This document shows, piece by piece, positions 1 through 64,000 of a stretch of DNA of 64,000 nt; the first letter of the stretch is position 1, and every line of letters begins with the position of its first letter. Under the pieces are notes generated by a model. That model was not told where the DNA came from, did not search any database, and worked only from the letters and a program-made list of their open reading frames with translations. The DNA comes from Pavona decussata (taxonomy: Eukaryota). Made by a program: the position numbers and the translations under genes. The stretch covers positions 310,001 to 374,000 of the forward strand of contig CDRNST010000030.1 in NCBI GenBank assembly GCA_977016875.1, read 5' to 3'.

Positions 1-683
1 CAGAACCCAACAGTCAAGGCACATCTATTTAGTAAATACTTTTCTTAGTTTTGTATTAACATTAACGTATTTACAGTATTATAATATAATTTCCTGAGTT
101 CCTTTTTAGTATCTTACAACGTTTGTAAGAACGACGACCCACTGTATGATGCTTTGTTGTTAATTCCGAAATGGCTCCTATCTTCATTTTTGGTTAACTC
201 AAAGTCTTTCCTCTTTCCTGGTGTTTTCATTTTACCGACAAATTTAAAACCAACTTTCAAGCCTTTGTCTCCTAGACTCGATCATAGAGTCACAAGTAAT
301 GTTCCTTGCGTATTTGAGTCTGTGGATGATATCAAAGTCCTAAGGACTGCCTGGCTGTTCTGGTGAAAGCTTTTAACAGTACTTTCTGACGGCTCTGTGT
401 GTTAAAGAATGTTTTCCAAAAATTAATTTCAAATTCAGTTCGCGAACCCTACAGAGCGCAACAAATTCTTTTTTCGGTCAGACAGGCAGCGCTTTTTTCT
501 ATTTCCTCGTTCTTCTCCTTTAGCATCATAAGGCGGTTGCTTGTGTGGAGGCGTCACGTGATCGAGTTTAACCAATGATCGCATTTGTCTGCAGAGTTTT
601 ATTTATTTTGAGTTAAGTTTTATTTATTTTTATTATTATTATTTTTATTTTTATTTTGAGTTGAGTTTTATTTATCTTTTGAG

Positions 684-3123
684 TTAAAAGTAATGAGTGG
701 TCAGACGCTTTGAGCGTCTTATGTTTAATCTTTTGTCTTCTTTTTCCGAAAGACAGTGAATACTTTCTGGGCAGCTGCTGGTATATCCGTCAAGAGACCT
801 AACCTGGTTACCAATAGCAACAGTGTCCTCACACCGCACAGTTGCCTCGGTAAAGGATGTACTCCTGTTCCAGCCGCGCATGCCGTAAGTATCTTTGCAG
901 TAGACTTTGAGCCTGTTACAAGTGAAAGATGATCGCTGATCCAGATCAACCTCTCGGTCTTCCTCTTTCAGTGATTGTAATTTGTACGTTTGCTCCGTGA
1001 ACGTACGAAGCCTACGACCTCTTCCAGAGTGATTTCCATTCCACGCTCTGTCACCCTGTTCATCCTCGCTCGATTCTGGATGTTTTAAGTGCCTAGGTCT
1101 GATTGTGATCACCTTTCCGTTCTCCATCGCTTGTGCGTTCCGTGATCGCACCCTGGTTACTCTGTCTATCTCGCTACAGTCGGTGTCAGATGATTCGTGA
1201 CCGTGTCGGACAAAGCTTGTGCCGTACGCCCAAGACAAGCTTGGCATTTTCCTTGACTTCGGCAACGAGTCGTGACCTGAATATACTTTGTTCACCCGCT
1301 TAGGACTTGAAGAATTTCCGACCGTTAAAATTCTCCTTCCTCCACCTCCGTCAGGGTACTCGACCATAGAGTCATGTAAGCCTTTAGCGAGGCCGTGTTT
1401 TGGCAACGCGACGCCTTCGTCTGGTGGTGGAATGTTCTTGGATGTAGCGACATTCTCAAGATCATTCGATACCTTTTCTCGTGATCGTGCATTCCAAGTG
1501 TGATACACGTGACTGTAATGAAGTTGAGGCACAGTCAGTAGATTTGAATCGAGGGATTTATTTGCATGGCCTAAATAGCGATCTTCCCAGGCTTTAATTG
1601 GAGTTTGATTAAGCTCCCTTGCTGATTTGTAGACATCTTGGTAACAGCTCTCTCTATTTACCATGGGCACATGCAGATTGCATTTGCTGTGTCGCTGTTG
1701 GTCTTTGCCGGATGCACGTACATTCTTAGAACAGCTAGCTGGCGACTGACACGAAAAGCCATCTTTATCTCTGACTTGTGCCACGGTGCTGAACTTTGAT
1801 TGCTCATCAGGTCCCTTCATTGTTTTGTCGCGACAGTTTCGGAACCTAGACTTAAAGCCTGCTCCAAAAATGTACGCTATTACAATAAAAACCAATAGCA
1901 GACCAACTGCAAGTGCTATTGCAATAGGATAAGCTCTATCAAAGTGGGAAGTGCCTCTTGCCTGTGGAATGGTATCAGGAGTGAGTTTTTCAAGGATCCC
2001 ACCTGATGAATTTGAGCTTCCATTTAATTTACCAGGTGGTGTTGTCGACATTTCGTGAGCCTTACTATGAAACGACTCGGTAAAGGCATATGCATCCGTA
2101 GTAGGACTTAAGAGAGTTCGGTTTTCCTGCTTCTGCTCAATTAGGCTTGGTTTGTCTTTGTTGGATACCTCATGGCAGGTTCCTACTGAAATCCCTTTAG
2201 AGGGATCATGACGGCTAAAGTTTATAGGATCATTGTTCACATACACATCTCGCAAACATCCAGTAAAGCTTGGGTATTTGCGAGCACTACGGCCGAACCG
2301 TATGGTATTGTAATACTCTTCTGTATTCTCAGGGACTATGCAAAACAATTTGTTTGTTAGCTTGTAACTCGACATCATGACCAACTCCTCGTCAATGCGT
2401 AGAATAATTCCAACTTTCTCAGCAACAATAAATGCAACTTTATGCCATAGATTGTTAGCAAGAAATGTTTCTCTGGAAACTAAAATAATCAAATTTCCTT
2501 TTTGTGTGTTTGGATCTTCAAATCTCACAGTCACCTTTATTTTTCCTTCTTCAAGGAAAAACAAAGCTGTAAACATTTGATTCATTATCTTCCCAACAAA
2601 CGCGCGAGACTCCCGGGTTCTAATTTGAAATTCAAATGACACATTACACCTGAAATTATCCCTTTTACTAAAAAGTACTTTAGAATTCTTATCAGATATC
2701 GAAACAATAAAATCCTTGCTTTCCGCACAACTTTCAAAAACGTCTCCAAAATGCTGCGCATGTGCTGTATTAAGCCGCTGTACTTGACCACGCGAAGACA
2801 CAAAATTCATTTCCAGGTCCTCAATGCATCCTGAAAAATTCAACACCTCGGGGAAACAGGTTGCGTTTCTATCGAGCTCTGGATACTGCCTTGAGTCAGG
2901 AAGACCGGCGAGGTATAACACTCCATCAGACTTGCTTGAGAAACCTCTGACTTTGATTTTCGTTGAATGTCTATCCACTTGGCATTTAATGATATTGTTG
3001 GTCTCATCTCGAGTGACGTGTATCCCCAGCTTATGCCATTTTCCGTCCGCAAATGATTGGTCTGCAGCAACAGCGCCAACTTGCCATGTGGAAGGGAAAT
3101 TGCAGTTGTTGATGAATATGCAC
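684..3123 (-). CDS. Gene A exon 2 (terminal): laminin-G (x2) type I membrane protein, CNTNAP/neurexin-like
   Basis: Acceptor ttgttttacgtcacgctgccAG|G TGC ATA TTC extends the 764-aa ORF upstream in frame (RCIFINN...SFADGKWHKL...VDRHS). LamG motifs FADGKWH, LYLAG, FSGCI, IRT, LANNLWH, FTGCLRDV; S/T/P stalk; TM segment PIAIALAVGLLLVFIVIAYIFG; about 390-aa cytoplasmic tail; stop TAA at 686-684. Confidence 0.9.
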
Positions 3124-3446
3124 CTGGCAGCGTGACGTAAAACAATAACAAGGGATTTAGTACGTTGCTGACAGAAACAGTCAAACCAGTTTAGGAAAGA
3201 AAACTTAACATCTTCAGATTTCGACCCAGCTGAGAGAACTATATTGCCTCCTTACCTACGTGTACACGTCCCCATCTACCTGGAGAAAACGTGGGTGAGC
3301 AAAGTATACACAGACTAATTGGTTCCTTATATATGTATATATTGGAATTAAAAATAACATACCCTTTGGTTTAAAGAAAGTATAGAACGGACGAGAAAAG
3401 GAAAGAAAAACGACTGAATGAAGTAACAAAAGAACAAAAGTAACGA

Positions 3447-3593
3447 NNNNNNNNNNNNNNNNNNNNNNNNNNNNNNNNNNNNNNNNNNNNNNNNNNNNNN
3501 NNNNNNNNNNNNNNNNNNNNNNNNNNNNNNNNNNNNNNNNNNNNNNNNNNNNNNNNNNNNNNNNNNNNNNNNNNNNNNNNNNNNNNNNNNNNN
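3447..3593. other. Assembly gap (N run)
   Basis: 147 Ns. Confidence 1.
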
Positions 3594-5725
3594 AATCAAT
3601 AAAAGGACACAATAAGGGTATAACCGAAATCGGAGGGGGTAGATGTAATTGCATAAAGCAGAGGGAGGAATGGGAAAAACAGAATAGCCAGTTTCCTCTT
3701 GGCCACCTTTCTCAGTGCTGAAGCAAACACTCGCTACGTACGTTTCAGCTCTTTACTTTATTTTTCTCTAACTGAGACGCGCATGGAGACAGCACTGTAA
3801 GATTGACAGTCGGTTGTCCGGCTAGTTCCAAGCTTCCCCGTATTAGAGGAAGCCGGTAGACACGTGCGTCGTACCCTGGCACGTTCTATAAGTTTTCGGA
3901 TCGAGACGAAACTTCGTAACGAATTTTTAAAGCAAGCAGAGGAAGTTCTCTCTAATGTATGTTTTTTCATTATCATCGTCATCAGTAACTTTAATGCGTT
4001 CAGTCTTCTGTAAACTCCATCGCAAAAACTATATATATTGATAAGGAAAGAAAGAAAAGAAGGAAGGAAGGAAGGAAGGAATTAAGGAGGAAAGCGACAC
4101 TAATTAACTTACAGGGAAACGTGGTGCCGGGCTCGATCATTTACTAAGTTCTATATACTTTTATCCTGCTGAGGACAATCGCGTCCCTGAATTCAGACGG
4201 CTATATAGTATAGGTCCTCTAAAGCGTGTAAAAACGTTCAAACTGTATTTCCCTAACTAAAGCGTCCTTGTTATTTTGAAAAGAAACTCAGTTTATGCCG
4301 GTCACAATAGACAAACAAAAAGTCCCACACTTTAAATAGCTGGGTCACAATTAACGCGTGCTCAGAAACAATGAAACAAATCTTGTTGTAATTCATTTTA
4401 CTGGCTATATAACAATTGCAAATATCACTCATTTTTGTTAGAATGTTTCGCTTCAACGGTCTTGACCACGTGTCTTAATATTGATTGCTGTTGACCCTCC
4501 AACAGAAAACAAAGCTCAAAAGCGTTCAAATGTTTGGAATACAGTGATGTTTGGACGGATTCGACGAATATAGGACATCAAAATCGAATCGCTTGACAAA
4601 CAACGTTCTATTAAAAATTCACTGAAAACTAAATACGGCCACTGAATTAACCTCCATTCACATGCATCATCGCTAGAAATGCGCCAGACTTTCGTACTGT
4701 TTTATTCCATATTTAGCGCCTCTCATGATCTTCGGGGACTAAAAATTAATGAGAAGAAAGAGAGTCAAAGGGCCGACGAAATCGGTGGAAACAAAATTTT
4801 AACAACCGAAGACGCTGTCAAAGTCTTCCTGAAGCCAAGTCTTGTTCGCACAGTTTCACCCCGCGGCGTCCAAAGCTTTCCTCCTCTTCTTCTCCGGCTG
4901 GGTTCCCGAGATTGAGGTAATCTGCAGTGTTCTACTTGTAATAATGACTTTAGAATTATCGTGAGTCAGAAACCGAAAGCGTACGGCTCTTACACTGATT
5001 TGTCATTCATAGTTGCCAGCCGAGGGTGGTTCTTAGTGGTTCTTAGACCCACTAGAGAGATCTTGAAACAACTTTTATTCATGCGCCAATATTCCTCACT
5101 ATTTTTTTAATATGACTAATAAATCGTGATAACCAGAATGAACAAGCGTGAAGCATGCTCTGGCAGTGAGTTTAAAATAAAACTAAATCTTGATCACCGC
5201 CACAGTCCCCGGCATAGTTTTATACGCCGACTGCTAGTTGCAAACAAACAATTCTTCCTGTTGGTATTTTATCAGCACTATCGATCGAATAAACTTGCAT
5301 GACTCGAACATCGACTCTGAAAATGAACTTTTGTTGATGGTGTTTGGAATCCAGTACCGTACACTCCCCTTACTCGATTAGGTTTGCGGTGAGCAAGTGC
5401 CGCCCAGCCCTCCAAATTGGAACCCCTTTTAGAAAGATTTTTCGTTGCTTTGATTTAAAACATCAGATACATCATACACAATCGACAGAACCGTTTACTG
5501 AAATTATACGTTTGTATGTGGTGAATTTTATTAATAAAAAGAACCAAGCAAAAGGTGATCACTCACACCACTATGGCGTGGGCCATGCGCGTGTCAGTGA
5601 ACAGGTTCCTATTTTCAACCGGGTGAGTCAATTTACACGTTACAATTTGTCAGCCGATTATTTTTTCTGTCGGTGTAGCGCGTGGTGAAATTGGCCTGAT
5701 TAAGGAAATATGAAGCACTTCCACT

Positions 5726-5731
<6 letters not shown>

Positions 5732-5769
<38 letters not shown>
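5732..5769. repeat. (AT)n microsatellite
   Basis: Direct reading. Confidence 0.95.
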
Positions 5770-5772
<3 letters not shown>

Positions 5773-5967
5773 AATCTGCCGATTTTCGTCAGCTCATTCA
5801 TGTTTATATGGTATTCTAACAGTTTCCTTGCACACTGAACAAGGATTACATACCCAAAACATCTGGGGATTTTTTAAATACATTTCTAAACATTTCTGAC
5901 ACTTCTTGACATTTATTGCAATATCAACCCTACCACTAATACAATTACAGGTGTTACGCATCACTAA

Positions 5968-6183
5968 AGTCTGGTTTTATTTTCACTAGCGACGCAAGCA
6001 CAAGTACAAGCTCAAGCATAAGAGTTATGCCATGTAAGCACGGGCACAAGGAAAAGGAAACATTTTGATCCTTGCTCTTGTGCTTGCGCTTATGCTTGCG
6101 TCGAGGCCGTTTTCACGGTGAAATGAGCATTCTTATGCTTGTGCTTGTGCTTGCGCACATGCGTCGCTAGTGAAAACCAGGCT
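5968..6183. mobile_element. Harbinger/PIF-type MITE
   Basis: TIR AGTCTGGTTTT(ATTTT)CACTAGCGACGC / GCGTCGCTAGTGAAAACCAGGCT with internal GCACAA/TTGTGC repeats; flanks TAA/TAT. A decayed relative lies near 43470-43545. Confidence 0.7.
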
Positions 6184-9100
6184 TATATAACGAAATATCG
6201 CGTTCACCGTCCACTAGTTTATGATAGTCTACTATGTACAGCCCATAGGGTTCAGCACTGGTAGATGGCTCACGATAGTGATTTAAGAAGCACAGTTTAA
6301 ATCTTCCACGTGCTTACAATATTACACCCCGATACTCCAAAATGGCAGAATGGGGACCACATCTGGCGCGACACTTACAGCATAGGCGGATGACTCCAGA
6401 GGGTATCCGCGGATAGTTTGAGTTATGTCTGAAACTAGGACGCATTATTTAGGTACTGTTTGGTTTCATTGTCTTTGAAGAAACTTCGGCAGACTTAGTC
6501 ATCATCAAGATGAGAACTTTAGGATGTCAGTGCAGTATGAAAATAATCAGGAAAAGCACAAAAATTAGCATAAAACTCAGCTGAAACATTGAATCGCTTT
6601 TATGCTCTTAGGCCGGCAGACAGCTGGTTTTCAAGTCTCTTAAGGTAATGACAAAATTTTGACCGGTGACCTTCAAAACTAAAACAATGCAACATAGTGT
6701 ATCAATGTTAAAGAGCTAACCCTTCAAAAAACAATTTTGTACTGGCTATGGTCGTCAAGACTCCTGGATATATACTGATCACACACGCATTTCAATTAAT
6801 GAAAATATGCCAGGCTAACACTAAAAAATAACTATTGCAACCTTCGGAGACTGATGTTTTGATTCAAACTGTAACTTGTATCAAAAGCGGGTTGGGCGGC
6901 GCGTGGCCGGTTACCCACGCCGCGTTATCGACTCTCGCGTCCTTTTACTCGCATCCAGCTGTGACCAACACGCCGCATCGAGAGCAATTCAAACACGAGA
7001 CTTTCAGCGTTTGACGCTTGGATGCTTCCGGTGCTCGTGATACAAATCTGTTGTCATTCTATCTGATAAAAGCAATTGAAAGAAGAAAAAAAGTGGCCAG
7101 CGACAGATCGTTTGTCATTTACAGCACGTGGCTGCATTCCAGAACAATCGATGATAGGTCGCAAAAACGTTTGACATACTTGATGTTTTTCTATCCCTTT
7201 TACACGTGTTCAAAAATATTTTTTAAAACTTTTATTTTTAATAGACAATAACAAATTACTCGCTGCAGTGTTTACTATGTTGTCGCATTTAAAATTAATC
7301 TTGCAGTTACTTCTGGTCTTGTTTTAAAAATGACTCAGTAACACCGTTTGCATTCATGTGCTTCATCAACAATCACTACGCCGGCAGGTGAGAACCGAGT
7401 AAAAGAAACAATGATAAATAGAAGGTATTATAGAAGTCAGATTGGAGGTGCAAAATAAATAAAAGATTTTCCTTCCAGAAATAAATTATATTGTTTTTCG
7501 CAAATATACTTTTTTTATTGTTGCGTACCTATAACATGGCCGCCGTGAAAACGCTCTATACATTACAGTTTTTTACTGGTTCAAAATTGCGTTACACTAC
7601 TTAAGCTAGGTTTTGGTGAAGAGTCCTTGCTTAAGATTCTAGGGAAAACGGGCAATTGGCGATAATTCTAAGGATAAGACAAAACTGACTGCCAAAATAT
7701 CGTAAAGAATAGTGGATAATCAACACTTTCCATTTGCCCGAACTGGCCGGAGATATCGAAATGGATCAAAACGTAATGCTCCAATTTGAACGACAGTTTA
7801 TATACCTCTTGTTTGAATTCCTTTTAAATCGCACACGTTGCCCTCGTAACAAGTCCTCCCTCAAGAATTTTGTTCTGCAAACCTTTCCTTCTAATGACAA
7901 CTTCAAATCAGTTTTACATCCCTAGCCTAATAGCGGCCGATCTGGCGTGGTGAACAAAAAAAATCGATCAACTCGATTGTATGGATAATATACGAGTCTC
8001 GTTTAACTTTTGAATTCATTTTGTTTCATTTAGATAGCTCTTAATTGTAACTAGATTTACATGCGTCTAGTAAACACGACTTTTTAGTATCATATGCATG
8101 GTGTCTTAGCACCTTTTTTTGTCGCAAAACAGTCGAGGTACAATCGTGTTAGTTTTTGTTTCAGGAGGTTATTCATTTAGTGATATTTGGCCAATTAGGG
8201 AACTATAATGTTATTATAAATATTCAAAACACAATTTTGCCATGCACCACCAGCTAGCGAACCAAAGTTACCAGTGTTTTGTTGTTCAAACAGGTGGCGG
8301 CAAGACAGGTAGACTTGTTTACAAGACACGAGTTATTAAATTCTCATTTTCAAGCAAATAAACTGGTATCATTAAACCATTATCGCACTCGTTCCAAATT
8401 TACCGTACAAAAGAGAACTCTTTCGCCCTTATTGCATGTGGTTTCAGTGCGTTCTTGATTTGAGAAACAGAGTAACTATCGAAGTAATAAATACGTGAAA
8501 CCTATACGCACAATTTTCCCATTGAAATCGGGCTTGAAGCCCGTAATAAATCCAGTTGTCGTTCCAAGTATTCAATGTTCTGTGCCTACACAGAACGCGC
8601 TGCCTTATTTGTCAGTCGCTTGATTTCTAGTCAACCAAAGCTGTGACAAAATGTGATAAATGATTGATGATCGGTTATAGAACAAATTAAGTTCTTTGTG
8701 TCGCTTTTTTAATTAGTAGAAACGAGTGTGATGTCCCAATCAATTTAATATGCCCGACTTATAATTAAATTGCCTTAGTAACAGACAGTCACTCTTTCAT
8801 TTTAACTGCGAGCCAGTAAATTTTTTCACTGTCTGTCGTAACTGAGTTGTCAGTAATACATCGTTATGGTAACAATCTGTTTATACTTCTGAGTCGTTCT
8901 AATGTGAGAAGGGTCTTAATTTTGACCATGTTTTCAGTGGGGTTTTAGTTTTGACCATTTTTTTGGTTTTAAGATCTAGGGTATGCATTGCCTGCTGTCC
9001 CTGTCAAATAGAGCAGTGTTGATTTCTGCTTGAAAACGTTGGAGAATCGGTGGCCGTTTGAGATGTCCAGTGGTAAAAGATTAAGACTGTAAACAGTACC

Positions 9101-11699
9101 TGAAGGTAAACGAGTTATTTGCACACCAGGCTCGAGATCGCGGCGGAAGTCTACTGACTTACTTTTGCCGTTTTGATCTGAAAGAAGGAGAAAGCTTTTA
9201 ATTTGGTGTTCTGGTCTAAAATCGTTACAAAAGCGTACTATTTACACCGAAATAGATTTAAGGTTTTACTGCAGTTTTGCGGCCCACACCGCAACCAAAA
9301 TTTCTTGGATGTGCAAAAAAGATGGACACAAGCCGTTAACAAATAAAATGGCTATAAAAGACATTCCGCTATATCGTTATTGTTTTGTCTAGCTTTTAGC
9401 TGCATGGACACTGATTTTTTTTCCCTGTCGCATCTGTTTACCTGCAGCTGGTAGCTAAAACTGAAAACCATAAGCGACGCCCCAAGTTTCGTTCTGTCAT
9501 GCATGTCTACCATATGGTGCAAGTAGGAGAGGAGGAACAATTTACTTATTTATTTTATTATTTTATTTTATTTTTGGCGGCGGCCGGACTTTACAATAAT
9601 TAAACACAATGCTTACAAAATGACCACAAGTAGCGAGAATAATTTTGTTACAATTTATGTAACTAAAACGTATCGTAGTGCTAAAATATTCATATGACAT
9701 GTCTCTCAAAACAGTGATCTGATAGCTCAAAGGAACGTGGCGTTCTATTTTAAATATCACAAGCTTATGTTCTCCAAATCCACTTTTTTCAACAAATTTA
9801 TAAGAGTTAATCATGCATTGTTTGTTTGGCGGATGCCACTGTTAGCAGTCAAAGCTAGTTTAAGGGAAACATGTTACAAAAAAGATTTGTCGGGCTTCAT
9901 GTCCGTTACCCTGTCGGAACCAGCTGTTTCCCGTTCTTTTTTTTTTTTGAGGGGGGGGGGGGGGGGGTGGAGGGGGGTAGGGGGTCGTCTATCCGGTATG
10001 ATGACACTTTGATCGTGCGTAGTTGAGCGCGCGAAAAACGCTTCTACCGTCCTATGAATTCTGTAAGGGAACGTTGCCCATTTCTTTTTCCCGACCGATA
10101 AATACACACGCAAGCACTGCTCAATAAGGGATTTTACAATGTGCTTTTACTTTCTTGCGGCTTCAGTCAACCCTCCCGATCATGAAGCATACGTTTTCCC
10201 GTCCTTGTTGCCGTACATGATTTTGTATTGCTCTGTATGCACAAGTTAAGTTTTATTACAACACTGTACAATTTTCCCCGTGTGCGGGCGGCTCGCCGTT
10301 TCCGCTGCTTAATTTTGGAGTTTCCCGGGAGGAAATACTTGTGAGGTCACCAGTTTTCCCTTTACCGACCAACTGTTGATTCACTTTGTAAGGACTTGAA
10401 TTCCATGAAGATTTAGAGACTGCTAATTTTAGCGATTCTACTAAAGCGAAGTTTTTTTTGTGTGTGTGTGTGTGTGTTTTTTTCCATAGTCCACGTTTTT
10501 AAAAATTTAAATTTAGCTTGAGTACCTAAATCAGAAATTACTTATCGAAGGGCTAAACTCGTGTAATTAAGGTAAAAGGAATTGTTCGCCAATCGGCGAC
10601 ACCCGATAGACGCGTAAAATCGTGGTAAAACGGTTTGAATGCGTGAGTTAAGATTCTGGCTAGTGTCACGGATATACTGAATAAATTTCACACTTCTGCG
10701 CAGGCAAGCTAGGTAGGCGGTCTTCTTTTTCAGTTAGTACAGTTATCTATTGGTAATATACCGACCGTAAATCTTGTTCCTGTTTTGACTAATGAGACGG
10801 CGTATTTCACTCTATACTTTCTTTTTTGTACGTGTTCTAACGCGCACGTTTCCAGAATAAAACTGTCATTTCGGAGAATGAGAGGGATTCTTCTGGGGAG
10901 GGGAGAGGCTTGATCGAGGGTCCGCGAGGTTCGCGCGCGAGTTTTCACGTTGAGAGAACGCCGTTGCTTTAAAGAGAGGTGTTTTAAAAAAGTAGCTGAT
11001 CGCCAATGCGTCATCAACTAAGTGAAAACGGAATATAGAAACAAATTTACTAAATCACTTTAGCTACTTATGCCCATTTGCTATGTCCGTTACAGAAACT
11101 ATTTCAGGAAAAAACAAATTTAGAATATCATCTCATTAAAAAAGAAAACGATTTAAAAATAAATGTTTCGTCATTTCTCGTTTTAAACTGCAACTCAATA
11201 TCCAATTCTGCGTTGCATGCATCGGAGGAAGAAAATTGTATCTTTCGCACACTAAAACGCCCACGCGTCTGAAACGAGCGATTCTATTGACGATGATTGT
11301 TGGCATACAAGCGGAAGCTTACCGACACGCCTGAATTCACGTTTGATCATTCGATACAAAAGGAAATAAACGCACATTTGCTATGGGCGCAACTTCCTTG
11401 TGTAGCTGGATATTTGGGGATCAGGTTTATGTCGCAAATCGAGTACGTCAAAGTTCTTCGAGTACAATTACGACTTAAAGTGGGTATGCTGAATGTCTGA
11501 AAGACACGGGGGTGAGTCAATAAGTGATTTTATGGACGTGAGTTCATTACTTCCTGTCATACATGTGAACTTCGGATGAAACAGTTGATAACCTCTATTC
11601 TTAGAGTCTGAAATGTCGTCCGTCTCATCCCTCTTGCTCCGTTAGGTGGGACCACGAGAAAGGAGGACGTATTCTCATGGTGCTAGCAGAAAAATGTCC

Positions 11700-11826
11700 T
11701 TAAAAGCCAAGACATTCCTCTTTGGCGATAATTCTCTTTATTCTCATTACCTGTATGTTCGATCAAGCAGTGAGATTGTAAGGAGAATTTAGATGCTGGT
11801 CTCTATTGAAGGCTTAAAGGGATAAT
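11700..11826. mobile_element. Fragment of a piggyBac-like MITE (right end)
   Basis: GTAAGGAGAATTTAGATGCTGGTCTCTATTGAAGGCTTAAAGGGATAA resembles the ...AAAGGG|TTAA end of a common coral MITE (recognition only). Confidence 0.35.
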
Positions 11827-13797
11827 TGTCAGAACCGCGATTTAGCATTAATTAGTTGCTAAAGTAAATTTGAAAATCTACATTGGACTCTTTTTAATCA
11901 GACCAGGATCAAATGCCATAGAAAGTATCCAAAAATAAGACATTTCGAAGAGGAATAATCACCATTTTTCCCGAAAATCAAACACTTTGGGAATCAAACT
12001 GAAGCTATTTCTCAAATTAGCGGTGACCAATGATGGAAAGTTAACATGTTTTGTTAACAGTTACGCGTTTCGTTCCAGTTCCAGTTTCGAATCGTTCGTT
12101 AGAATTGAAAAAACGAAAGACAGAGACTTTGTGAAACAAATTATCAAGTACACCCAAGCATAAATGATAACCGCTTAAAACACTCAGCCGACACGCGTGC
12201 CTTTCTTTCCGAGTAATCAAAGAAGTAATCGCTAACAGTAAATAGCATTTGGTAAGAACAGTGTGTCGATCAAGCCATTCTCTTGGCGGCAAACATAAAC
12301 ACGTGCGGCACACTCACAGTGGCGTAGTCAAACAATGCTCGATACAATTGGAAGATAAATTTATTATTATAAACGGCGGTCCAGATATTAAACTCGGGAC
12401 TTAGTGAATAATGACCAATAATAACGCTATAGGCTGCGCGCAGTTAACAAGTACTTGCGAGTTTCTTCGAGAAGCGAAGTTGTTATGACTGTTTCAACAC
12501 CGCTGCTAGTTGTGCTCGCAGCCCGCTCTATAGTTTAAGGTTTGAATGCAAAGCAGATGTCTCCCGCCGCTCGCCGAATACATGATTGCAAAACGAACCG
12601 TTGGAAAAGTTAAAATCATCTCAATCTTATTTGTGGAAATGTTTTCTCAACAAATTTTGGATTGTTTTGTATTTTCCCCATTGTGCATGATTGGCGGGCA
12701 AGAAATATACCGTTAGCTGGAATCGCAAAACGGTTTCTTTTGCCCAAAAAGAAAGAACCAGGATTACCGTTTTAAAACAGGAACAAAGGGTATTTGGGAA
12801 ACAAAGACAGGCCTAAATTATGTTCATTATATTCAAGACCAATAGCGGCAAAAAATATTCGGTGTTCCTCGGTAAAAGGATTTAAGGGCGAATTTAGTTG
12901 AGTAGGAAAATTGGATTATAAAACGTTGCTAATCAGTGCACCTTAAGGGAGATTTCAAATGCGCGTATCTTTACCAAGAAAGCCAATTGATTAGTTTTTG
13001 CTGTCGAACAAAGAAGATTTCTTGTCACATCCCAAGCTTTTGTTCACAAACCATCTTCCAGGTGCCATAATTCTTTTTTCTTATTTGAGATTTTTGTTTC
13101 CTTTGTAGACAAATTGATGAAAGAAATAATATAAAATAAACGAGAACACCAAGTATCGAACTTAGGAAATTTGGACGATTTAAAGCGATATTGAATGCAT
13201 TAAGACTAAGTTAGCGAACGTAGCTTTTATAAGATGCACGAAAGAGCGTCGTTTGGAGTAAAGACCATTGTTTCACTAATAAAACCGAACCACATGACAT
13301 GGGCCTTCCAACCGGGAACAAGCGTCCATAACTTCCGTTCTATGCTCTACCTCCCGTCTAAGGCTACAATCACAAGCGCTACGGCTATTTCAAACCGAAA
13401 TCCTTAACTAAAATGGAGATTTTTTTTTTTTTTTCAATTTGGATCCCTTTGCTCATACGTCGCGACTCCACGTGCCTTGGAGTGCGTGTAATGGTCACGT
13501 GTCTAAATGTATTGTTTAGTCTGGCACGCGAACGGCTCGCGAGGCAGGTGCAAGAAACAAACATATGTTTTGAGCAATATCGTGTGTGGCACGCGCCTGC
13601 TTTTTTGTTGTTAGCAAACAAGTGATTCCTCGAGGGACTCCAAAACAAAGCTCTCTGTTTCTTTGATTGCGCAGAATAATGCTCTTACAATGTGTCAAAT
13701 GAGCGGCGAAAGGAAATTATGCTCTTTCAATCGGAAACAATAGCCACGCAACAGTGAACACCCTTCACGGCTTGAGTTACCGCTGGGCTGGGCTGGA

Positions 13798-13832
13798 TAT
13801 AAAAGCGGCACGCTTGGCACTTGCCATTCAGT
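13798..13832 (+). promoter_or_regulatory. TATA box and Inr of the Rab gene
   Basis: TATAAAAG at 13798-13805 and TCAGT at 13828-13832; the A at +1 is 32 bp from the first T of the TATA box, which is canonical spacing. Confidence 0.7.
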
Positions 13833-13909
13833 AACTCACTGAACACGAAGTGAGCGCGTCGCTGAAAAACAGGCTGAGCAGATTTGCTGAATTGAAAACG
13901 GTAGAGGAC

Positions 13910-14578
13910 ATGGATGAAGCCTCGAGAAACGACTTCAAATATTTGTTCAAAATTTTAGTCATCGGAGACGTTGGTGTTGGAAAAACGTCCTTGATTCGAC
14001 GATTTACCAAGGGCTACTTCGCCGAGAACATCACTTCAACGGTCGGGGTTGATGTGGACTCGAAGATCGTGAACATTCACGGCGACAAGGTGAAACTGCA
14101 GTGCTGGGACACTGCCGGACAGGAGAAATATCGCTCAATAACACAGAGCTATTACAGAAACGCTGATGCTGTCATCATGGTGTTTGATCTGACAAACCAA
14201 GGATCATTCGCGAGCATTCCACAATGGCTCATGGACGTACAGCGCTACACGAACAAGAACGCGGTCAAAGTTCTTGTCGGAAATAAGACGGACTTGAAAG
14301 GCGCCAGACGCATGGTAAACTCTCGATCCGCGGCGAATCTCGCAGAATTTGAGGACTTGCTGTATATTGAAACGTCCGCAAAATGGGACGATAACATTGA
14401 GACTTTGTTCACGGAACTAGCTGAACAGCTGAGAGAAAACGCAAAGAGCAAGAGCCTGAATTGTATGAACAGCGCACACAGCTGTATTACAAAGAAGAGC
14501 TACAGTATTGCGTCGTATATAAAGAGACTTGGGCAAAAAATTCCCATACAAAGCCCAGCAAGTTTCTGTAGAATTTAG
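13910..14578 (+). CDS. Intronless Rab GTPase, Rab30/Rab19/Rab43-like (222 aa), nested antisense in the gene A intron
   Basis: First ATG at 13910. G-boxes GDVGVGKT, WDTAGQE, GNKTD, ETSAK. Rab30-like strings LFKI...RRFTKG and RSITQSYYR. Confidence 0.92.
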   Translation: MDEASRNDFKYLFKILVIGDVGVGKTSLIRRFTKGYFAENITSTVGVDVDSKIVNIHGDKVKLQCWDTAGQEKYRSITQSYYRNADAVIMVFDLTNQGSFASIPQWLMDVQRYTNKNAVKVLVGNKTDLKGARRMVNSRSAANLAEFEDLLYIETSAKWDDNIETLFTELAEQLRENAKSKSLNCMNSAHSCITKKSYSIASYIKRLGQKIPIQSPASFCRI

Positions 14579-14933
14579 ATTTAAAATAATCAAGCTTTAT
14601 TCAGTTTTTTAACAGTCTCGGCGCTTGATCTAAAGACTATAAGATCGTCTTCTACTTCTTTGTCTTTGCTTTCATCGCGAATTTTGTAACATGAATTCTT
14701 CTAGCTGCGGACGAGGAAATAGCTGAGACGAAGTTGAAAAAATTGCGCCGTAATATCAAATACGAATTTTTGCTTGAAATCAAGCTTCTAATCGCAATTT
14801 GTTTCTAAAATTAAATAATGTATAAAAATGTGCGCGTGGAGCACTCAGCTGTATACATGTATATTTTATAACAGAAATTATATTTGTAATATAACTCAGA
14901 AATGTGAATATATAGATGATATATAATGTATAA

Positions 14934-14939
14934 AATAAA
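14934..14939 (+). terminator. Poly(A) signal of the Rab gene
   Basis: AATAAA about 355 bp after the stop, within an AT-rich 3'UTR and followed by T-rich sequence. Confidence 0.5.
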
Positions 14940-17900
14940 AAATTTTCTGCCATCAAAAAGAGTTATTAGTTCTTTCTGCTTTTTGCCCTATGAATATTTT
15001 TGGGTGGTTTATTGAGAGAAAACATTTGTGTCAAATATAGCACCCGTTCCAGCTTTGTATTTAATAAATGGGTTTAAAAACTGAATTGATTATTCGAGGC
15101 ACGTGGCGGTTACCAGAGCACAAAAAGCTGACTTTGTTAGCTTGTGTCATGCTAATCATGCTAAAAATAAGAAAAGAATCACGCTTTCAGTCGGCGTCGC
15201 AGTATGAAAGAAGGAAAAGGAAACTTTCAAACAATTTATTTTCTATTTCTGCTAACAATATGCTGAAAGGCTGGATGCGTTTTTCATCTATGTTCATGAA
15301 GATCATAAGCGCGACGCATGAAAAGAATTTCTTTATACCGAATACGACAAGCGGGAAAGGAAAGTGCTAAAATAAATCTGAACTCCGACGTTCTTCTAGC
15401 TACGGAAGCATGTTTTTCTCTTCACGGTTAACCGATTTTCAATCAAGCCGCACAGAGTCCTTTGTGCCCATGCAAATTTGACTCGAAATTTAAAATTTTA
15501 TAACTGATTTGCATAAACAGCCGGTAACAGCCCTGTCTCGCAGTTTGAGTTAAAATATTCGGCCTCGATTCGTCCGCTATAAGTTGTATAAGTTAGTCTA
15601 CAGGAAATTGGAGATTCATTTTTAGTTTTCAGAAAAATAACCAATTATTCTAGAATACTGCGGGGGCGTTTAGTTCGTTTTAACTGCTTCTTTTCGTAAT
15701 AACTTTCTTCGTTGATCAACTTCTGTTTTGGTTTCAGTTATTCAGCTGGAGTTGAACCGCAACAAAGCAGCTTACGCTTTGTGATTGCTTGAGGCTAATT
15801 TCCTTCCAAATTAAAGTGCACTTTGATAAGGCACTGCATTATAATTAAAAGGCTTAAGAAGCTGAAATGTAGATAAATGCATTTTAAAAGTGGAGCAGTG
15901 AGATTTTAAGGGAATAAAATACACTTCTGGCCGGTTGCACTCAATTTTGTTAGCCGACGGTCATGAACATGGCATCTCTTTATCGCAAAAAATATTACTT
16001 GGCAGTCCTGCTAAGTTCTGAACTTGCTAAGCAAAAGAAAAATCCATTTAGCTCTTTGGCACCCTTGTGTAAATAAAAACCTAAAACGTAAGTTATAATC
16101 ATCGAAAACGTGTTTCAGAGAGATCCAGAGACAGTGATTTATTGATGTAGTCGGCTGTATTTAGTTGGCGCTCCCATCAGGAGCTGTCGAGAACTCCGAT
16201 AAACTCTGTGTTTTTCTAAATAATTTATCAGTTGATATTTGCCTTCTAAGCCACAGATAAGTAGGCAGTCTAAAAGCTTCAACTAATCGTTACTTTGACT
16301 CAGTAGAAATAATATATATTTCGCCGCATGTGTTCGCTGATGCGGCTGATGAAGACTCGGTCAATATTCTTATGTGTGCTGATATGACTGGCGCTTACAA
16401 CAGCTGCCGGCAAACCTTTTATGAAAGACTGAAGCAAATAAAACTTCTTTAAGCCAAACATAAATATGCTTAGCCAAAGTCATAAACTATGAAGATATTC
16501 GATCTTCTCTTTACTCACTCCTCTATGGTTTCAACCAGCTGTCAAAACGAAAGTAATATATGATTTCTCCGCTCACATAAGACACTTGCGTGAAAACCAA
16601 ACACAGAGGCAAGTCAGTACTTGCTTCGTTAGCAATGCCAACAAGATCATACAAACTCTCACGACAACCTTTAAACATTGTGTGTCTATAACTTCAGTGC
16701 CATTTTTTAATTTTGTCGATTGTTTGGAATAATTTTTGCTAGAAACCAGCGTGGTAAAAGTACCTCACTCGATCATTCACAACTTTCACGTGGCAAAGCA
16801 TTATGCGATGGAGTGACAGTCACCTCTCACGGTATTTTGACATTTTTCTTTGCCTTAGTTTCATTACTGTCTGTAAGAAACCGAAAAAATGTTTCCCTGG
16901 AAAATAGATTAACCGCAAAACAATGTCAACAACAACTATTACATAACCTTACCCGCAGCGATCTTAAAAATTAAATTTTCTTATGCTTTTATTGGATTTA
17001 AAGGTCCACGTATGGACCGACAAAAATTGCAAAGCCGGCTGTATTTCAAGCCGTCTTGCGGGGTATTGGGAAAAGTTTTCAATCAGCAATAACCGCGCCT
17101 CGGATGAACCTCACTGGCTACGGTAATGCCACTGCGCAAAGCTGAATCAAGGAGGTATCGGTACGTCATTTCAAGCAATCAATCGTACTATCAATGTGGG
17201 ATCTAATCGCATTTTTTTTTTAGTTTTCGTACCTTGGATATTTTTGTCTTAAAGAAAGCTTTTCATTTTCTTTTTTAAATTGTTAAAAAGTTTAATCTTA
17301 ACAATTCAGCTTATTAAGCGTAGTTTGGACGTGAAACTGCGTAATTCAGAGAAGGTTGACAAATTACGCATGCGCATTCTGTTATTTTTGTTGTGTCACA
17401 GTTGAGGTTTGCGCAATATGAAAATCTGGTAGTAAACTATTGGATGGAAGTTGTAAGTATCATAAATGTTTCACGAAGCGTCGATGTCTCAGAATCGCAA
17501 CTGGACATCGTGCAATTCGCCGGATGATTTGACGTGCATACATGTCTGTTTCCTTTATAGGATCGACATGTTTTTCGTTGCGATTTTGATATGTCCGTAA
17601 CATTAAAATATAAAATCTTGTTGAAAACGTGAAATGTAAACAAACCTTGAACTTGGCCCCGACCTTTTATTCGAAAAATGTGATAGAAACGTAAACATCG
17701 CGGACAACCACCGTTACAGGTATTGCGTGATCTCAGGAACGATAATTTACATTCACAACTGTTTGCACGCAAATTACAATATACCCTCGGACGGCTGCGT
17801 AACACTGTCAGAAATACATTAATTCGTTTGCATCAGGGAAAAAAAAACTTTTGATTGCTAGTAAACTTTTTTTAAAGTCAGTGTGGAAATAAAGGCGAAA

Positions 17901-18873
17901 CCATCTGGTAATAGATATCGGAAGGTTTGTTATTGATATTTTAGAAAGCAATCCGATCCCACAATGATAACGAGGTCTTGCGCAAACTTAAAGGTGAATA
18001 TTGCTTGAGGGCGACATAATTTGTTGGTTATTGACTTTTAAATTTCTCAAGAACGGTGGTTTTGCCGAATGGCGAAACTGCCACCTTTGATAATCATTGG
18101 AAATGAAAACAAATGTACCAGTGGTAGATGCTTAGGGTAAATTGCGAAATATGACAGCCAAACGCACAAGAGTGGCGAATGTCGAAGTATGGATTCAGAC
18201 TACGGGGACGCCAAGGGTAAAAATAATGTTCGGGTGTTATTTTCAGTCTTATTTATCAAACAGTAGCCTATTAAATCACAATACGAAAAACATAACTTTA
18301 CGATTTCTTGCGATTGTAAATTACGTTTTATCAATCCTGCTAGTATTTGTAAATTTAATTTGTAATTCGCTGTGATCATTAATATGCAATACAGTGCCTC
18401 CTCTCAAAACGCAAAACAGACGCCTTTCTGAGCAGCGTGGAAAGCTGGTCCCGGCTGCATTTCATTTCTTTGTCTCTAAAACACTAGCACCACTCTAAAG
18501 CGGACTTACAGGGAAAACAGGTCTCAAAGGTGTCCGCCGTGTAAGGAGTCTGGAAGAAGCTGGCAGTGTCTGCTTCATTGCAAATGCGCAACCGAGTATC
18601 TGGCCTTCCTAAGGGGATGGGAGAGGGGGCTTAAAGGGGAAGAAGGTCTGAGAACGTCCGAATTTCGGGCGTTTACGCTGATCGGATGAAACGCAAAGGC
18701 CTTTTATCCAACGCCGTGGGAGATGGCCACTGAAAACTGTATTTTGGCTTTAGATAAAAACGTATCTAAGTTAAAGAAGCATAAGAAGGGATGGAATCCT
18801 TATGCCTGTTCGTCGGACTCAACGAAAGATCGACCGAGAACTGTGTCGAAAAACCTGTTACTCAGGTTATATA

Positions 18874-19678
18874 CCGTATTTTCTCGATTGAACGCCGGAC
18901 CCCGATTAAACGCCGGCTTCGTATAAACGCCGGGTCAAAACTGCCGATAATAAACGCCGGGTGCGTTTAATCGGGGTCCCGGCGTTTATTAGGGGTCGAG
19001 ATCACAAGGACCGGTTACAAGTACAGGTGTAAATAGTAACCTCTTGAATGGCACTGTTACGACATACCAAGTGCGGTAACGGCGTAACATAACTGGGATA
19101 GTTGCTGCACAGCGAAATAAAATATAGCAATGTATCCGTGCTCGTGTTGTATTATTGACGCACTTTCTTCCTTGTGCTGTAGTGCTCACTGTCGTTTGAA
19201 TCGCGAGGATCACTCCAGCGTTTGTTTATAAGTTGTTTCATTCTTTTCATGAGTTGTCCTTTCTGGGAGGAAATCGCGCATTGCACAGTATAAATAGGGA
19301 CTTCAAGGCCACCTTGTTTCAAATTGCTTGCTCGATAGTTTTTCTGTCTCACTTTAGCTGAAATGTTCCTTCCATGTTTGACGAAGAAGCGAAGAGTCGA
19401 TGACAGCTCGATAGGTATATACCCGACATTTATCCTTTCGTTACCAGGTCCATGCTCACTATAAACAGCCATTGCACATGGGTCGTACTTGCACGAGTAA
19501 TCCAGGGAAAAATCGTCCAGCACTAACAAACTGCCCCTAGGTTTCCGAGGATCGGTAATAATAAATCAACCTGGAAAAATGGCTGAAAATGCGATTAAAC
19601 GTCGGCCTCCAAAGAACGCCGGGTCAAAACTGCCGAATTTTAAATAAACGCCGGCGGTGTTTAATCGAGAAAGTACGG
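18874..19678. mobile_element. Tc1/mariner superfamily, Tc2-like non-autonomous element (805 bp)
   Basis: TA|CCGTATTTTCTCGATTGAACGCCG ... CGGTGTTTAATCGAGAAAGTACGG|TA; TA TSD; many subterminal TAAACGCCGG motifs. Confidence 0.85.
19152..19529 (-). pseudogene. HIRAN-domain-like ORF fragment inside the Tc2-like element
   Basis: YDPCAMAVY...VGYIPIELS...ISAKV...SNLKQGGLEVP matches the HIRAN pattern D..A.AV....G++P. The 5' end is truncated and the ORF-track start is not an ATG. Confidence 0.65.
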
Positions 19679-22029
19679 TATATCTTCTACCTCAACTCGC
19701 ACTCGCGCGGGTGAAACGCACGATTTATATATCGAAATGTACCTCTGTCTGCAGGCTCGCCTCCTCACTAGCGGTTTTGCAGCACAACGTAGCCGTCAGG
19801 GGTGCGTAGTTTTGGCGGTAAATTCCGGAAAACAGCTATGGCGGAGCGAATTTAAAATTATTGGTATGACTTAGATCAGCTGTCGCCTCTATCTCCTGTG
19901 CAACTGCTAAGGATGAGATCCCAGCTGCCCAAGAACAGACGGTAAGGATATTTATTTTTTTAATCAATTTTGGAAATGTACATTCCGTTTCCTCTTGCTT
20001 CTCGATCACAACTTATTGATTGATTGAGGCAAAACAGAATTGTTGTCAATCGTAGGCAATCCTCACTGCTAAATTCAAGTCTCACAGTCATCGCCAACTA
20101 AAGAATCGTTTAAACCAGTTAACGATATGATCGCAAACTATCACAAAATCGCACTTGGATCACATATGCCCACATACTTCTGCCATCGCTTAACATTGTC
20201 TGCCGAGATGATTCCTGCGACCGCATGACCATTGCAGAAGATCTTCGATGCTGCATTATAATAAACTTGATTGTAAACGATCGGCGATCGAAGATCGATC
20301 AATATAGCTGTATAATAAGCTCGTAACGAAGAGGAATTCACTTACCTTTATTTTGTTGTATTTTTCCTGGGACATATTGCGGGCATTTTGGATGTTTTGA
20401 AGATGATTTGTATCAGAGCGGCGAACAATGAATGCTCACAACAGAACTGAAACGCGAGACGCTATGTCGAGGAAATTAATGGTTAACCCTATCGTGACCA
20501 TGCATCGTCAAATTTCGTTTTGTAATTTCGAACAGCCCAACATGAATTCTCGTGGCATTTGTACAGCTTCTCCCCTCTACTGCTAGAATAGGTTTTTCTC
20601 ATGAATAAATTTATGTCAACAAGAAAGGAGAATTTGAATTTTGATATTGGGTTTAAATGGCTAACATCCACAACTGTGACAGTGGGGGGGACGTGACAGG
20701 ATATCCGTTACCCACTCCGGAGTCTGATCAATGCAAATCTCATCCATTTTCTTCATATATTGCATTATTATTATCTAGCCCAGTGACTGAAGTACTCCTT
20801 GTCTGGCGTTCTCCCATTAATAGCGCCTGTGGGAAGGGATGGGGGGGGGGGGGGGGCTGTACATACTGTTCGTTGTAGTCTAAAATAGTTATTGTAACAG
20901 TTAGTAGGTAGCGTTCTTACATAATTGAAGGTTATATTACACAGGGCAGCAAGTAGATTACAATTTACTTTATAGGGTGGATTAAGTACTTAATTTTGTG
21001 ATCTTTTCAACATGGGTTCGGGTGAGGGGGCGAGGTATGCACAAGCTGAACTGCGCTTCGCTTCGTAGTTCCCATACCTGTCATACCTTCCGGTCTACCT
21101 TCATTCCGCGGGTTCCTGCTCCTTCCTAAGTACTCCCTCCCCTCATATAATAATGATATCTTGGTGTTGCATTCAATTATCCGCCTTGCGGAAACTACGC
21201 TTCTCAGCCGGCTACAAAGTGAAACTCTTTTGAGATCCTGCCTCCTCCCTCCCGTCCCCTAAATTACACCTCGCAGAGCAACTGCTTTAGGCTTTAGTTA
21301 ATTATAAGGTGCGCGTTTCGAAATTGGTTGCTGCATTTAATTTGTTCGTACCTGTGCAGTGGGCTACTTAAGTGCAAGTGACGAACAATCGCACCATAGA
21401 CACTTGTCATTTTCGTAGCCTAGCACGCTTGTATAGTTGTCGAACCTAGGTATGTGTAGCGCTTGTTAATTTAAGGTACAATCGTATGATGTTTTCTTAC
21501 GAACGTGTTTCATGTCAAAGCCGTTGTGACTTTCGTTCTCGAAATCAATAGTGTGAGTTGTGAATCGTTTCTCTTGCGATTGGAGGCCGAACACAACATG
21601 GAAGATTAGTAGCAGGTTGCGGTCACAGGCGCTTCTTCATTTCATATCAAAATGTTCTATTTCACACTGAAAAATGGCTAAAACCCATACCCATTATAGC
21701 GCCTGAAGGTTTAATATATAACAGAGGGAAGGCTCAAACGACCATCTCCTCTTCTTGGTCAAGTAATCATATAGGTGTGCGGTATTGATTGGTCACGGCT
21801 GGCGAAATGTCACGGAGGCACACAGCAGCCTATCGAACAGTCCCAAGGTATTAAAAGTCAACCTCAACTGAGGTTTCTATACAAGTTGGCTGTTTTTATG
21901 CAAGAGTCTCACAATCCGTCTGGGATGACGACATTGAGCAAACATCTTAGTGCCACTTGATGCGTCTTGTAGTTCCTCCAATATAAAGAAGGGCACTAGA
22001 CGGATAATGCGTCTAGACAAACTAGCCAG

Positions 22030-22340
22030 ACGGTCATAGCAGTTTGTTAGATGTCAGTTTCTCTTGCTGCAGCTCTTCTCGTGGCTAATCCTGCCAATAT
22101 TTGAGCGGCAGGGCCGGCTGCAGTAACGGCACGTAAGGGTGTCAAAATTTGAGACGGCGGTTGTTTGACGCACTCTCTGTTTTCTTTGATCGCGCTTCTC
22201 GTCCCACTCGGCCCTCAGCATCTCTTCCTGCAGGGGCACCGCAGATCTCCAGGCCGCTCGATCTGACGCCATTCGTTTGCAGAATTTTGGGTCGATCTGT
22301 AGATGCTTCATGGTGCCCTTGCACACGTCTTTATAGGCTT
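22030..22340 (-). mobile_element. 3' fragment of a non-LTR retrotransposon (RTE-like ORF C-terminus)
   Basis: YKDVCK..MK...ID.....A.DR..WR...KR..RK...CRYCSRPCRSNIGRISHEKSC is the typical RTE-clade terminal segment with a zinc-finger-like end. Confidence 0.75.
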
Positions 22341-22375
22341 TATTGCTTAATGCGTCTTGATGTACCATCTTCGAT

Positions 22376-22631
22376 GGCCGTTTTCATGCCTAAGGCGGAT
22401 TATCCGTCAAGACGGATAACTCTTCTGACGAACTATCCGTCCTAATGTGAAAGCGCAACTTTATAGAAGACGGATTTTCCGTCCGTCAGACGTATAATTC
22501 GTTCTCAAAATCCGTTTCAAGAGACGGATAATCAGACAGATTATCCGTCTAAAATTGTAACCGTCCCGTTTTCACATTGAGACGGATAATTCGTCTAGGT
22601 CGAATAATCCGTCTCCAGTTTGAAAACGGCC
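22376..22631. mobile_element. Harbinger-like MITE
   Basis: TIR GGCCGTTTTCA / TGAAAACGGCC; internal AGACGGATAA/TTATCCGTCT repeats; no clean TSD. Confidence 0.6.
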
Positions 22632-23028
22632 GCTTGTGCGTCGTTCAAGACACACCAAGCCGATAGTTAGTTCAGACGCATATGCCAGTGCCTATTTCCC
22701 GTTTATATACCAGATGAACTACGAGACGCATAATCAGACGCGCTAAAATTATTTGCCCAAGTCCACCCAAGATAGATTATGCGCCTCTGGTACTATAACA
22801 ACAGCCATTAGGGAATTTCATCCATGCACACGACTCAAACGTTCGATTGAACACAGCGTAATAAACATTACAACAGGAAAGTCAGTGCTGCTCTATAGCT
22901 TTCATGATTTGAATGGTCAAACTTTCGGTTTTAACAACAGACTTAGCAAAAGTCGCGTTTTGGGACTGGAAATATTGTTAACTCAGTGATTTTTCTTTTG
23001 GTAACCTAAACCATGCACCTGTACTTAC

Positions 23029-23312
23029 CGTAACTTTCCTTTGTACATTCCAACCAGCGTCAACGAGTCTCCGCCATTTTCGATCATCACTAACATGCCA
23101 CTGAGCTGTTTTGTCCGAAACCACAACTTGAGTTCGTTACTCTCTCCATGGTTCCTCGCTGTGGTCATGTGCGGATAAACCTGGTATCCGCTGCCTTTGA
23201 AGCTAAGCTCCTTGTGTGCACCATTTGCAAACAGAGCCAGCGATAGGACGAGAAACAGTCCATAAATGCCGCTTCGCTTCAAGATGGGTTTTAAGCGATC
23301 TAAAAACTCCAT
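23029..23312 (-). CDS. Gene A exon 1: signal peptide and start of LamG1
   Basis: ATG at 23312; hydrophobic signal segment (IYGLFLVLSLALFANGA); LamG start SFKGSGY...LWFRT..SGMLV...YKGKL; donor CG|GTAAGT (phase 2) joins the acceptor at 3123 in frame, giving 907 aa. Intron is 3124-23028. Confidence 0.88.
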
Positions 23313-25494
23313 TTTCCCGAGAATTGTATTCAACAAACGCAAACACTAAGACGTAGTTTTGGCAAAACTATCAGCTTTCAGTCCGACTAGTTTACTTAAC
23401 TGGCTGATGCACGTCTGTACAACGCCTTGCTTTTCGGTGAAATCATAATATTTGTTAATAATCGTTTACCGTAGAACTTTCTTGTCTCGCTGTATGTAGA
23501 CTTAACACTGTATCCGGTTACCACTTTACAAGTACAGTAAATGATTTTAGAGAGGATAATAAAGAAAATAATCACCTCTGAAAGAAAATTATTGAAATGT
23601 GTTAACGAACCCCGATATAAACATTTTTTCTTGTGCAAACAATCACTTAAATTAGTTTTCTCCTTTCCTCATTTGAAGATTTTGTCACTGAGCCGGATTA
23701 GCGACGTTTAAATTAAATTTTTTATGAAGGCGTTATGATCAGGTGCATCCGACCTTTTAGAATATTGTAAGAACACTATTCTTGTGTTCAAAAGGGAGAC
23801 ACAAAGCAGTTCGTGAATCAAAGGTTGCTAATTCTCCCATTCACCATATGCTAATATTTTCAACCTGGATTGTATGTCGAGAGTTTTGAAACCATCAGCC
23901 TTATTAACTGAAATATTCAGCTGCTGTAAGGAGTTTTCAAGCTTTATTGTGTTTTCTTAAATTTCTAGTTTCCTTGGTCAACTTTCGGCTTGATCACTTG
24001 CTGAAAGCTGTAACTTGAGATGAGTCTGGTTTTGATTCTCGCTGTATGTTGATGCATATTGTTGTTACTCCGTGCCAGAGAATATTGAATTTTACTGATC
24101 AAATAACCTTTCATAATTAACCAGACAACGTTACTTGAACTGAGTGGTTTTAACATTGTATCTCTATCCGTTTCTCGTTACACTTTCAATTCCAGAGCAA
24201 CCGAGTCAAACTTGAAAAAAATTCCCTATTTGTATTTTGTTTGATTCATAAAAAAACAACAACAACGAGTACTGTTCAGTAGCTTTCGTCCGAATATTTT
24301 TTTTAAACACCAGGATTTCATACTTAACGGATTCTAAATTTTAAGCCCGAGATTTGCCTTTGGAGGGGGCTTAATATTGGAGGGAATTTACCGTTTAAAA
24401 TTTGGTTTCAAAATCCTTATAGCTAACAGTTTAAACAGCTAAATTTTACTGAATTAAAATATCCTAGAGGACGTATTGTTGGCAGGCTGCTTGGGCGGAT
24501 CTGAGATTTAGGAATTGATTAATTTTCGATAACTTTTTTCTCGGGAGCTTGTATTCGAAATCAATTTACACGCTGGATCATTCGATAACGTAATTCCAGA
24601 CTTTAGATTGGCTTTGCGGTCATCGCACTGTAAAACGAAAAGATCTGTTTTAGCTCCAAAAATGGGGCCGTTTCGGTGAGTAAAATACAGTTCTATTTTT
24701 GGGGCTAATTTAGCCCATTTGGAATGGAGCTGTTTTGGCCCCAGTAAACGGGGCTGAAATAGCCTTTCATAAGGTAGCCAAAACGAAGACACAGAGGAGC
24801 TATTTTGGAAAAATGGGGGGTTGTTTTGGTTTTTAAAAGGGCTGAAATGGTGCACTTGGGAGGCCAAAATAGCCCTTCTGGAGTCGTTTCATGCCTTTAG
24901 AAAGGAGGAAAATTGGCCCATATTTTGTGGCCGATTTAGCCCAATTTATACTCAAAACAAACCTTCTCTAAAGGACTAAATTGGCACCAACATGTCTGAA
25001 ACGACATTCTTTATAAGAGCTGTTTTGGTCCTTAATTATATAAAATAGCCCTCTTACAAGAACTAAAATGGTTCTAAGCATGCCTCAAAATGGCCCCATA
25101 GTTGAGCCATTTTGAACCTGTATAAAGGGGAAACAATGGCCACAATGGGTGACTGATTTAGCCCATATAATTACCAAAATGAATACACATTTAAGGCTGA
25201 ATCAACTCCAATATAGCCACAAGGACACTTCACTTTAGAACTACTTTAGATTCAAGATAGTCAGAAACAGCTATATAAGAGGGCTAAAATCAGCTACTGC
25301 TTACCCTAGAATGGTTTCAATTTTCTGGTTGAGTAACACTCATTGTACTTCCCTAATACATGAAACTGATAAATATATACACAGGAGAAACATTTTGTGA
25401 ACAACACAACATTATTTTATTCTCTCACTTTAACTTTTTTGGCAAACCAAACTGAAAAACAAAATGACTGCTAAGCCCTCTCTAAAAAGGACAA

Positions 25495-25700
25495 GGCTTT
25501 GCTGTCTTTCAATACCATGTTGAATATATAAAATGACAACAGCAAAACCCTAATGCTGTCCATGATATCTGGTGAGGAATACTGTACAAAACCTTTCCTT
25601 AAAATACAACATAGAGTTTGTCAGAGTCAAAGCCTTCTCCAATAGCAACAATTTGGAGTTGCGTAAAAATGGCGAGGTCATCATCAACTGAAGCAGTTCT
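25495..25700 (-). pseudogene. Decayed terminal exon of a CACTA accessory (non-transposase) gene
   Basis: Acceptor ttttgtttttgtattacAG, then ...LQIVAIG...KLYVVF*GKVLY.../DIMDSIRVLLLSFYIFNM, resembling the ++FY+FN+ motif of animal EnSpm accessory proteins; contains a stop and a frameshift. Confidence 0.5.
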
Positions 25701-26362
25701 CTGTAATACAAAAACAAAAACAAAAATTGAAAGATAAGTCACCTTACAAGGTACAATTGACAACCTAAAACTGCAAGTAAAAATTAATACTAATAACATG
25801 ATAATGAAACACTGGAAGCCAGGTATAGAGATACCAAAGACAGGGAAGTTGTTACTGATGGCTGCTGAGTGATAGAACACAGTTATAGCCCACTTATCAG
25901 TGGGGTTGCTGTAAAAGTGTATAAAACCTCAGGGGCTAGAGCCATACAGTTTTTAACTTTTTTTTTCTCCTCATTGCTTGAACTTGTTATGAATTTGGTA
26001 TCAACATGAGTTTCTTTGTTACATGTATGTTTTGTTAAGGACATATGCTGTACCTGCACTGAACTGCCTATAGGCACTGCTCTATGGTACAAATAAATGA
26101 TTTATACTGTATTATGAGATGATATTTATAATGTATATAGTATATTCAGATGAAATTCATTTGAAAATATAAGAACCTATTTTAAGAACCTTGGTAGCCT
26201 AAATTTGCTTTAATTACCATTTATATAAGAACCTATTTAGGCTAAATTAAAAAGTTCAGGTTCTTATACGTGGGCTATTATCAACGAAAAAGTCTGTGCA
26301 AAACAAGTCATTGATAACTATCACTGTTAAAGGCCCTCACATAGCATACTTCTAGAAATTTT

Positions 26363-26802
26363 AGCCCAGTTTACATGACAAGGTTTTTGGGCCCGGCACT
26401 CCTAAATTTGGCCCGCCACTGTCCCATTTACACTACAAAATTTGAAATGATTACTGATAATTCAACGATAATTTATTAAGGGCGACCTTGCCTCCACAGA
26501 ACAGGTTTTGCCAGGTTTTATTCCTGACACAGAGGCGTCTAACCTTTCAGACGACGCCCTTTTGTTTGTTGAAGAACATGTGCACATGTGCGACTGAATT
26601 TGGGCACGCTGGCCCATTTTTTGGCAGGCCGAGGCTACCTTGCAAGGCGGTCTCCGCCCACCTAAGTTTTGGGCACACAGGCTGATGAACTTTACTTTTA
26701 CATTTACATGGCAAAATCAGGAGTGCAGTACCATAAATTAGTGCCCCGCATGCCAAAATTTAGGAGTACCGGGCCCAAAAACTTTGTAGTGTAAAACAGG
26801 CT
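26363..26802. mobile_element. Harbinger-like MITE nested in the CACTA element
   Basis: TTT|AGCCCAGTTTACATGACAAGGTTTTTGGGCCCGGCACTCCTAAA ... TTTAGGAGTACCGGGCCCAAAAACTTTGTAGTGTAAAACAGGCT|TTT; 3-bp TSD. Confidence 0.8.
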
Positions 26803-27152
26803 TTTGTCTAGTCTGTTTGCCTCAGGGTCCAGTGGCCAAAAATAAACTGCTAGACACTCTTTGCCTAGCTACACATGATCGCAAGTTCATGCTTGATTAA
26901 TTTTTGTTTCTGTACCCTGCTGGTAAAGACACTTGATAATAGTGTTCCTTAATTGAAGATAACCAATTACTTGACATGAGAAGAAGAAAGAAAAAAGTCC
27001 TTGAATGAGTTGCAATCACAAAAACTATACCCAGAGCCAAAAAAATATATGGATAAGACGGGCATCCACCCCAAGACCAAAAGATGTAACATAGGAAACC
27101 CTTAGGAGCATCTGGTAAAATGCAGCTACTGTCAAAATATAATTGTAAACTA

Positions 27153-28010
27153 CAGTCGAACCTGTATATAACGCGGGCCTTGTATTAAGCGGCCACCCTC
27201 TATTAAGCGGCCAGTTTTCAAAGTCCCTTTTTTTCGCTCATACAAACGCTGCATTTGTTACCTGCATTAGGCGCCCACCTCTATTAAGCGGCCGCAGCCA
27301 CCCTGTAGCAGTCCTATATTTGTCTTTCTTTGCTATTTTAATCTGTATTAAGCGGCCACCCTTGAATGGAAACTAAGCCATACGTTATTTTATCCGGATT
27401 TTTTTGTTGTGTTTAAAATGTGATCCAGCATCACTATAAAGAAATAACATGTACAAAGCTACTGTAAGCTGATACTCGGCCGTTTAATATAGTTAACGCT
27501 TTTCAGATGTCCGCAATGTGCTGAAGTACAGTACCATATCACGAACGCTAAAAAAAAGTTTGTTTTGAATATGCTTCACTCTCTAGCAAGAAATTCCTCT
27601 TGAATTAGCTTGTTCTTCAGCCATGTGACATTGAACATTGAGCGTAACAACTATGAAATGACGGAATGAGATTTTTTGCTATGAACTGTAAGTCATAGAA
27701 ATAGAGCACTGTATACCGTAGAAGGGTAGAGGACAATTTATATTTATTGCATAGTACTTTTACACAATGTCACGTATATTATACCATTGAGTTACAAGTT
27801 GGCACTGAACTTTAAAGTATTGATCGCTTGAAAGAGTATTGACTGTCCTATTGTTTCCTTGCATGAAATGTTTTTGTATGATACGCCATTAAAATTGACA
27901 TTAGACGACGCCCAGTGAGTATTTTTAGTGATCCTGTATTAAGCGGCCACCTGTATTAAGCGGCCAGTTCCTCAAGTCCCGAGGGTGGCCGTTATATACA
28001 GGTTCGACTG
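27153..28010. mobile_element. pogo/Tigger-like MITE nested in the CACTA element
   Basis: TA|CAGTCGAACCTGTATATAACG ... CGTTATATACAGGTTCGACTG|TA; repeated TATTAAGCGGCCA motifs. Confidence 0.88.
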
Positions 28011-28190
28011 TACTCCTCAATCATACACAAACATAACAAAATTACTTGATGGCATGTGTTATAGCATAATAAAATAACTATGATTAATACAAATACTAAC
28101 CTCAATTCTAGAGTCTAACTTCTTCCTGAGAACAGGGTTGATAGAACACTTCAGCATGAAGCTAAGTTTGCTCACAAATGACATTTGTAT

Positions 28191-29107
28191 CTCGACCACA
28201 ATACCACATGCAAAGGCAAAAAAGAAATAGATAATTATTTAAGGCATTGCATCTACTGTAAAGTGATCAAACATCGTATAACAGTTTATCAGCAAAAAGC
28301 TTTGCACCCAACTGGCATATACACTGTACCTTGATCAAAGTACCACAGAGCAAGGAAAATAAGGAATTAATAGTTTGAAACAATGAATCTACATGTATAG
28401 TATTTTGATCAATCAATGCCTAATAGTAAGGATTCCTCAGCTAAAAGCTTCGCACATAACTGGCATATACCTTGATCATAGTACCACGGAGCAAGAAAAA
28501 TTAGAAATTAATAGTTTGAAACAATGCATCTATAGTAATTTGATCAATCAATGCCTAACAATTAGGATTCCTCAGCAAAAAGCTTCGCACCGAACTGGCA
28601 TATACCTTGATCATAATACAACAGAGCAAGGAAAATTAGAAATTAATAGTTTAAAACACTGCATCTATAGTAATTAGATCAATCAATGCATAACAGTTAG
28701 GATTCCTCAGCTAAAAGCTTCGCACCTAACTGGCATATACCTTGATCATAGCACCACAGAGCAAGGAAAATTAGAAATTAATAGTTTGAAACAATGCATC
28801 TATAGTAATAAGATCAATCAATGCATAACAGTTAGGATTCCTCAGCTAAAAGCTTCGCACCTAACTGGCATATACCTTTATCATAGCACCACAGAGCAAG
28901 GAAAATTAGAAATTAATAGTTTGAAACAATGCATCTATAGTAATAAGATCAATCAATGCCTAACAGTTAGGATTCCTCAGCTAAAAGCTTCGCACCTAAC
29001 TGGCATACACCTTGATCACAGTACCACATAAAAAACATGTACAGCTGTAGCAAGGAAAGTTATAAATTGACAGTTTAAAACAATGCATCTAAAGCAATTT
29101 GATCAAT
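28191..29107. repeat. 135-bp minisatellite, about 6.5 copies
   Basis: CTTGATCATA-type unit starts at 28471, 28606, 28741, 28876 and 29011 (period 135), with degenerate copies at 28191 and 28330. Confidence 0.95.
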
Positions 29108-29559
29108 TGTTTAAAACCTGTTTTTAAAAACATTTCAACCGACTTATCATAATAAATAAACTTGCATTGCTATGAGGAATAAATAACAATGATAAAGTTA
29201 AGCTGCAGCTGTTATATTTTATTCTAAGGCCCTGTTTATACGTCGCATTAGAGACGAATTTAATTTACACGAATTTAATTCCAGCAATTTTCTTCGACGG
29301 TAAAGCGACGTATAAAACGAACTGAATTTCTCCTGTTAAATTATATTCGTCCAGACGTTTTATCCGTGTGCCCCAGACGGATAAAACGTCTGAAATGCGT
29401 GTCACTTTTATACGTCGCGTTTCAGTTGCATCAAAGTAAATGCATACATTATTTTTCGACTACATAAATTATTCCTCCGGTTAATTTTGAGCCCACGCTC
29501 ACAGTTTTCACGTGCATAGCATGCGTACGGGGAGAAGAGGTCCCGCGAAAATAGAAAAC

Positions 29560-30774
29560 ATGGCGACTGCTGCAGCCCTTTTCCGAAAAACGTTGAATCA
29601 GACTTGTTGGTCATGCGATGCTAAAACGAAATACAGTTGCATTTCATGTGACAAACCTGTATGTGTTCGTTTCGAATGTTCTGTGGCTGAACTGGATGAA
29701 GAGGCGGAGGGATGGGAACCGGGAAAGCGAGTTGGGTAATGTCTTCCTTGTGCAAGAATTTATACACGAACATCCACTCCTCGTAGCCCAGAAGCATATA
29801 TCTCGGCAAATTTCGTAGATGAAACATCTTCGCTATCGAAACAGAATGATCAAGATTCATATTTAAGCAGTGACAGCGAGGAAAAGGAGCCACAAGTCCC
29901 CAACAAAAAACGCAGAAAGCAGCCTGAAGATGGTGATAGCGAGAGCCCCGAGGAAACCGCGGTAAAAGTGAAGAAGCGTGGTAGAAAAGCAACGTGGTTG
30001 GAGACCCAGGTGACTGACATGGTAAACATAATTGTCAATGACGAGAACATTCTTCGGAAGCTGGTTTTCACGAACACCAAGAAAGCATACAACACTGAGG
30101 CTTATCAGTCTGTGTTAAATAAACTGAACGAACAATGTGAAGATTCATTCCCATTCACAGTAGAGCAGATGAGAACCAAGTTTAAATGGTGTGTAGCCAC
30201 ATGCAAGAAGATCTGTCTTACTGTAAAGACAGCAAGTGGAGTGAAGAGGCTGACTGACGAGAAAGGATATGGAAAGTGGTTCGACCTACTCTACCCTATA
30301 GTAAAGTCACGTGATTCATGTCAGCCTGAGCAAGCGCGTGAACCTTCAGCCAATGAGAGTAGTGCCAAAGAAATCATTGAGCATGAGAGCAGTGATTGCA
30401 GTACTGTCGAAGGTAGTACAAAGGAGCCCCCTGAGAAGAGCATGTTTGTACCAGTTAAGAAGAAGGGTAGAAAACATAAATCAGACCAAATTACATCAGC
30501 TGTAGATTTAATAAGATCTGTAATTGAGAATGACCCAACAAAACAGCTCTTGGAAGGCATTCACGAGGAGATGAAACTAGCTAGAGAACAAGAGAAAAGG
30601 TATTTGGACATACTGTTGGGTTCAGGTCAGCAACCCTTCCAACAGTATCAACATCATGGTGCATATAGCAGCACACCTTTGTTTTCCAACAATGGTGTGC
30701 CTGGAAACCAAACTCAGACAGAAATTATGTACCCCCCTGAGACTGCTGATGGTTTCACTCAATACTTTTATTGA
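29560..30774 (+). pseudogene. Harbinger Myb/SANT-like DNA-binding protein with N-terminal Cys-rich finger; one in-frame TAA at 29737-29739
   Basis: ATG at 29560; the two ORFs are in the same frame across the stop. Myb/SANT-like W.......MV.II...Y..V...L....FTVEQMRTKFKW...K...GYGKWFDLL. Confidence 0.8.
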
Positions 30775-31927
30775 CTCTGGTTTTCTGACATTTGCATGTT
30801 TAAGAATCTGTTGAACAAAACATGCAAGATCCATTTTTGTTGAATTTTCTACTTGGTTTAGACTTATTTTGATAATAAGCTTCTCATCAAAACAGTGGTT
30901 TTGAAAAGAGTAAATACTCCTTAAACAACATTGAAGGTCTTTGTTAATATGTTTCAGTTTGTTTCATTAACAACATCTGTTGCAAAGTTGACATTTTAAG
31001 AACTTAAAATAGTTATAAAGCTACAATAAAGTTTGGCCAACATACCCATGTTTGTTTCCTAAGGCCTTGTCAAACGGTAGACATGTTGTAGGTAAAATCC
31101 GTTCTCAGCTTAAACTGGAGTTTCCTTTGTTTGCTATCCCTAATAATTCATGATCATGAGTAATTAGGGTTAGGAGACAACGGTAATTCTGACTCAACCT
31201 AGGTTACAAACGGGTTTACATATAAGAACAGGTGTAACCTACAACAAACACACCATACCAATTGTCATGATTTTATTGTCATTGCTTTTGGACTTTTTTT
31301 TTTCTTGTGAAACCACACAACATTTATTCATCAAAGTATGGTCACCTAACTCAGAAGTCCTGTGGTACAATTCCTCATAGAGGTTGTTAATAATATATAC
31401 TTCAGGGTAATATGCTTAAAATGTTTGTATATTATTTCACCCTAAATTGAAAACTCAACTTTCAAAAATATCATAATTTTTTTTGCCCTTCCAAAATATT
31501 GCATGAGCATTGTTTTCAATTTCTCATGGGACTTTAAACTCTCGCCAGATACTGTAATTTATATTAAAAACATTGCTTATGCAAAGTTATGGAGGGAAAA
31601 AAGAGTATTACGGTACTTTTTGAAAATGCCCTATACTCAAATGGCTTAATTCAGTGGTCCAACAAGTGTAACAGCATATTGACTATCATGATGTGTTGCA
31701 TACCTTTTAGTGGGAGTCCCACCCCCTCATTTAAGAATGCTCCCTTTATTTAATAACTATATCAAGCAAACTCCCTTGCCAATAGAAAATCCCTACTTGG
31801 CAAACATCAAAAATTTAAAAGTAAATCAAAAACAATTTCCAGGTTGAACACCTGATTAGTTATATGCTGTTACATTTTAGCTCTTTTTGAAGATCTAGCA
31901 AAAACAGAAAAAGTTAGGGCTGACAGA

Positions 31928-33221
31928 TTACTGCCCTTCTTTCTCTTCCCAAAATTTGTCGAGAAGCGCTTTTCTTATCTCTTCTGCATGATGTGATTTA
32001 TCCTTCTCCATGGTGCAGTTTCTCATCATCAGCAGTTCTCTGACCTCCTTCCTGCTTCTTCTTCCATGTTGTGCTGGATCCTCTGTTAAGTCTAACTGTG
32101 ATGGTAGTGAATCACCCATGTCTACACAGATATTGTGAAGAACAACACATGCTAATGCAATGCATTTAACGGTATCAGGTTGACAAGATGATTTACGGTA
32201 TAGAACTCTCCATCGACTCTTCAGCTGGCCAAAAGCCCTTTCTGATACCATCCTTGCCCTGCTGAGGCGGTAGTTGAAATAGTGCTGTTCAGCACTCAGA
32301 ACAGCATTGGAGTAAGGTTTCATCAACCAAATACGAAAAGGGAAAGCTGAATCCCCTAGAATCATGGGATAAATGTCTGTTCCTTGAATGTTTTGTGATA
32401 TTTCAGGGATCACTTTCTTTTCCGTGATATCACTCCATAGCTGTGTAGACTGAAAAATAATTGAGTCATGTGAGTTACCTGGGAAACCCACGCTGACCCA
32501 CAGGAATCTTGCCGCAGCGTCGACAATGGCCATCATAACAATAGAGAAAAAGTTTTTAAAGTTATGGTACTCTTTACAAGCTTCCTCTCCACCAGGAGGG
32601 CACTGAATTGGGATGTGGCAACCGTCGATTGCTCCCCAACACCAAGGAAATTGCCAAAGCTGGTTTATGTCTACCTAGCTTCTGTAAAATCCTGCTCAGA
32701 AGTTGGGAATGATTTGTCACTGCCTTCCTCCATAAGTTTTTTACGATTGCCTCGCAGACTTCCTTAACAATGACATGGATGGTTGCTAGCCCAACGCCAA
32801 ACAATTCTGCTATTGTGTACAGGTAATCACCCCTCCCAAGCCGATAAAGACATATTGCTAATCTGCACTCCGGGGAAATTGGCATTTCAGTCAGCTGATC
32901 CTTTGTGATATCCTGCCTGATATTCTCTAGTATATAGCAAAACGTTTGGCGTGTCACACGAAAGGTTTTCTTGAATCTTGAATTGTCATAAGTTGACCAC
33001 ACCATCTCCCACCATCCAGCATTTCTCTCACACCTTCGGACACTACGAAAACGTTCCTCTTCTTCTCCCACTTGCTGCAGTAATAAACATAATAAAGCTA
33101 GCAGTCGAAGCCTGAATTTTCGTCTTACGGCTACAAGCGTTGCCATCTGAAAAGACAAATTCCTACGCCTTCGCCTCGCCAGAGCAATCTTTAGCATTAC
33201 TGCCTCTCTGAACGCCGCCAT
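31928..33221 (-). pseudogene. Harbinger (HARBI1-like DDE) transposase with two -1 frameshifts
   Basis: FRVTRQTF, LAICLYRL, GAIDGCH, NFKNFFSI, GNSHDS, GDSAFP, FNYRLSRARMVSERAFGQLKSRW, CVVLHN. Restoring one T near 32708 and one near 32676 gives a continuous 431-aa ORF. Confidence 0.92.
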
Positions 33222-35805
33222 GTTGTTTTTGGAAGTTCTCCGCTGTCAAAAGTCAATGCAGTCACAAAACGACATCGAAATTATATTCGACGTCTAAAAT
33301 GAACCGACATTTAATTCGTCTCCCAGACGAAAAAAATTCATCAATTAAATACGTGTCATTAAATGCGACGTATAAACAGGGCCTAAGGAGAATCTGATGC
33401 AAAATAATGGCAATTCAACTTTTTCTGGTAGCTTAATTACCAAAAATCCCGCGGCATAAGAACTATCAGCACCGCTATCAGATACTACACTCTCCGCAAT
33501 AAATTTAGGGGATAAGTTACGAGCAGAATTCAAACCTACAAAAATTATGGAAAGACTCACCTGAAAGTAAGCTTAAAATATTGTGCAAGCATCACGCTCT
33601 GTTGCAAATGTGTTTGTGGTAATATACGATCCGACAGTAAAGAGAAAATCATAAATCGCAAATTATTAACACAAGGGAATCGGCTGTCCATAATTTGACT
33701 TTCCATTGCAGTCAAATCGCCAAGACTAGTGGAAATCAAACTAAAAACTTTAGTTGACGAAATTTTCCGTTGAAACCCTCCCGCCTGAACGATTTGTCAT
33801 GCGCGTTTGGGAGTGCACTCTCGAAGATTTCTGGGAGTGACGTATGCTCGTATCCAGGCTCCTTCCACTGGCGGAAATTGCCCTGTTTCCTAATCCTGAC
33901 AGACTGCAACAACATATGGTCCTATATCATGGCCGCCAAGTGAATAATCTAAAAACAAACAAACAAAAAGAAAAGTAAGAAGATTATTTTTATCGGGCTT
34001 CAACTCCAGCTCAGTTCCAAATATTAAAGCAAGCTCGAACGCAAGTACTACTTACTTTATATTCTTGCGATGGTTGCCGGTGAAGACGTTCCTGGCTTCC
34101 AAGCCATGTCTTAATTTCCTCTTCAGTGAACGTTTTGGCGAAGTTTTCCATCGTAAAGCGGTCAGAAAATAATCACAGTGACTGAAATGGACTACTGCAA
34201 GCTTCCAGTATAAGCTCGGTTCGGCGAATGAAAAGGACTCAATAGTAAGCAAATGCAGCCTTTTTGCCACAACTGGACAAAACGCGGGATTTTATTGGAC
34301 AACGGTAATCATGCACCAGAAGGTAGAAATTATAAAGTAAATTTTCCCACAAAATTCTCCTTGTCACCATTTTGCTTTACGTTAAAATTCAGTATATCGA
34401 CCCTAATTTGGACCCATCTTGGCGTTATTGGAAATGGCTATACCATTTGGAGTCAAAATGGCTCAAGTGATTGGGCCATTTCGCACTGTAACAAATTGGC
34501 TCTGTTTTCGATGTCTAAACGCCTCCATTAATAGGAGCCGAGACGGCCCTACATTGGAGCTAACTAGACTTCAATGGAAATGGTTCGACTAATTTGAGGC
34601 AAAATAGCTCTAGTGATAAGGGCCGATACGCACCTAGGGGCCGAATTATTTTCCACTGTGGGCCAAATCGGTTTTTGGTGGGGCTAAAACGGTTTTTATT
34701 GGGGTCGAAATGGACCCACTTGACAAAATGGACCCACGAAGAGTCAAATCAGCTCCAGGGGCCATAGAGCTGAAACGGCACTTTGGGGCTGAAACAGATC
34801 TTTTGAATTTACAGTGCGGATATTTGCCGTTATACCATATCATGCTAAGGCTGAGAAATAGTGGCCGTTAAATCATCTTCTACCGGTATTTCTTACAAAA
34901 TGAAATCAGCGAGATCTAGCAATCTCACTTGTCGTTTTTAGTAAAACAATTGACTCCACTCGCGCATGTTGGATATGGGAACAATACCAACTAACGCGCG
35001 CTAGTGGAATAATTTTTAATTCTATGGTATTGTCTGACGGTATAACAAACAGCATCTCCTGAAAGAGTTTTGTTTAGAACGGTCACAGCTTCAAGCCCAA
35101 ACTCAAAACCTATTACTACATGACACAAATGGAAGTTTGAATCTACAAGGGTTTGAGAATTGGTCAGAATTTATTTACCGTAAAGAAGTTGCTTCAGCGA
35201 CAAATAAAAAGGGAAGTGTACAAAGCAGGCATAGCAATTACATGTAGCCCGCAGATTAAAAAAGGGAGGAGTCATAAAAAGGAATCAATTATTTGAGATG
35301 TGTTGCTAATTAAAGATTGTTTACTCAGTGGTAAATGAAAAAGAAGAAACACCGGTCATGTCTACTAATAGGCGCGAGGTTAAATTTTTGCAAGGAAATG
35401 TAATATTTCCGTACGTATAATCAGTCAGTTTCAAATTTAAATTTCAGCCATGCAATTGCACCTGGCCAAATTCAGAATAAAATAATTTTGATACTTCAGA
35501 AAAAAATTAGATGTCGTATAATCAAGAAAGTCGCCTATTTCTAATTATATTAAGGTACCAACACATTCTCCAAATTCGCCAAAATTTAGTGTCGCGAAAT
35601 ATGACCCTTCGAAATCGCGAGAATAAAGTTGTCACAAAACTTTCCTGTAATAATGCACGACACCTTCGAAAACATACTTGATAATTATTTCAAAATAAAA
35701 ACATTTATCCATACACTCTTCATAATAATATTAAGAAATCAACCTTTTCCCAAGATTGTTTTTTCACCACTTTTCAGAAAGTTAATGACCCTTCACAAGG
35801 TACAT

Positions 35806-35874
35806 TAGCCTCCCATGCAGTCGTTTTTAGGGGACTCGAATTACCTCCCCTAAAAACGACTGCGTGGGAGGCTA
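35806..35874. mobile_element. 69-bp hairpin mini-element with a 9-bp TSD (AcademH-like)
   Basis: AAGGTACAT|TAGCCTCCCATGCAGTCGTTTTTAGGGGA...TCCCCTAAAAACGACTGCGTGGGAGGCTA|AAGGTACAT. Confidence 0.85.
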
Positions 35875-36125
35875 AAGGTACATTGGCAGGTTGATTTTGA
35901 GTATTTTTCGTCAGCATTTTCAGTTTATTTAACATTCCTAATTTGATGTCTAAAATGTGACTGGTTCCATAAGGTCAACTAAGGCCCCGTCCACACATGC
36001 GTTTTCGTTTGAAAATCCATTCATTTCGATGCGCTTTGGCCTCGCATCCTCACTAGAAAACGATGGAAAACGCTGAGCGAAAATGCATGCTCCAGAGTGG
36101 AGGTGTTTGTCAAAGGAGCGCTAAT

Positions 36126-36465
36126 AAGAGACCTTTAGCAGAGACGACGACGACGCCAACGAAAACGGGACTTAAAGTTGACGTTCGCGTTTTCTTAATA
36201 AATTTGCGATGATTTCTACTCATTTAGTTTGTGTAATGGGGCCGAACTATCCAGGAGCTGGCGTCGTAGGGGCGCCTTGAAAGTTCAGAACGAGAAAGGA
36301 AAATTGGTGCGTTCAGCTTCTCCATAAAACCTTGAATTTGGTCATCTCACGTTTTCGTTTTGCAGAGGACGACCACGAAATGTACGTGTGTTTATAACAC
36401 ACGTGCAGAGCTAGCGGTTTGCTAATAAAATCGATTGTTTTCTGGCGTTCTCGTTGACGGTCCCT
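36126..36465. mobile_element. Common coral-type MITE (GACGACGACG termini), nested
   Basis: AGAGACCTTTAGCAGAGACGACGACGACGCCAACGAAAACG ... CGTTCTCGTTGACG-GTCCCT; degenerate TIR. Confidence 0.55.
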
Positions 36466-36809
36466 GATCAGTTTGGACAGTGCAGAAATCGGAGGCTGAC
36501 GCAGGAAATGCTACAAACATCGTACGCGCGTGTATTTTTCGTATGCGCAGATGTGGCACATAAGCGTTTGGGAATAGGTCCGATTACCAGCCGCTGATAG
36601 AGAACTGAGTCCTCGCTTACCCCCCGAAGAGACTCTTCCCGTGGAGGAAAACCCGGCCGACTCGAGGGTGCGGCGGAAATATTAATCGAGCCTAATAAGT
36701 GTATTCATACAGTGTGGACGGGGAAAACGCTGTGAAAACGATAGTGTGGATGAGATCATTTTGATGCGTTTTCCGCAAAACGAACACAAGGCGTTTGAAA
36801 ACGCATTAA

Positions 36810-37573
36810 GGTGGCCGAACACAGTTTGCGCGCGCTTTACAGATTCTGTTAGTGATGTTATTAAGCGCGCTTGAGGGTTGTGGTACGCAAATATGGCGGT
36901 CAATGAAGTGATCTCTCAATTTCACATGAAATGAATAATAAAGATAAGTTTTGATCCTAAATAACTAAGTTTCTCCTTTCTGGCCTCTTTTTCTTTTCCT
37001 TCCGAGTAAAAAAGTCATTCAACAAGACCTTTTGCATGCTTTGCCATGAAGCCCAATTAAAGCCACGCATGCGCATTTGACCAAAAAATTGTGACTGGTT
37101 GTTTTCGTGGAAAAGAACTGTTTTCTAAGGAACCGCTCATTAAAATTTCGTGACATTTGGCATGAAAATAGTTTCCTAAAAGCGTAACTTGTTTACAAAG
37201 AGAAACCTGAATCTAACAGAGGGTATCTTCACAAAACATGAAAATGCAAAATCAATATTTACAGGAGATCTCTCTGTTAAAATTACATGAAAGTAGTGCA
37301 ACTGTGTCAGTGTTTTGTGAGTTTTTCTGGATTCAAAAAAATTGAAAAAAATGTAATGAGTACGTTTTCTAAAAATAAAGGAAACCTAGTATTTATGGAC
37401 ATCTTATAGTTCGCTGCGTTGCCATGGAAACGGTTCTTAGCTCAACAAGACGTACAAAAATACATTCCTTCTTAGTTAGTCTTATACCCTACCAATTTTG
37501 GGCATCCAGAAGTACATAGTTTCCAAATAACGTCTTCTAACCCCTGTACACTAAAAAGCTGTATTCGGCCACC
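36810..37573. mobile_element. Kolobok-like non-autonomous element (764 bp)
   Basis: TTAA|GGTGGCCGAACACAGTTT ... AAAGCTGTATTCGGCCACC|TTAA; GG/CC termini with a TTAA TSD. Confidence 0.82.
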
Positions 37574-38369
37574 TTAATGTAGACGGAACCTAAAATAGAG
37601 GAATAAATGAAACGCCTTTACTTCTGAGCATTTTGATTTGGGAGGAAAAGTAAATTGTCTAAGCATTATTTTACATCAGCGTAGATAACGCAAGTGGGTT
37701 CATTGGAATTTCGAGTATAACAGAATTCGTCTTACGACCTCAATAATGTTAAATTTCGGCGACTATTTTAACCAGTATCCCTGACAAAATAACTTTTTTT
37801 GAAAGAAATTTTTCGTTTTGGAACACGTGATCAGATGAAGCCTTGGTTTTGATAACAAGCGGCAACTTATTATCAAAACCACATTTTTTGTTTGTACAAG
37901 TCTGTGTGAAATCATAGAAATTCGATTGCACTTATGAGAGTTCACTTTTATGAGAGTTTTTCTAACCTATAATTCAAGTAAGTGGATTTGTCACAAAACG
38001 TTATTTGGAATTTCAGCAATTGTTTAGTTTTTTTTTCTGCAAAGATTATTGAATTCATTTGCATCTTCGTTTCAGAACGAGGATTTGTTGTTGATTACAC
38101 GGAGTGACTTTTTCCAGAGAGGTTATATGAAGATATAACAATGAGAGTTACTGGTTGTGTATTCCTATGAGAATTTTTGATATGCTGTAGTAAGTTGATC
38201 CGTGGATGGAATCCTATGCCGGTTTCAGACAATATTTTCGAATGAATGTCACTTATCAGTAATTTTATGTCTTGCTATTTTTTGATCATGTATAAAAAAT
38301 CCCAAATGGTGGCCATTCAAATGTACATGTTCAACTTTACGTTTCTATAAGGAGTTTCCGTCAGTTCGA

Positions 38370-38499
38370 NNNNNNNNNNNNNNNNNNNNNNNNNNNNNNN
38401 NNNNNNNNNNNNNNNNNNNNNNNNNNNNNNNNNNNNNNNNNNNNNNNNNNNNNNNNNNNNNNNNNNNNNNNNNNNNNNNNNNNNNNNNNNNNNNNNNNN
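38370..38499. other. Assembly gap (N run)
   Basis: 130 Ns. Confidence 1.
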
Positions 38500-38943
38500 A
38501 TTATTTTCCTGTTTGGGTGGTTCTAGGACATAGTTCTTGACTGTTCACATTCTGATTTAAAAGAGACAAGACGTTAATTCGATGCAAGTTTGTTTTATAT
38601 TGGGGTATTTATTTCGCTTAAACTGAAACCTCACTTACTTTGTGTATTTATAAAACGTTTTTAACAAATCTTAACGTCACCTTTTTAACAATATATCAGC
38701 GTATTTTTTTACTTTATTATTATGTGTAAACAAACTCGCCTCTCTCTATAGCCTACCTTATTAAAATTTACTTTACCGGTTTAATAGGTTTGTTTACAAC
38801 ATTGTTTAAAATTCTGTTTCGATAATGTCAAAAAAGCTTGATCTAGTAAGAAGAGTGTTGTTCATCCTTAAATTTTTCTCACTGTCAAAATTCAATACAA
38901 GTTATAAGGCGTTTCCTTCAGCTAGGCAGCAATTTTATAAAAG

Positions 38944-41900
38944 CTATAGTTCAGTTTCATATTTCTGCGAATGCGGCTGCTTCAGCGGCATAGCAAAAGC
39001 ATCTTTGTTATTGCGATCTCTGGATTGCTTGTCAGACTGCTCTTCGTTAGCATTTGGATGGTGCTGCTGTTGCTGTTGCTGCTGCTGGCAGAAAGCATTA
39101 GCAATACCGCTATAGCGCCTTTGGTTGCTATCAGAGAAGCCGTTAGTTCTGCTCTGTTTTAGTCCATTGACTTGAGCTGAGGACAGCAATGCTTCCTCCT
39201 CACTTTTTTGGCGGGAAAATAAGCGTGGGCGCGGCGAGCTATGCTTGCGCTTGTCTTCTTTGTGTGACTTCATTTCCCGCCCTTTTTCATCGTAAGCAGA
39301 CGGAAGAAATTGGACTTTTTCCGCTTGCGGATAGCTTAAACTAATGTCACACGAAATTTGTTCATTATATCGACTGCAGCCAGTCAGATCTGTTCCGCTC
39401 AATGACTGCCTGGGTGTACCGTCTTCAAGGTTATTCACGTCCAAAGAAAGGTAATTGTCATGAGGGTCGGACGAACGCCAGTTGTCATTGTCAATTCCAT
39501 TTTTTCTTTCCGGTTTACAAGTTTTAAGGGTGTTTTCTTTGGAAGAATCGTCGTCTAATTCTTCAGAATTTCTATCTTTGTTGACAGTATACTTTATTGA
39601 ATACTGTCCTCCAGAAAAGAGCATAATCTCTGAGCTTACCTCCGAAATCGTAGCTGTAGAATCGTTTTCCGAATCCGCTAATAATTGTTCATTTTCGGTT
39701 AACAGTGATGAGTCTTTGTAGCGTTTCATGGGGCTGGTGGTGTTTTCGTTCTTGTCGCTGTAAGTAGGTGCAACGTCAGCGGCAGTGAGTACGTCATATA
39801 TGACCTCCTTTAGTTTCATGATTTGCTGTTCGGTGCTGAGCTGTTTAGATGCTGGAAAAGGAACGACGTCGATGATCCCGAGATCAACATCTTCATAGTC
39901 TGTTATCTTTCCAGGCTCTTCCTTTTTTATATCAGCGTTTTCCGAGTTCCATGAGCAGCACCCATTGCTGAGATCGAGTCTATCCGTCTCCGCGTCACTG
40001 TAAAGCTCTGGAGACGATGAAAGACGACACTCATGCAAACCAATATCATAACTGTTTCTCAGTGGATAAGGGCTCGCCTCAAACTGCAGGACCTCGGGCT
40101 CGGCTGGGCTAGGAGGTCCAAGTTCAATCGTATCCATATGGCGTACATCATGATACAAGGGAGTTTGCAGGCATTTGCAGGGAAAAAGCAAATTCTGTTT
40201 CACAAGAAGCACGACGATGGCAATCACAAACACTGCCAGAATAACGCTTAATATGATAAGCACAAGTTGTTGGTTGGCGTTTTCGCGGATGGTTATATAC
40301 TTTCTAGGTCTTTCTATGACGACGATATGAGGTGTTTCACTTAAGTTCGTTGCGGGGTTGTTTGCTTGAGGGGTCGCGCGGGGCTCTGTGGAAGACACAT
40401 CGTTTCTGCTAGATAATGCGCCGGGTGGAGTAGAGATCACTGTGCTTTCATCACTTGTAACATGGCCTTTTCCACCTGTCGCTGCAGTAGGTGTTGTGCT
40501 TGGAGACTTTATTCCACGTGCTGTTGACTTTGGAGGTATAGGTTGACGTGTGATTGAAGTTTGATCCAGTGGAAAGGTGGTTGTTGTTGGTCTCTTTGTA
40601 GTTGAGCCATAACATTCAAGACTGCCGAGAACAAAATATGATCTCCTGCTTGTTCCATCAACGCTAAATCTCAGTTTCTTTACTGGGAGGCTTTCTGAAT
40701 CCGTTAGGTATCCATCATCCATATGCCATTGATTGTCAACAGTGTCACAGTTGCACACCTTGCTTTTTTCCGCACAGGTTCTGTTCACTCCACATGCGCA
40801 CTTCATGCTCCCAGGAAATGCACCTGACCAGTAATCCTGTAATTGACCGTCACGTGACACCCAGCGTGCCCCTCGTCCTGACTCGAGATTAAATGTTTTA
40901 GGTGAATCAAAAAGTACCGAGTTATAGCATTTGTATTTAAGGTATTGTCTGCAATGAGTGCTACTCGCGATGAGGTCCTTAATGTTTTGCTCGTTAGAAT
41001 TCTCGTAGAAGATCTCATGTTCGTAAAATTTTCCGCCAGCCTTGTTTTGAGCAGCAATGACGCGATTTCTATCTTGAGTATGGAGAATCACGGTCGAAGG
41101 GCCCTTTACGTTGGTCATATTGCAGTAGACCGTGAAAGGCTCTGAATTCTGGGGATTTATCTTGTAATATGAGTTCATTCTTTCACCAGCAGCCCACCAA
41201 TCAGCACAGGATTGCATAAAAAACGCAGGTATTTCGCATTTCAGACCTTTGAAATCAGTCCCTATGCAGTCACAATATGTTCGGTTCCCGCGCTGAGAGC
41301 ACCTGCCTCCATTTTTACAAGGATTTGGTAAACAGTCGTCTTTGAGGAAGCATTGTCCCACTGACACCTGGGATCTGTAAACAGTTGTAAAGTCAATCTT
41401 CTGGCCCTGTACTGTGAGATCACGCATGCATCCCACAAAACCGAGACGTCCCCTGTCGCTAGCTCCGACGTAAACTTGGGAACTGCTCACAAAGCGTCCT
41501 CGAGATGGTTGCGTCTGGGAAGTAAGTATACTGTCCACTTCAAGTGTGATCCTTTGTATGCTGATGTTGACAGCAACAGAGTGCCACATTCCGTCATCCA
41601 ATCCAGATCCACCAGGAAGCGTCGTCGCGGAGGACTTAGCCATAAATTCCACTTGCAGCAAGATTTTTCCAGAAACTAGCGAAATAAATATATTAGCACC
41701 GTTGTTTTGTCTTATTCGTTGGAATAACAAGATTCCATCTCTATTGTAGGTTCGAAACTTAAAGCTGTACGCAGCAGTGCTGTTAATAGGAGCATTTACT
41801 TTGATGAAGGACTCGGGTTTGCGAAAGGTAACAGGACGATACCCCTCAGGGGTAATGTTACAGCCAGAAATAAGTCCCCTTCCAGACACAGTTTCATTTC

Positions 41901-42235
41901 TTTTCCAAGCGATGTCAAGGAGCTTTAGATCATTTATATGCACGTGTTCGTTTTCAAGGCATCCTTCATATGGAACAAAGTGACTCTCTCTTAAAAACCA
42001 ATGTTTCGCCTGTACTTTGCTAACGTCAACTCCACCCAAGTAGAAAGTCTGGTGCGCAAAACGTCTGGCGTGGAAACCAGGAACCACTATGAAATATGTG
42101 TCCACGTCAACGAAAAGAGTAAGTGCCGTGCTATTTGCTCGCTTTATCTGTACTTGGTGCGCGAGATTATCTGCCAGGTTCTTACCAAAATGACCAGTAG
42201 ACACACTCCGCATACCCCTCACGTAGATGGAACAT
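38944..42235 (-). CDS. Gene B exon 2 (terminal): CNTNAP/neurexin-IV-like, LamG-LamG-EGF-fibrinogen-like-stalk-TM-tail
   Basis: Acceptor ttttcttatttcaaccgacAG|A TGT TCC. LamG motifs (FYLGG, YEGCL, FKFRT, LDDGMWH, FVGCMRDL); EGF CLPNPCKNGGRC...CDC...GLKC; fibrinogen-like QSCADW...PFTVYCNM...CRQYLKYKC...CACG...CNCD; T/P stalk; TM LVLIILSVILAVFVIAIVVLLV; ends YETEL. Confidence 0.93.
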
Positions 42236-45200
42236 CTGTCGGTTGAAATAAGAAAATCAACGCCCATGTTGACATTAAACGGTAATAGGACTCATAAGAA
42301 TGATTTGAAATATCAGGCGACTGCATGCGTGCCGCCAGGATTCCGATTTGTTCATCTGTGACAAGATGTTAGGAAAAATATATCGACATGTTAAATCATT
42401 GGTAAATTAAAAGACATTCAACAGAGGGTTACTGAGAAAGATGCAACTGTTACTCTCCCTTTGCATCGGGGCTGTTAATGAGCAAGCAGATTCGCGAATT
42501 TTGTTATATGAGTTATAGTGGCGACTACTTTGTTATCACTGCTTATAACGAGCAAAGCTTTGCCATTCACATTAGAAAAGTTAAAAATGTACACAATATG
42601 CAAATAACAACGGGATTTTTGTAACGTTCTTTTTTTATACATGTGAATTTTTAATAAAACCTGGTAAAAAATGTACACTGTCCAAGTAGAATAGATAGAA
42701 GTCCAGAAGTCAGAAAAGAAAATGCGCGGTTAACTTGTTGATACTCCGCCGCAGACTTGCCGAAACCTCGAAAACTGGAATCACGTTACATTACCTTTTC
42801 TCTTGGAGTTTTTATTCAATGCTAATATTGACATAGTTCCTTATCATGTTTGCTGTTCCCATGACGCAAAATGTACATTTTATTATATACCAATTTATCT
42901 ATTTTTCTTAATTAAAAAAAGAAACAATTATTAAAAAAAACTGACAGCCTGACCGCATTAAAGAGGCTTGTGAAACATATTCCATAAAAAATTCCTCACT
43001 TCTTAGAAGGTTTCTACCGAAAAGATAAACTAATTGCTTTAGTTGCAAAATTTTCAAAATATCTATTTGTTACATAATTTGGTGATATGATCTTCAGTTA
43101 CCAGTGGTTGTAAATGTATAGACTGAAACACTGATACTAACCAAGTGCGTTGAGCAAGAAGATACGAGAAATGTAATAACAAAACGCCTTTCAGCGACCT
43201 GATTTGTGTGGTACCACGATATTAAAATTTATGGACCTGAATTTAAGTAACTTTAGTGGTATCCAAAATTTGGGATTTTTTAACGACTTTAAGACAAGTT
43301 CATTTAACAAAGCCCTGGCTCGTGGTATGGACGGTACATAAACCTTGATCTTAGATTTTTATTTAGAGAAGGTATAGTCTAACATAACATTAAACATAAC
43401 ATTTTATTCAGTAGGCTTCAACACAAATACAACGTAAACGCGAACTCGTACCAGTATAGAAAAGTTTTGTCTCGTGCTTTGCTTGCGCTTCAACCAGTTT
43501 GCCGTATGGCTTCGTGTGCTTGCGTTGCTTGTAAATACCAGGCTTGAAGGATTCCATGTCGAAAGAAATCGTTTTAGCCAGAGTATTCAGCATGAGATTC
43601 GTTAACCTATGGGTCATAATGTTATTCGCTGTACTATACCTATTGAAGGCCTTTGCATGTGGAAATCCTACTAAAATCGCTAAAATCTCGCCAGCAAACT
43701 TTAGTAATTTTAATTTCTTTAACCTAATATGTTGAACCTTCCTCTTGAAAATAAAGCCTCTGAAATTCACATAATCTCTCAAGGACCAACTCTCTACCAC
43801 TCACTGATTTTTTTAAATTTAACAATATTGTACAGCAATTTTTGTCAGAGTTTAAAGTATGGCTTACCAGAAAAATATCAACATTTTGCCATCTTTTAAT
43901 AAATTCACGCCAAGTAAGGAACAATGATTTGTATGCCTGAATTTTATTGAAGAATTCTAAAAACAAAATAATGTCACGGTACGCTCAATTTAAACTAACC
44001 ATTATGATTTAAGGATTGTTTTTGATTCATAATCTATATTGCATATACACTCATCTATATCTAAAACCGTCTAAACGTCTGAAATAACTCTCCCATTTAC
44101 CTGTCAGTATGAATGTAGCCTTAGCATCCTTGGCCAAGTTGTGTGTATTTTATAAACCTATGTAATACATTTGTACGCTTCAATATAACCAAATAACAGT
44201 AACTAAGTGGTGATACTTAAGTCTCCGTGTGAGATCGAGAAAGCAGGTCAGGCTACCTGTAGCATAACAAACATTACAAATCTGTCCAGAGGTTGCGCAA
44301 ACCGCGAATGCACAGCTGGGGATTTTCTACTTGGCTTTCTCCCACTTTTACCTTGCGGGAACTCTCTCCAAGCGAAATACAGTACAAAAGACAAGGCGCA
44401 ACACTTCGATACTTAATGCTTGTGCCAGTCTGCAGAGCATGACACGTGCACACACAAGTATCGTTCGCGAATGTTTTGTGTGCACGCCAAATTTAGACCA
44501 CTGAATTAACTTGCCTCTACAGTAATACCGTACTGAATTTTAAGTTTCCACTCTAATTTAAGACTAAAAAGTACAGCCCTGCATTATCAAATGCTGTAAG
44601 AAAAATGGCGAGAACGGACAATACGGAAGGAGTACTATTAAGACTACTTTAACATTAATATTTCTTTAGGAGTTGCCAACTTGTAAATTGGAGACAAAAA
44701 TCTCCAACCTTCAGGCCTGGGACTAAGAATTTCCATGCAGGTGAGGTTTTTATTGAAGTGTGGCAACCTGCAAGCGTCAGTGTACGCGTGTAATTTCGAA
44801 GATCAAACACACGCCAACCAAAATACCTTCAGTGCACGCGCGAGATCTCGTCGAGCTCTGCCATTCGTTTCTCAGAGTTTTTGTGGGGTATTGTGTTTGC
44901 GCTTCGGTTTGCGTCACTTGCAAAACACCAGGCTAAAGCAATAAACGAGCTCAAATGATCCGATTTGTTGTTTGACCGATTTGATTTGATCCTTAACCGC
45001 TTCCGATTTTAAAGGAAAGCAATGACCATAACGACAGTACTAAACTGTTCCCTGACTGTGTCTAAAGTACTGTATTGAGTTACCACTACTGCAAAGCGAA
45101 TTCTTTTTAAAGCGACAATTCTAGTACCAAGACAGACAGGTGAGAACAGCTTACTCTACGCGAGCTAAATGGGAAGTAGTTTTCACTCCATTGTAGTCTA

Positions 45201-46569
45201 TGTTTATGCTTAAACATTATGAAATGAAATACACTGTTTATACCAAAGGTGAGAAAAAAATTCACGATAAACTGCTACTCGGTGGTTATTTAGCACACGT
45301 TCATATGTTCACTGGGGATATGTACGTAGGCGAAAAATCGCGGAATTATGCTCAGTTCGAAGAGCGATTAGCATTATTTCTTCTTCAAAACAGACATTTT
45401 ATAAAATACTTATCTTTGATTGTAACATTGATCTGTGACTTACATTTAGCGAACAGAACTGTCTACATAAATATTTCATAATGGACTATCGGAACTACGC
45501 GTGCGTATTTCCATCAAAACGCAGGTGCAAAAGATGGATTTCTTTGACAGCACACAATTCATCTTCCTCTGTAATTAGGCTCCAACAAAAACTGTTCCTG
45601 TGGCAAAGCAACAATGTCGCCGGCGGAGTTTTGTATTTTGTAACCACGGCCAAACTATGCAAGTTTCGTGCAATAAGTTTTTGAGACAAAAGTAACGGTT
45701 CTGTAGAGAGCAAAAAAAACTGCATATACGTGGATAACTCACAGAGGGGAGTCCTGACGCGAAAGCCACAAAAAACAAATTATAAGACTTACTATTGAGA
45801 AGTTTTTGATTTTACAGCTTACACACTGACGTAAATAAAGTAAACAGAAATCTTAAATATCAAATGAAATTCGATTCCACGACAAAGTAATCAAAAGTAA
45901 TGAAAGGCAATTCCTTCCCGGCAATTCTAACCTCGGCCTAGCTCTCGGCCAGCTGGATAGAACTCTTTAGATTGTGTTTTAAAATATTGTTAAGGGTTAA
46001 AGTTCCCATCAAACAGAGAAACATCATACAGGGTTCACAAGCAATCGGCCAATTTTAGTTTAACTGTAGTTTGATAGCGATTAAAAGAGAAATATTCATC
46101 GCTCATAGACGCGTTTCCGCTTTTTTTACTGATATAGTCTGCTTGTTTTCGATAAGGCGGAGTAATGAAATTTTGATCTAAATATTTTATCCTTTTTTTA
46201 TCTGAATAATTTCATTTTTGTAGCAATTTTCCCAGCGTGTGTCTGCACAAATTCCAACAAATATTACCAATAATTATAACGTGCATGAAATGAAACCTCT
46301 TGCCACACAAAGAGAAAAGAGTTTTCTTTGACGAATACCCTCCACGTTTGCTTCCATCTTTAACACTCTAAGCGCGCTTAAATAAAACTCTCATGCGCCT
46401 TAAACAAGATCAAGTCAGACTCCCCATTGAATCTTTCCAAAAACAGTTACTGGCAAACGTCGCCCTTGCTTTTCTTAAAAAAAATAATAATCAACATCCC
46501 ACTTCACGGAGAGAGGAGGCTTAGATGTAAACTCAGATAAAGAAGCAAAAACTAAGCTAACAGGCTCAC

Positions 46570-46817
46570 CTGATTTTTCCACGCAGGAGCTCAAGTGTTA
46601 TGAAGTCGGGTCCACTGCTGCCCGCGTGAAAAAGTGTTCCAGAAGGTTTGATCGTCCGGAACACGAGAACGATATCGTCTGGAAGCGTTCTCGGCTCTCC
46701 ACTGTAAGAGTACTTTACGTAAGTTGCTCCGTCGAAGCTCGTGTACGAGTCTCCGTGTCCGTAAGAAGTAATCAGCGCGAGAAACAGCCAGCGGAATAAC
46801 GATGCGACGGTAAACAT
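46570..46817 (-). CDS. Gene B exon 1: signal peptide and start of LamG1
   Basis: ATG at 46817 (MFTVASLFRWLFLALITSYGHG); SFDGATY...LVFRT..SGTLF...LRGKI; donor AG|GTGAGC (phase 2) joins 42235 in frame, giving 1179 aa. Intron is 42236-46569. Confidence 0.9.
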
Positions 46818-46934
46818 TGTGCGTGGGTGCCTTCCGTACGTCCAACCCAATTCCTTTTTGCTCTGCACAACAACATTAACAGCTGCCGGTTGTGTCTAAA
46901 TCCTGACGTTCCCTGCCTCCTGATCTTGCATCCT

Positions 46935-46942
46935 TATTTATA
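46935..46942 (-). promoter_or_regulatory. Putative TATA box of gene B
   Basis: TATAAATA on the minus strand about 120 bp upstream of the ATG, with a TCAG Inr-like sequence about 35 bp downstream. Confidence 0.5.
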
Positions 46943-49759
46943 CCATCGATCAGCCTTTCGTGCGTGCCCTAAACAATGTCCGCGGATAATGAGCCTCTTT
47001 TGATTGTTACGCCCGAGCCAGCATGTTCCCGGGCTAGGAAGAAAGAAAGAAATTATACAGCGCTGTTATAACAAAGCATATTGTACGTTTAATCTCACCC
47101 AGTTACAAAGAGAAGAACACTATTCCATTTGTCCATTTCAAAATTAATTATCTCAGTTAGCCGGTTTATTGATCTATGCAAAAAGCTCAGGCAACGCTGA
47201 GAAGTATTGACAATTACCGTATTCACTGGCTTCGCCTATATACGGCAAGTTTGCCGCTGTAGAAGAATGCAGGACAAAAAAAGGTGCCTCCGTCTGGTGA
47301 ATTCGCTTTCGAATGTTTTATCCAACTTTCTCAGTCCAAAGCTGACGTTTTGTGTATGCATAATTACTCGATCAATCGACCAGAAGGACAAGAATTGTGG
47401 GCATTCTCGATGCTAATTGGACTAGAATACCCAGTAATTGTCACATCTGAAAACAAGTGTGTGTTTTTTGATACAAGCACATCCGTCCAAATCCTCGACA
47501 AGGCGACCTAATATCTGGGCTATGACAGCCAAGGGAAATATTGAAACAATTTATCAAACAAGGCGCAAAGAACGAGTTGAAATACTTTTTTTCGTTGATT
47601 CTACTAATTGTCCAGTCTACAGTGTTTCTTATTAATTTTTCAGGGTTTATGGAGAGGATTCGTTTTGTAACGAGTATTCAGAGAAGATCTGTTGTTGAGA
47701 ATATAGGTTTGAACAACTTGGAACAAAGAATAATTCACTTTTACCTGGTGTTGTGAGTAAGAGAAGCAATACTTGCTATGACCATTATTTCTATGTCGTG
47801 GGAATTAACGAATGCTTGAGGCAAGTTTCTCGGTTCGTACTTTGCGATTAATTAAAATGATTCCCGTTTCTGAACTATCACTGCATGAGTATTGAATTAA
47901 AAATGTGTACGTGAGTAAAAGCAAAACCTCCACTTTTAGCAGTAAATTGTGCAAATGAGAAAATTGTGTTGTGACTGAGGCAGTTGCGAAGAAAAGCGAA
48001 CATTTGTCGTCGATCTGTTTTTTTGGAAATCTACTTCGAATCTCAACTTCAACATTAGTTTTGGTGCAACGTTTGCCCAGTTATGAAGTAGCCCACTGGC
48101 TTTAAACCAGATAATTTAAAACAAATTCACTTTTCCAAACGACAGGTGACAGATCCCGGCTCAATATTTTGACATTCTTGTTTCATCTTCTCTTAGTAAT
48201 TAAGAAACTACATTTATTTACCCAAGCGATTCATGGCCTGCCAATTAAATCGTGTTTAGGGTATTTTCAAACAATAGGTTAATAACTCATTTCTGTCAGC
48301 GTAATAACATTATTCAATAACGACCCGGGCTTAATTGTCTTCCCATTCGTTATTCGATTTATACGCGTCTCAATGGAAAATTTACTTTTCGAAGAAATTA
48401 TCATGAAATCTCATTCCGCTCTCGGGATAGCGGTCAATTGCTAATCAGTTGCACCTTAAGTAATGGAAGCCAGATGAATTGGGGTCCATGTTAGTTTGGC
48501 CGCAAACTGTCCCGCCATTAAAAATTTATCGTCCACCACGTGGGTACATGAAACTTGCGAAAGACGCTGGTATGTGGTATGCGACAATCGGATCAAGAAG
48601 GACAGTCACAATATAAAAGAATAAAAGAAGATTATGCGCACATTATTGTCTTTCAAGTGTTTTTTGCCACGTGCCGCCTTTGTGATACTTACAGTAATAT
48701 AGCGCTCGAGGCTTTTCTGGATAAAGAGTGCATTGTCTGCTAAAACAATTAAGAAATCTCAGTGAGTTTCTGGTTTTAGGGCTTTCCAAATTACAAACAT
48801 CACCCCCTGATTCATTGAATAGAGAATTTCTTCATTTTCACAGCGTTTTATAAGTTAGATGACTTTTCTCAGTTTTTTGAGACTATCATCTATGCGGTGT
48901 AATTTCTCGCAGACGGTTTGACAATGTATGTTTCACACAACAAGTTGCAGGACATTTTCCCCATCTTTCAATGCACTCCATAGTTATACACTTGTATTTA
49001 GGCTAAACATTATTAAATCGTTACCCTGACGGCTGGTTCTAATTTACAGCATTTTTTTTTCTTTTGTGGGCAGATGCAAATAGAGAATTGTCTTTGCTCG
49101 AAACGTTCAAGGAAATAAAAAATTATATATATATGTCGCATAAAGTCTGGCTAACGTAACAGTTTTTAGTTCTTTTTTAAATACATCTACCTGTGAACGT
49201 GTGATATATGTTTTATATCAAAGTTGTTTTAACTTTATTCAAACTTTCTGAGCATACACAATGACTTTAAATTGTTAGCGGTTTGCTCGATATACTTGTA
49301 TTTCTATTTCTTTTGCAGTATCAGAGGTGGCTAATCAGGCTCCATTTTCACAAAGCGGGAGTGAACTCTCCTGCTTGGCGTTTCACTACACTTTCATGTT
49401 ACGCCGGTATCTTTAGACGTCCTCCTCTGAGTTAAAAAGAAGTGAAATAAAACAAAAAGAATAAAGGAGAAGATAAAAATATATATATTGTTTTCCTGAT
49501 GTTCAAGGGACCTCCCGCATGGAAACATAAATTTGAAAGACTTTGCTTGCTGTTTAGATATAACTTTAAACTTCTTTCACTTTTGTAGATTGTTTATCAG
49601 TAAAGTTTAATTGTCCATGATGAAAGCAGTATTTGAAAGTTCGCTTCAAACCCAGACGCCTACTGAAGAAAAACACTCAGTCTGTTTCGTCTCCTTCCCT
49701 CTCTATAATTCATGAACTGACAGTAATGTTCCAAATGCACGATGCGACTAAAAACTCAA

Positions 49760-50153
49760 GAAAATCTTCCAAATACAAGTGAAGCTAGAACAAGAGAATC
49801 TAATTCAATAAATGAGACCACACGGGGTGAAGAATTGGCCCTCCACGGTACCCGGCCAATAGAAGTTTCAGTGATAAGCATGAAACGCTTGAACTGTTTG
49901 TCAAGTGAACAAAAATATTTGCAGAAGATCAAGATAAATATTGAGAATTTGTTATTCAGAAAATCTTCCAAATACAAGAGAAACTAGGACACTGAAGAGA
50001 ATCTAATTCAATAAATGAGACCTCATGGGGAGAAGAATCTGCTCTCCAGTGTCCAATAGAAGTTTCAGTGATAAGCTCGAAACACTTGAACTGTTTGGCA
50101 AGTGAACAGAAATATTTGCAGACGTTCAAGATAACTATTAAGAATTGTTATTT
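49760..50153. repeat. Diverged 199-bp tandem duplication
   Basis: GAAAATCTTCCAAATACAAG at 49760 and 49959, with collinear similarity throughout. Confidence 0.9.
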
Positions 50154-51393
50154 ATGTTTTTGTAACGGAAAAAGCTTCTTGGGTACATTTCTCTCTGGAA
50201 CGCCAATATCCGGCAAAGCTACTGACTCCTACTTATTTTACAATAAAAACTTGGCTTGGAAATAAGGAAAGGACATGGAAATCTCCCTCCCTTGTATAGG
50301 CAGTTTGCGACCTTAAGATTCCGGGAAAAAAAGGCTGTATTATTTCACAATCTTTATCCAACATTAATATACATTATTTTTGAAGCACAAAATTTACGTT
50401 TTTGATTTTCTGACTGATTTTAGCGTGAGAGTAATTAAATCGTAAATTGTTATTGTGTACGACATACCCATTCCCGAAGTCTCTTGTCTTCTTTCCGTAA
50501 TTGGTAATGAACAAAACAAAATTGTATAAAAGGTATGGAAATTTTCTAGCGAAACGAGTGCAGAGTGTCACAATTGATACAATCATAGAGTAAAATAAAC
50601 TAAAAACGATAAAAATGAAGACAATAGCACGAAAACCATACGAAGACAGTATTATTTAATAAAATCTCAATCCTGTCATTCAGAAATATCGTGGAGTTTT
50701 ACTGACGAGATCTTCATTAATCTTGTCGCCATCGCATGCTGTACAAGAACTAATATTTAGAGTCCGCGTCAAAGTTAATAAACGAATTGTTACAACAACA
50801 GACACAGTTTGAAACTATCAACCACTTACCTTGAAGCCGTTACTAATGCACTTTCGTTTATTAACCTTGAACACACTCTTTGAACACAAATTACTTCATT
50901 CTCAGAACTGAAAAACAAGAAAGAGTTAATCCCGTGAACAAAAGAAACAAGGATCGTGCCAAATAGTCTTTAAATTGCATGCGCATTGCAGCGAAGTCAG
51001 ATAGACAAAAGCCCAGAGCATATTGAAATTAAATAAAACATCTGTTTTTGTGCCTACATCAGAATTCAAAGGCGAACTTACCAGCTTATATCTATGAATG
51101 CTTTAGCAAATGAAAGAAATAAAAAAGAGCCTCAATTTCACATACTGAATGCGTTGAAGAAACTCCGTGCAACGCTCTTAAGGATCTCTACTCCATTATT
51201 ATACAAAAGCTCAGGGCGACGTAGTGTCTTCGAGATCACTTATAATCAATTAAAATACCTCATATTTTCCTAAATGATTTTTTTTAGTGGTCAGCTGGAG
51301 CCCGAGGAACGAGTGCAAAGGGAACAACCCGCAAGGGGCGGCTCCAAGTAATCATGAGACACTATACGCAGTATAACTTATTGTCTATCATCC

Positions 51394-51639
51394 TAGAGTG
51401 GTTTTTCAATTGAGCGTCGAAAGTAACTGCTTCGGTTTGCCTTTCGGCGCTCTTTGATTGGCTTAGAAAACACGCGCCACTTTCTCAACCAGTGAGAAGC
51501 AAAACCCAAACCAATCGTGACTTCCTAGCGGCTTAAAGCGCGGGAAAACGCGTGTGTGTATGTATTTGGTTCGAATCCGATCGGGGACTTTGGCTTTGCT
51601 TTTTTTCCCCTTAACAACACTCGGTTGGAAACCGCTCTA
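51394..51639. mobile_element. MITE (TAGAG(C/T)GGTTT termini)
   Basis: TAGAGTGGTTTTTCAATTGAGCGTCG ... CAACACTCGGTTGGAAACCGCTCTA. Confidence 0.65.
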
Positions 51640-54600
51640 ACAGTAGCGGAACTGTAATTGCTTTTATATACCGTAAAATACAGCCGACACGAATGGCACC
51701 GCAAGAATTTAGAATTTACTGCTTATATTTTTCTTTTTAACAGCCACACTTTAAAATTTCTTGATATCTACACACAGGCAAAAAAGTACGAATCATTTTG
51801 CGCAGCGGAATGAACATGCTACGCAATAGCTTTTCGTTTGAACGGTCTTACTTTGGGGTTTCGCCTGAGACTCAAACCTTGTACTGCATAATATTTAAAT
51901 AGTACAAATGAAAGCGCTTATCAATAGCTTTCATTTGAATGTCATACTCTAGGATTTCATCCACATACTCAAAAGTTAGAATTACTTTGGATATCAGAAT
52001 AAAAGGCTTCGCATGAAATAATACTCAATATTAATAGCTTTCAATTTTATATTAGACAGTTACACAAGGATTTAACCAGAAATGGCTGATAAAAACAATT
52101 TCAGTGGACTCTATAAAAGAGTGGGCTATTTCGAATATGATGTGATTGGCAGTTCTGTATCCTTTCGTAGCCAACGATTGAGGGGAAATGGTCATTAAAA
52201 AGTGAACATTTTGTTTTGAATTTCAATCGTAAACACTATCTAAAATAGTTTTCAATTGCCATGATTTTTGTCTTCTGGAACATCTAGCCTCAGACTTCTC
52301 GCCGTCGTTTTTTCATGATTATTGCATGCATGCAAAAGTCAACTTGCCTCGTTAAATATTGCGCGAAGATGTAGAAACTAGAACTCCTCAGTTGAGTAAT
52401 TGAAAAAAGTCTGGTGAATTCATTCAGTTACTGTCCCACGACTTTATAGCTTTACAAAAAACTAGTTTAACTTACAAAAATCAATTTTAACACACCTTTA
52501 TCAAGGACAGTAATATGCAGAGTACATTATATTAGGAGGGTAAACAAGTTTCTGTGAAGTGTACTGTTCTCTCGTCACAACCCTAACTGGAGAAGATAAT
52601 AAAACGCCTGTCTCCCTTAAATAACTAAGAAAAAAAAAACTTAGCTGCCAAAGGGGCAGTCACTGTCATGTTCCATAAGAGAAAATCTGAGAAGGCAAAT
52701 TATTGTTTGGAACAAATTCAGTTCAAACCATTTGGGACAACACCATCTTTTGAAATTTTCACTTGTCAATTGAGCACTTTAGCTAAAAACGAGGGGGTGG
52801 AGTACGATGTTTACTGATTACTTGGAGATACTCTGAGGTCGCTAAAAATGTACACTGATTGGTTTATAGTAGGTTTAACTAAAAGCCCTCCGTGAAGATA
52901 ATCTGATAAAAACGAAAGCAAATATGCTCCAGAAATTTGGAACTAATGCATTTAGGTAAGGTCGAAAAGTCTCCGATCTTTGCCACCGACATTCAATGAA
53001 ATCTACTTCTTCAAATCTGCCATAGGCCATGCATGTCAACATGCTTTTGCAGTTTCGCTGATACGTTCGCATAATTTAGTAATTGGCAAACTGAACTTAA
53101 GAAGGAAAAACTTTTACAGAGAAAATTGCTTCGCTTCCTGCGAAAACAAGTAATTTTTTACAGGCGTTTATTGTTTTGGGGTGTCTGCATGCTAACAGTT
53201 AATCTCCTTGGCAATCAATATTTGTCAGTGGCCTTAATTAGTTTTTTTCCGTCGATTACTTGTCTCGAGCCCCAAGCATTATCACTTTTCTTTACAAATA
53301 TAAAAGTAACTTTGTTTGGTCTATAGGTTTAAGGCGTGTCTCGGGTCAAAGAATGAACTGATATTAAGGTCTTCGTTTTTAGAAACAAAGAAAGAGTCAT
53401 GACCTGATTGTAAATACAATATTCATCTAAGATAAAGAAGGATTTATGCAACCGTTCAACGCCCAGTCCCTGTGTTTCGCGCGGAGTTTTCGTTTTCGTT
53501 TTCGATCTCGTGGTAAACTTGGTCTTATGTCTGTTAACAGTCGTAAGAGACACCGCTAATAGTTCAGCAATTCTTCAGCAACACAGGCTACGGTTGCACA
53601 AAACCTCCACTAATGTTAAGATCTTTTTTTTTTTTTTTTTCAAAAGTTTTTTTTGGCAAACTGACATGGACAGGTCCCGCCTAAGCCAATCGATGACGTT
53701 TGAAGCCAGGCCGCGGGGCGAGAGAAGTCCTGTGTTTTTCTAACAATTCATATCAAATACGGAATAATCGACGCACTCTGGTATACTCATCGTAGAAAGA
53801 GTACGTGCAGTGTCCACCTTTTTTAACGATCACCTGTCTGCCAATATCAGTACATTAATGCAACCCACATGGCAAAATTATAAAAAGCCACGTTCTTCGG
53901 TAATTTGTTTTGAGGTCAAGCTCTAATAAGGTGCTTACATTTATCACACCTACTGCTAGAAAACGTCTGCTTTTGGGTAGCTCAACTGATTCGTTTGACA
54001 CAACAGTTGTGATAATGAATGCTCAAAGTTTACTGAACATTTATGCCTCTTCACCTGTTTTGTTACTGAAACTTTTACAGAATTAAACATCACAAACTGA
54101 CGAGAAGCACTGGCATCTCTAAGGTTCTGTCTCCGCCTTGACTACATCGACCGAAAAACTGTCCCATCTCCGCTGTAAATATTTAATTTACATTATTTAA
54201 ACCAGCTCCCTGAAATTTTTAGCTTCTTAGTTATTTCAGGGAGCTGGTAAGCCCTTGACATTTCAAAATCTTTTCAACTAAATGTATGAATAACTTTTAA
54301 ACGGGGTAATAAAGTCTTGTTGTTGTTGTCGTTGTTGTTGTTGCTCTTTAAGCAGTAGTTTGCTCAGGTCGGCGCAAAGCAAGATAGATCATTAGTTCCT
54401 ACTCACCAACAGCGCTGAATATTGCTTGTTTGCTTTCTCCAGTTTCCAGTGAATTAAATCAATAGCAGAAAGTCGGCGATCAAATGCCCTCTGAATGTCA
54501 TTAATACTTCTTTTTTTTTCTTTTATTATTCTCTAGAGTTGTGAATAATGCCAAAATTATTTACATCAACTATTTACATCGGCTACAAATTACAGAAAAC

Positions 54601-54722
54601 CGCCCTGGAGCATCTTCACGAAATCACTAAACTATTTAGCATACCTCAATGACTAATACTCTTTCATCATTCAACACTTATAAATGAAACAGACACTGAT
54701 TAGCCTCTTATCCTTAAAAGCA

Positions 54723-55025
54723 TATTTAACAATTATTCCACAAGCGCGCGTGGGATGCAAGATGATAGATATAGCCAACGAGTCGCGCAGCGCCAAGTTG
54801 GCTATAATAATTTTGTATCCAACAAGCGCGAGTGGCATAATTGTTTCATTAAAACAACCACGAAAAATCACTAAATCCTGCTGATTTAGTAATATTTTCT
54901 TTTCTCTTTGACGCGTATATCCTTGTCATATTTCTTGGGCATGGTATAATTGCTCATATTCCATGTCCGCTAAACCAATCAATACTCTGGAACTGCGTTA
55001 TCCAGTGAGTCAGTTTTCAATAATA
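54723..55025. repeat. Interspersed coral-type repeat with a long terminal hairpin
   Basis: AACAATTATTCCACAAGCGCGCGTGGGAT...TATAGCCAAC..GTTGGCTATA...ATCCAACAAGCGCGAGTGGCATAATTGTT folds back on itself; a reverse-oriented remnant lies near 34940-35015. Confidence 0.6.
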
Positions 55026-55661
55026 AACAAAATTATCAAGATCAGAACGAAGTTAATTAGCTAATTTTCAAAGGTAAGCATATATATATCCTGGCGCAAG
55101 TGCTCTTTATAGTGTGCTACATTTTGTAGGTGGAATTAAATATAATGCACATTCTTTCCAATCGACTCACGTGCTGCGTTGGATTCGGTTACCTTACTCA
55201 GTTATTGGCGCTGTAATTTATATCACCGTGTGTCTTCATATGAATGGCTTCTCCAACTTTTTCTGTGCAATCGTTTTTGTTTCGATCACTAAAGATACGG
55301 TCAATCGAACATATCCTTATTACTGCCTCGGACATGTTAAATCTTGATGGGACCATTTTAGTTCATCCCATAACATGTTTCGTTTCCCAGACCAGACCGA
55401 CGCAATGTTTTTAAAGAGCTTTAACTATGTGTCAAAAGAAATTCAATTTTATTAATTTCTCCTTTCTCTTAGGTGTTCCCTAGTATAATATGCTATGCTT
55501 TGTACACATCGTTTAAGGGGATTCTCAATTCTAAATTAGCCCTTATCTGTATGAGAACGACGTCTTCGAGTACATCTTAGTGGTACGTTACAAAATGGCA
55601 AACACCAGGAAAATATAATCAGAGCCCAATTGGATTTGTTCACTTATTATAATTTGTCAAC

Positions 55662-55664
55662 GTT

Positions 55665-55734
<70 letters not shown>
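55662..55734. repeat. (TTTC)n microsatellite
   Basis: Direct reading. Confidence 0.95.
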
Positions 55735-55735
<1 letters not shown>

Positions 55736-58700
55736 ATCATCTATTTGTAAGGGACAAAATTACAGTGGCCAGCTTTTGTATAGATAGCAAAACGCGCAAT
55801 CATGTGTCCCATGCATAAATTTTAAATCTTTTTTATGTACACCACTACAAGTAGTCGGTTTCGGGATAGAAAGAATGTAGTAATTAAATCTAATTAACTG
55901 AGTATAGTTGCATTACTGTTCCACGCGTGCGAGTATCAAGGTCATTGCATGCTCGCTGGTGGCTGTAAAGAAACGCAGGCTCCCGTACAAACATCACCTG
56001 CTGCAACTTTCCCCTGTCCGCGGTGTCAAAAGATTTAATTTGCGCTTCACGCATCGGACTTCACAAAACCATTAAAGCAGAGCAAATTCGTCTAGTCCGG
56101 AAGACACTATGCCTGGTATACTAATCTCGAAGGGAGGAACGGGAAAGGCCAAGACGCGGGGGTGACAAAGCCTACGGGACCGTCCTCTCAAGGTCTTCTG
56201 TGCCGCTAGGCACAAAGGAGATAGGTAACAGATAAACGGCTGCTTCTTGTGTTTCAAGTCCTTTCGGTAAACGTGAAGTTTCCGTCGGTGACACTCCATT
56301 TTAGATCGGATAAACAGACAGTCCTGTTTTTACTACATTTTTCTGATCAAGGTATTACGCTGTTCCTTTTTTCTTCTTGCAAATTATCGGTGGTACTTTG
56401 CTTGCCTGCCTCCTGCCTCTTGATAGGATTATTTTTTGATAAAGGTGATTAACCTCTCAAGAGCTAGGAAATGGAAACTGGGGAATAAACTGCACGTAAA
56501 TACAAGCAGAGTTTTCTCGAGTTTCAGTGATCAATGCCTTTTGATGACGTAGAAGTCAGGCTTTAACACCAATATCTGAGGAATTTTGATAAGACAAGTA
56601 TAGAGAGCTTAACCGTCAAGACAAAGTAGGCCGCCTTCCATTAAAAACGTATGCATCGAGCAGCGGAAGAAAGGGATGTTTCTTATTCAAGAGGTCGAGA
56701 TTCATCATCCGATGTTTTGTCTTCTAACAAGGAACAATGGAGTTTTGTCATCGTTTGTGATAACATGAACGCGCCTTTTTAAGCCAAATTGAAATGAGTG
56801 AAATTCCTTGATCCGATACTCTATGAAACTCCCCAAACTTTTAATGCCAAGAGTGCCTAAGATCTTTATCATTCAGTGAGAAAATTATGTGCATTTGATG
56901 TCAGGGCTGGCCTGATGTTAAAGCAAGCTGAAAAACAAACAGAACCATTGGAGAGTCTGGCTTAATAACACTTATTTGTTCCACAACTACACGGTTTTTT
57001 AGGGGGGGGGGGGGGGGAGTATTTACTTGTATAAGCTGAAGTATTCGTCACACCAAAGTATGTTTTTAGACTGTTGTTGGCGTGGAAACTGGTATAAATG
57101 TTCTGAAACTAGGGTCTTCCGCCTTTAACTGTCGTATTTGATATACACTTTGCTCTTTGGCTTGAAATCCAGTAAAAGGGAGGAATTTTTTGGCATCAGA
57201 TATGAAAAAATGGAGGAAAAATTGATTTTTCGGTCTGAAAATGGGTTTAAAATGCGCCCCCCCCCCCCCCCCCCCAACCCCTGGTATTTTGAAAACTCAC
57301 TTTTCTTGTTTATCTAGCAACGCTGACTCTTGCTAGCTGAAAATTTTGCCAATCAAATGTTAAAGGCAATGAAAAGCAATGCGGTTCATGAGATAGGTGG
57401 TGTCTTTGAACAAACTTCTTGTGGCCAGTTCCCTTATCACAAGCTACCCGCTAAACCTCATAAAAAAAACTTTGCAGTCTATGCTGATAAAAGAGACTTT
57501 GAAACCATTTCAGCCTAAACTCGGAGAGCGGTAGCTTCACAACTGAGTGAGCATGCCTCAAAATTTACTGTGTTCCTCAGTACTCGAGCTGAAGTACAAA
57601 ACCATTTAGTTCAATTTCATTTCAAAAGATAATTTAAACGGTTTTAAACGAGGTCAGTGCTACAGACTCACTCTGCTGCTAAATATTGCCTAAAAGTGAG
57701 CAGTGAAACGAACTGAACCGAAGCTTACAGCGTTCTAACTATGTGTCCTTATGTTTATCATTTTTACCTAAACTTAAACTGGCTGGTAAATCTAATTGAT
57801 ACTAAATTCGTTTGCCTACCTTACAAGCGGTAAAACCATCCCTTCCGCAATCGAATGCTTAAAAATTTCGGGGCCAAGAGCTTTTACGCCGGCGAAGAGT
57901 ACAGTAAAACAAAGAGTTTGTTTATCCAAAATCTTGTGTTACAAAAATCGTAACAGATCAAGACAGTTCATACACTGTGCAGGAAGCACTCTCAAGTGGC
58001 GGGAATGGATTGGTAGCCGCGAGTGTAGTGGCGGGAAAATTTAGACGCTGTGTGGCATGACAGCGGTTGACTCAAGCGCTCACCCGCGCTCTTCGGACAC
58101 TGTCATTTAAAGAATAATTTCCACAGAAACAAGTTCTGAGGAACAAGAGAGTCGAGTAAGAATTTCGGCATTTAATATCATCTCTTGACCTTTATTTGTT
58201 TTGGGCAAACCACTTCTGGGATCAAAAGCTGAATAAATGTTTGTTATTGTAACTTACTGTAATCCGCTTTGTTGCATTCCCATCATACTTTGATACCGAG
58301 AAGGCTTTTAGCAAGGTCTATATTTAGCAGGTCTTAGCAACTAGGGGCAACTGTAGATTAGTGAGTAATCTCGATTCCAGGCTCTCTCTCCTTTGCTAAG
58401 TCGGTGATGATGTCATCCGCCCCTGCCAAAAATATCTGCAGGAAATGCCAGATAGATACCGGCGCGTCCCAGAATCCATCCTTTCATTCCGGGAATCAAC
58501 GTTGTCCCGTTCAATCTCGACTCCAATCCGTATTAGGAGTGCGTTCTTCCTACGTCGAACGCAATAAGGGGCACCGATACCCAACGGTTCGCTTCGGTTG
58601 AACCGATGTGATTGGGCAGAAGCCGTTAACCACCTCAGAAGTCCGGATTAAATTGTGACGTAAAACTATAGTTTTCTTCAACGCAGGACTGAACCGGGTT

Positions 58701-59093
58701 AACTTTCGAAACATTGGAAGACCATAGCTAATTCTGTTTGTTTACAGAGGGGCAAATATGTCGTTTAAGGTGCGAAATGAGGCCAGCTAGTATTTTCGCG
58801 GAAAGTCAACCGCCGGTTGGAAATTTAAGGAATAAGATTCTGTTTACTCAAACCTGCGTTCCGGCTGTGACTTGAATTTTCAGCTAAAGGTTCTAGATTG
58901 GGTTAGCTTATAAAAATGTGCGTTTAGAAAGGCGATAAAACGACCTGGGGACACGGGAAACAACATTTTAAGTATTTTGACTAAATCAGTGTACCCGTTG
59001 GGTGCCCATTTCAGGTTTCAAAGGCGTGAGACTTTTATCTTGACTTTTATCTTTTATCCGAAGATTTCCGAAGAAGTCTCGCAAAATAAAAAA

Positions 59094-59230
59094 GGAGAAA
59101 AACCTCTCGGAGCAGAACCAAAAACAAACTCAACCCACATATAACAACGATCAACGCCGAATCCGGGAATCGAACCAGGCCACATAGGTGGGAGGCGAGT
59201 GCTCTCACCACTGCGTCATCCCTGCTCCCC
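59094..59230 (-). mobile_element. tRNA-derived SINE, 3' truncated
   Basis: GGGGAGCAGGGATGACGCAGTGGTGAGAGCAC (A box) ... GGTTCGATTCCCGG (B box) ... GTGGGTTGAGTTTGTT...CTCCGAGAGGTTTT body. Confidence 0.8.
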
Positions 59231-61478
59231 TTGAATAATTCTGAAGTTCTTACGGTAACATAATAGTTACGCTCCATACACATGAGACCTTCAAAAGGCA
59301 GAGATTTTGGGGAAAGTATGGACATAATATATTTACTCATTTTACATAGAATTTTTGTTTCTCGCATTGGTTTGAGTTTACATATTTTTGAAAAGTGTGG
59401 CACTGAAGGCTGTAATAGCTCACATTTCTTAACCAGGCGTGACTGAATTGGTCCGTAAGCTTGAGCAGGCGTGAGACCCTCAGGCGTGAGAGTGCTAGAG
59501 TTGGCAGGTCATGAATATCAGTAGATACGCCGGACCAGAAATTTAACGCAATTCAAAAAGTAACTCAGTGTGATTAGCATTACATTACACTGATTACAAC
59601 CATGTCGAGAAGTCACAGTTTTAAATCAGCTCAGTTTTTAAATCCTTTCAGTTCAGTTTTAGTGACCTCGACGTTCGGCAGAATTGACGTCTCAGTACGA
59701 TGTTGCTTCAGTGAATTGAGAGGACGCAAATTCCTGGCGAATTTCTTCATTATAAACACTAAAGTATATACAGGCTGCTACGGAGTCAATTCGCTTCAGT
59801 ACCCGCCAAATGTACTCGCGGCCGGCTCGACTTTAGTAATAACCTTTTTCCCACTAAATCTGATTGTTTCAGTTTATCCCGAGGCATAACCACAAACAAT
59901 AAAAATTTACTGATTAAAATACCTTTTCTGCGATTAGACAAGCGGAGTTGTATCTGGCAGGCCCTTTGTATCACTTCCAGGCGGACTGGGAGTCTGATAA
60001 CTGGGATGCATATAAAATAATTCAGTACATGGCTCAAATTCATTACTGATCACGACTGCACTTCTTACAGCGCATGTACAATTAAGTGAAGGTAATCAAA
60101 ACTAACTTGTAATTATCGCCTGTAAACATGTCATTAGGCATATAAGTGGCACAACAAGAATAAAACAAACAAAGCGAATGGATTTGTTCAGTCCCTCGGG
60201 ATATCTCTAATAAACTCCACAACAATAGCATGATGCCAGGGCATAGGGCGAATCTAGCAAGTATTAAATCTGGTTCCATTTTTAAATGTTTAGAAAGTTT
60301 TCTTTTTTTCGTTTTCCTTCACTAAAAATCAGAGCATTTTACAATTTTGCTTGCGTCAAAGTCAGTCTCTTTTGTCTTTTCATTTCCTGATAACGCAAAC
60401 ACGTGATCGCATTAAGTAATGGAAAAGATCGTCACACTTTAATTAAAAATTCGGTCCACACAATTAATATAAAAGAAACTATTTTGAAAAATTCTTCTGT
60501 GCCCAAAATAAAAACAATCTCATTCAAGATCTTTTACATGGCCCGGCCCGGCCCGTGTGCCGCGTCTCACAATTCTTGAAAGAATGACAGACAGTGATAA
60601 AGACAATTTGTTTGTAAGCATGCTTCGCTGACCTCCAATTTTTAATTCAAACTTTTGCAAGAGGCGAGAACACATTTATTAATCTAGAAATCTATAAGTA
60701 AGAAACAGGAATATTATGAGGAAAGTTTCCTATCCGATCCTGATCCTGCCTTCGTCAATCCAATCCGACCATTACCCTCCAGGCTAACAAATCATCTTGG
60801 CCTCGACTTTAAGTCGAGTGTAATTTGAACCCAGGTCTCCAGTCAGCCAATCAATATGGCGTCCAAAAGCATGCGAAGCGAAGATGTGACAAAGTTGATG
60901 GCATGCCGATGTTCTGCTTTCCTCGAGAAGTATTAATTAGACCAGGTATGTATGCGTATTCCTGAAGAATTTAAAACAAAACGCTGCCGTGTGTCACTTT
61001 AATAGACATTTTCACTGTCAATTACCAATTCATTAACCTACCAGCCGCGTCTATTTCAATAGTGGCACTGCACAGCTAGTCATAAGCCCTTTCCAGACTT
61101 CATGAATGTATCTAAAACTCGGTGCTCCAAGAGTTAAAAGCGTTTCACGACTGACTCTCCGTTTTGGTGGTCCTTTAATGTTAAACTCGAGTAAATCATG
61201 ATCAATCAATAAAAATCAGATCGATTTCAATTCATCGATTTCCCATGATTTTATCGACGTCTAACAGATATGTTTTGTTCTAAATGGTTCTGGTCCAAAA
61301 TCAGGCCTGGGAGGCCTTTAGTTGCTATCCACACCAGCTATCTGAGCCCAATCCGGTCCGATTTATTATGTTTACACGGGACCAGACCCAAATTGATGTG
61401 TGTTGGATCAGGTAAATTAGTCTTCTCACTACCCGCCTAGATTAGCTCTAGCTACTTGCGGGTTAGTGTTGTCTTTGA

Positions 61479-62296
61479 AGGCCCGTTTACACGTTAAAAG
61501 AGAAGGAACGGCTCGGTTAGAAACAAGTACTGGTACCAGACGAAATCTCCCGTTTACACGTAGAAATTCTGTAATGTACCTAACAGAAAAAGGCACGGTA
61601 CTTGAGAGCCCCTTGGAACGGGTACTAGACCGTTTACACGTTGTTTTCTTCGAGACCGGTAACGATAGAGCCCGCAATAATTAAACAAAACTGCTTCGAT
61701 TAGTTGTTCATATGCGCTTGCACGTACAGTACACTGTGCGTATCTCCGACTATCATAGATTTACAAGCACTTTTCTGTTATCTTCTGAAGAAGAGAACAC
61801 GAAATTCACGTTTGACAGCGCGAGTGATTCTTCAGAGAAATGCCTCTGAGAAAAATGTACCGAATTAGGAGAAAAACAAGGCTTACGGTTCTCCTATTAA
61901 CAGCCCTTGTATCGCACTTCACAGTCGAACGGAGCTTGTGGCAAATTCCAAGAACAAGCGCTTGGTTTGATCTTAGCACTTACCGCACTTACTCTGACGA
62001 TCAATGGTATGCTAAACAACTGACGTGGAGTACTACGGGCTCAGAAAAAATGTAACAGAACGGTACCGAAAAAAGGGCGAGCGTTTACATGTTGTAAAGA
62101 AAACAAAAATGTGGGTACGGAACCGTTTTTTATCGGTTCCGTTCCGAAAGGGGTCCATAGCCGCCTATGGACCTTTTTAGGAACGGAACGGATAAGACTG
62201 GAACGGGTCAAGTACCGTTTACACGTCAAATTTTGTCGGAGCCGTTCGTCTTTTTATCCGAGCCGTTCCAATTTTTTCGGTCGTGTAAACGGCCCT
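61479..62296 (+). mobile_element. Non-autonomous Harbinger deletion derivative (818 bp) retaining the 5' tip of the transposase
   Basis: TGA|AGGCCCGTTTACACG...GGAACGGCTCGG ... CCGAGCCGTTCC...CGTGTAAACGGCCCT|TGA. ORF 61840-62055 (ERSLWQIPRTSAWFD...YSDDQW) parallels RSVRRCERNAGWWE...YDNSRF of the other Harbinger transposase. Confidence 0.85.
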
Positions 62297-63165
62297 TGAA
62301 TTTTATGTGAAGCATTTTTGAATAGACTTGAAACTTGAAGTTCTACTTACCCTTTTATGAGCTTCAGTTCACATAGGAGCAAACTGGTACTGGATCAACA
62401 TAAACAAGTCAGCTGTTTTTCTCAGGAAATCAGGCATAGGCGACAAGACACAGCTTTCAGACTGGAGTTTTATATACCACTGTTTCAATAAATATATTTC
62501 CACAATTATTTTGATCAAGGGATGGTGAGTTGCCTTAGGTGAAACCAAGAGTCATGCTAACCAAAGTAATGATCATTTGCCTTCTGATGTCATCGCTGTA
62601 CGTAGTTTGATATTTTCTTAATTCTCATAAGTCAGCTTAGTCAAAGCCACGACACAAAACATGATGAATCAAACTTTAATAGCACTGCTGGTCGCAAAAC
62701 TTACTGGCCTAGGTGTTAACACAATGCCAGTTCTAAAATTAGCCCCGCTTATTCGCATGCCAAACATTGCACCAGATTGGGAATGGATAGCTGGTAAGGA
62801 TAGTGGGTCCTGTGTGAACAAACAGCCTGTCTAGCCCAATTTTCAAACCAGATAGAGCTGTTTGTAACTAGTCCCGCGTGAACATCTTGGAACTTTTCTC
62901 ACTGGCCCTTGGAAGCAGCACCATGTAAACACCTGGAACACTTCAGTTTACTACGTGTACATGCAGCATGATTTAGGTTTCAAGGATGCACACATGTAGT
63001 CAAATCTTTTACAGTTTGTTTGCAGTATTAATAACTGATGCCCATAAAGCATATACAGCAAGGGCATGACAGGAGAAGGTGAATGGCCTTTACCTTGTTC
63101 AGCATGATTCTTGGGTTAAAGGCAACTAACCATCCTTCAAATGGCTTTTTGTGCCTGGTTTACTG

Positions 63166-64000
63166 TAGCCTCCCACGCAGTCGTTTTTAGGGGACTCGTA
63201 TTACCTCCTCCCCTCAAACGCCTGCTTACCCAAGCACCACATTCCTTTCCGCTGCTAAGCCAATCACAGTGAACCTTCTAAAATCTGGAAGGTTGACCTT
63301 GACCTCAGAATGCCTCTCGCGGGAACAGTGAAAAACATCACAACGGAGACAGAACTTGACCGAGCTTACGTGAGCTTGTAGCACCGTGTGCCCTACGTTC
63401 AAAATTTCTCGTGTAAATGCCTATCAATCGACTGCAATAAAAAAATTCGTGACGGGAAATAGCGATATTTTCGTCAATTTGCCGACTGGTTACGCAAAGT
63501 CGCTTTAATATTTATCAAGCTTAGCCTTCAATCTTGTCGACCTGGTCGGTGTGGAGGAAACCAAAATATTACCTGATATCTCTGTAAACTTTAAAGATTT
63601 TGCAGTTGAAACTCGCTTTGTTGTTGTAATTTGTTCGGGGGCATGTGCGACATTTTCCACAAGGACCACACGTTGATCGGCTCTTTGTCGTTTAACTTTC
63701 CGTTTAATAGTCTTTAATGAACTGATAAATACTGCAGATCTCCCCTTGATACCTTCTACATTCTTCTTTGCTTTCTCGAATCGAGTTAGTCTGTCGTAGC
63801 ACTTCGTACAAACAAACAAACATGCTCCAGAGTTTCCGCACCCGTAAGAGGCGATATCTTCACCGATTGTCGACTCGATCAGGCGGGGAAGATCGATTAC
63901 ACTTTCCCGAAGCTTTTGACTCTCCCAGCAGTGTCAAAACGTCGCACAAGAAGTGCTTGCATTCACATTCAATATTTGTTTTGGTGTTTCAGCCATGACC
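63166..64000. mobile_element. One end of a larger AcademH-like element, same TIR as 35806; runs off the window
   Basis: TAGCCTCCCACGCAGTCGTTTTTAGGGGACTCGTATTACCTCC is near-identical to the sequence from 35806 onward. Confidence 0.7.
63505..63996 (-). pseudogene. Decayed zinc-finger (zf-AD-like) TE ORF
   Basis: ATG at 63996 MAETPKQ..., in-frame TGA at 63936-63934, then ...DLPRLIESTIGEDI...FVCTKCYDRLTRFEK. Confidence 0.5.

Follow-up and report, generated by a model that had tools for sequence, protein, structure and literature searches.

Two adjacent neurexin/CASPR-superfamily genes, putative surface receptors with one coding intron each, in the stony coral Pavona decussata

Vertebrate CASPR/CNTNAP genes are divided among many exons, in contrast to the one coding intron found in each of the two Pavona decussata genes, A and B, described here. 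CASPR, CNTNAP1-5 and Drosophila Neurexin IV are type I membrane proteins in which LamG1, LamG2, an EGF domain and an FBG-like domain follow one another, an order likewise found in gene B, while gene A is without EGF and FBG. The LamG3-EGF-LamG4 half of these proteins is absent in both A and B, and in B the stalk and transmembrane segment directly follow the FBG-like domain in the same open exon. Each gene encodes a type I membrane protein that crosses the membrane once and has its LamG/LNS domains in tandem, which places both in the neurexin/CASPR (LNS) superfamily. They differ from classical alpha-neurexins (repeated LNS-EGF-LNS, 4-6 LNS, no FBG-like domain) in having two LamG domains only and, for B, in carrying an FBG-like domain.

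Cnidarian members of the superfamily have been published as "neurexin"/NrxIV-like skeletal-matrix proteins and short neurexins, namely LamG+EGF membrane proteins with Cntnap2 as best match, arranged in tandem in Acropora and expanded in cnidarians (PMC4890752, PMC8382919, PMC7115838, PMC11294457). These four papers make no mention of an FBG-like domain, a long tail or an A-like, LamG-only member. Gene B orthologues are found in Stylophora pistillata (XP_022794095) and Montipora foliosa (XP_068695897), both named 'contactin-associated protein-like 5' in RefSeq, and in Acropora millepora ('uncharacterized LOC114955519'). They agree with B in length (1166-1185 aa), in the N-terminus through the exon junction and in the KYETEL end, with no substantive difference, their RefSeq entries being automatically annotated and backed by no functional study. 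Since the Acropora B carries a different RefSeq name, B is probably not the skeletal protein B8UU78. A second, short-tail type comprises Nematostella XP_001631324, an Actinia protein, the 'CNTNAP-like 2' proteins of Acropora and Montipora, and L002/L003 of the P. decussata genome. It shares with gene B the LamG-LamG-EGF-FBG-TM ectodomain and the phase-2 Arg intron in LamG1, at 25-35% identity to B and about 25% to A, but differs from A and B in its tail, which is 72-74 aa long, ends in Y-W-V and has a juxtamembrane R-G-E-Y resembling that of neurexin/CASPR. The earlier note had proposed a lineage-specific family and perhaps an undescribed receptor cluster, and neither idea survives this comparison: a B-type member occurs in the sea anemone Actinostola, the short-tail members of Actinia and Nematostella already bear RefSeq 'contactin-associated protein' names, relatives are published, and the family spans Hexacorallia.

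The two genes lie in a window of 64,000 nucleotides, the whole stretch of P. decussata DNA that was analysed, and their exons were searched and modelled one by one, not as joined proteins (Table 1). By tblastn, A and B were the only family members matched in the window. Assembly gaps were ruled out as breaks in the coding sequence, given that one (3447-3593) falls within the gene A intron, 324 nt 5' of the acceptor, and the other (38370-38499) lies 445 nt 3' of the gene B stop, past two AATAAA signals.

Table 1. Coordinates of genes A and B and their features within the window
Feature	Coordinates	Strand	Description
Gene B	46817-38944	-	Coordinates read directly from sequence
Gene B coding exon 1	46570..46817	-	Signal peptide and N-terminal ~30 profile positions of LamG1
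Gene B intron	42236..46569	-	4334 nt, GT..AG, phase 2
Gene B coding exon 2	38944..42235	-	1096 codons + stop: remaining LamG1, LamG2, EGF, FBG-like, Ser/Thr/Pro stalk, TM, tail
Gene B EGF + FBG-like domain	40597..41349	-	Exon-2 residues 296-546; aligns with CNTNAP4 ~540-787
Gene B transmembrane segment	40189..40257	-	Hydropathy maximum 3.61
Gene A	23312-684	-	Coordinates read directly from sequence
Gene A coding exon 1	23029..23312	-	Signal peptide and N-terminal part of LamG1
Gene A intron	3124..23028	-	About 19.9 kb, splice signals
Gene A coding exon 2	684..3123	-	812 codons + stop: remaining LamG1, LamG2, stalk, TM, tail
Gene A transmembrane segment	1854..1931	-	Hydropathy maximum 3.08

The structure of gene B was read directly from the sequence and is further strengthened by transcript data. 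An in-frame TAG precedes its ATG at 46817, and the first exon ends in ...GKI followed by AG, the first two bases of a split Arg codon, at 46570 (donor GTGAGC). The acceptor (...acag, before the A at 42235) rebuilds AGA (Arg), followed by CSI, and the frame then stays open down to the stop at 38944-38946. The joint 42235|46570, at which 4334 nt are skipped (CT..AC on the plus strand, GT..AG on the minus strand), is present in transcript contigs from runs X1, X2 and X11 of three studies, so that the RNA check proposed for this junction came out in its favour, and transcript contigs are almost absent from the rest of the intron. Moreover, RefSeq orthologues (P0017, P0025) begin with sequence that matches exon 1, residues 53-82 of this exon correspond to Pfam Laminin_G_2 positions 1-30, and fish CNTNAP4 185-241 can be aligned with it as far as the donor.

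Exon 2 of gene B carries the LamG domains detected by Pfam (LamG x2; Laminin_G_1/2 at E 4e-24) and is collinear with fish CNTNAP4 243-787, which covers LamG1-LamG2-EGF-FBG, over 541 residues (31% identity, E 5e-68). The EGF and FBG-like part is the most conserved among orthologues (mean identity 76%), and its AlphaFold model (pLDDT 81) matched COLFI (procollagen C-propeptide) at E 1e-7 and FReDs (fibrinogen-related) at E 1e-4 to 1e-5 in Foldseek, which supports the presence of an FBG-like fold, as judged from the modelled structure. A mucin-like stalk leads on to a single strong hydropathy peak beyond the ectodomain, and this transmembrane segment has a mean identity of 84% among orthologues. 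It is followed by a conserved cytoplasmic tail of 418 aa ending in KYETEL, whose T-E-L would resemble a class I PDZ ligand, as read from the last three residues alone. Pfam, the CNTNAP4 alignment, the fold matches and hydropathy thus agree with the LamG-LamG-EGF-FBG, stalk and TM layout first given for this gene. CNTNAPs are its best matches outside Cnidaria (E 1e-74), whereas neurexins reach E 1e-36 and cover only 46% of the query; the profile scores were 284 for B against CNTNAP, 251 against the short cnidarian type and 203 against neurexin. A PDB sequence search returned neurexins, with Neurexin-1 structures at E 2e-43, and no CNTNAP chain.

Gene A begins with an ATG at 23312, and its first exon ends in ...GKL plus CG, bases 1-2 of the split Arg codon, at 23029 (donor GTAAGT). 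At the acceptor (...cag, before the G at 3123) CGG (Arg) is rebuilt and followed by CIF, and exon 2, single-copy in the genome, is open down to the stop at 684-686. The length of the intron is an estimate, since it contains the assembly gap. A nested antisense Rab-like gene (Ras-family Pfam, 13850-14578, plus strand) and transposon remains lie within this intron. The protein has two LamG domains only (Pfam Laminin_G_1/2 at E 2e-13). Its GISVGTC aligns with QVSVGQC of gene B, so that A LamG2 terminates at the Cys which in B precedes the EGF domain, and no Cys-rich domain follows LamG2 in A, the EGF-FBG block being absent by sequence, Pfam and alignment to B; the description of A as stopping at the equivalent Cys therefore stands. 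A stalk of ~85 aa, the TM segment and a conserved tail of 394 aa come next, with the C-terminus THYF as an aromatic H/Y-Y-F end. Across more than 20 protein clusters gene A is conserved at 43-90% identity, with the tail (55%) close to the LamG domains (57%) and the stalk at 33%.

The gene A junction 23029|3123 is inferred from splice signals, phase, homologous exon-1 ORFs, synteny and the presence of only one candidate exon. It would be wrong if exon 2 had its start within the 19.9-kb intron or if A were a decaying copy, with 23029-23312 belonging to another transcript or misplaced by scaffolding over the gap. Several observations invite this doubt, in that the gap lies between the two exons, many equally long public contigs start in intron sequence immediately 5' of exon 2, and the public gene A models of Stylophora and Desmophyllum are without exon 1, the Desmophyllum model being truncated. 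The spliced product of ~907 aa was not found in the protein collections, either by the library search with A exon 1, which matched solely exon-1-sized ORFs, or in the 20 A-type and B-type clusters consulted, among which full-length spliced B products are present; a metagenome scan with the exon-1 alignment gave three contigs, genomic and not cDNA. Against this, exon 2 alone would leave a protein with no signal peptide and a partial LamG1 beginning at about profile position 30-46, and 23029-23312 is the only LamG1 N-terminal exon between gene B and gene A exon 2. Homologous exon-1 ORFs in other corals (clusters P0236, P0237 and P0238) are kept at 48-62% identity and all end in ...GKLR plus stop at the same residue; phase and splice signals agree; on metagenome contig L013, as in the window, exon 1 is correctly oriented and placed between B and A exon 2; and an intact ORF of 812 codons with conserved blocks speaks against decay. 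We therefore consider a different start or a decaying copy quite improbable, and retain the two-exon model of gene A.

Direct reading of sequence, splice signals and frames bears out that both genes are split at the same phase-2 Arg codon in LamG1 (~profile position 30), with the remainder of each in one large exon. This intron had been taken as a mark of the pair, which it is not, as at least three more paralogue lineages of the P. decussata genome have it. Two paralogues on contig C3 end their first exon at the same codon and phase (L002, donor CG|GTGAGT with an acceptor that rebuilds R-C; L004, AG|GTAAGA), and the main exon of L006 begins at the same spot as in A and B; L004 and L006 have at least one additional intron, within the FBG-like domain. 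The single LamG1 intron is shown by these observations to be an ancestral, family-wide trait, and because it is common to L002, L004 and L006, the intron-poor structure is older than the A/B split. Recent retroposition, one of the origins first suggested, was ruled out, given that the intron is retained and shared with distant paralogues; the family ancestor may instead have lost its 3' introns long ago, leaving the one-intron structure.

A and B are tandem paralogues of this superfamily, and their adjacency on one strand is also conserved in other stony corals. In Stylophora, PFX23515 (B) and PFX23517 (A) occur on one 513,508-bp scaffold, four further pairs have B and A on contigs of equal size, and L013 carries the 3' end of B followed on that strand, after 2.6 kb, by an A exon-1 homologue. 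How A relates to B in descent is a separate matter. Gene A is extremely diverged and faster evolving than B, with 26% identity to it over LamG2 and a stem of 2.23 substitutions per site, and A, B, the short type, L004 and L006 form a polytomy in the tree. The predicted grouping of the two genes held only insofar as the best tree joins A weakly with B (58/14), so that their sisterhood is neither demonstrated nor refuted. Gene A might accordingly be no tandem duplicate of B but an older or independently placed cnidarian LamG-LamG member beside it, one that may never have had EGF-FBG. The polytomy and the long stem of A are consistent with this, as are the nearly equal profile-profile scores (A-B 127, A-short type 128), the intron common to the whole family and the cytoplasmic tails, which are unrelated to each other in alignment. 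It is opposed by the adjacency and orientation kept in several corals, by BLAST with A, where the best non-self matches are B orthologues (E 3e-14), by the best tree, and by the end of A LamG2 at the Cys preceding the EGF of B. On this balance an independent origin appears somewhat unlikely, and we favor descent of A from a B-like neighbour, by a tandem duplication that would have preceded the stony-coral radiation and been followed by loss of EGF-FBG and rapid divergence.

The comparison with CASPR extends to both termini. No discoidin (F5/8 type C) domain was found by Pfam in either exon of A or B, while that of fish CNTNAP4 scores 4.5e-27, and in both genes LamG1 comes directly after the signal peptide. 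The tails of 418 aa (B) and 394 aa (A) contrast with 24-49 aa in the CNTNAPs compared, their ends (KYETEL and THYF) with KEYFI, KEWWL and KSYWV in the relatives compared, and no protein 4.1/FERM-type K/R-x-G-T/E-Y juxtamembrane motif was seen by eye in either tail. Calling the genes truncated, as was done at first, presumes a full CASPR ancestor, a presumption not borne out by the literature, in which no discoidin-bearing member has been reported outside Bilateria (PMC11294457), or by the P. decussata genome, where the surroundings of B and of the paralogues L002, L004 and L006 hold neither F5/8C nor additional LamG exons. The cnidarian LamG-LamG-EGF-FBG form could instead be the original form of the CASPR lineage, to which bilaterians added discoidin and LamG3-EGF-LamG4. 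In addition to these two observations, the N-terminus of gene B is fixed by the in-frame upstream stop, and the cnidarian members are all united in a single group (89/91) next to the bilaterian CNTNAPs. However, the root consists of three neurexins only and thus provides no test of polarity, the search for a discoidin-LamG gene was limited to the surroundings of B, L002, L004 and L006, and loss is no harder than gain. We accordingly give the short architecture an even chance of being ancestral.

Overall, the locus is probably best read as two adjacent same-strand, two-coding-exon type I neurexin/CASPR (LamG/LNS) genes encoding putative surface receptors, in which A derives from a B-like neighbour and 3' introns were lost anciently. 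As such, A and B would act in adhesion or recognition at the cell surface, their LamG domains, together with the FBG-like domain in B, binding extracellular partners and their tails docking cytoplasmic scaffold proteins. Neither tail has detectable homologues or domains (Pfam; ESM Atlas for both tails), so that a signalling role for A and B would be read from conservation alone. A more specific proposal, which we regard as unlikely, is that A is a fast offshoot particular to stony corals that shed EGF-FBG and gained a new conserved signalling tail of 390 residues for a coral-specific surface task (e.g., calicoblast-skeleton contact or partner recognition).

These findings do not overturn current understanding, as annotations of the family, and publications on part of it, already exist, and with cnidarian members in both databases and papers the A/B pair is mostly an annotation refinement. 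Specifically, the first exon of gene A sits 19.9 kb 5' and is absent from the public models seen (Stylophora and Desmophyllum), so that the signal peptide and a portion of LamG1 are missing from them. Possible novelties are the LamG-only make-up of A and, in both genes, a cytoplasmic tail that is long, conserved and orphan. Since relatives belong to the core skeletal-matrix proteins of corals and to putative septate-junction proteins, these tails are candidates for lineage-specific surface signalling. Moreover, the LamG1-LamG2-EGF-FBG-like cassette of gene B is otherwise typical of bilaterian CASPR/Neurexin IV, and its occurrence in several cnidarian genes without discoidin and with one ancient intron bears on the question of whether a CASPR lineage existed before the cnidarian-bilaterian split.

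The stretch corresponds to G000:C30:310001-374000 of the assembly studied, its best protein matches are scleractinian, "coral metagenome" is among the labels of the sequencing runs that match it, and two long minus-strand open reading frames are prominent in it. Joining the exons restores an Arg codon in both genes: CGG followed by C-I-F in gene A, the LamG1-LamG2 gene, and AGA followed by C-S-I in gene B, the LamG1-LamG2-EGF-FBG gene. The junctions claimed by an earlier note for the two genes match the splice signals and frames in the DNA. Neither assembly gap touches the coding sequence of either gene, and no reading frame therefore depends on them.

Features of genes A and B and of neighboring elements, by position and strand
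Feature	Position	Strand	Remark
Gene A, A/T-rich repeat directly after the stop codon	598-672	-	Short; eight overlapping AATAAA motifs
Gene A, long open reading frame	684-2978/3125	-
Gene A, acceptor (pyrimidine-rich tract and CAG, then G)	3123	-	DNA read directly
Assembly gap in the gene A intron	3447-3593		324 nt upstream of the acceptor
Ras/Rab-family GTPase open reading frame	13850-14578	+	Pfam Ras, E 2.8e-54
Gene A, exon 1 end (CG, then donor GTAAGT)	23029	-	DNA read directly
Gene A, start ATG	23312	-	DNA read directly
Open reading frame of 268 aa	29968-30774	+	No Pfam match
DDE_Tnp_4 transposase fragment and adjacent open reading frame	31928-32536 and 32574-33221	-	E 2.6e-25 (fragment)
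Assembly gap downstream of gene B	38370-38499		445 nt downstream of the stop codon
AATAAA signals between gene B stop and gap	38713-38718 and 38608-38613
Gene B, long open reading frame	38944-42267	-
Gene B, acceptor (ACAG, then A)	42235	-	DNA read directly
40-nt element in the gene B intron	43393-43432
Gene B, exon 1 end (AG, then donor GTGAGC)	46570	-	DNA read directly
Gene B, start ATG	46817	-	DNA read directly; in-frame TAG upstream within the same exon
TATAAATA	46935-46942	-	118 nt upstream of the gene B ATG

The structure of gene B was examined in public sequencing runs, 19 of the 20 listed having at least part of the locus, by placing transcript contigs from four runs (four studies) on window positions 41300-46900. 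Contigs from three of the four runs skip exactly 42236-46569 (anchors 87-239 nt), a segment bounded by CT..AC on the forward strand, which is GT..AG in the sense of gene B, while run X6 gave no contigs over either exon. Gene B is transcribed and spliced, and its two-coding-exon structure, including the previously proposed junction 46570/42235, is read directly in these transcripts. One X11 contig (record 8) runs at least 358 nt beyond 46900, so further upstream untranslated sequence or exons are possible and the true start of the gene may lie further upstream. In the four runs, the intron is nearly empty of transcript contigs except at the 40-nt element, which is covered at high depth in all of them by many unrelated contigs with differing flanks and is a dispersed repeat, transcribed or abundant elsewhere.

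For gene A, the sequence makes two coding exons joined 23029|3123 very probable. Exon 2 enters the LamG profile near position 30-46 and has no signal peptide, exon 1 contributes the signal peptide and the N-terminal LamG strands, and a tblastn search of the whole window returned just two LamG1 N-terminal exons, one in each gene. In a whole-library search, exon 1 matched three exon-sized ORFs in other protein clusters (48-62% identity), all ending in ...GKLR and a stop, as expected from a conserved G|GTAAG donor. No long minus-strand ORF flagged as coding was seen in the 19.9-kb intron when the ORFs of at least 70 aa were inspected by eye. The two exons lie on opposite sides of the intronic gap, so their linkage rests on the scaffold and on synteny rather than on reads; the spliced product of ~907 aa was not found in the protein collections searched, and public Stylophora and Desmophyllum models of gene A lack exon 1. 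The same intron holds, in antisense, the intact intronless Ras/Rab-family ORF, and in Stylophora the accession between the two models, PFX23516, may correspond to this gene. The spacer of 15.6 kb that separates B from A contains the transposase fragment, of Harbinger/PIF type, and the unassigned ORF next to it.

Pfam recognized two LamG domains in each gene and a sub-threshold N-terminal match to Fibrinogen_C in gene B. Residues 3-543 of gene B exon 2 are collinear with fish CNTNAP4 243-787 (31% identity, E 5e-68) through the rest of LamG1, LamG2, EGF, and the fibrinogen-like domain, and exon 1 aligns with CNTNAP4 185-241, reaching the donor. An AlphaFold model of gene B residues 290-560 (25-row alignment, mean pLDDT 81) matched fibrillar procollagen C-propeptides best (E about 1e-7, TM 0.42-0.53), followed by the fibrinogen-related domains of angiopoietins, ficolins, and FGL1 (E 1e-5 to 1e-4). 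Past this domain, gene B continues with a stalk rich in Ser/Thr/Pro, a single TM helix, and a tail of 418 aa. The LamG2-closing Cys of gene A (GISVGTC) aligns with QVSVGQC of gene B and is directly followed by a Cys-free stalk of ~85 aa, a TM helix, and a 394-aa tail. Elsewhere in the assembly, at least 65 further matches to the FBG-like domain (37-48% identity) occur in large tandem arrays on contigs C86 (~0.96-1.91 Mb), C162 (~1.62-2.39 Mb), C404, C47, C31, C182, C331, and C7 (loci L007-L012). The array examples examined are small secreted-type ORFs in which a PAN/apple domain (L008) or a pair of Ig domains (L009) precedes a CASPR-type FBG/COLFI-like domain at the C-terminus, and many array ORFs have a single in-frame stop at the match edge.

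Orthologues of gene B (1166-1185 aa) all share the N-terminus across the junction and the KYETEL end; they are named "contactin-associated protein-like 5" (Stylophora, Montipora, Acropora cervicornis), "contactin-associated protein-like 2" (A. muricata), or "uncharacterized" (A. millepora, A. digitifera, A. palmata, Orbicella). A protein of the sea anemone Actinostola has the EGF-FBG, TM, and proximal tail of the B type, which therefore existed before stony corals and sea anemones diverged. Gene A is single copy in the assembly, and its relatives form 25 protein clusters (43-90% identity), the named ones only from stony corals. Mean identities to orthologues for A and B, respectively, were 57% and 60% in LamG, 33% and 52% in the stalk, 60% and 84% in the TM, 55% and 63% in the tail, and 74% and 61% in the last 60 residues, with 76% in the EGF-FBG region that A lacks. 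Searches of both tails gave no Pfam domain and no Atlas relatives; their numerous invariant blocks indicate that they are constrained and not spacer.

A search of the whole assembly with the B ectodomain revealed five more LamG-LamG-EGF-FBG loci, each largely one open frame (L002/L003 and L004/L005 on contig C3, L006 on C161). L002 is of the short-tail type; its orthologues are named "contactin-associated protein-like 2" in Acropora, Montipora, Stylophora, and Actinia, and "contactin-associated protein 1" in Nematostella. The L002 tail, 72 aa long, has a juxtamembrane R-G-E-Y motif like that of neurexins and CASPR, and its terminal Y-W-V resembles the ends (KEYFI, KEWWL, and KEWYV) seen in fish CNTNAP4, a flatworm CNTNAP-like protein, and neurexins. 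Within about 10 kb of L002, L004, and the other paralogue loci examined, no exons for discoidin, LamG3, or LamG4 were found. On C3, 523-538 kb and 729-745 kb are near-identical blocks, each pairing a CASPR-like gene of the short-tail type with a convergent gene of the L004 type; L003 stops early, L005 is altered at conserved Cys positions, and the two blocks look like the outcome of a recent segmental duplication or like haplotypes that were not collapsed.

The phase-2 Arg codon behind the "identical intron" of A and B does coincide, but it is not specific to them: exon 1 lies 7.3 kb upstream in L002 (donor CG|GTGAGT) and about 4 kb upstream in L004 (AG|GTAAGA), at the same codon and LamG1 position, so the intron is ancestral to the whole cnidarian family and uninformative about A and B. 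Between the two origins that had been proposed, intron loss and retroposition, one intron kept at the 5' end and none in the rest of the gene would fit old 3'-biased loss better.

Whether A is a duplicate of B was addressed through gene order and phylogeny. In Stylophora, a single scaffold of 513,508 bp carries both B (PFX23515) and A (PFX23517), whose accessions differ by two. On the metagenome contig L013, the C-terminal 438 residues of a B orthologue (73% identity, KYETEL end) precede an A exon-1 homologue by 2.6 kb in the same orientation, which shows the B-then-A order directly. In each of four further B/A representative pairs, the two members come from contigs of equal length (943456, 2185612, 237867, 295774). 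Pairwise, A and B share 26% identity over 156 LamG2 residues and their tails are unrelated; the best outside matches of A are B orthologues (E 3e-14), then CNTNAP3 (4e-10) and L002 (1e-9). Profile-profile scores for A were 127 with B, 128 with the short type, 109 with CNTNAP, and 101 with neurexin, and the top score for B was with bilaterian CNTNAPs (284). In a maximum-likelihood tree built from the LamG1-LamG2 region that the proteins share (35 rows, LG+C20, rooted on three neurexins), the cnidarian members all fell into a single group (89/91) next to the bilaterian CNTNAPs, with no supported order among A, B, the short type, L004, and L006. The stem of A measured 2.23 substitutions per site, and the union of A and B in the best tree (58/14) is neither shown nor rejected. 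Because adjacency and orientation are conserved, tandem duplication followed by EGF-FBG loss and rapid divergence is the simplest reading of A, one that sequence alone does not establish.

Both proteins combine a signal peptide, extracellular LamG domains (with the FBG-like domain in B), one TM helix, and conserved tails, an arrangement that suggests that the LamG and FBG-like domains mediate adhesion or recognition at the cell surface. The stalks would be O-glycosylated, and the tails may dock scaffolds, among other ways by their C-termini, which are T-E-L (class I-like) in B and an aromatic H/Y-Y-F in A. Action in epithelial or calicoblast contact is a reasonable guess, since relatives act in septate junctions and the skeletal matrix. 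Stylophora reportedly has several variants of Neurexin IV whose expression is tissue-specific, as described by Ganot et al. in 2015. Cnidarian neurexins have been classed as alpha, delta, and epsilon, with short types bearing PDZ motifs, in a classification that does not mention a fibrinogen-like domain (PMC11294457). Reported for the Acropora skeletal matrix are a "neurexin," a protein with two LamG domains, and a tandem pair of "EGF and laminin G" genes, the LamG/EGF architecture being expanded in cnidarians (PMC4890752), and core skeletal proteins include "neurexin (contactin-associated protein)" (PMC8382919).

A and B lack the discoidin domain, second LamG pair, and short 4.1/PDZ tail of CASPR/NrxIV; of the defining features, B has only the central LamG-LamG-EGF-FBG cassette. 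Their proper place is among the CASPR-like proteins of cnidarians within the neurexin superfamily rather than among CASPR orthologues. The earlier observation thus holds and its interpretation does so in part only: the cluster is not "undescribed," since the family already carries RefSeq names and is partly published. In the literature examined, no description was found of the FBG-like domain as a sign of CASPR affinity, of the B subtype with its long tail, or of the LamG-only A subtype with a distant first exon. The pair is real and fairly ordinary within an already annotated family, and its value is modest, lying in annotation and in the question of where the CASPR lineage began.
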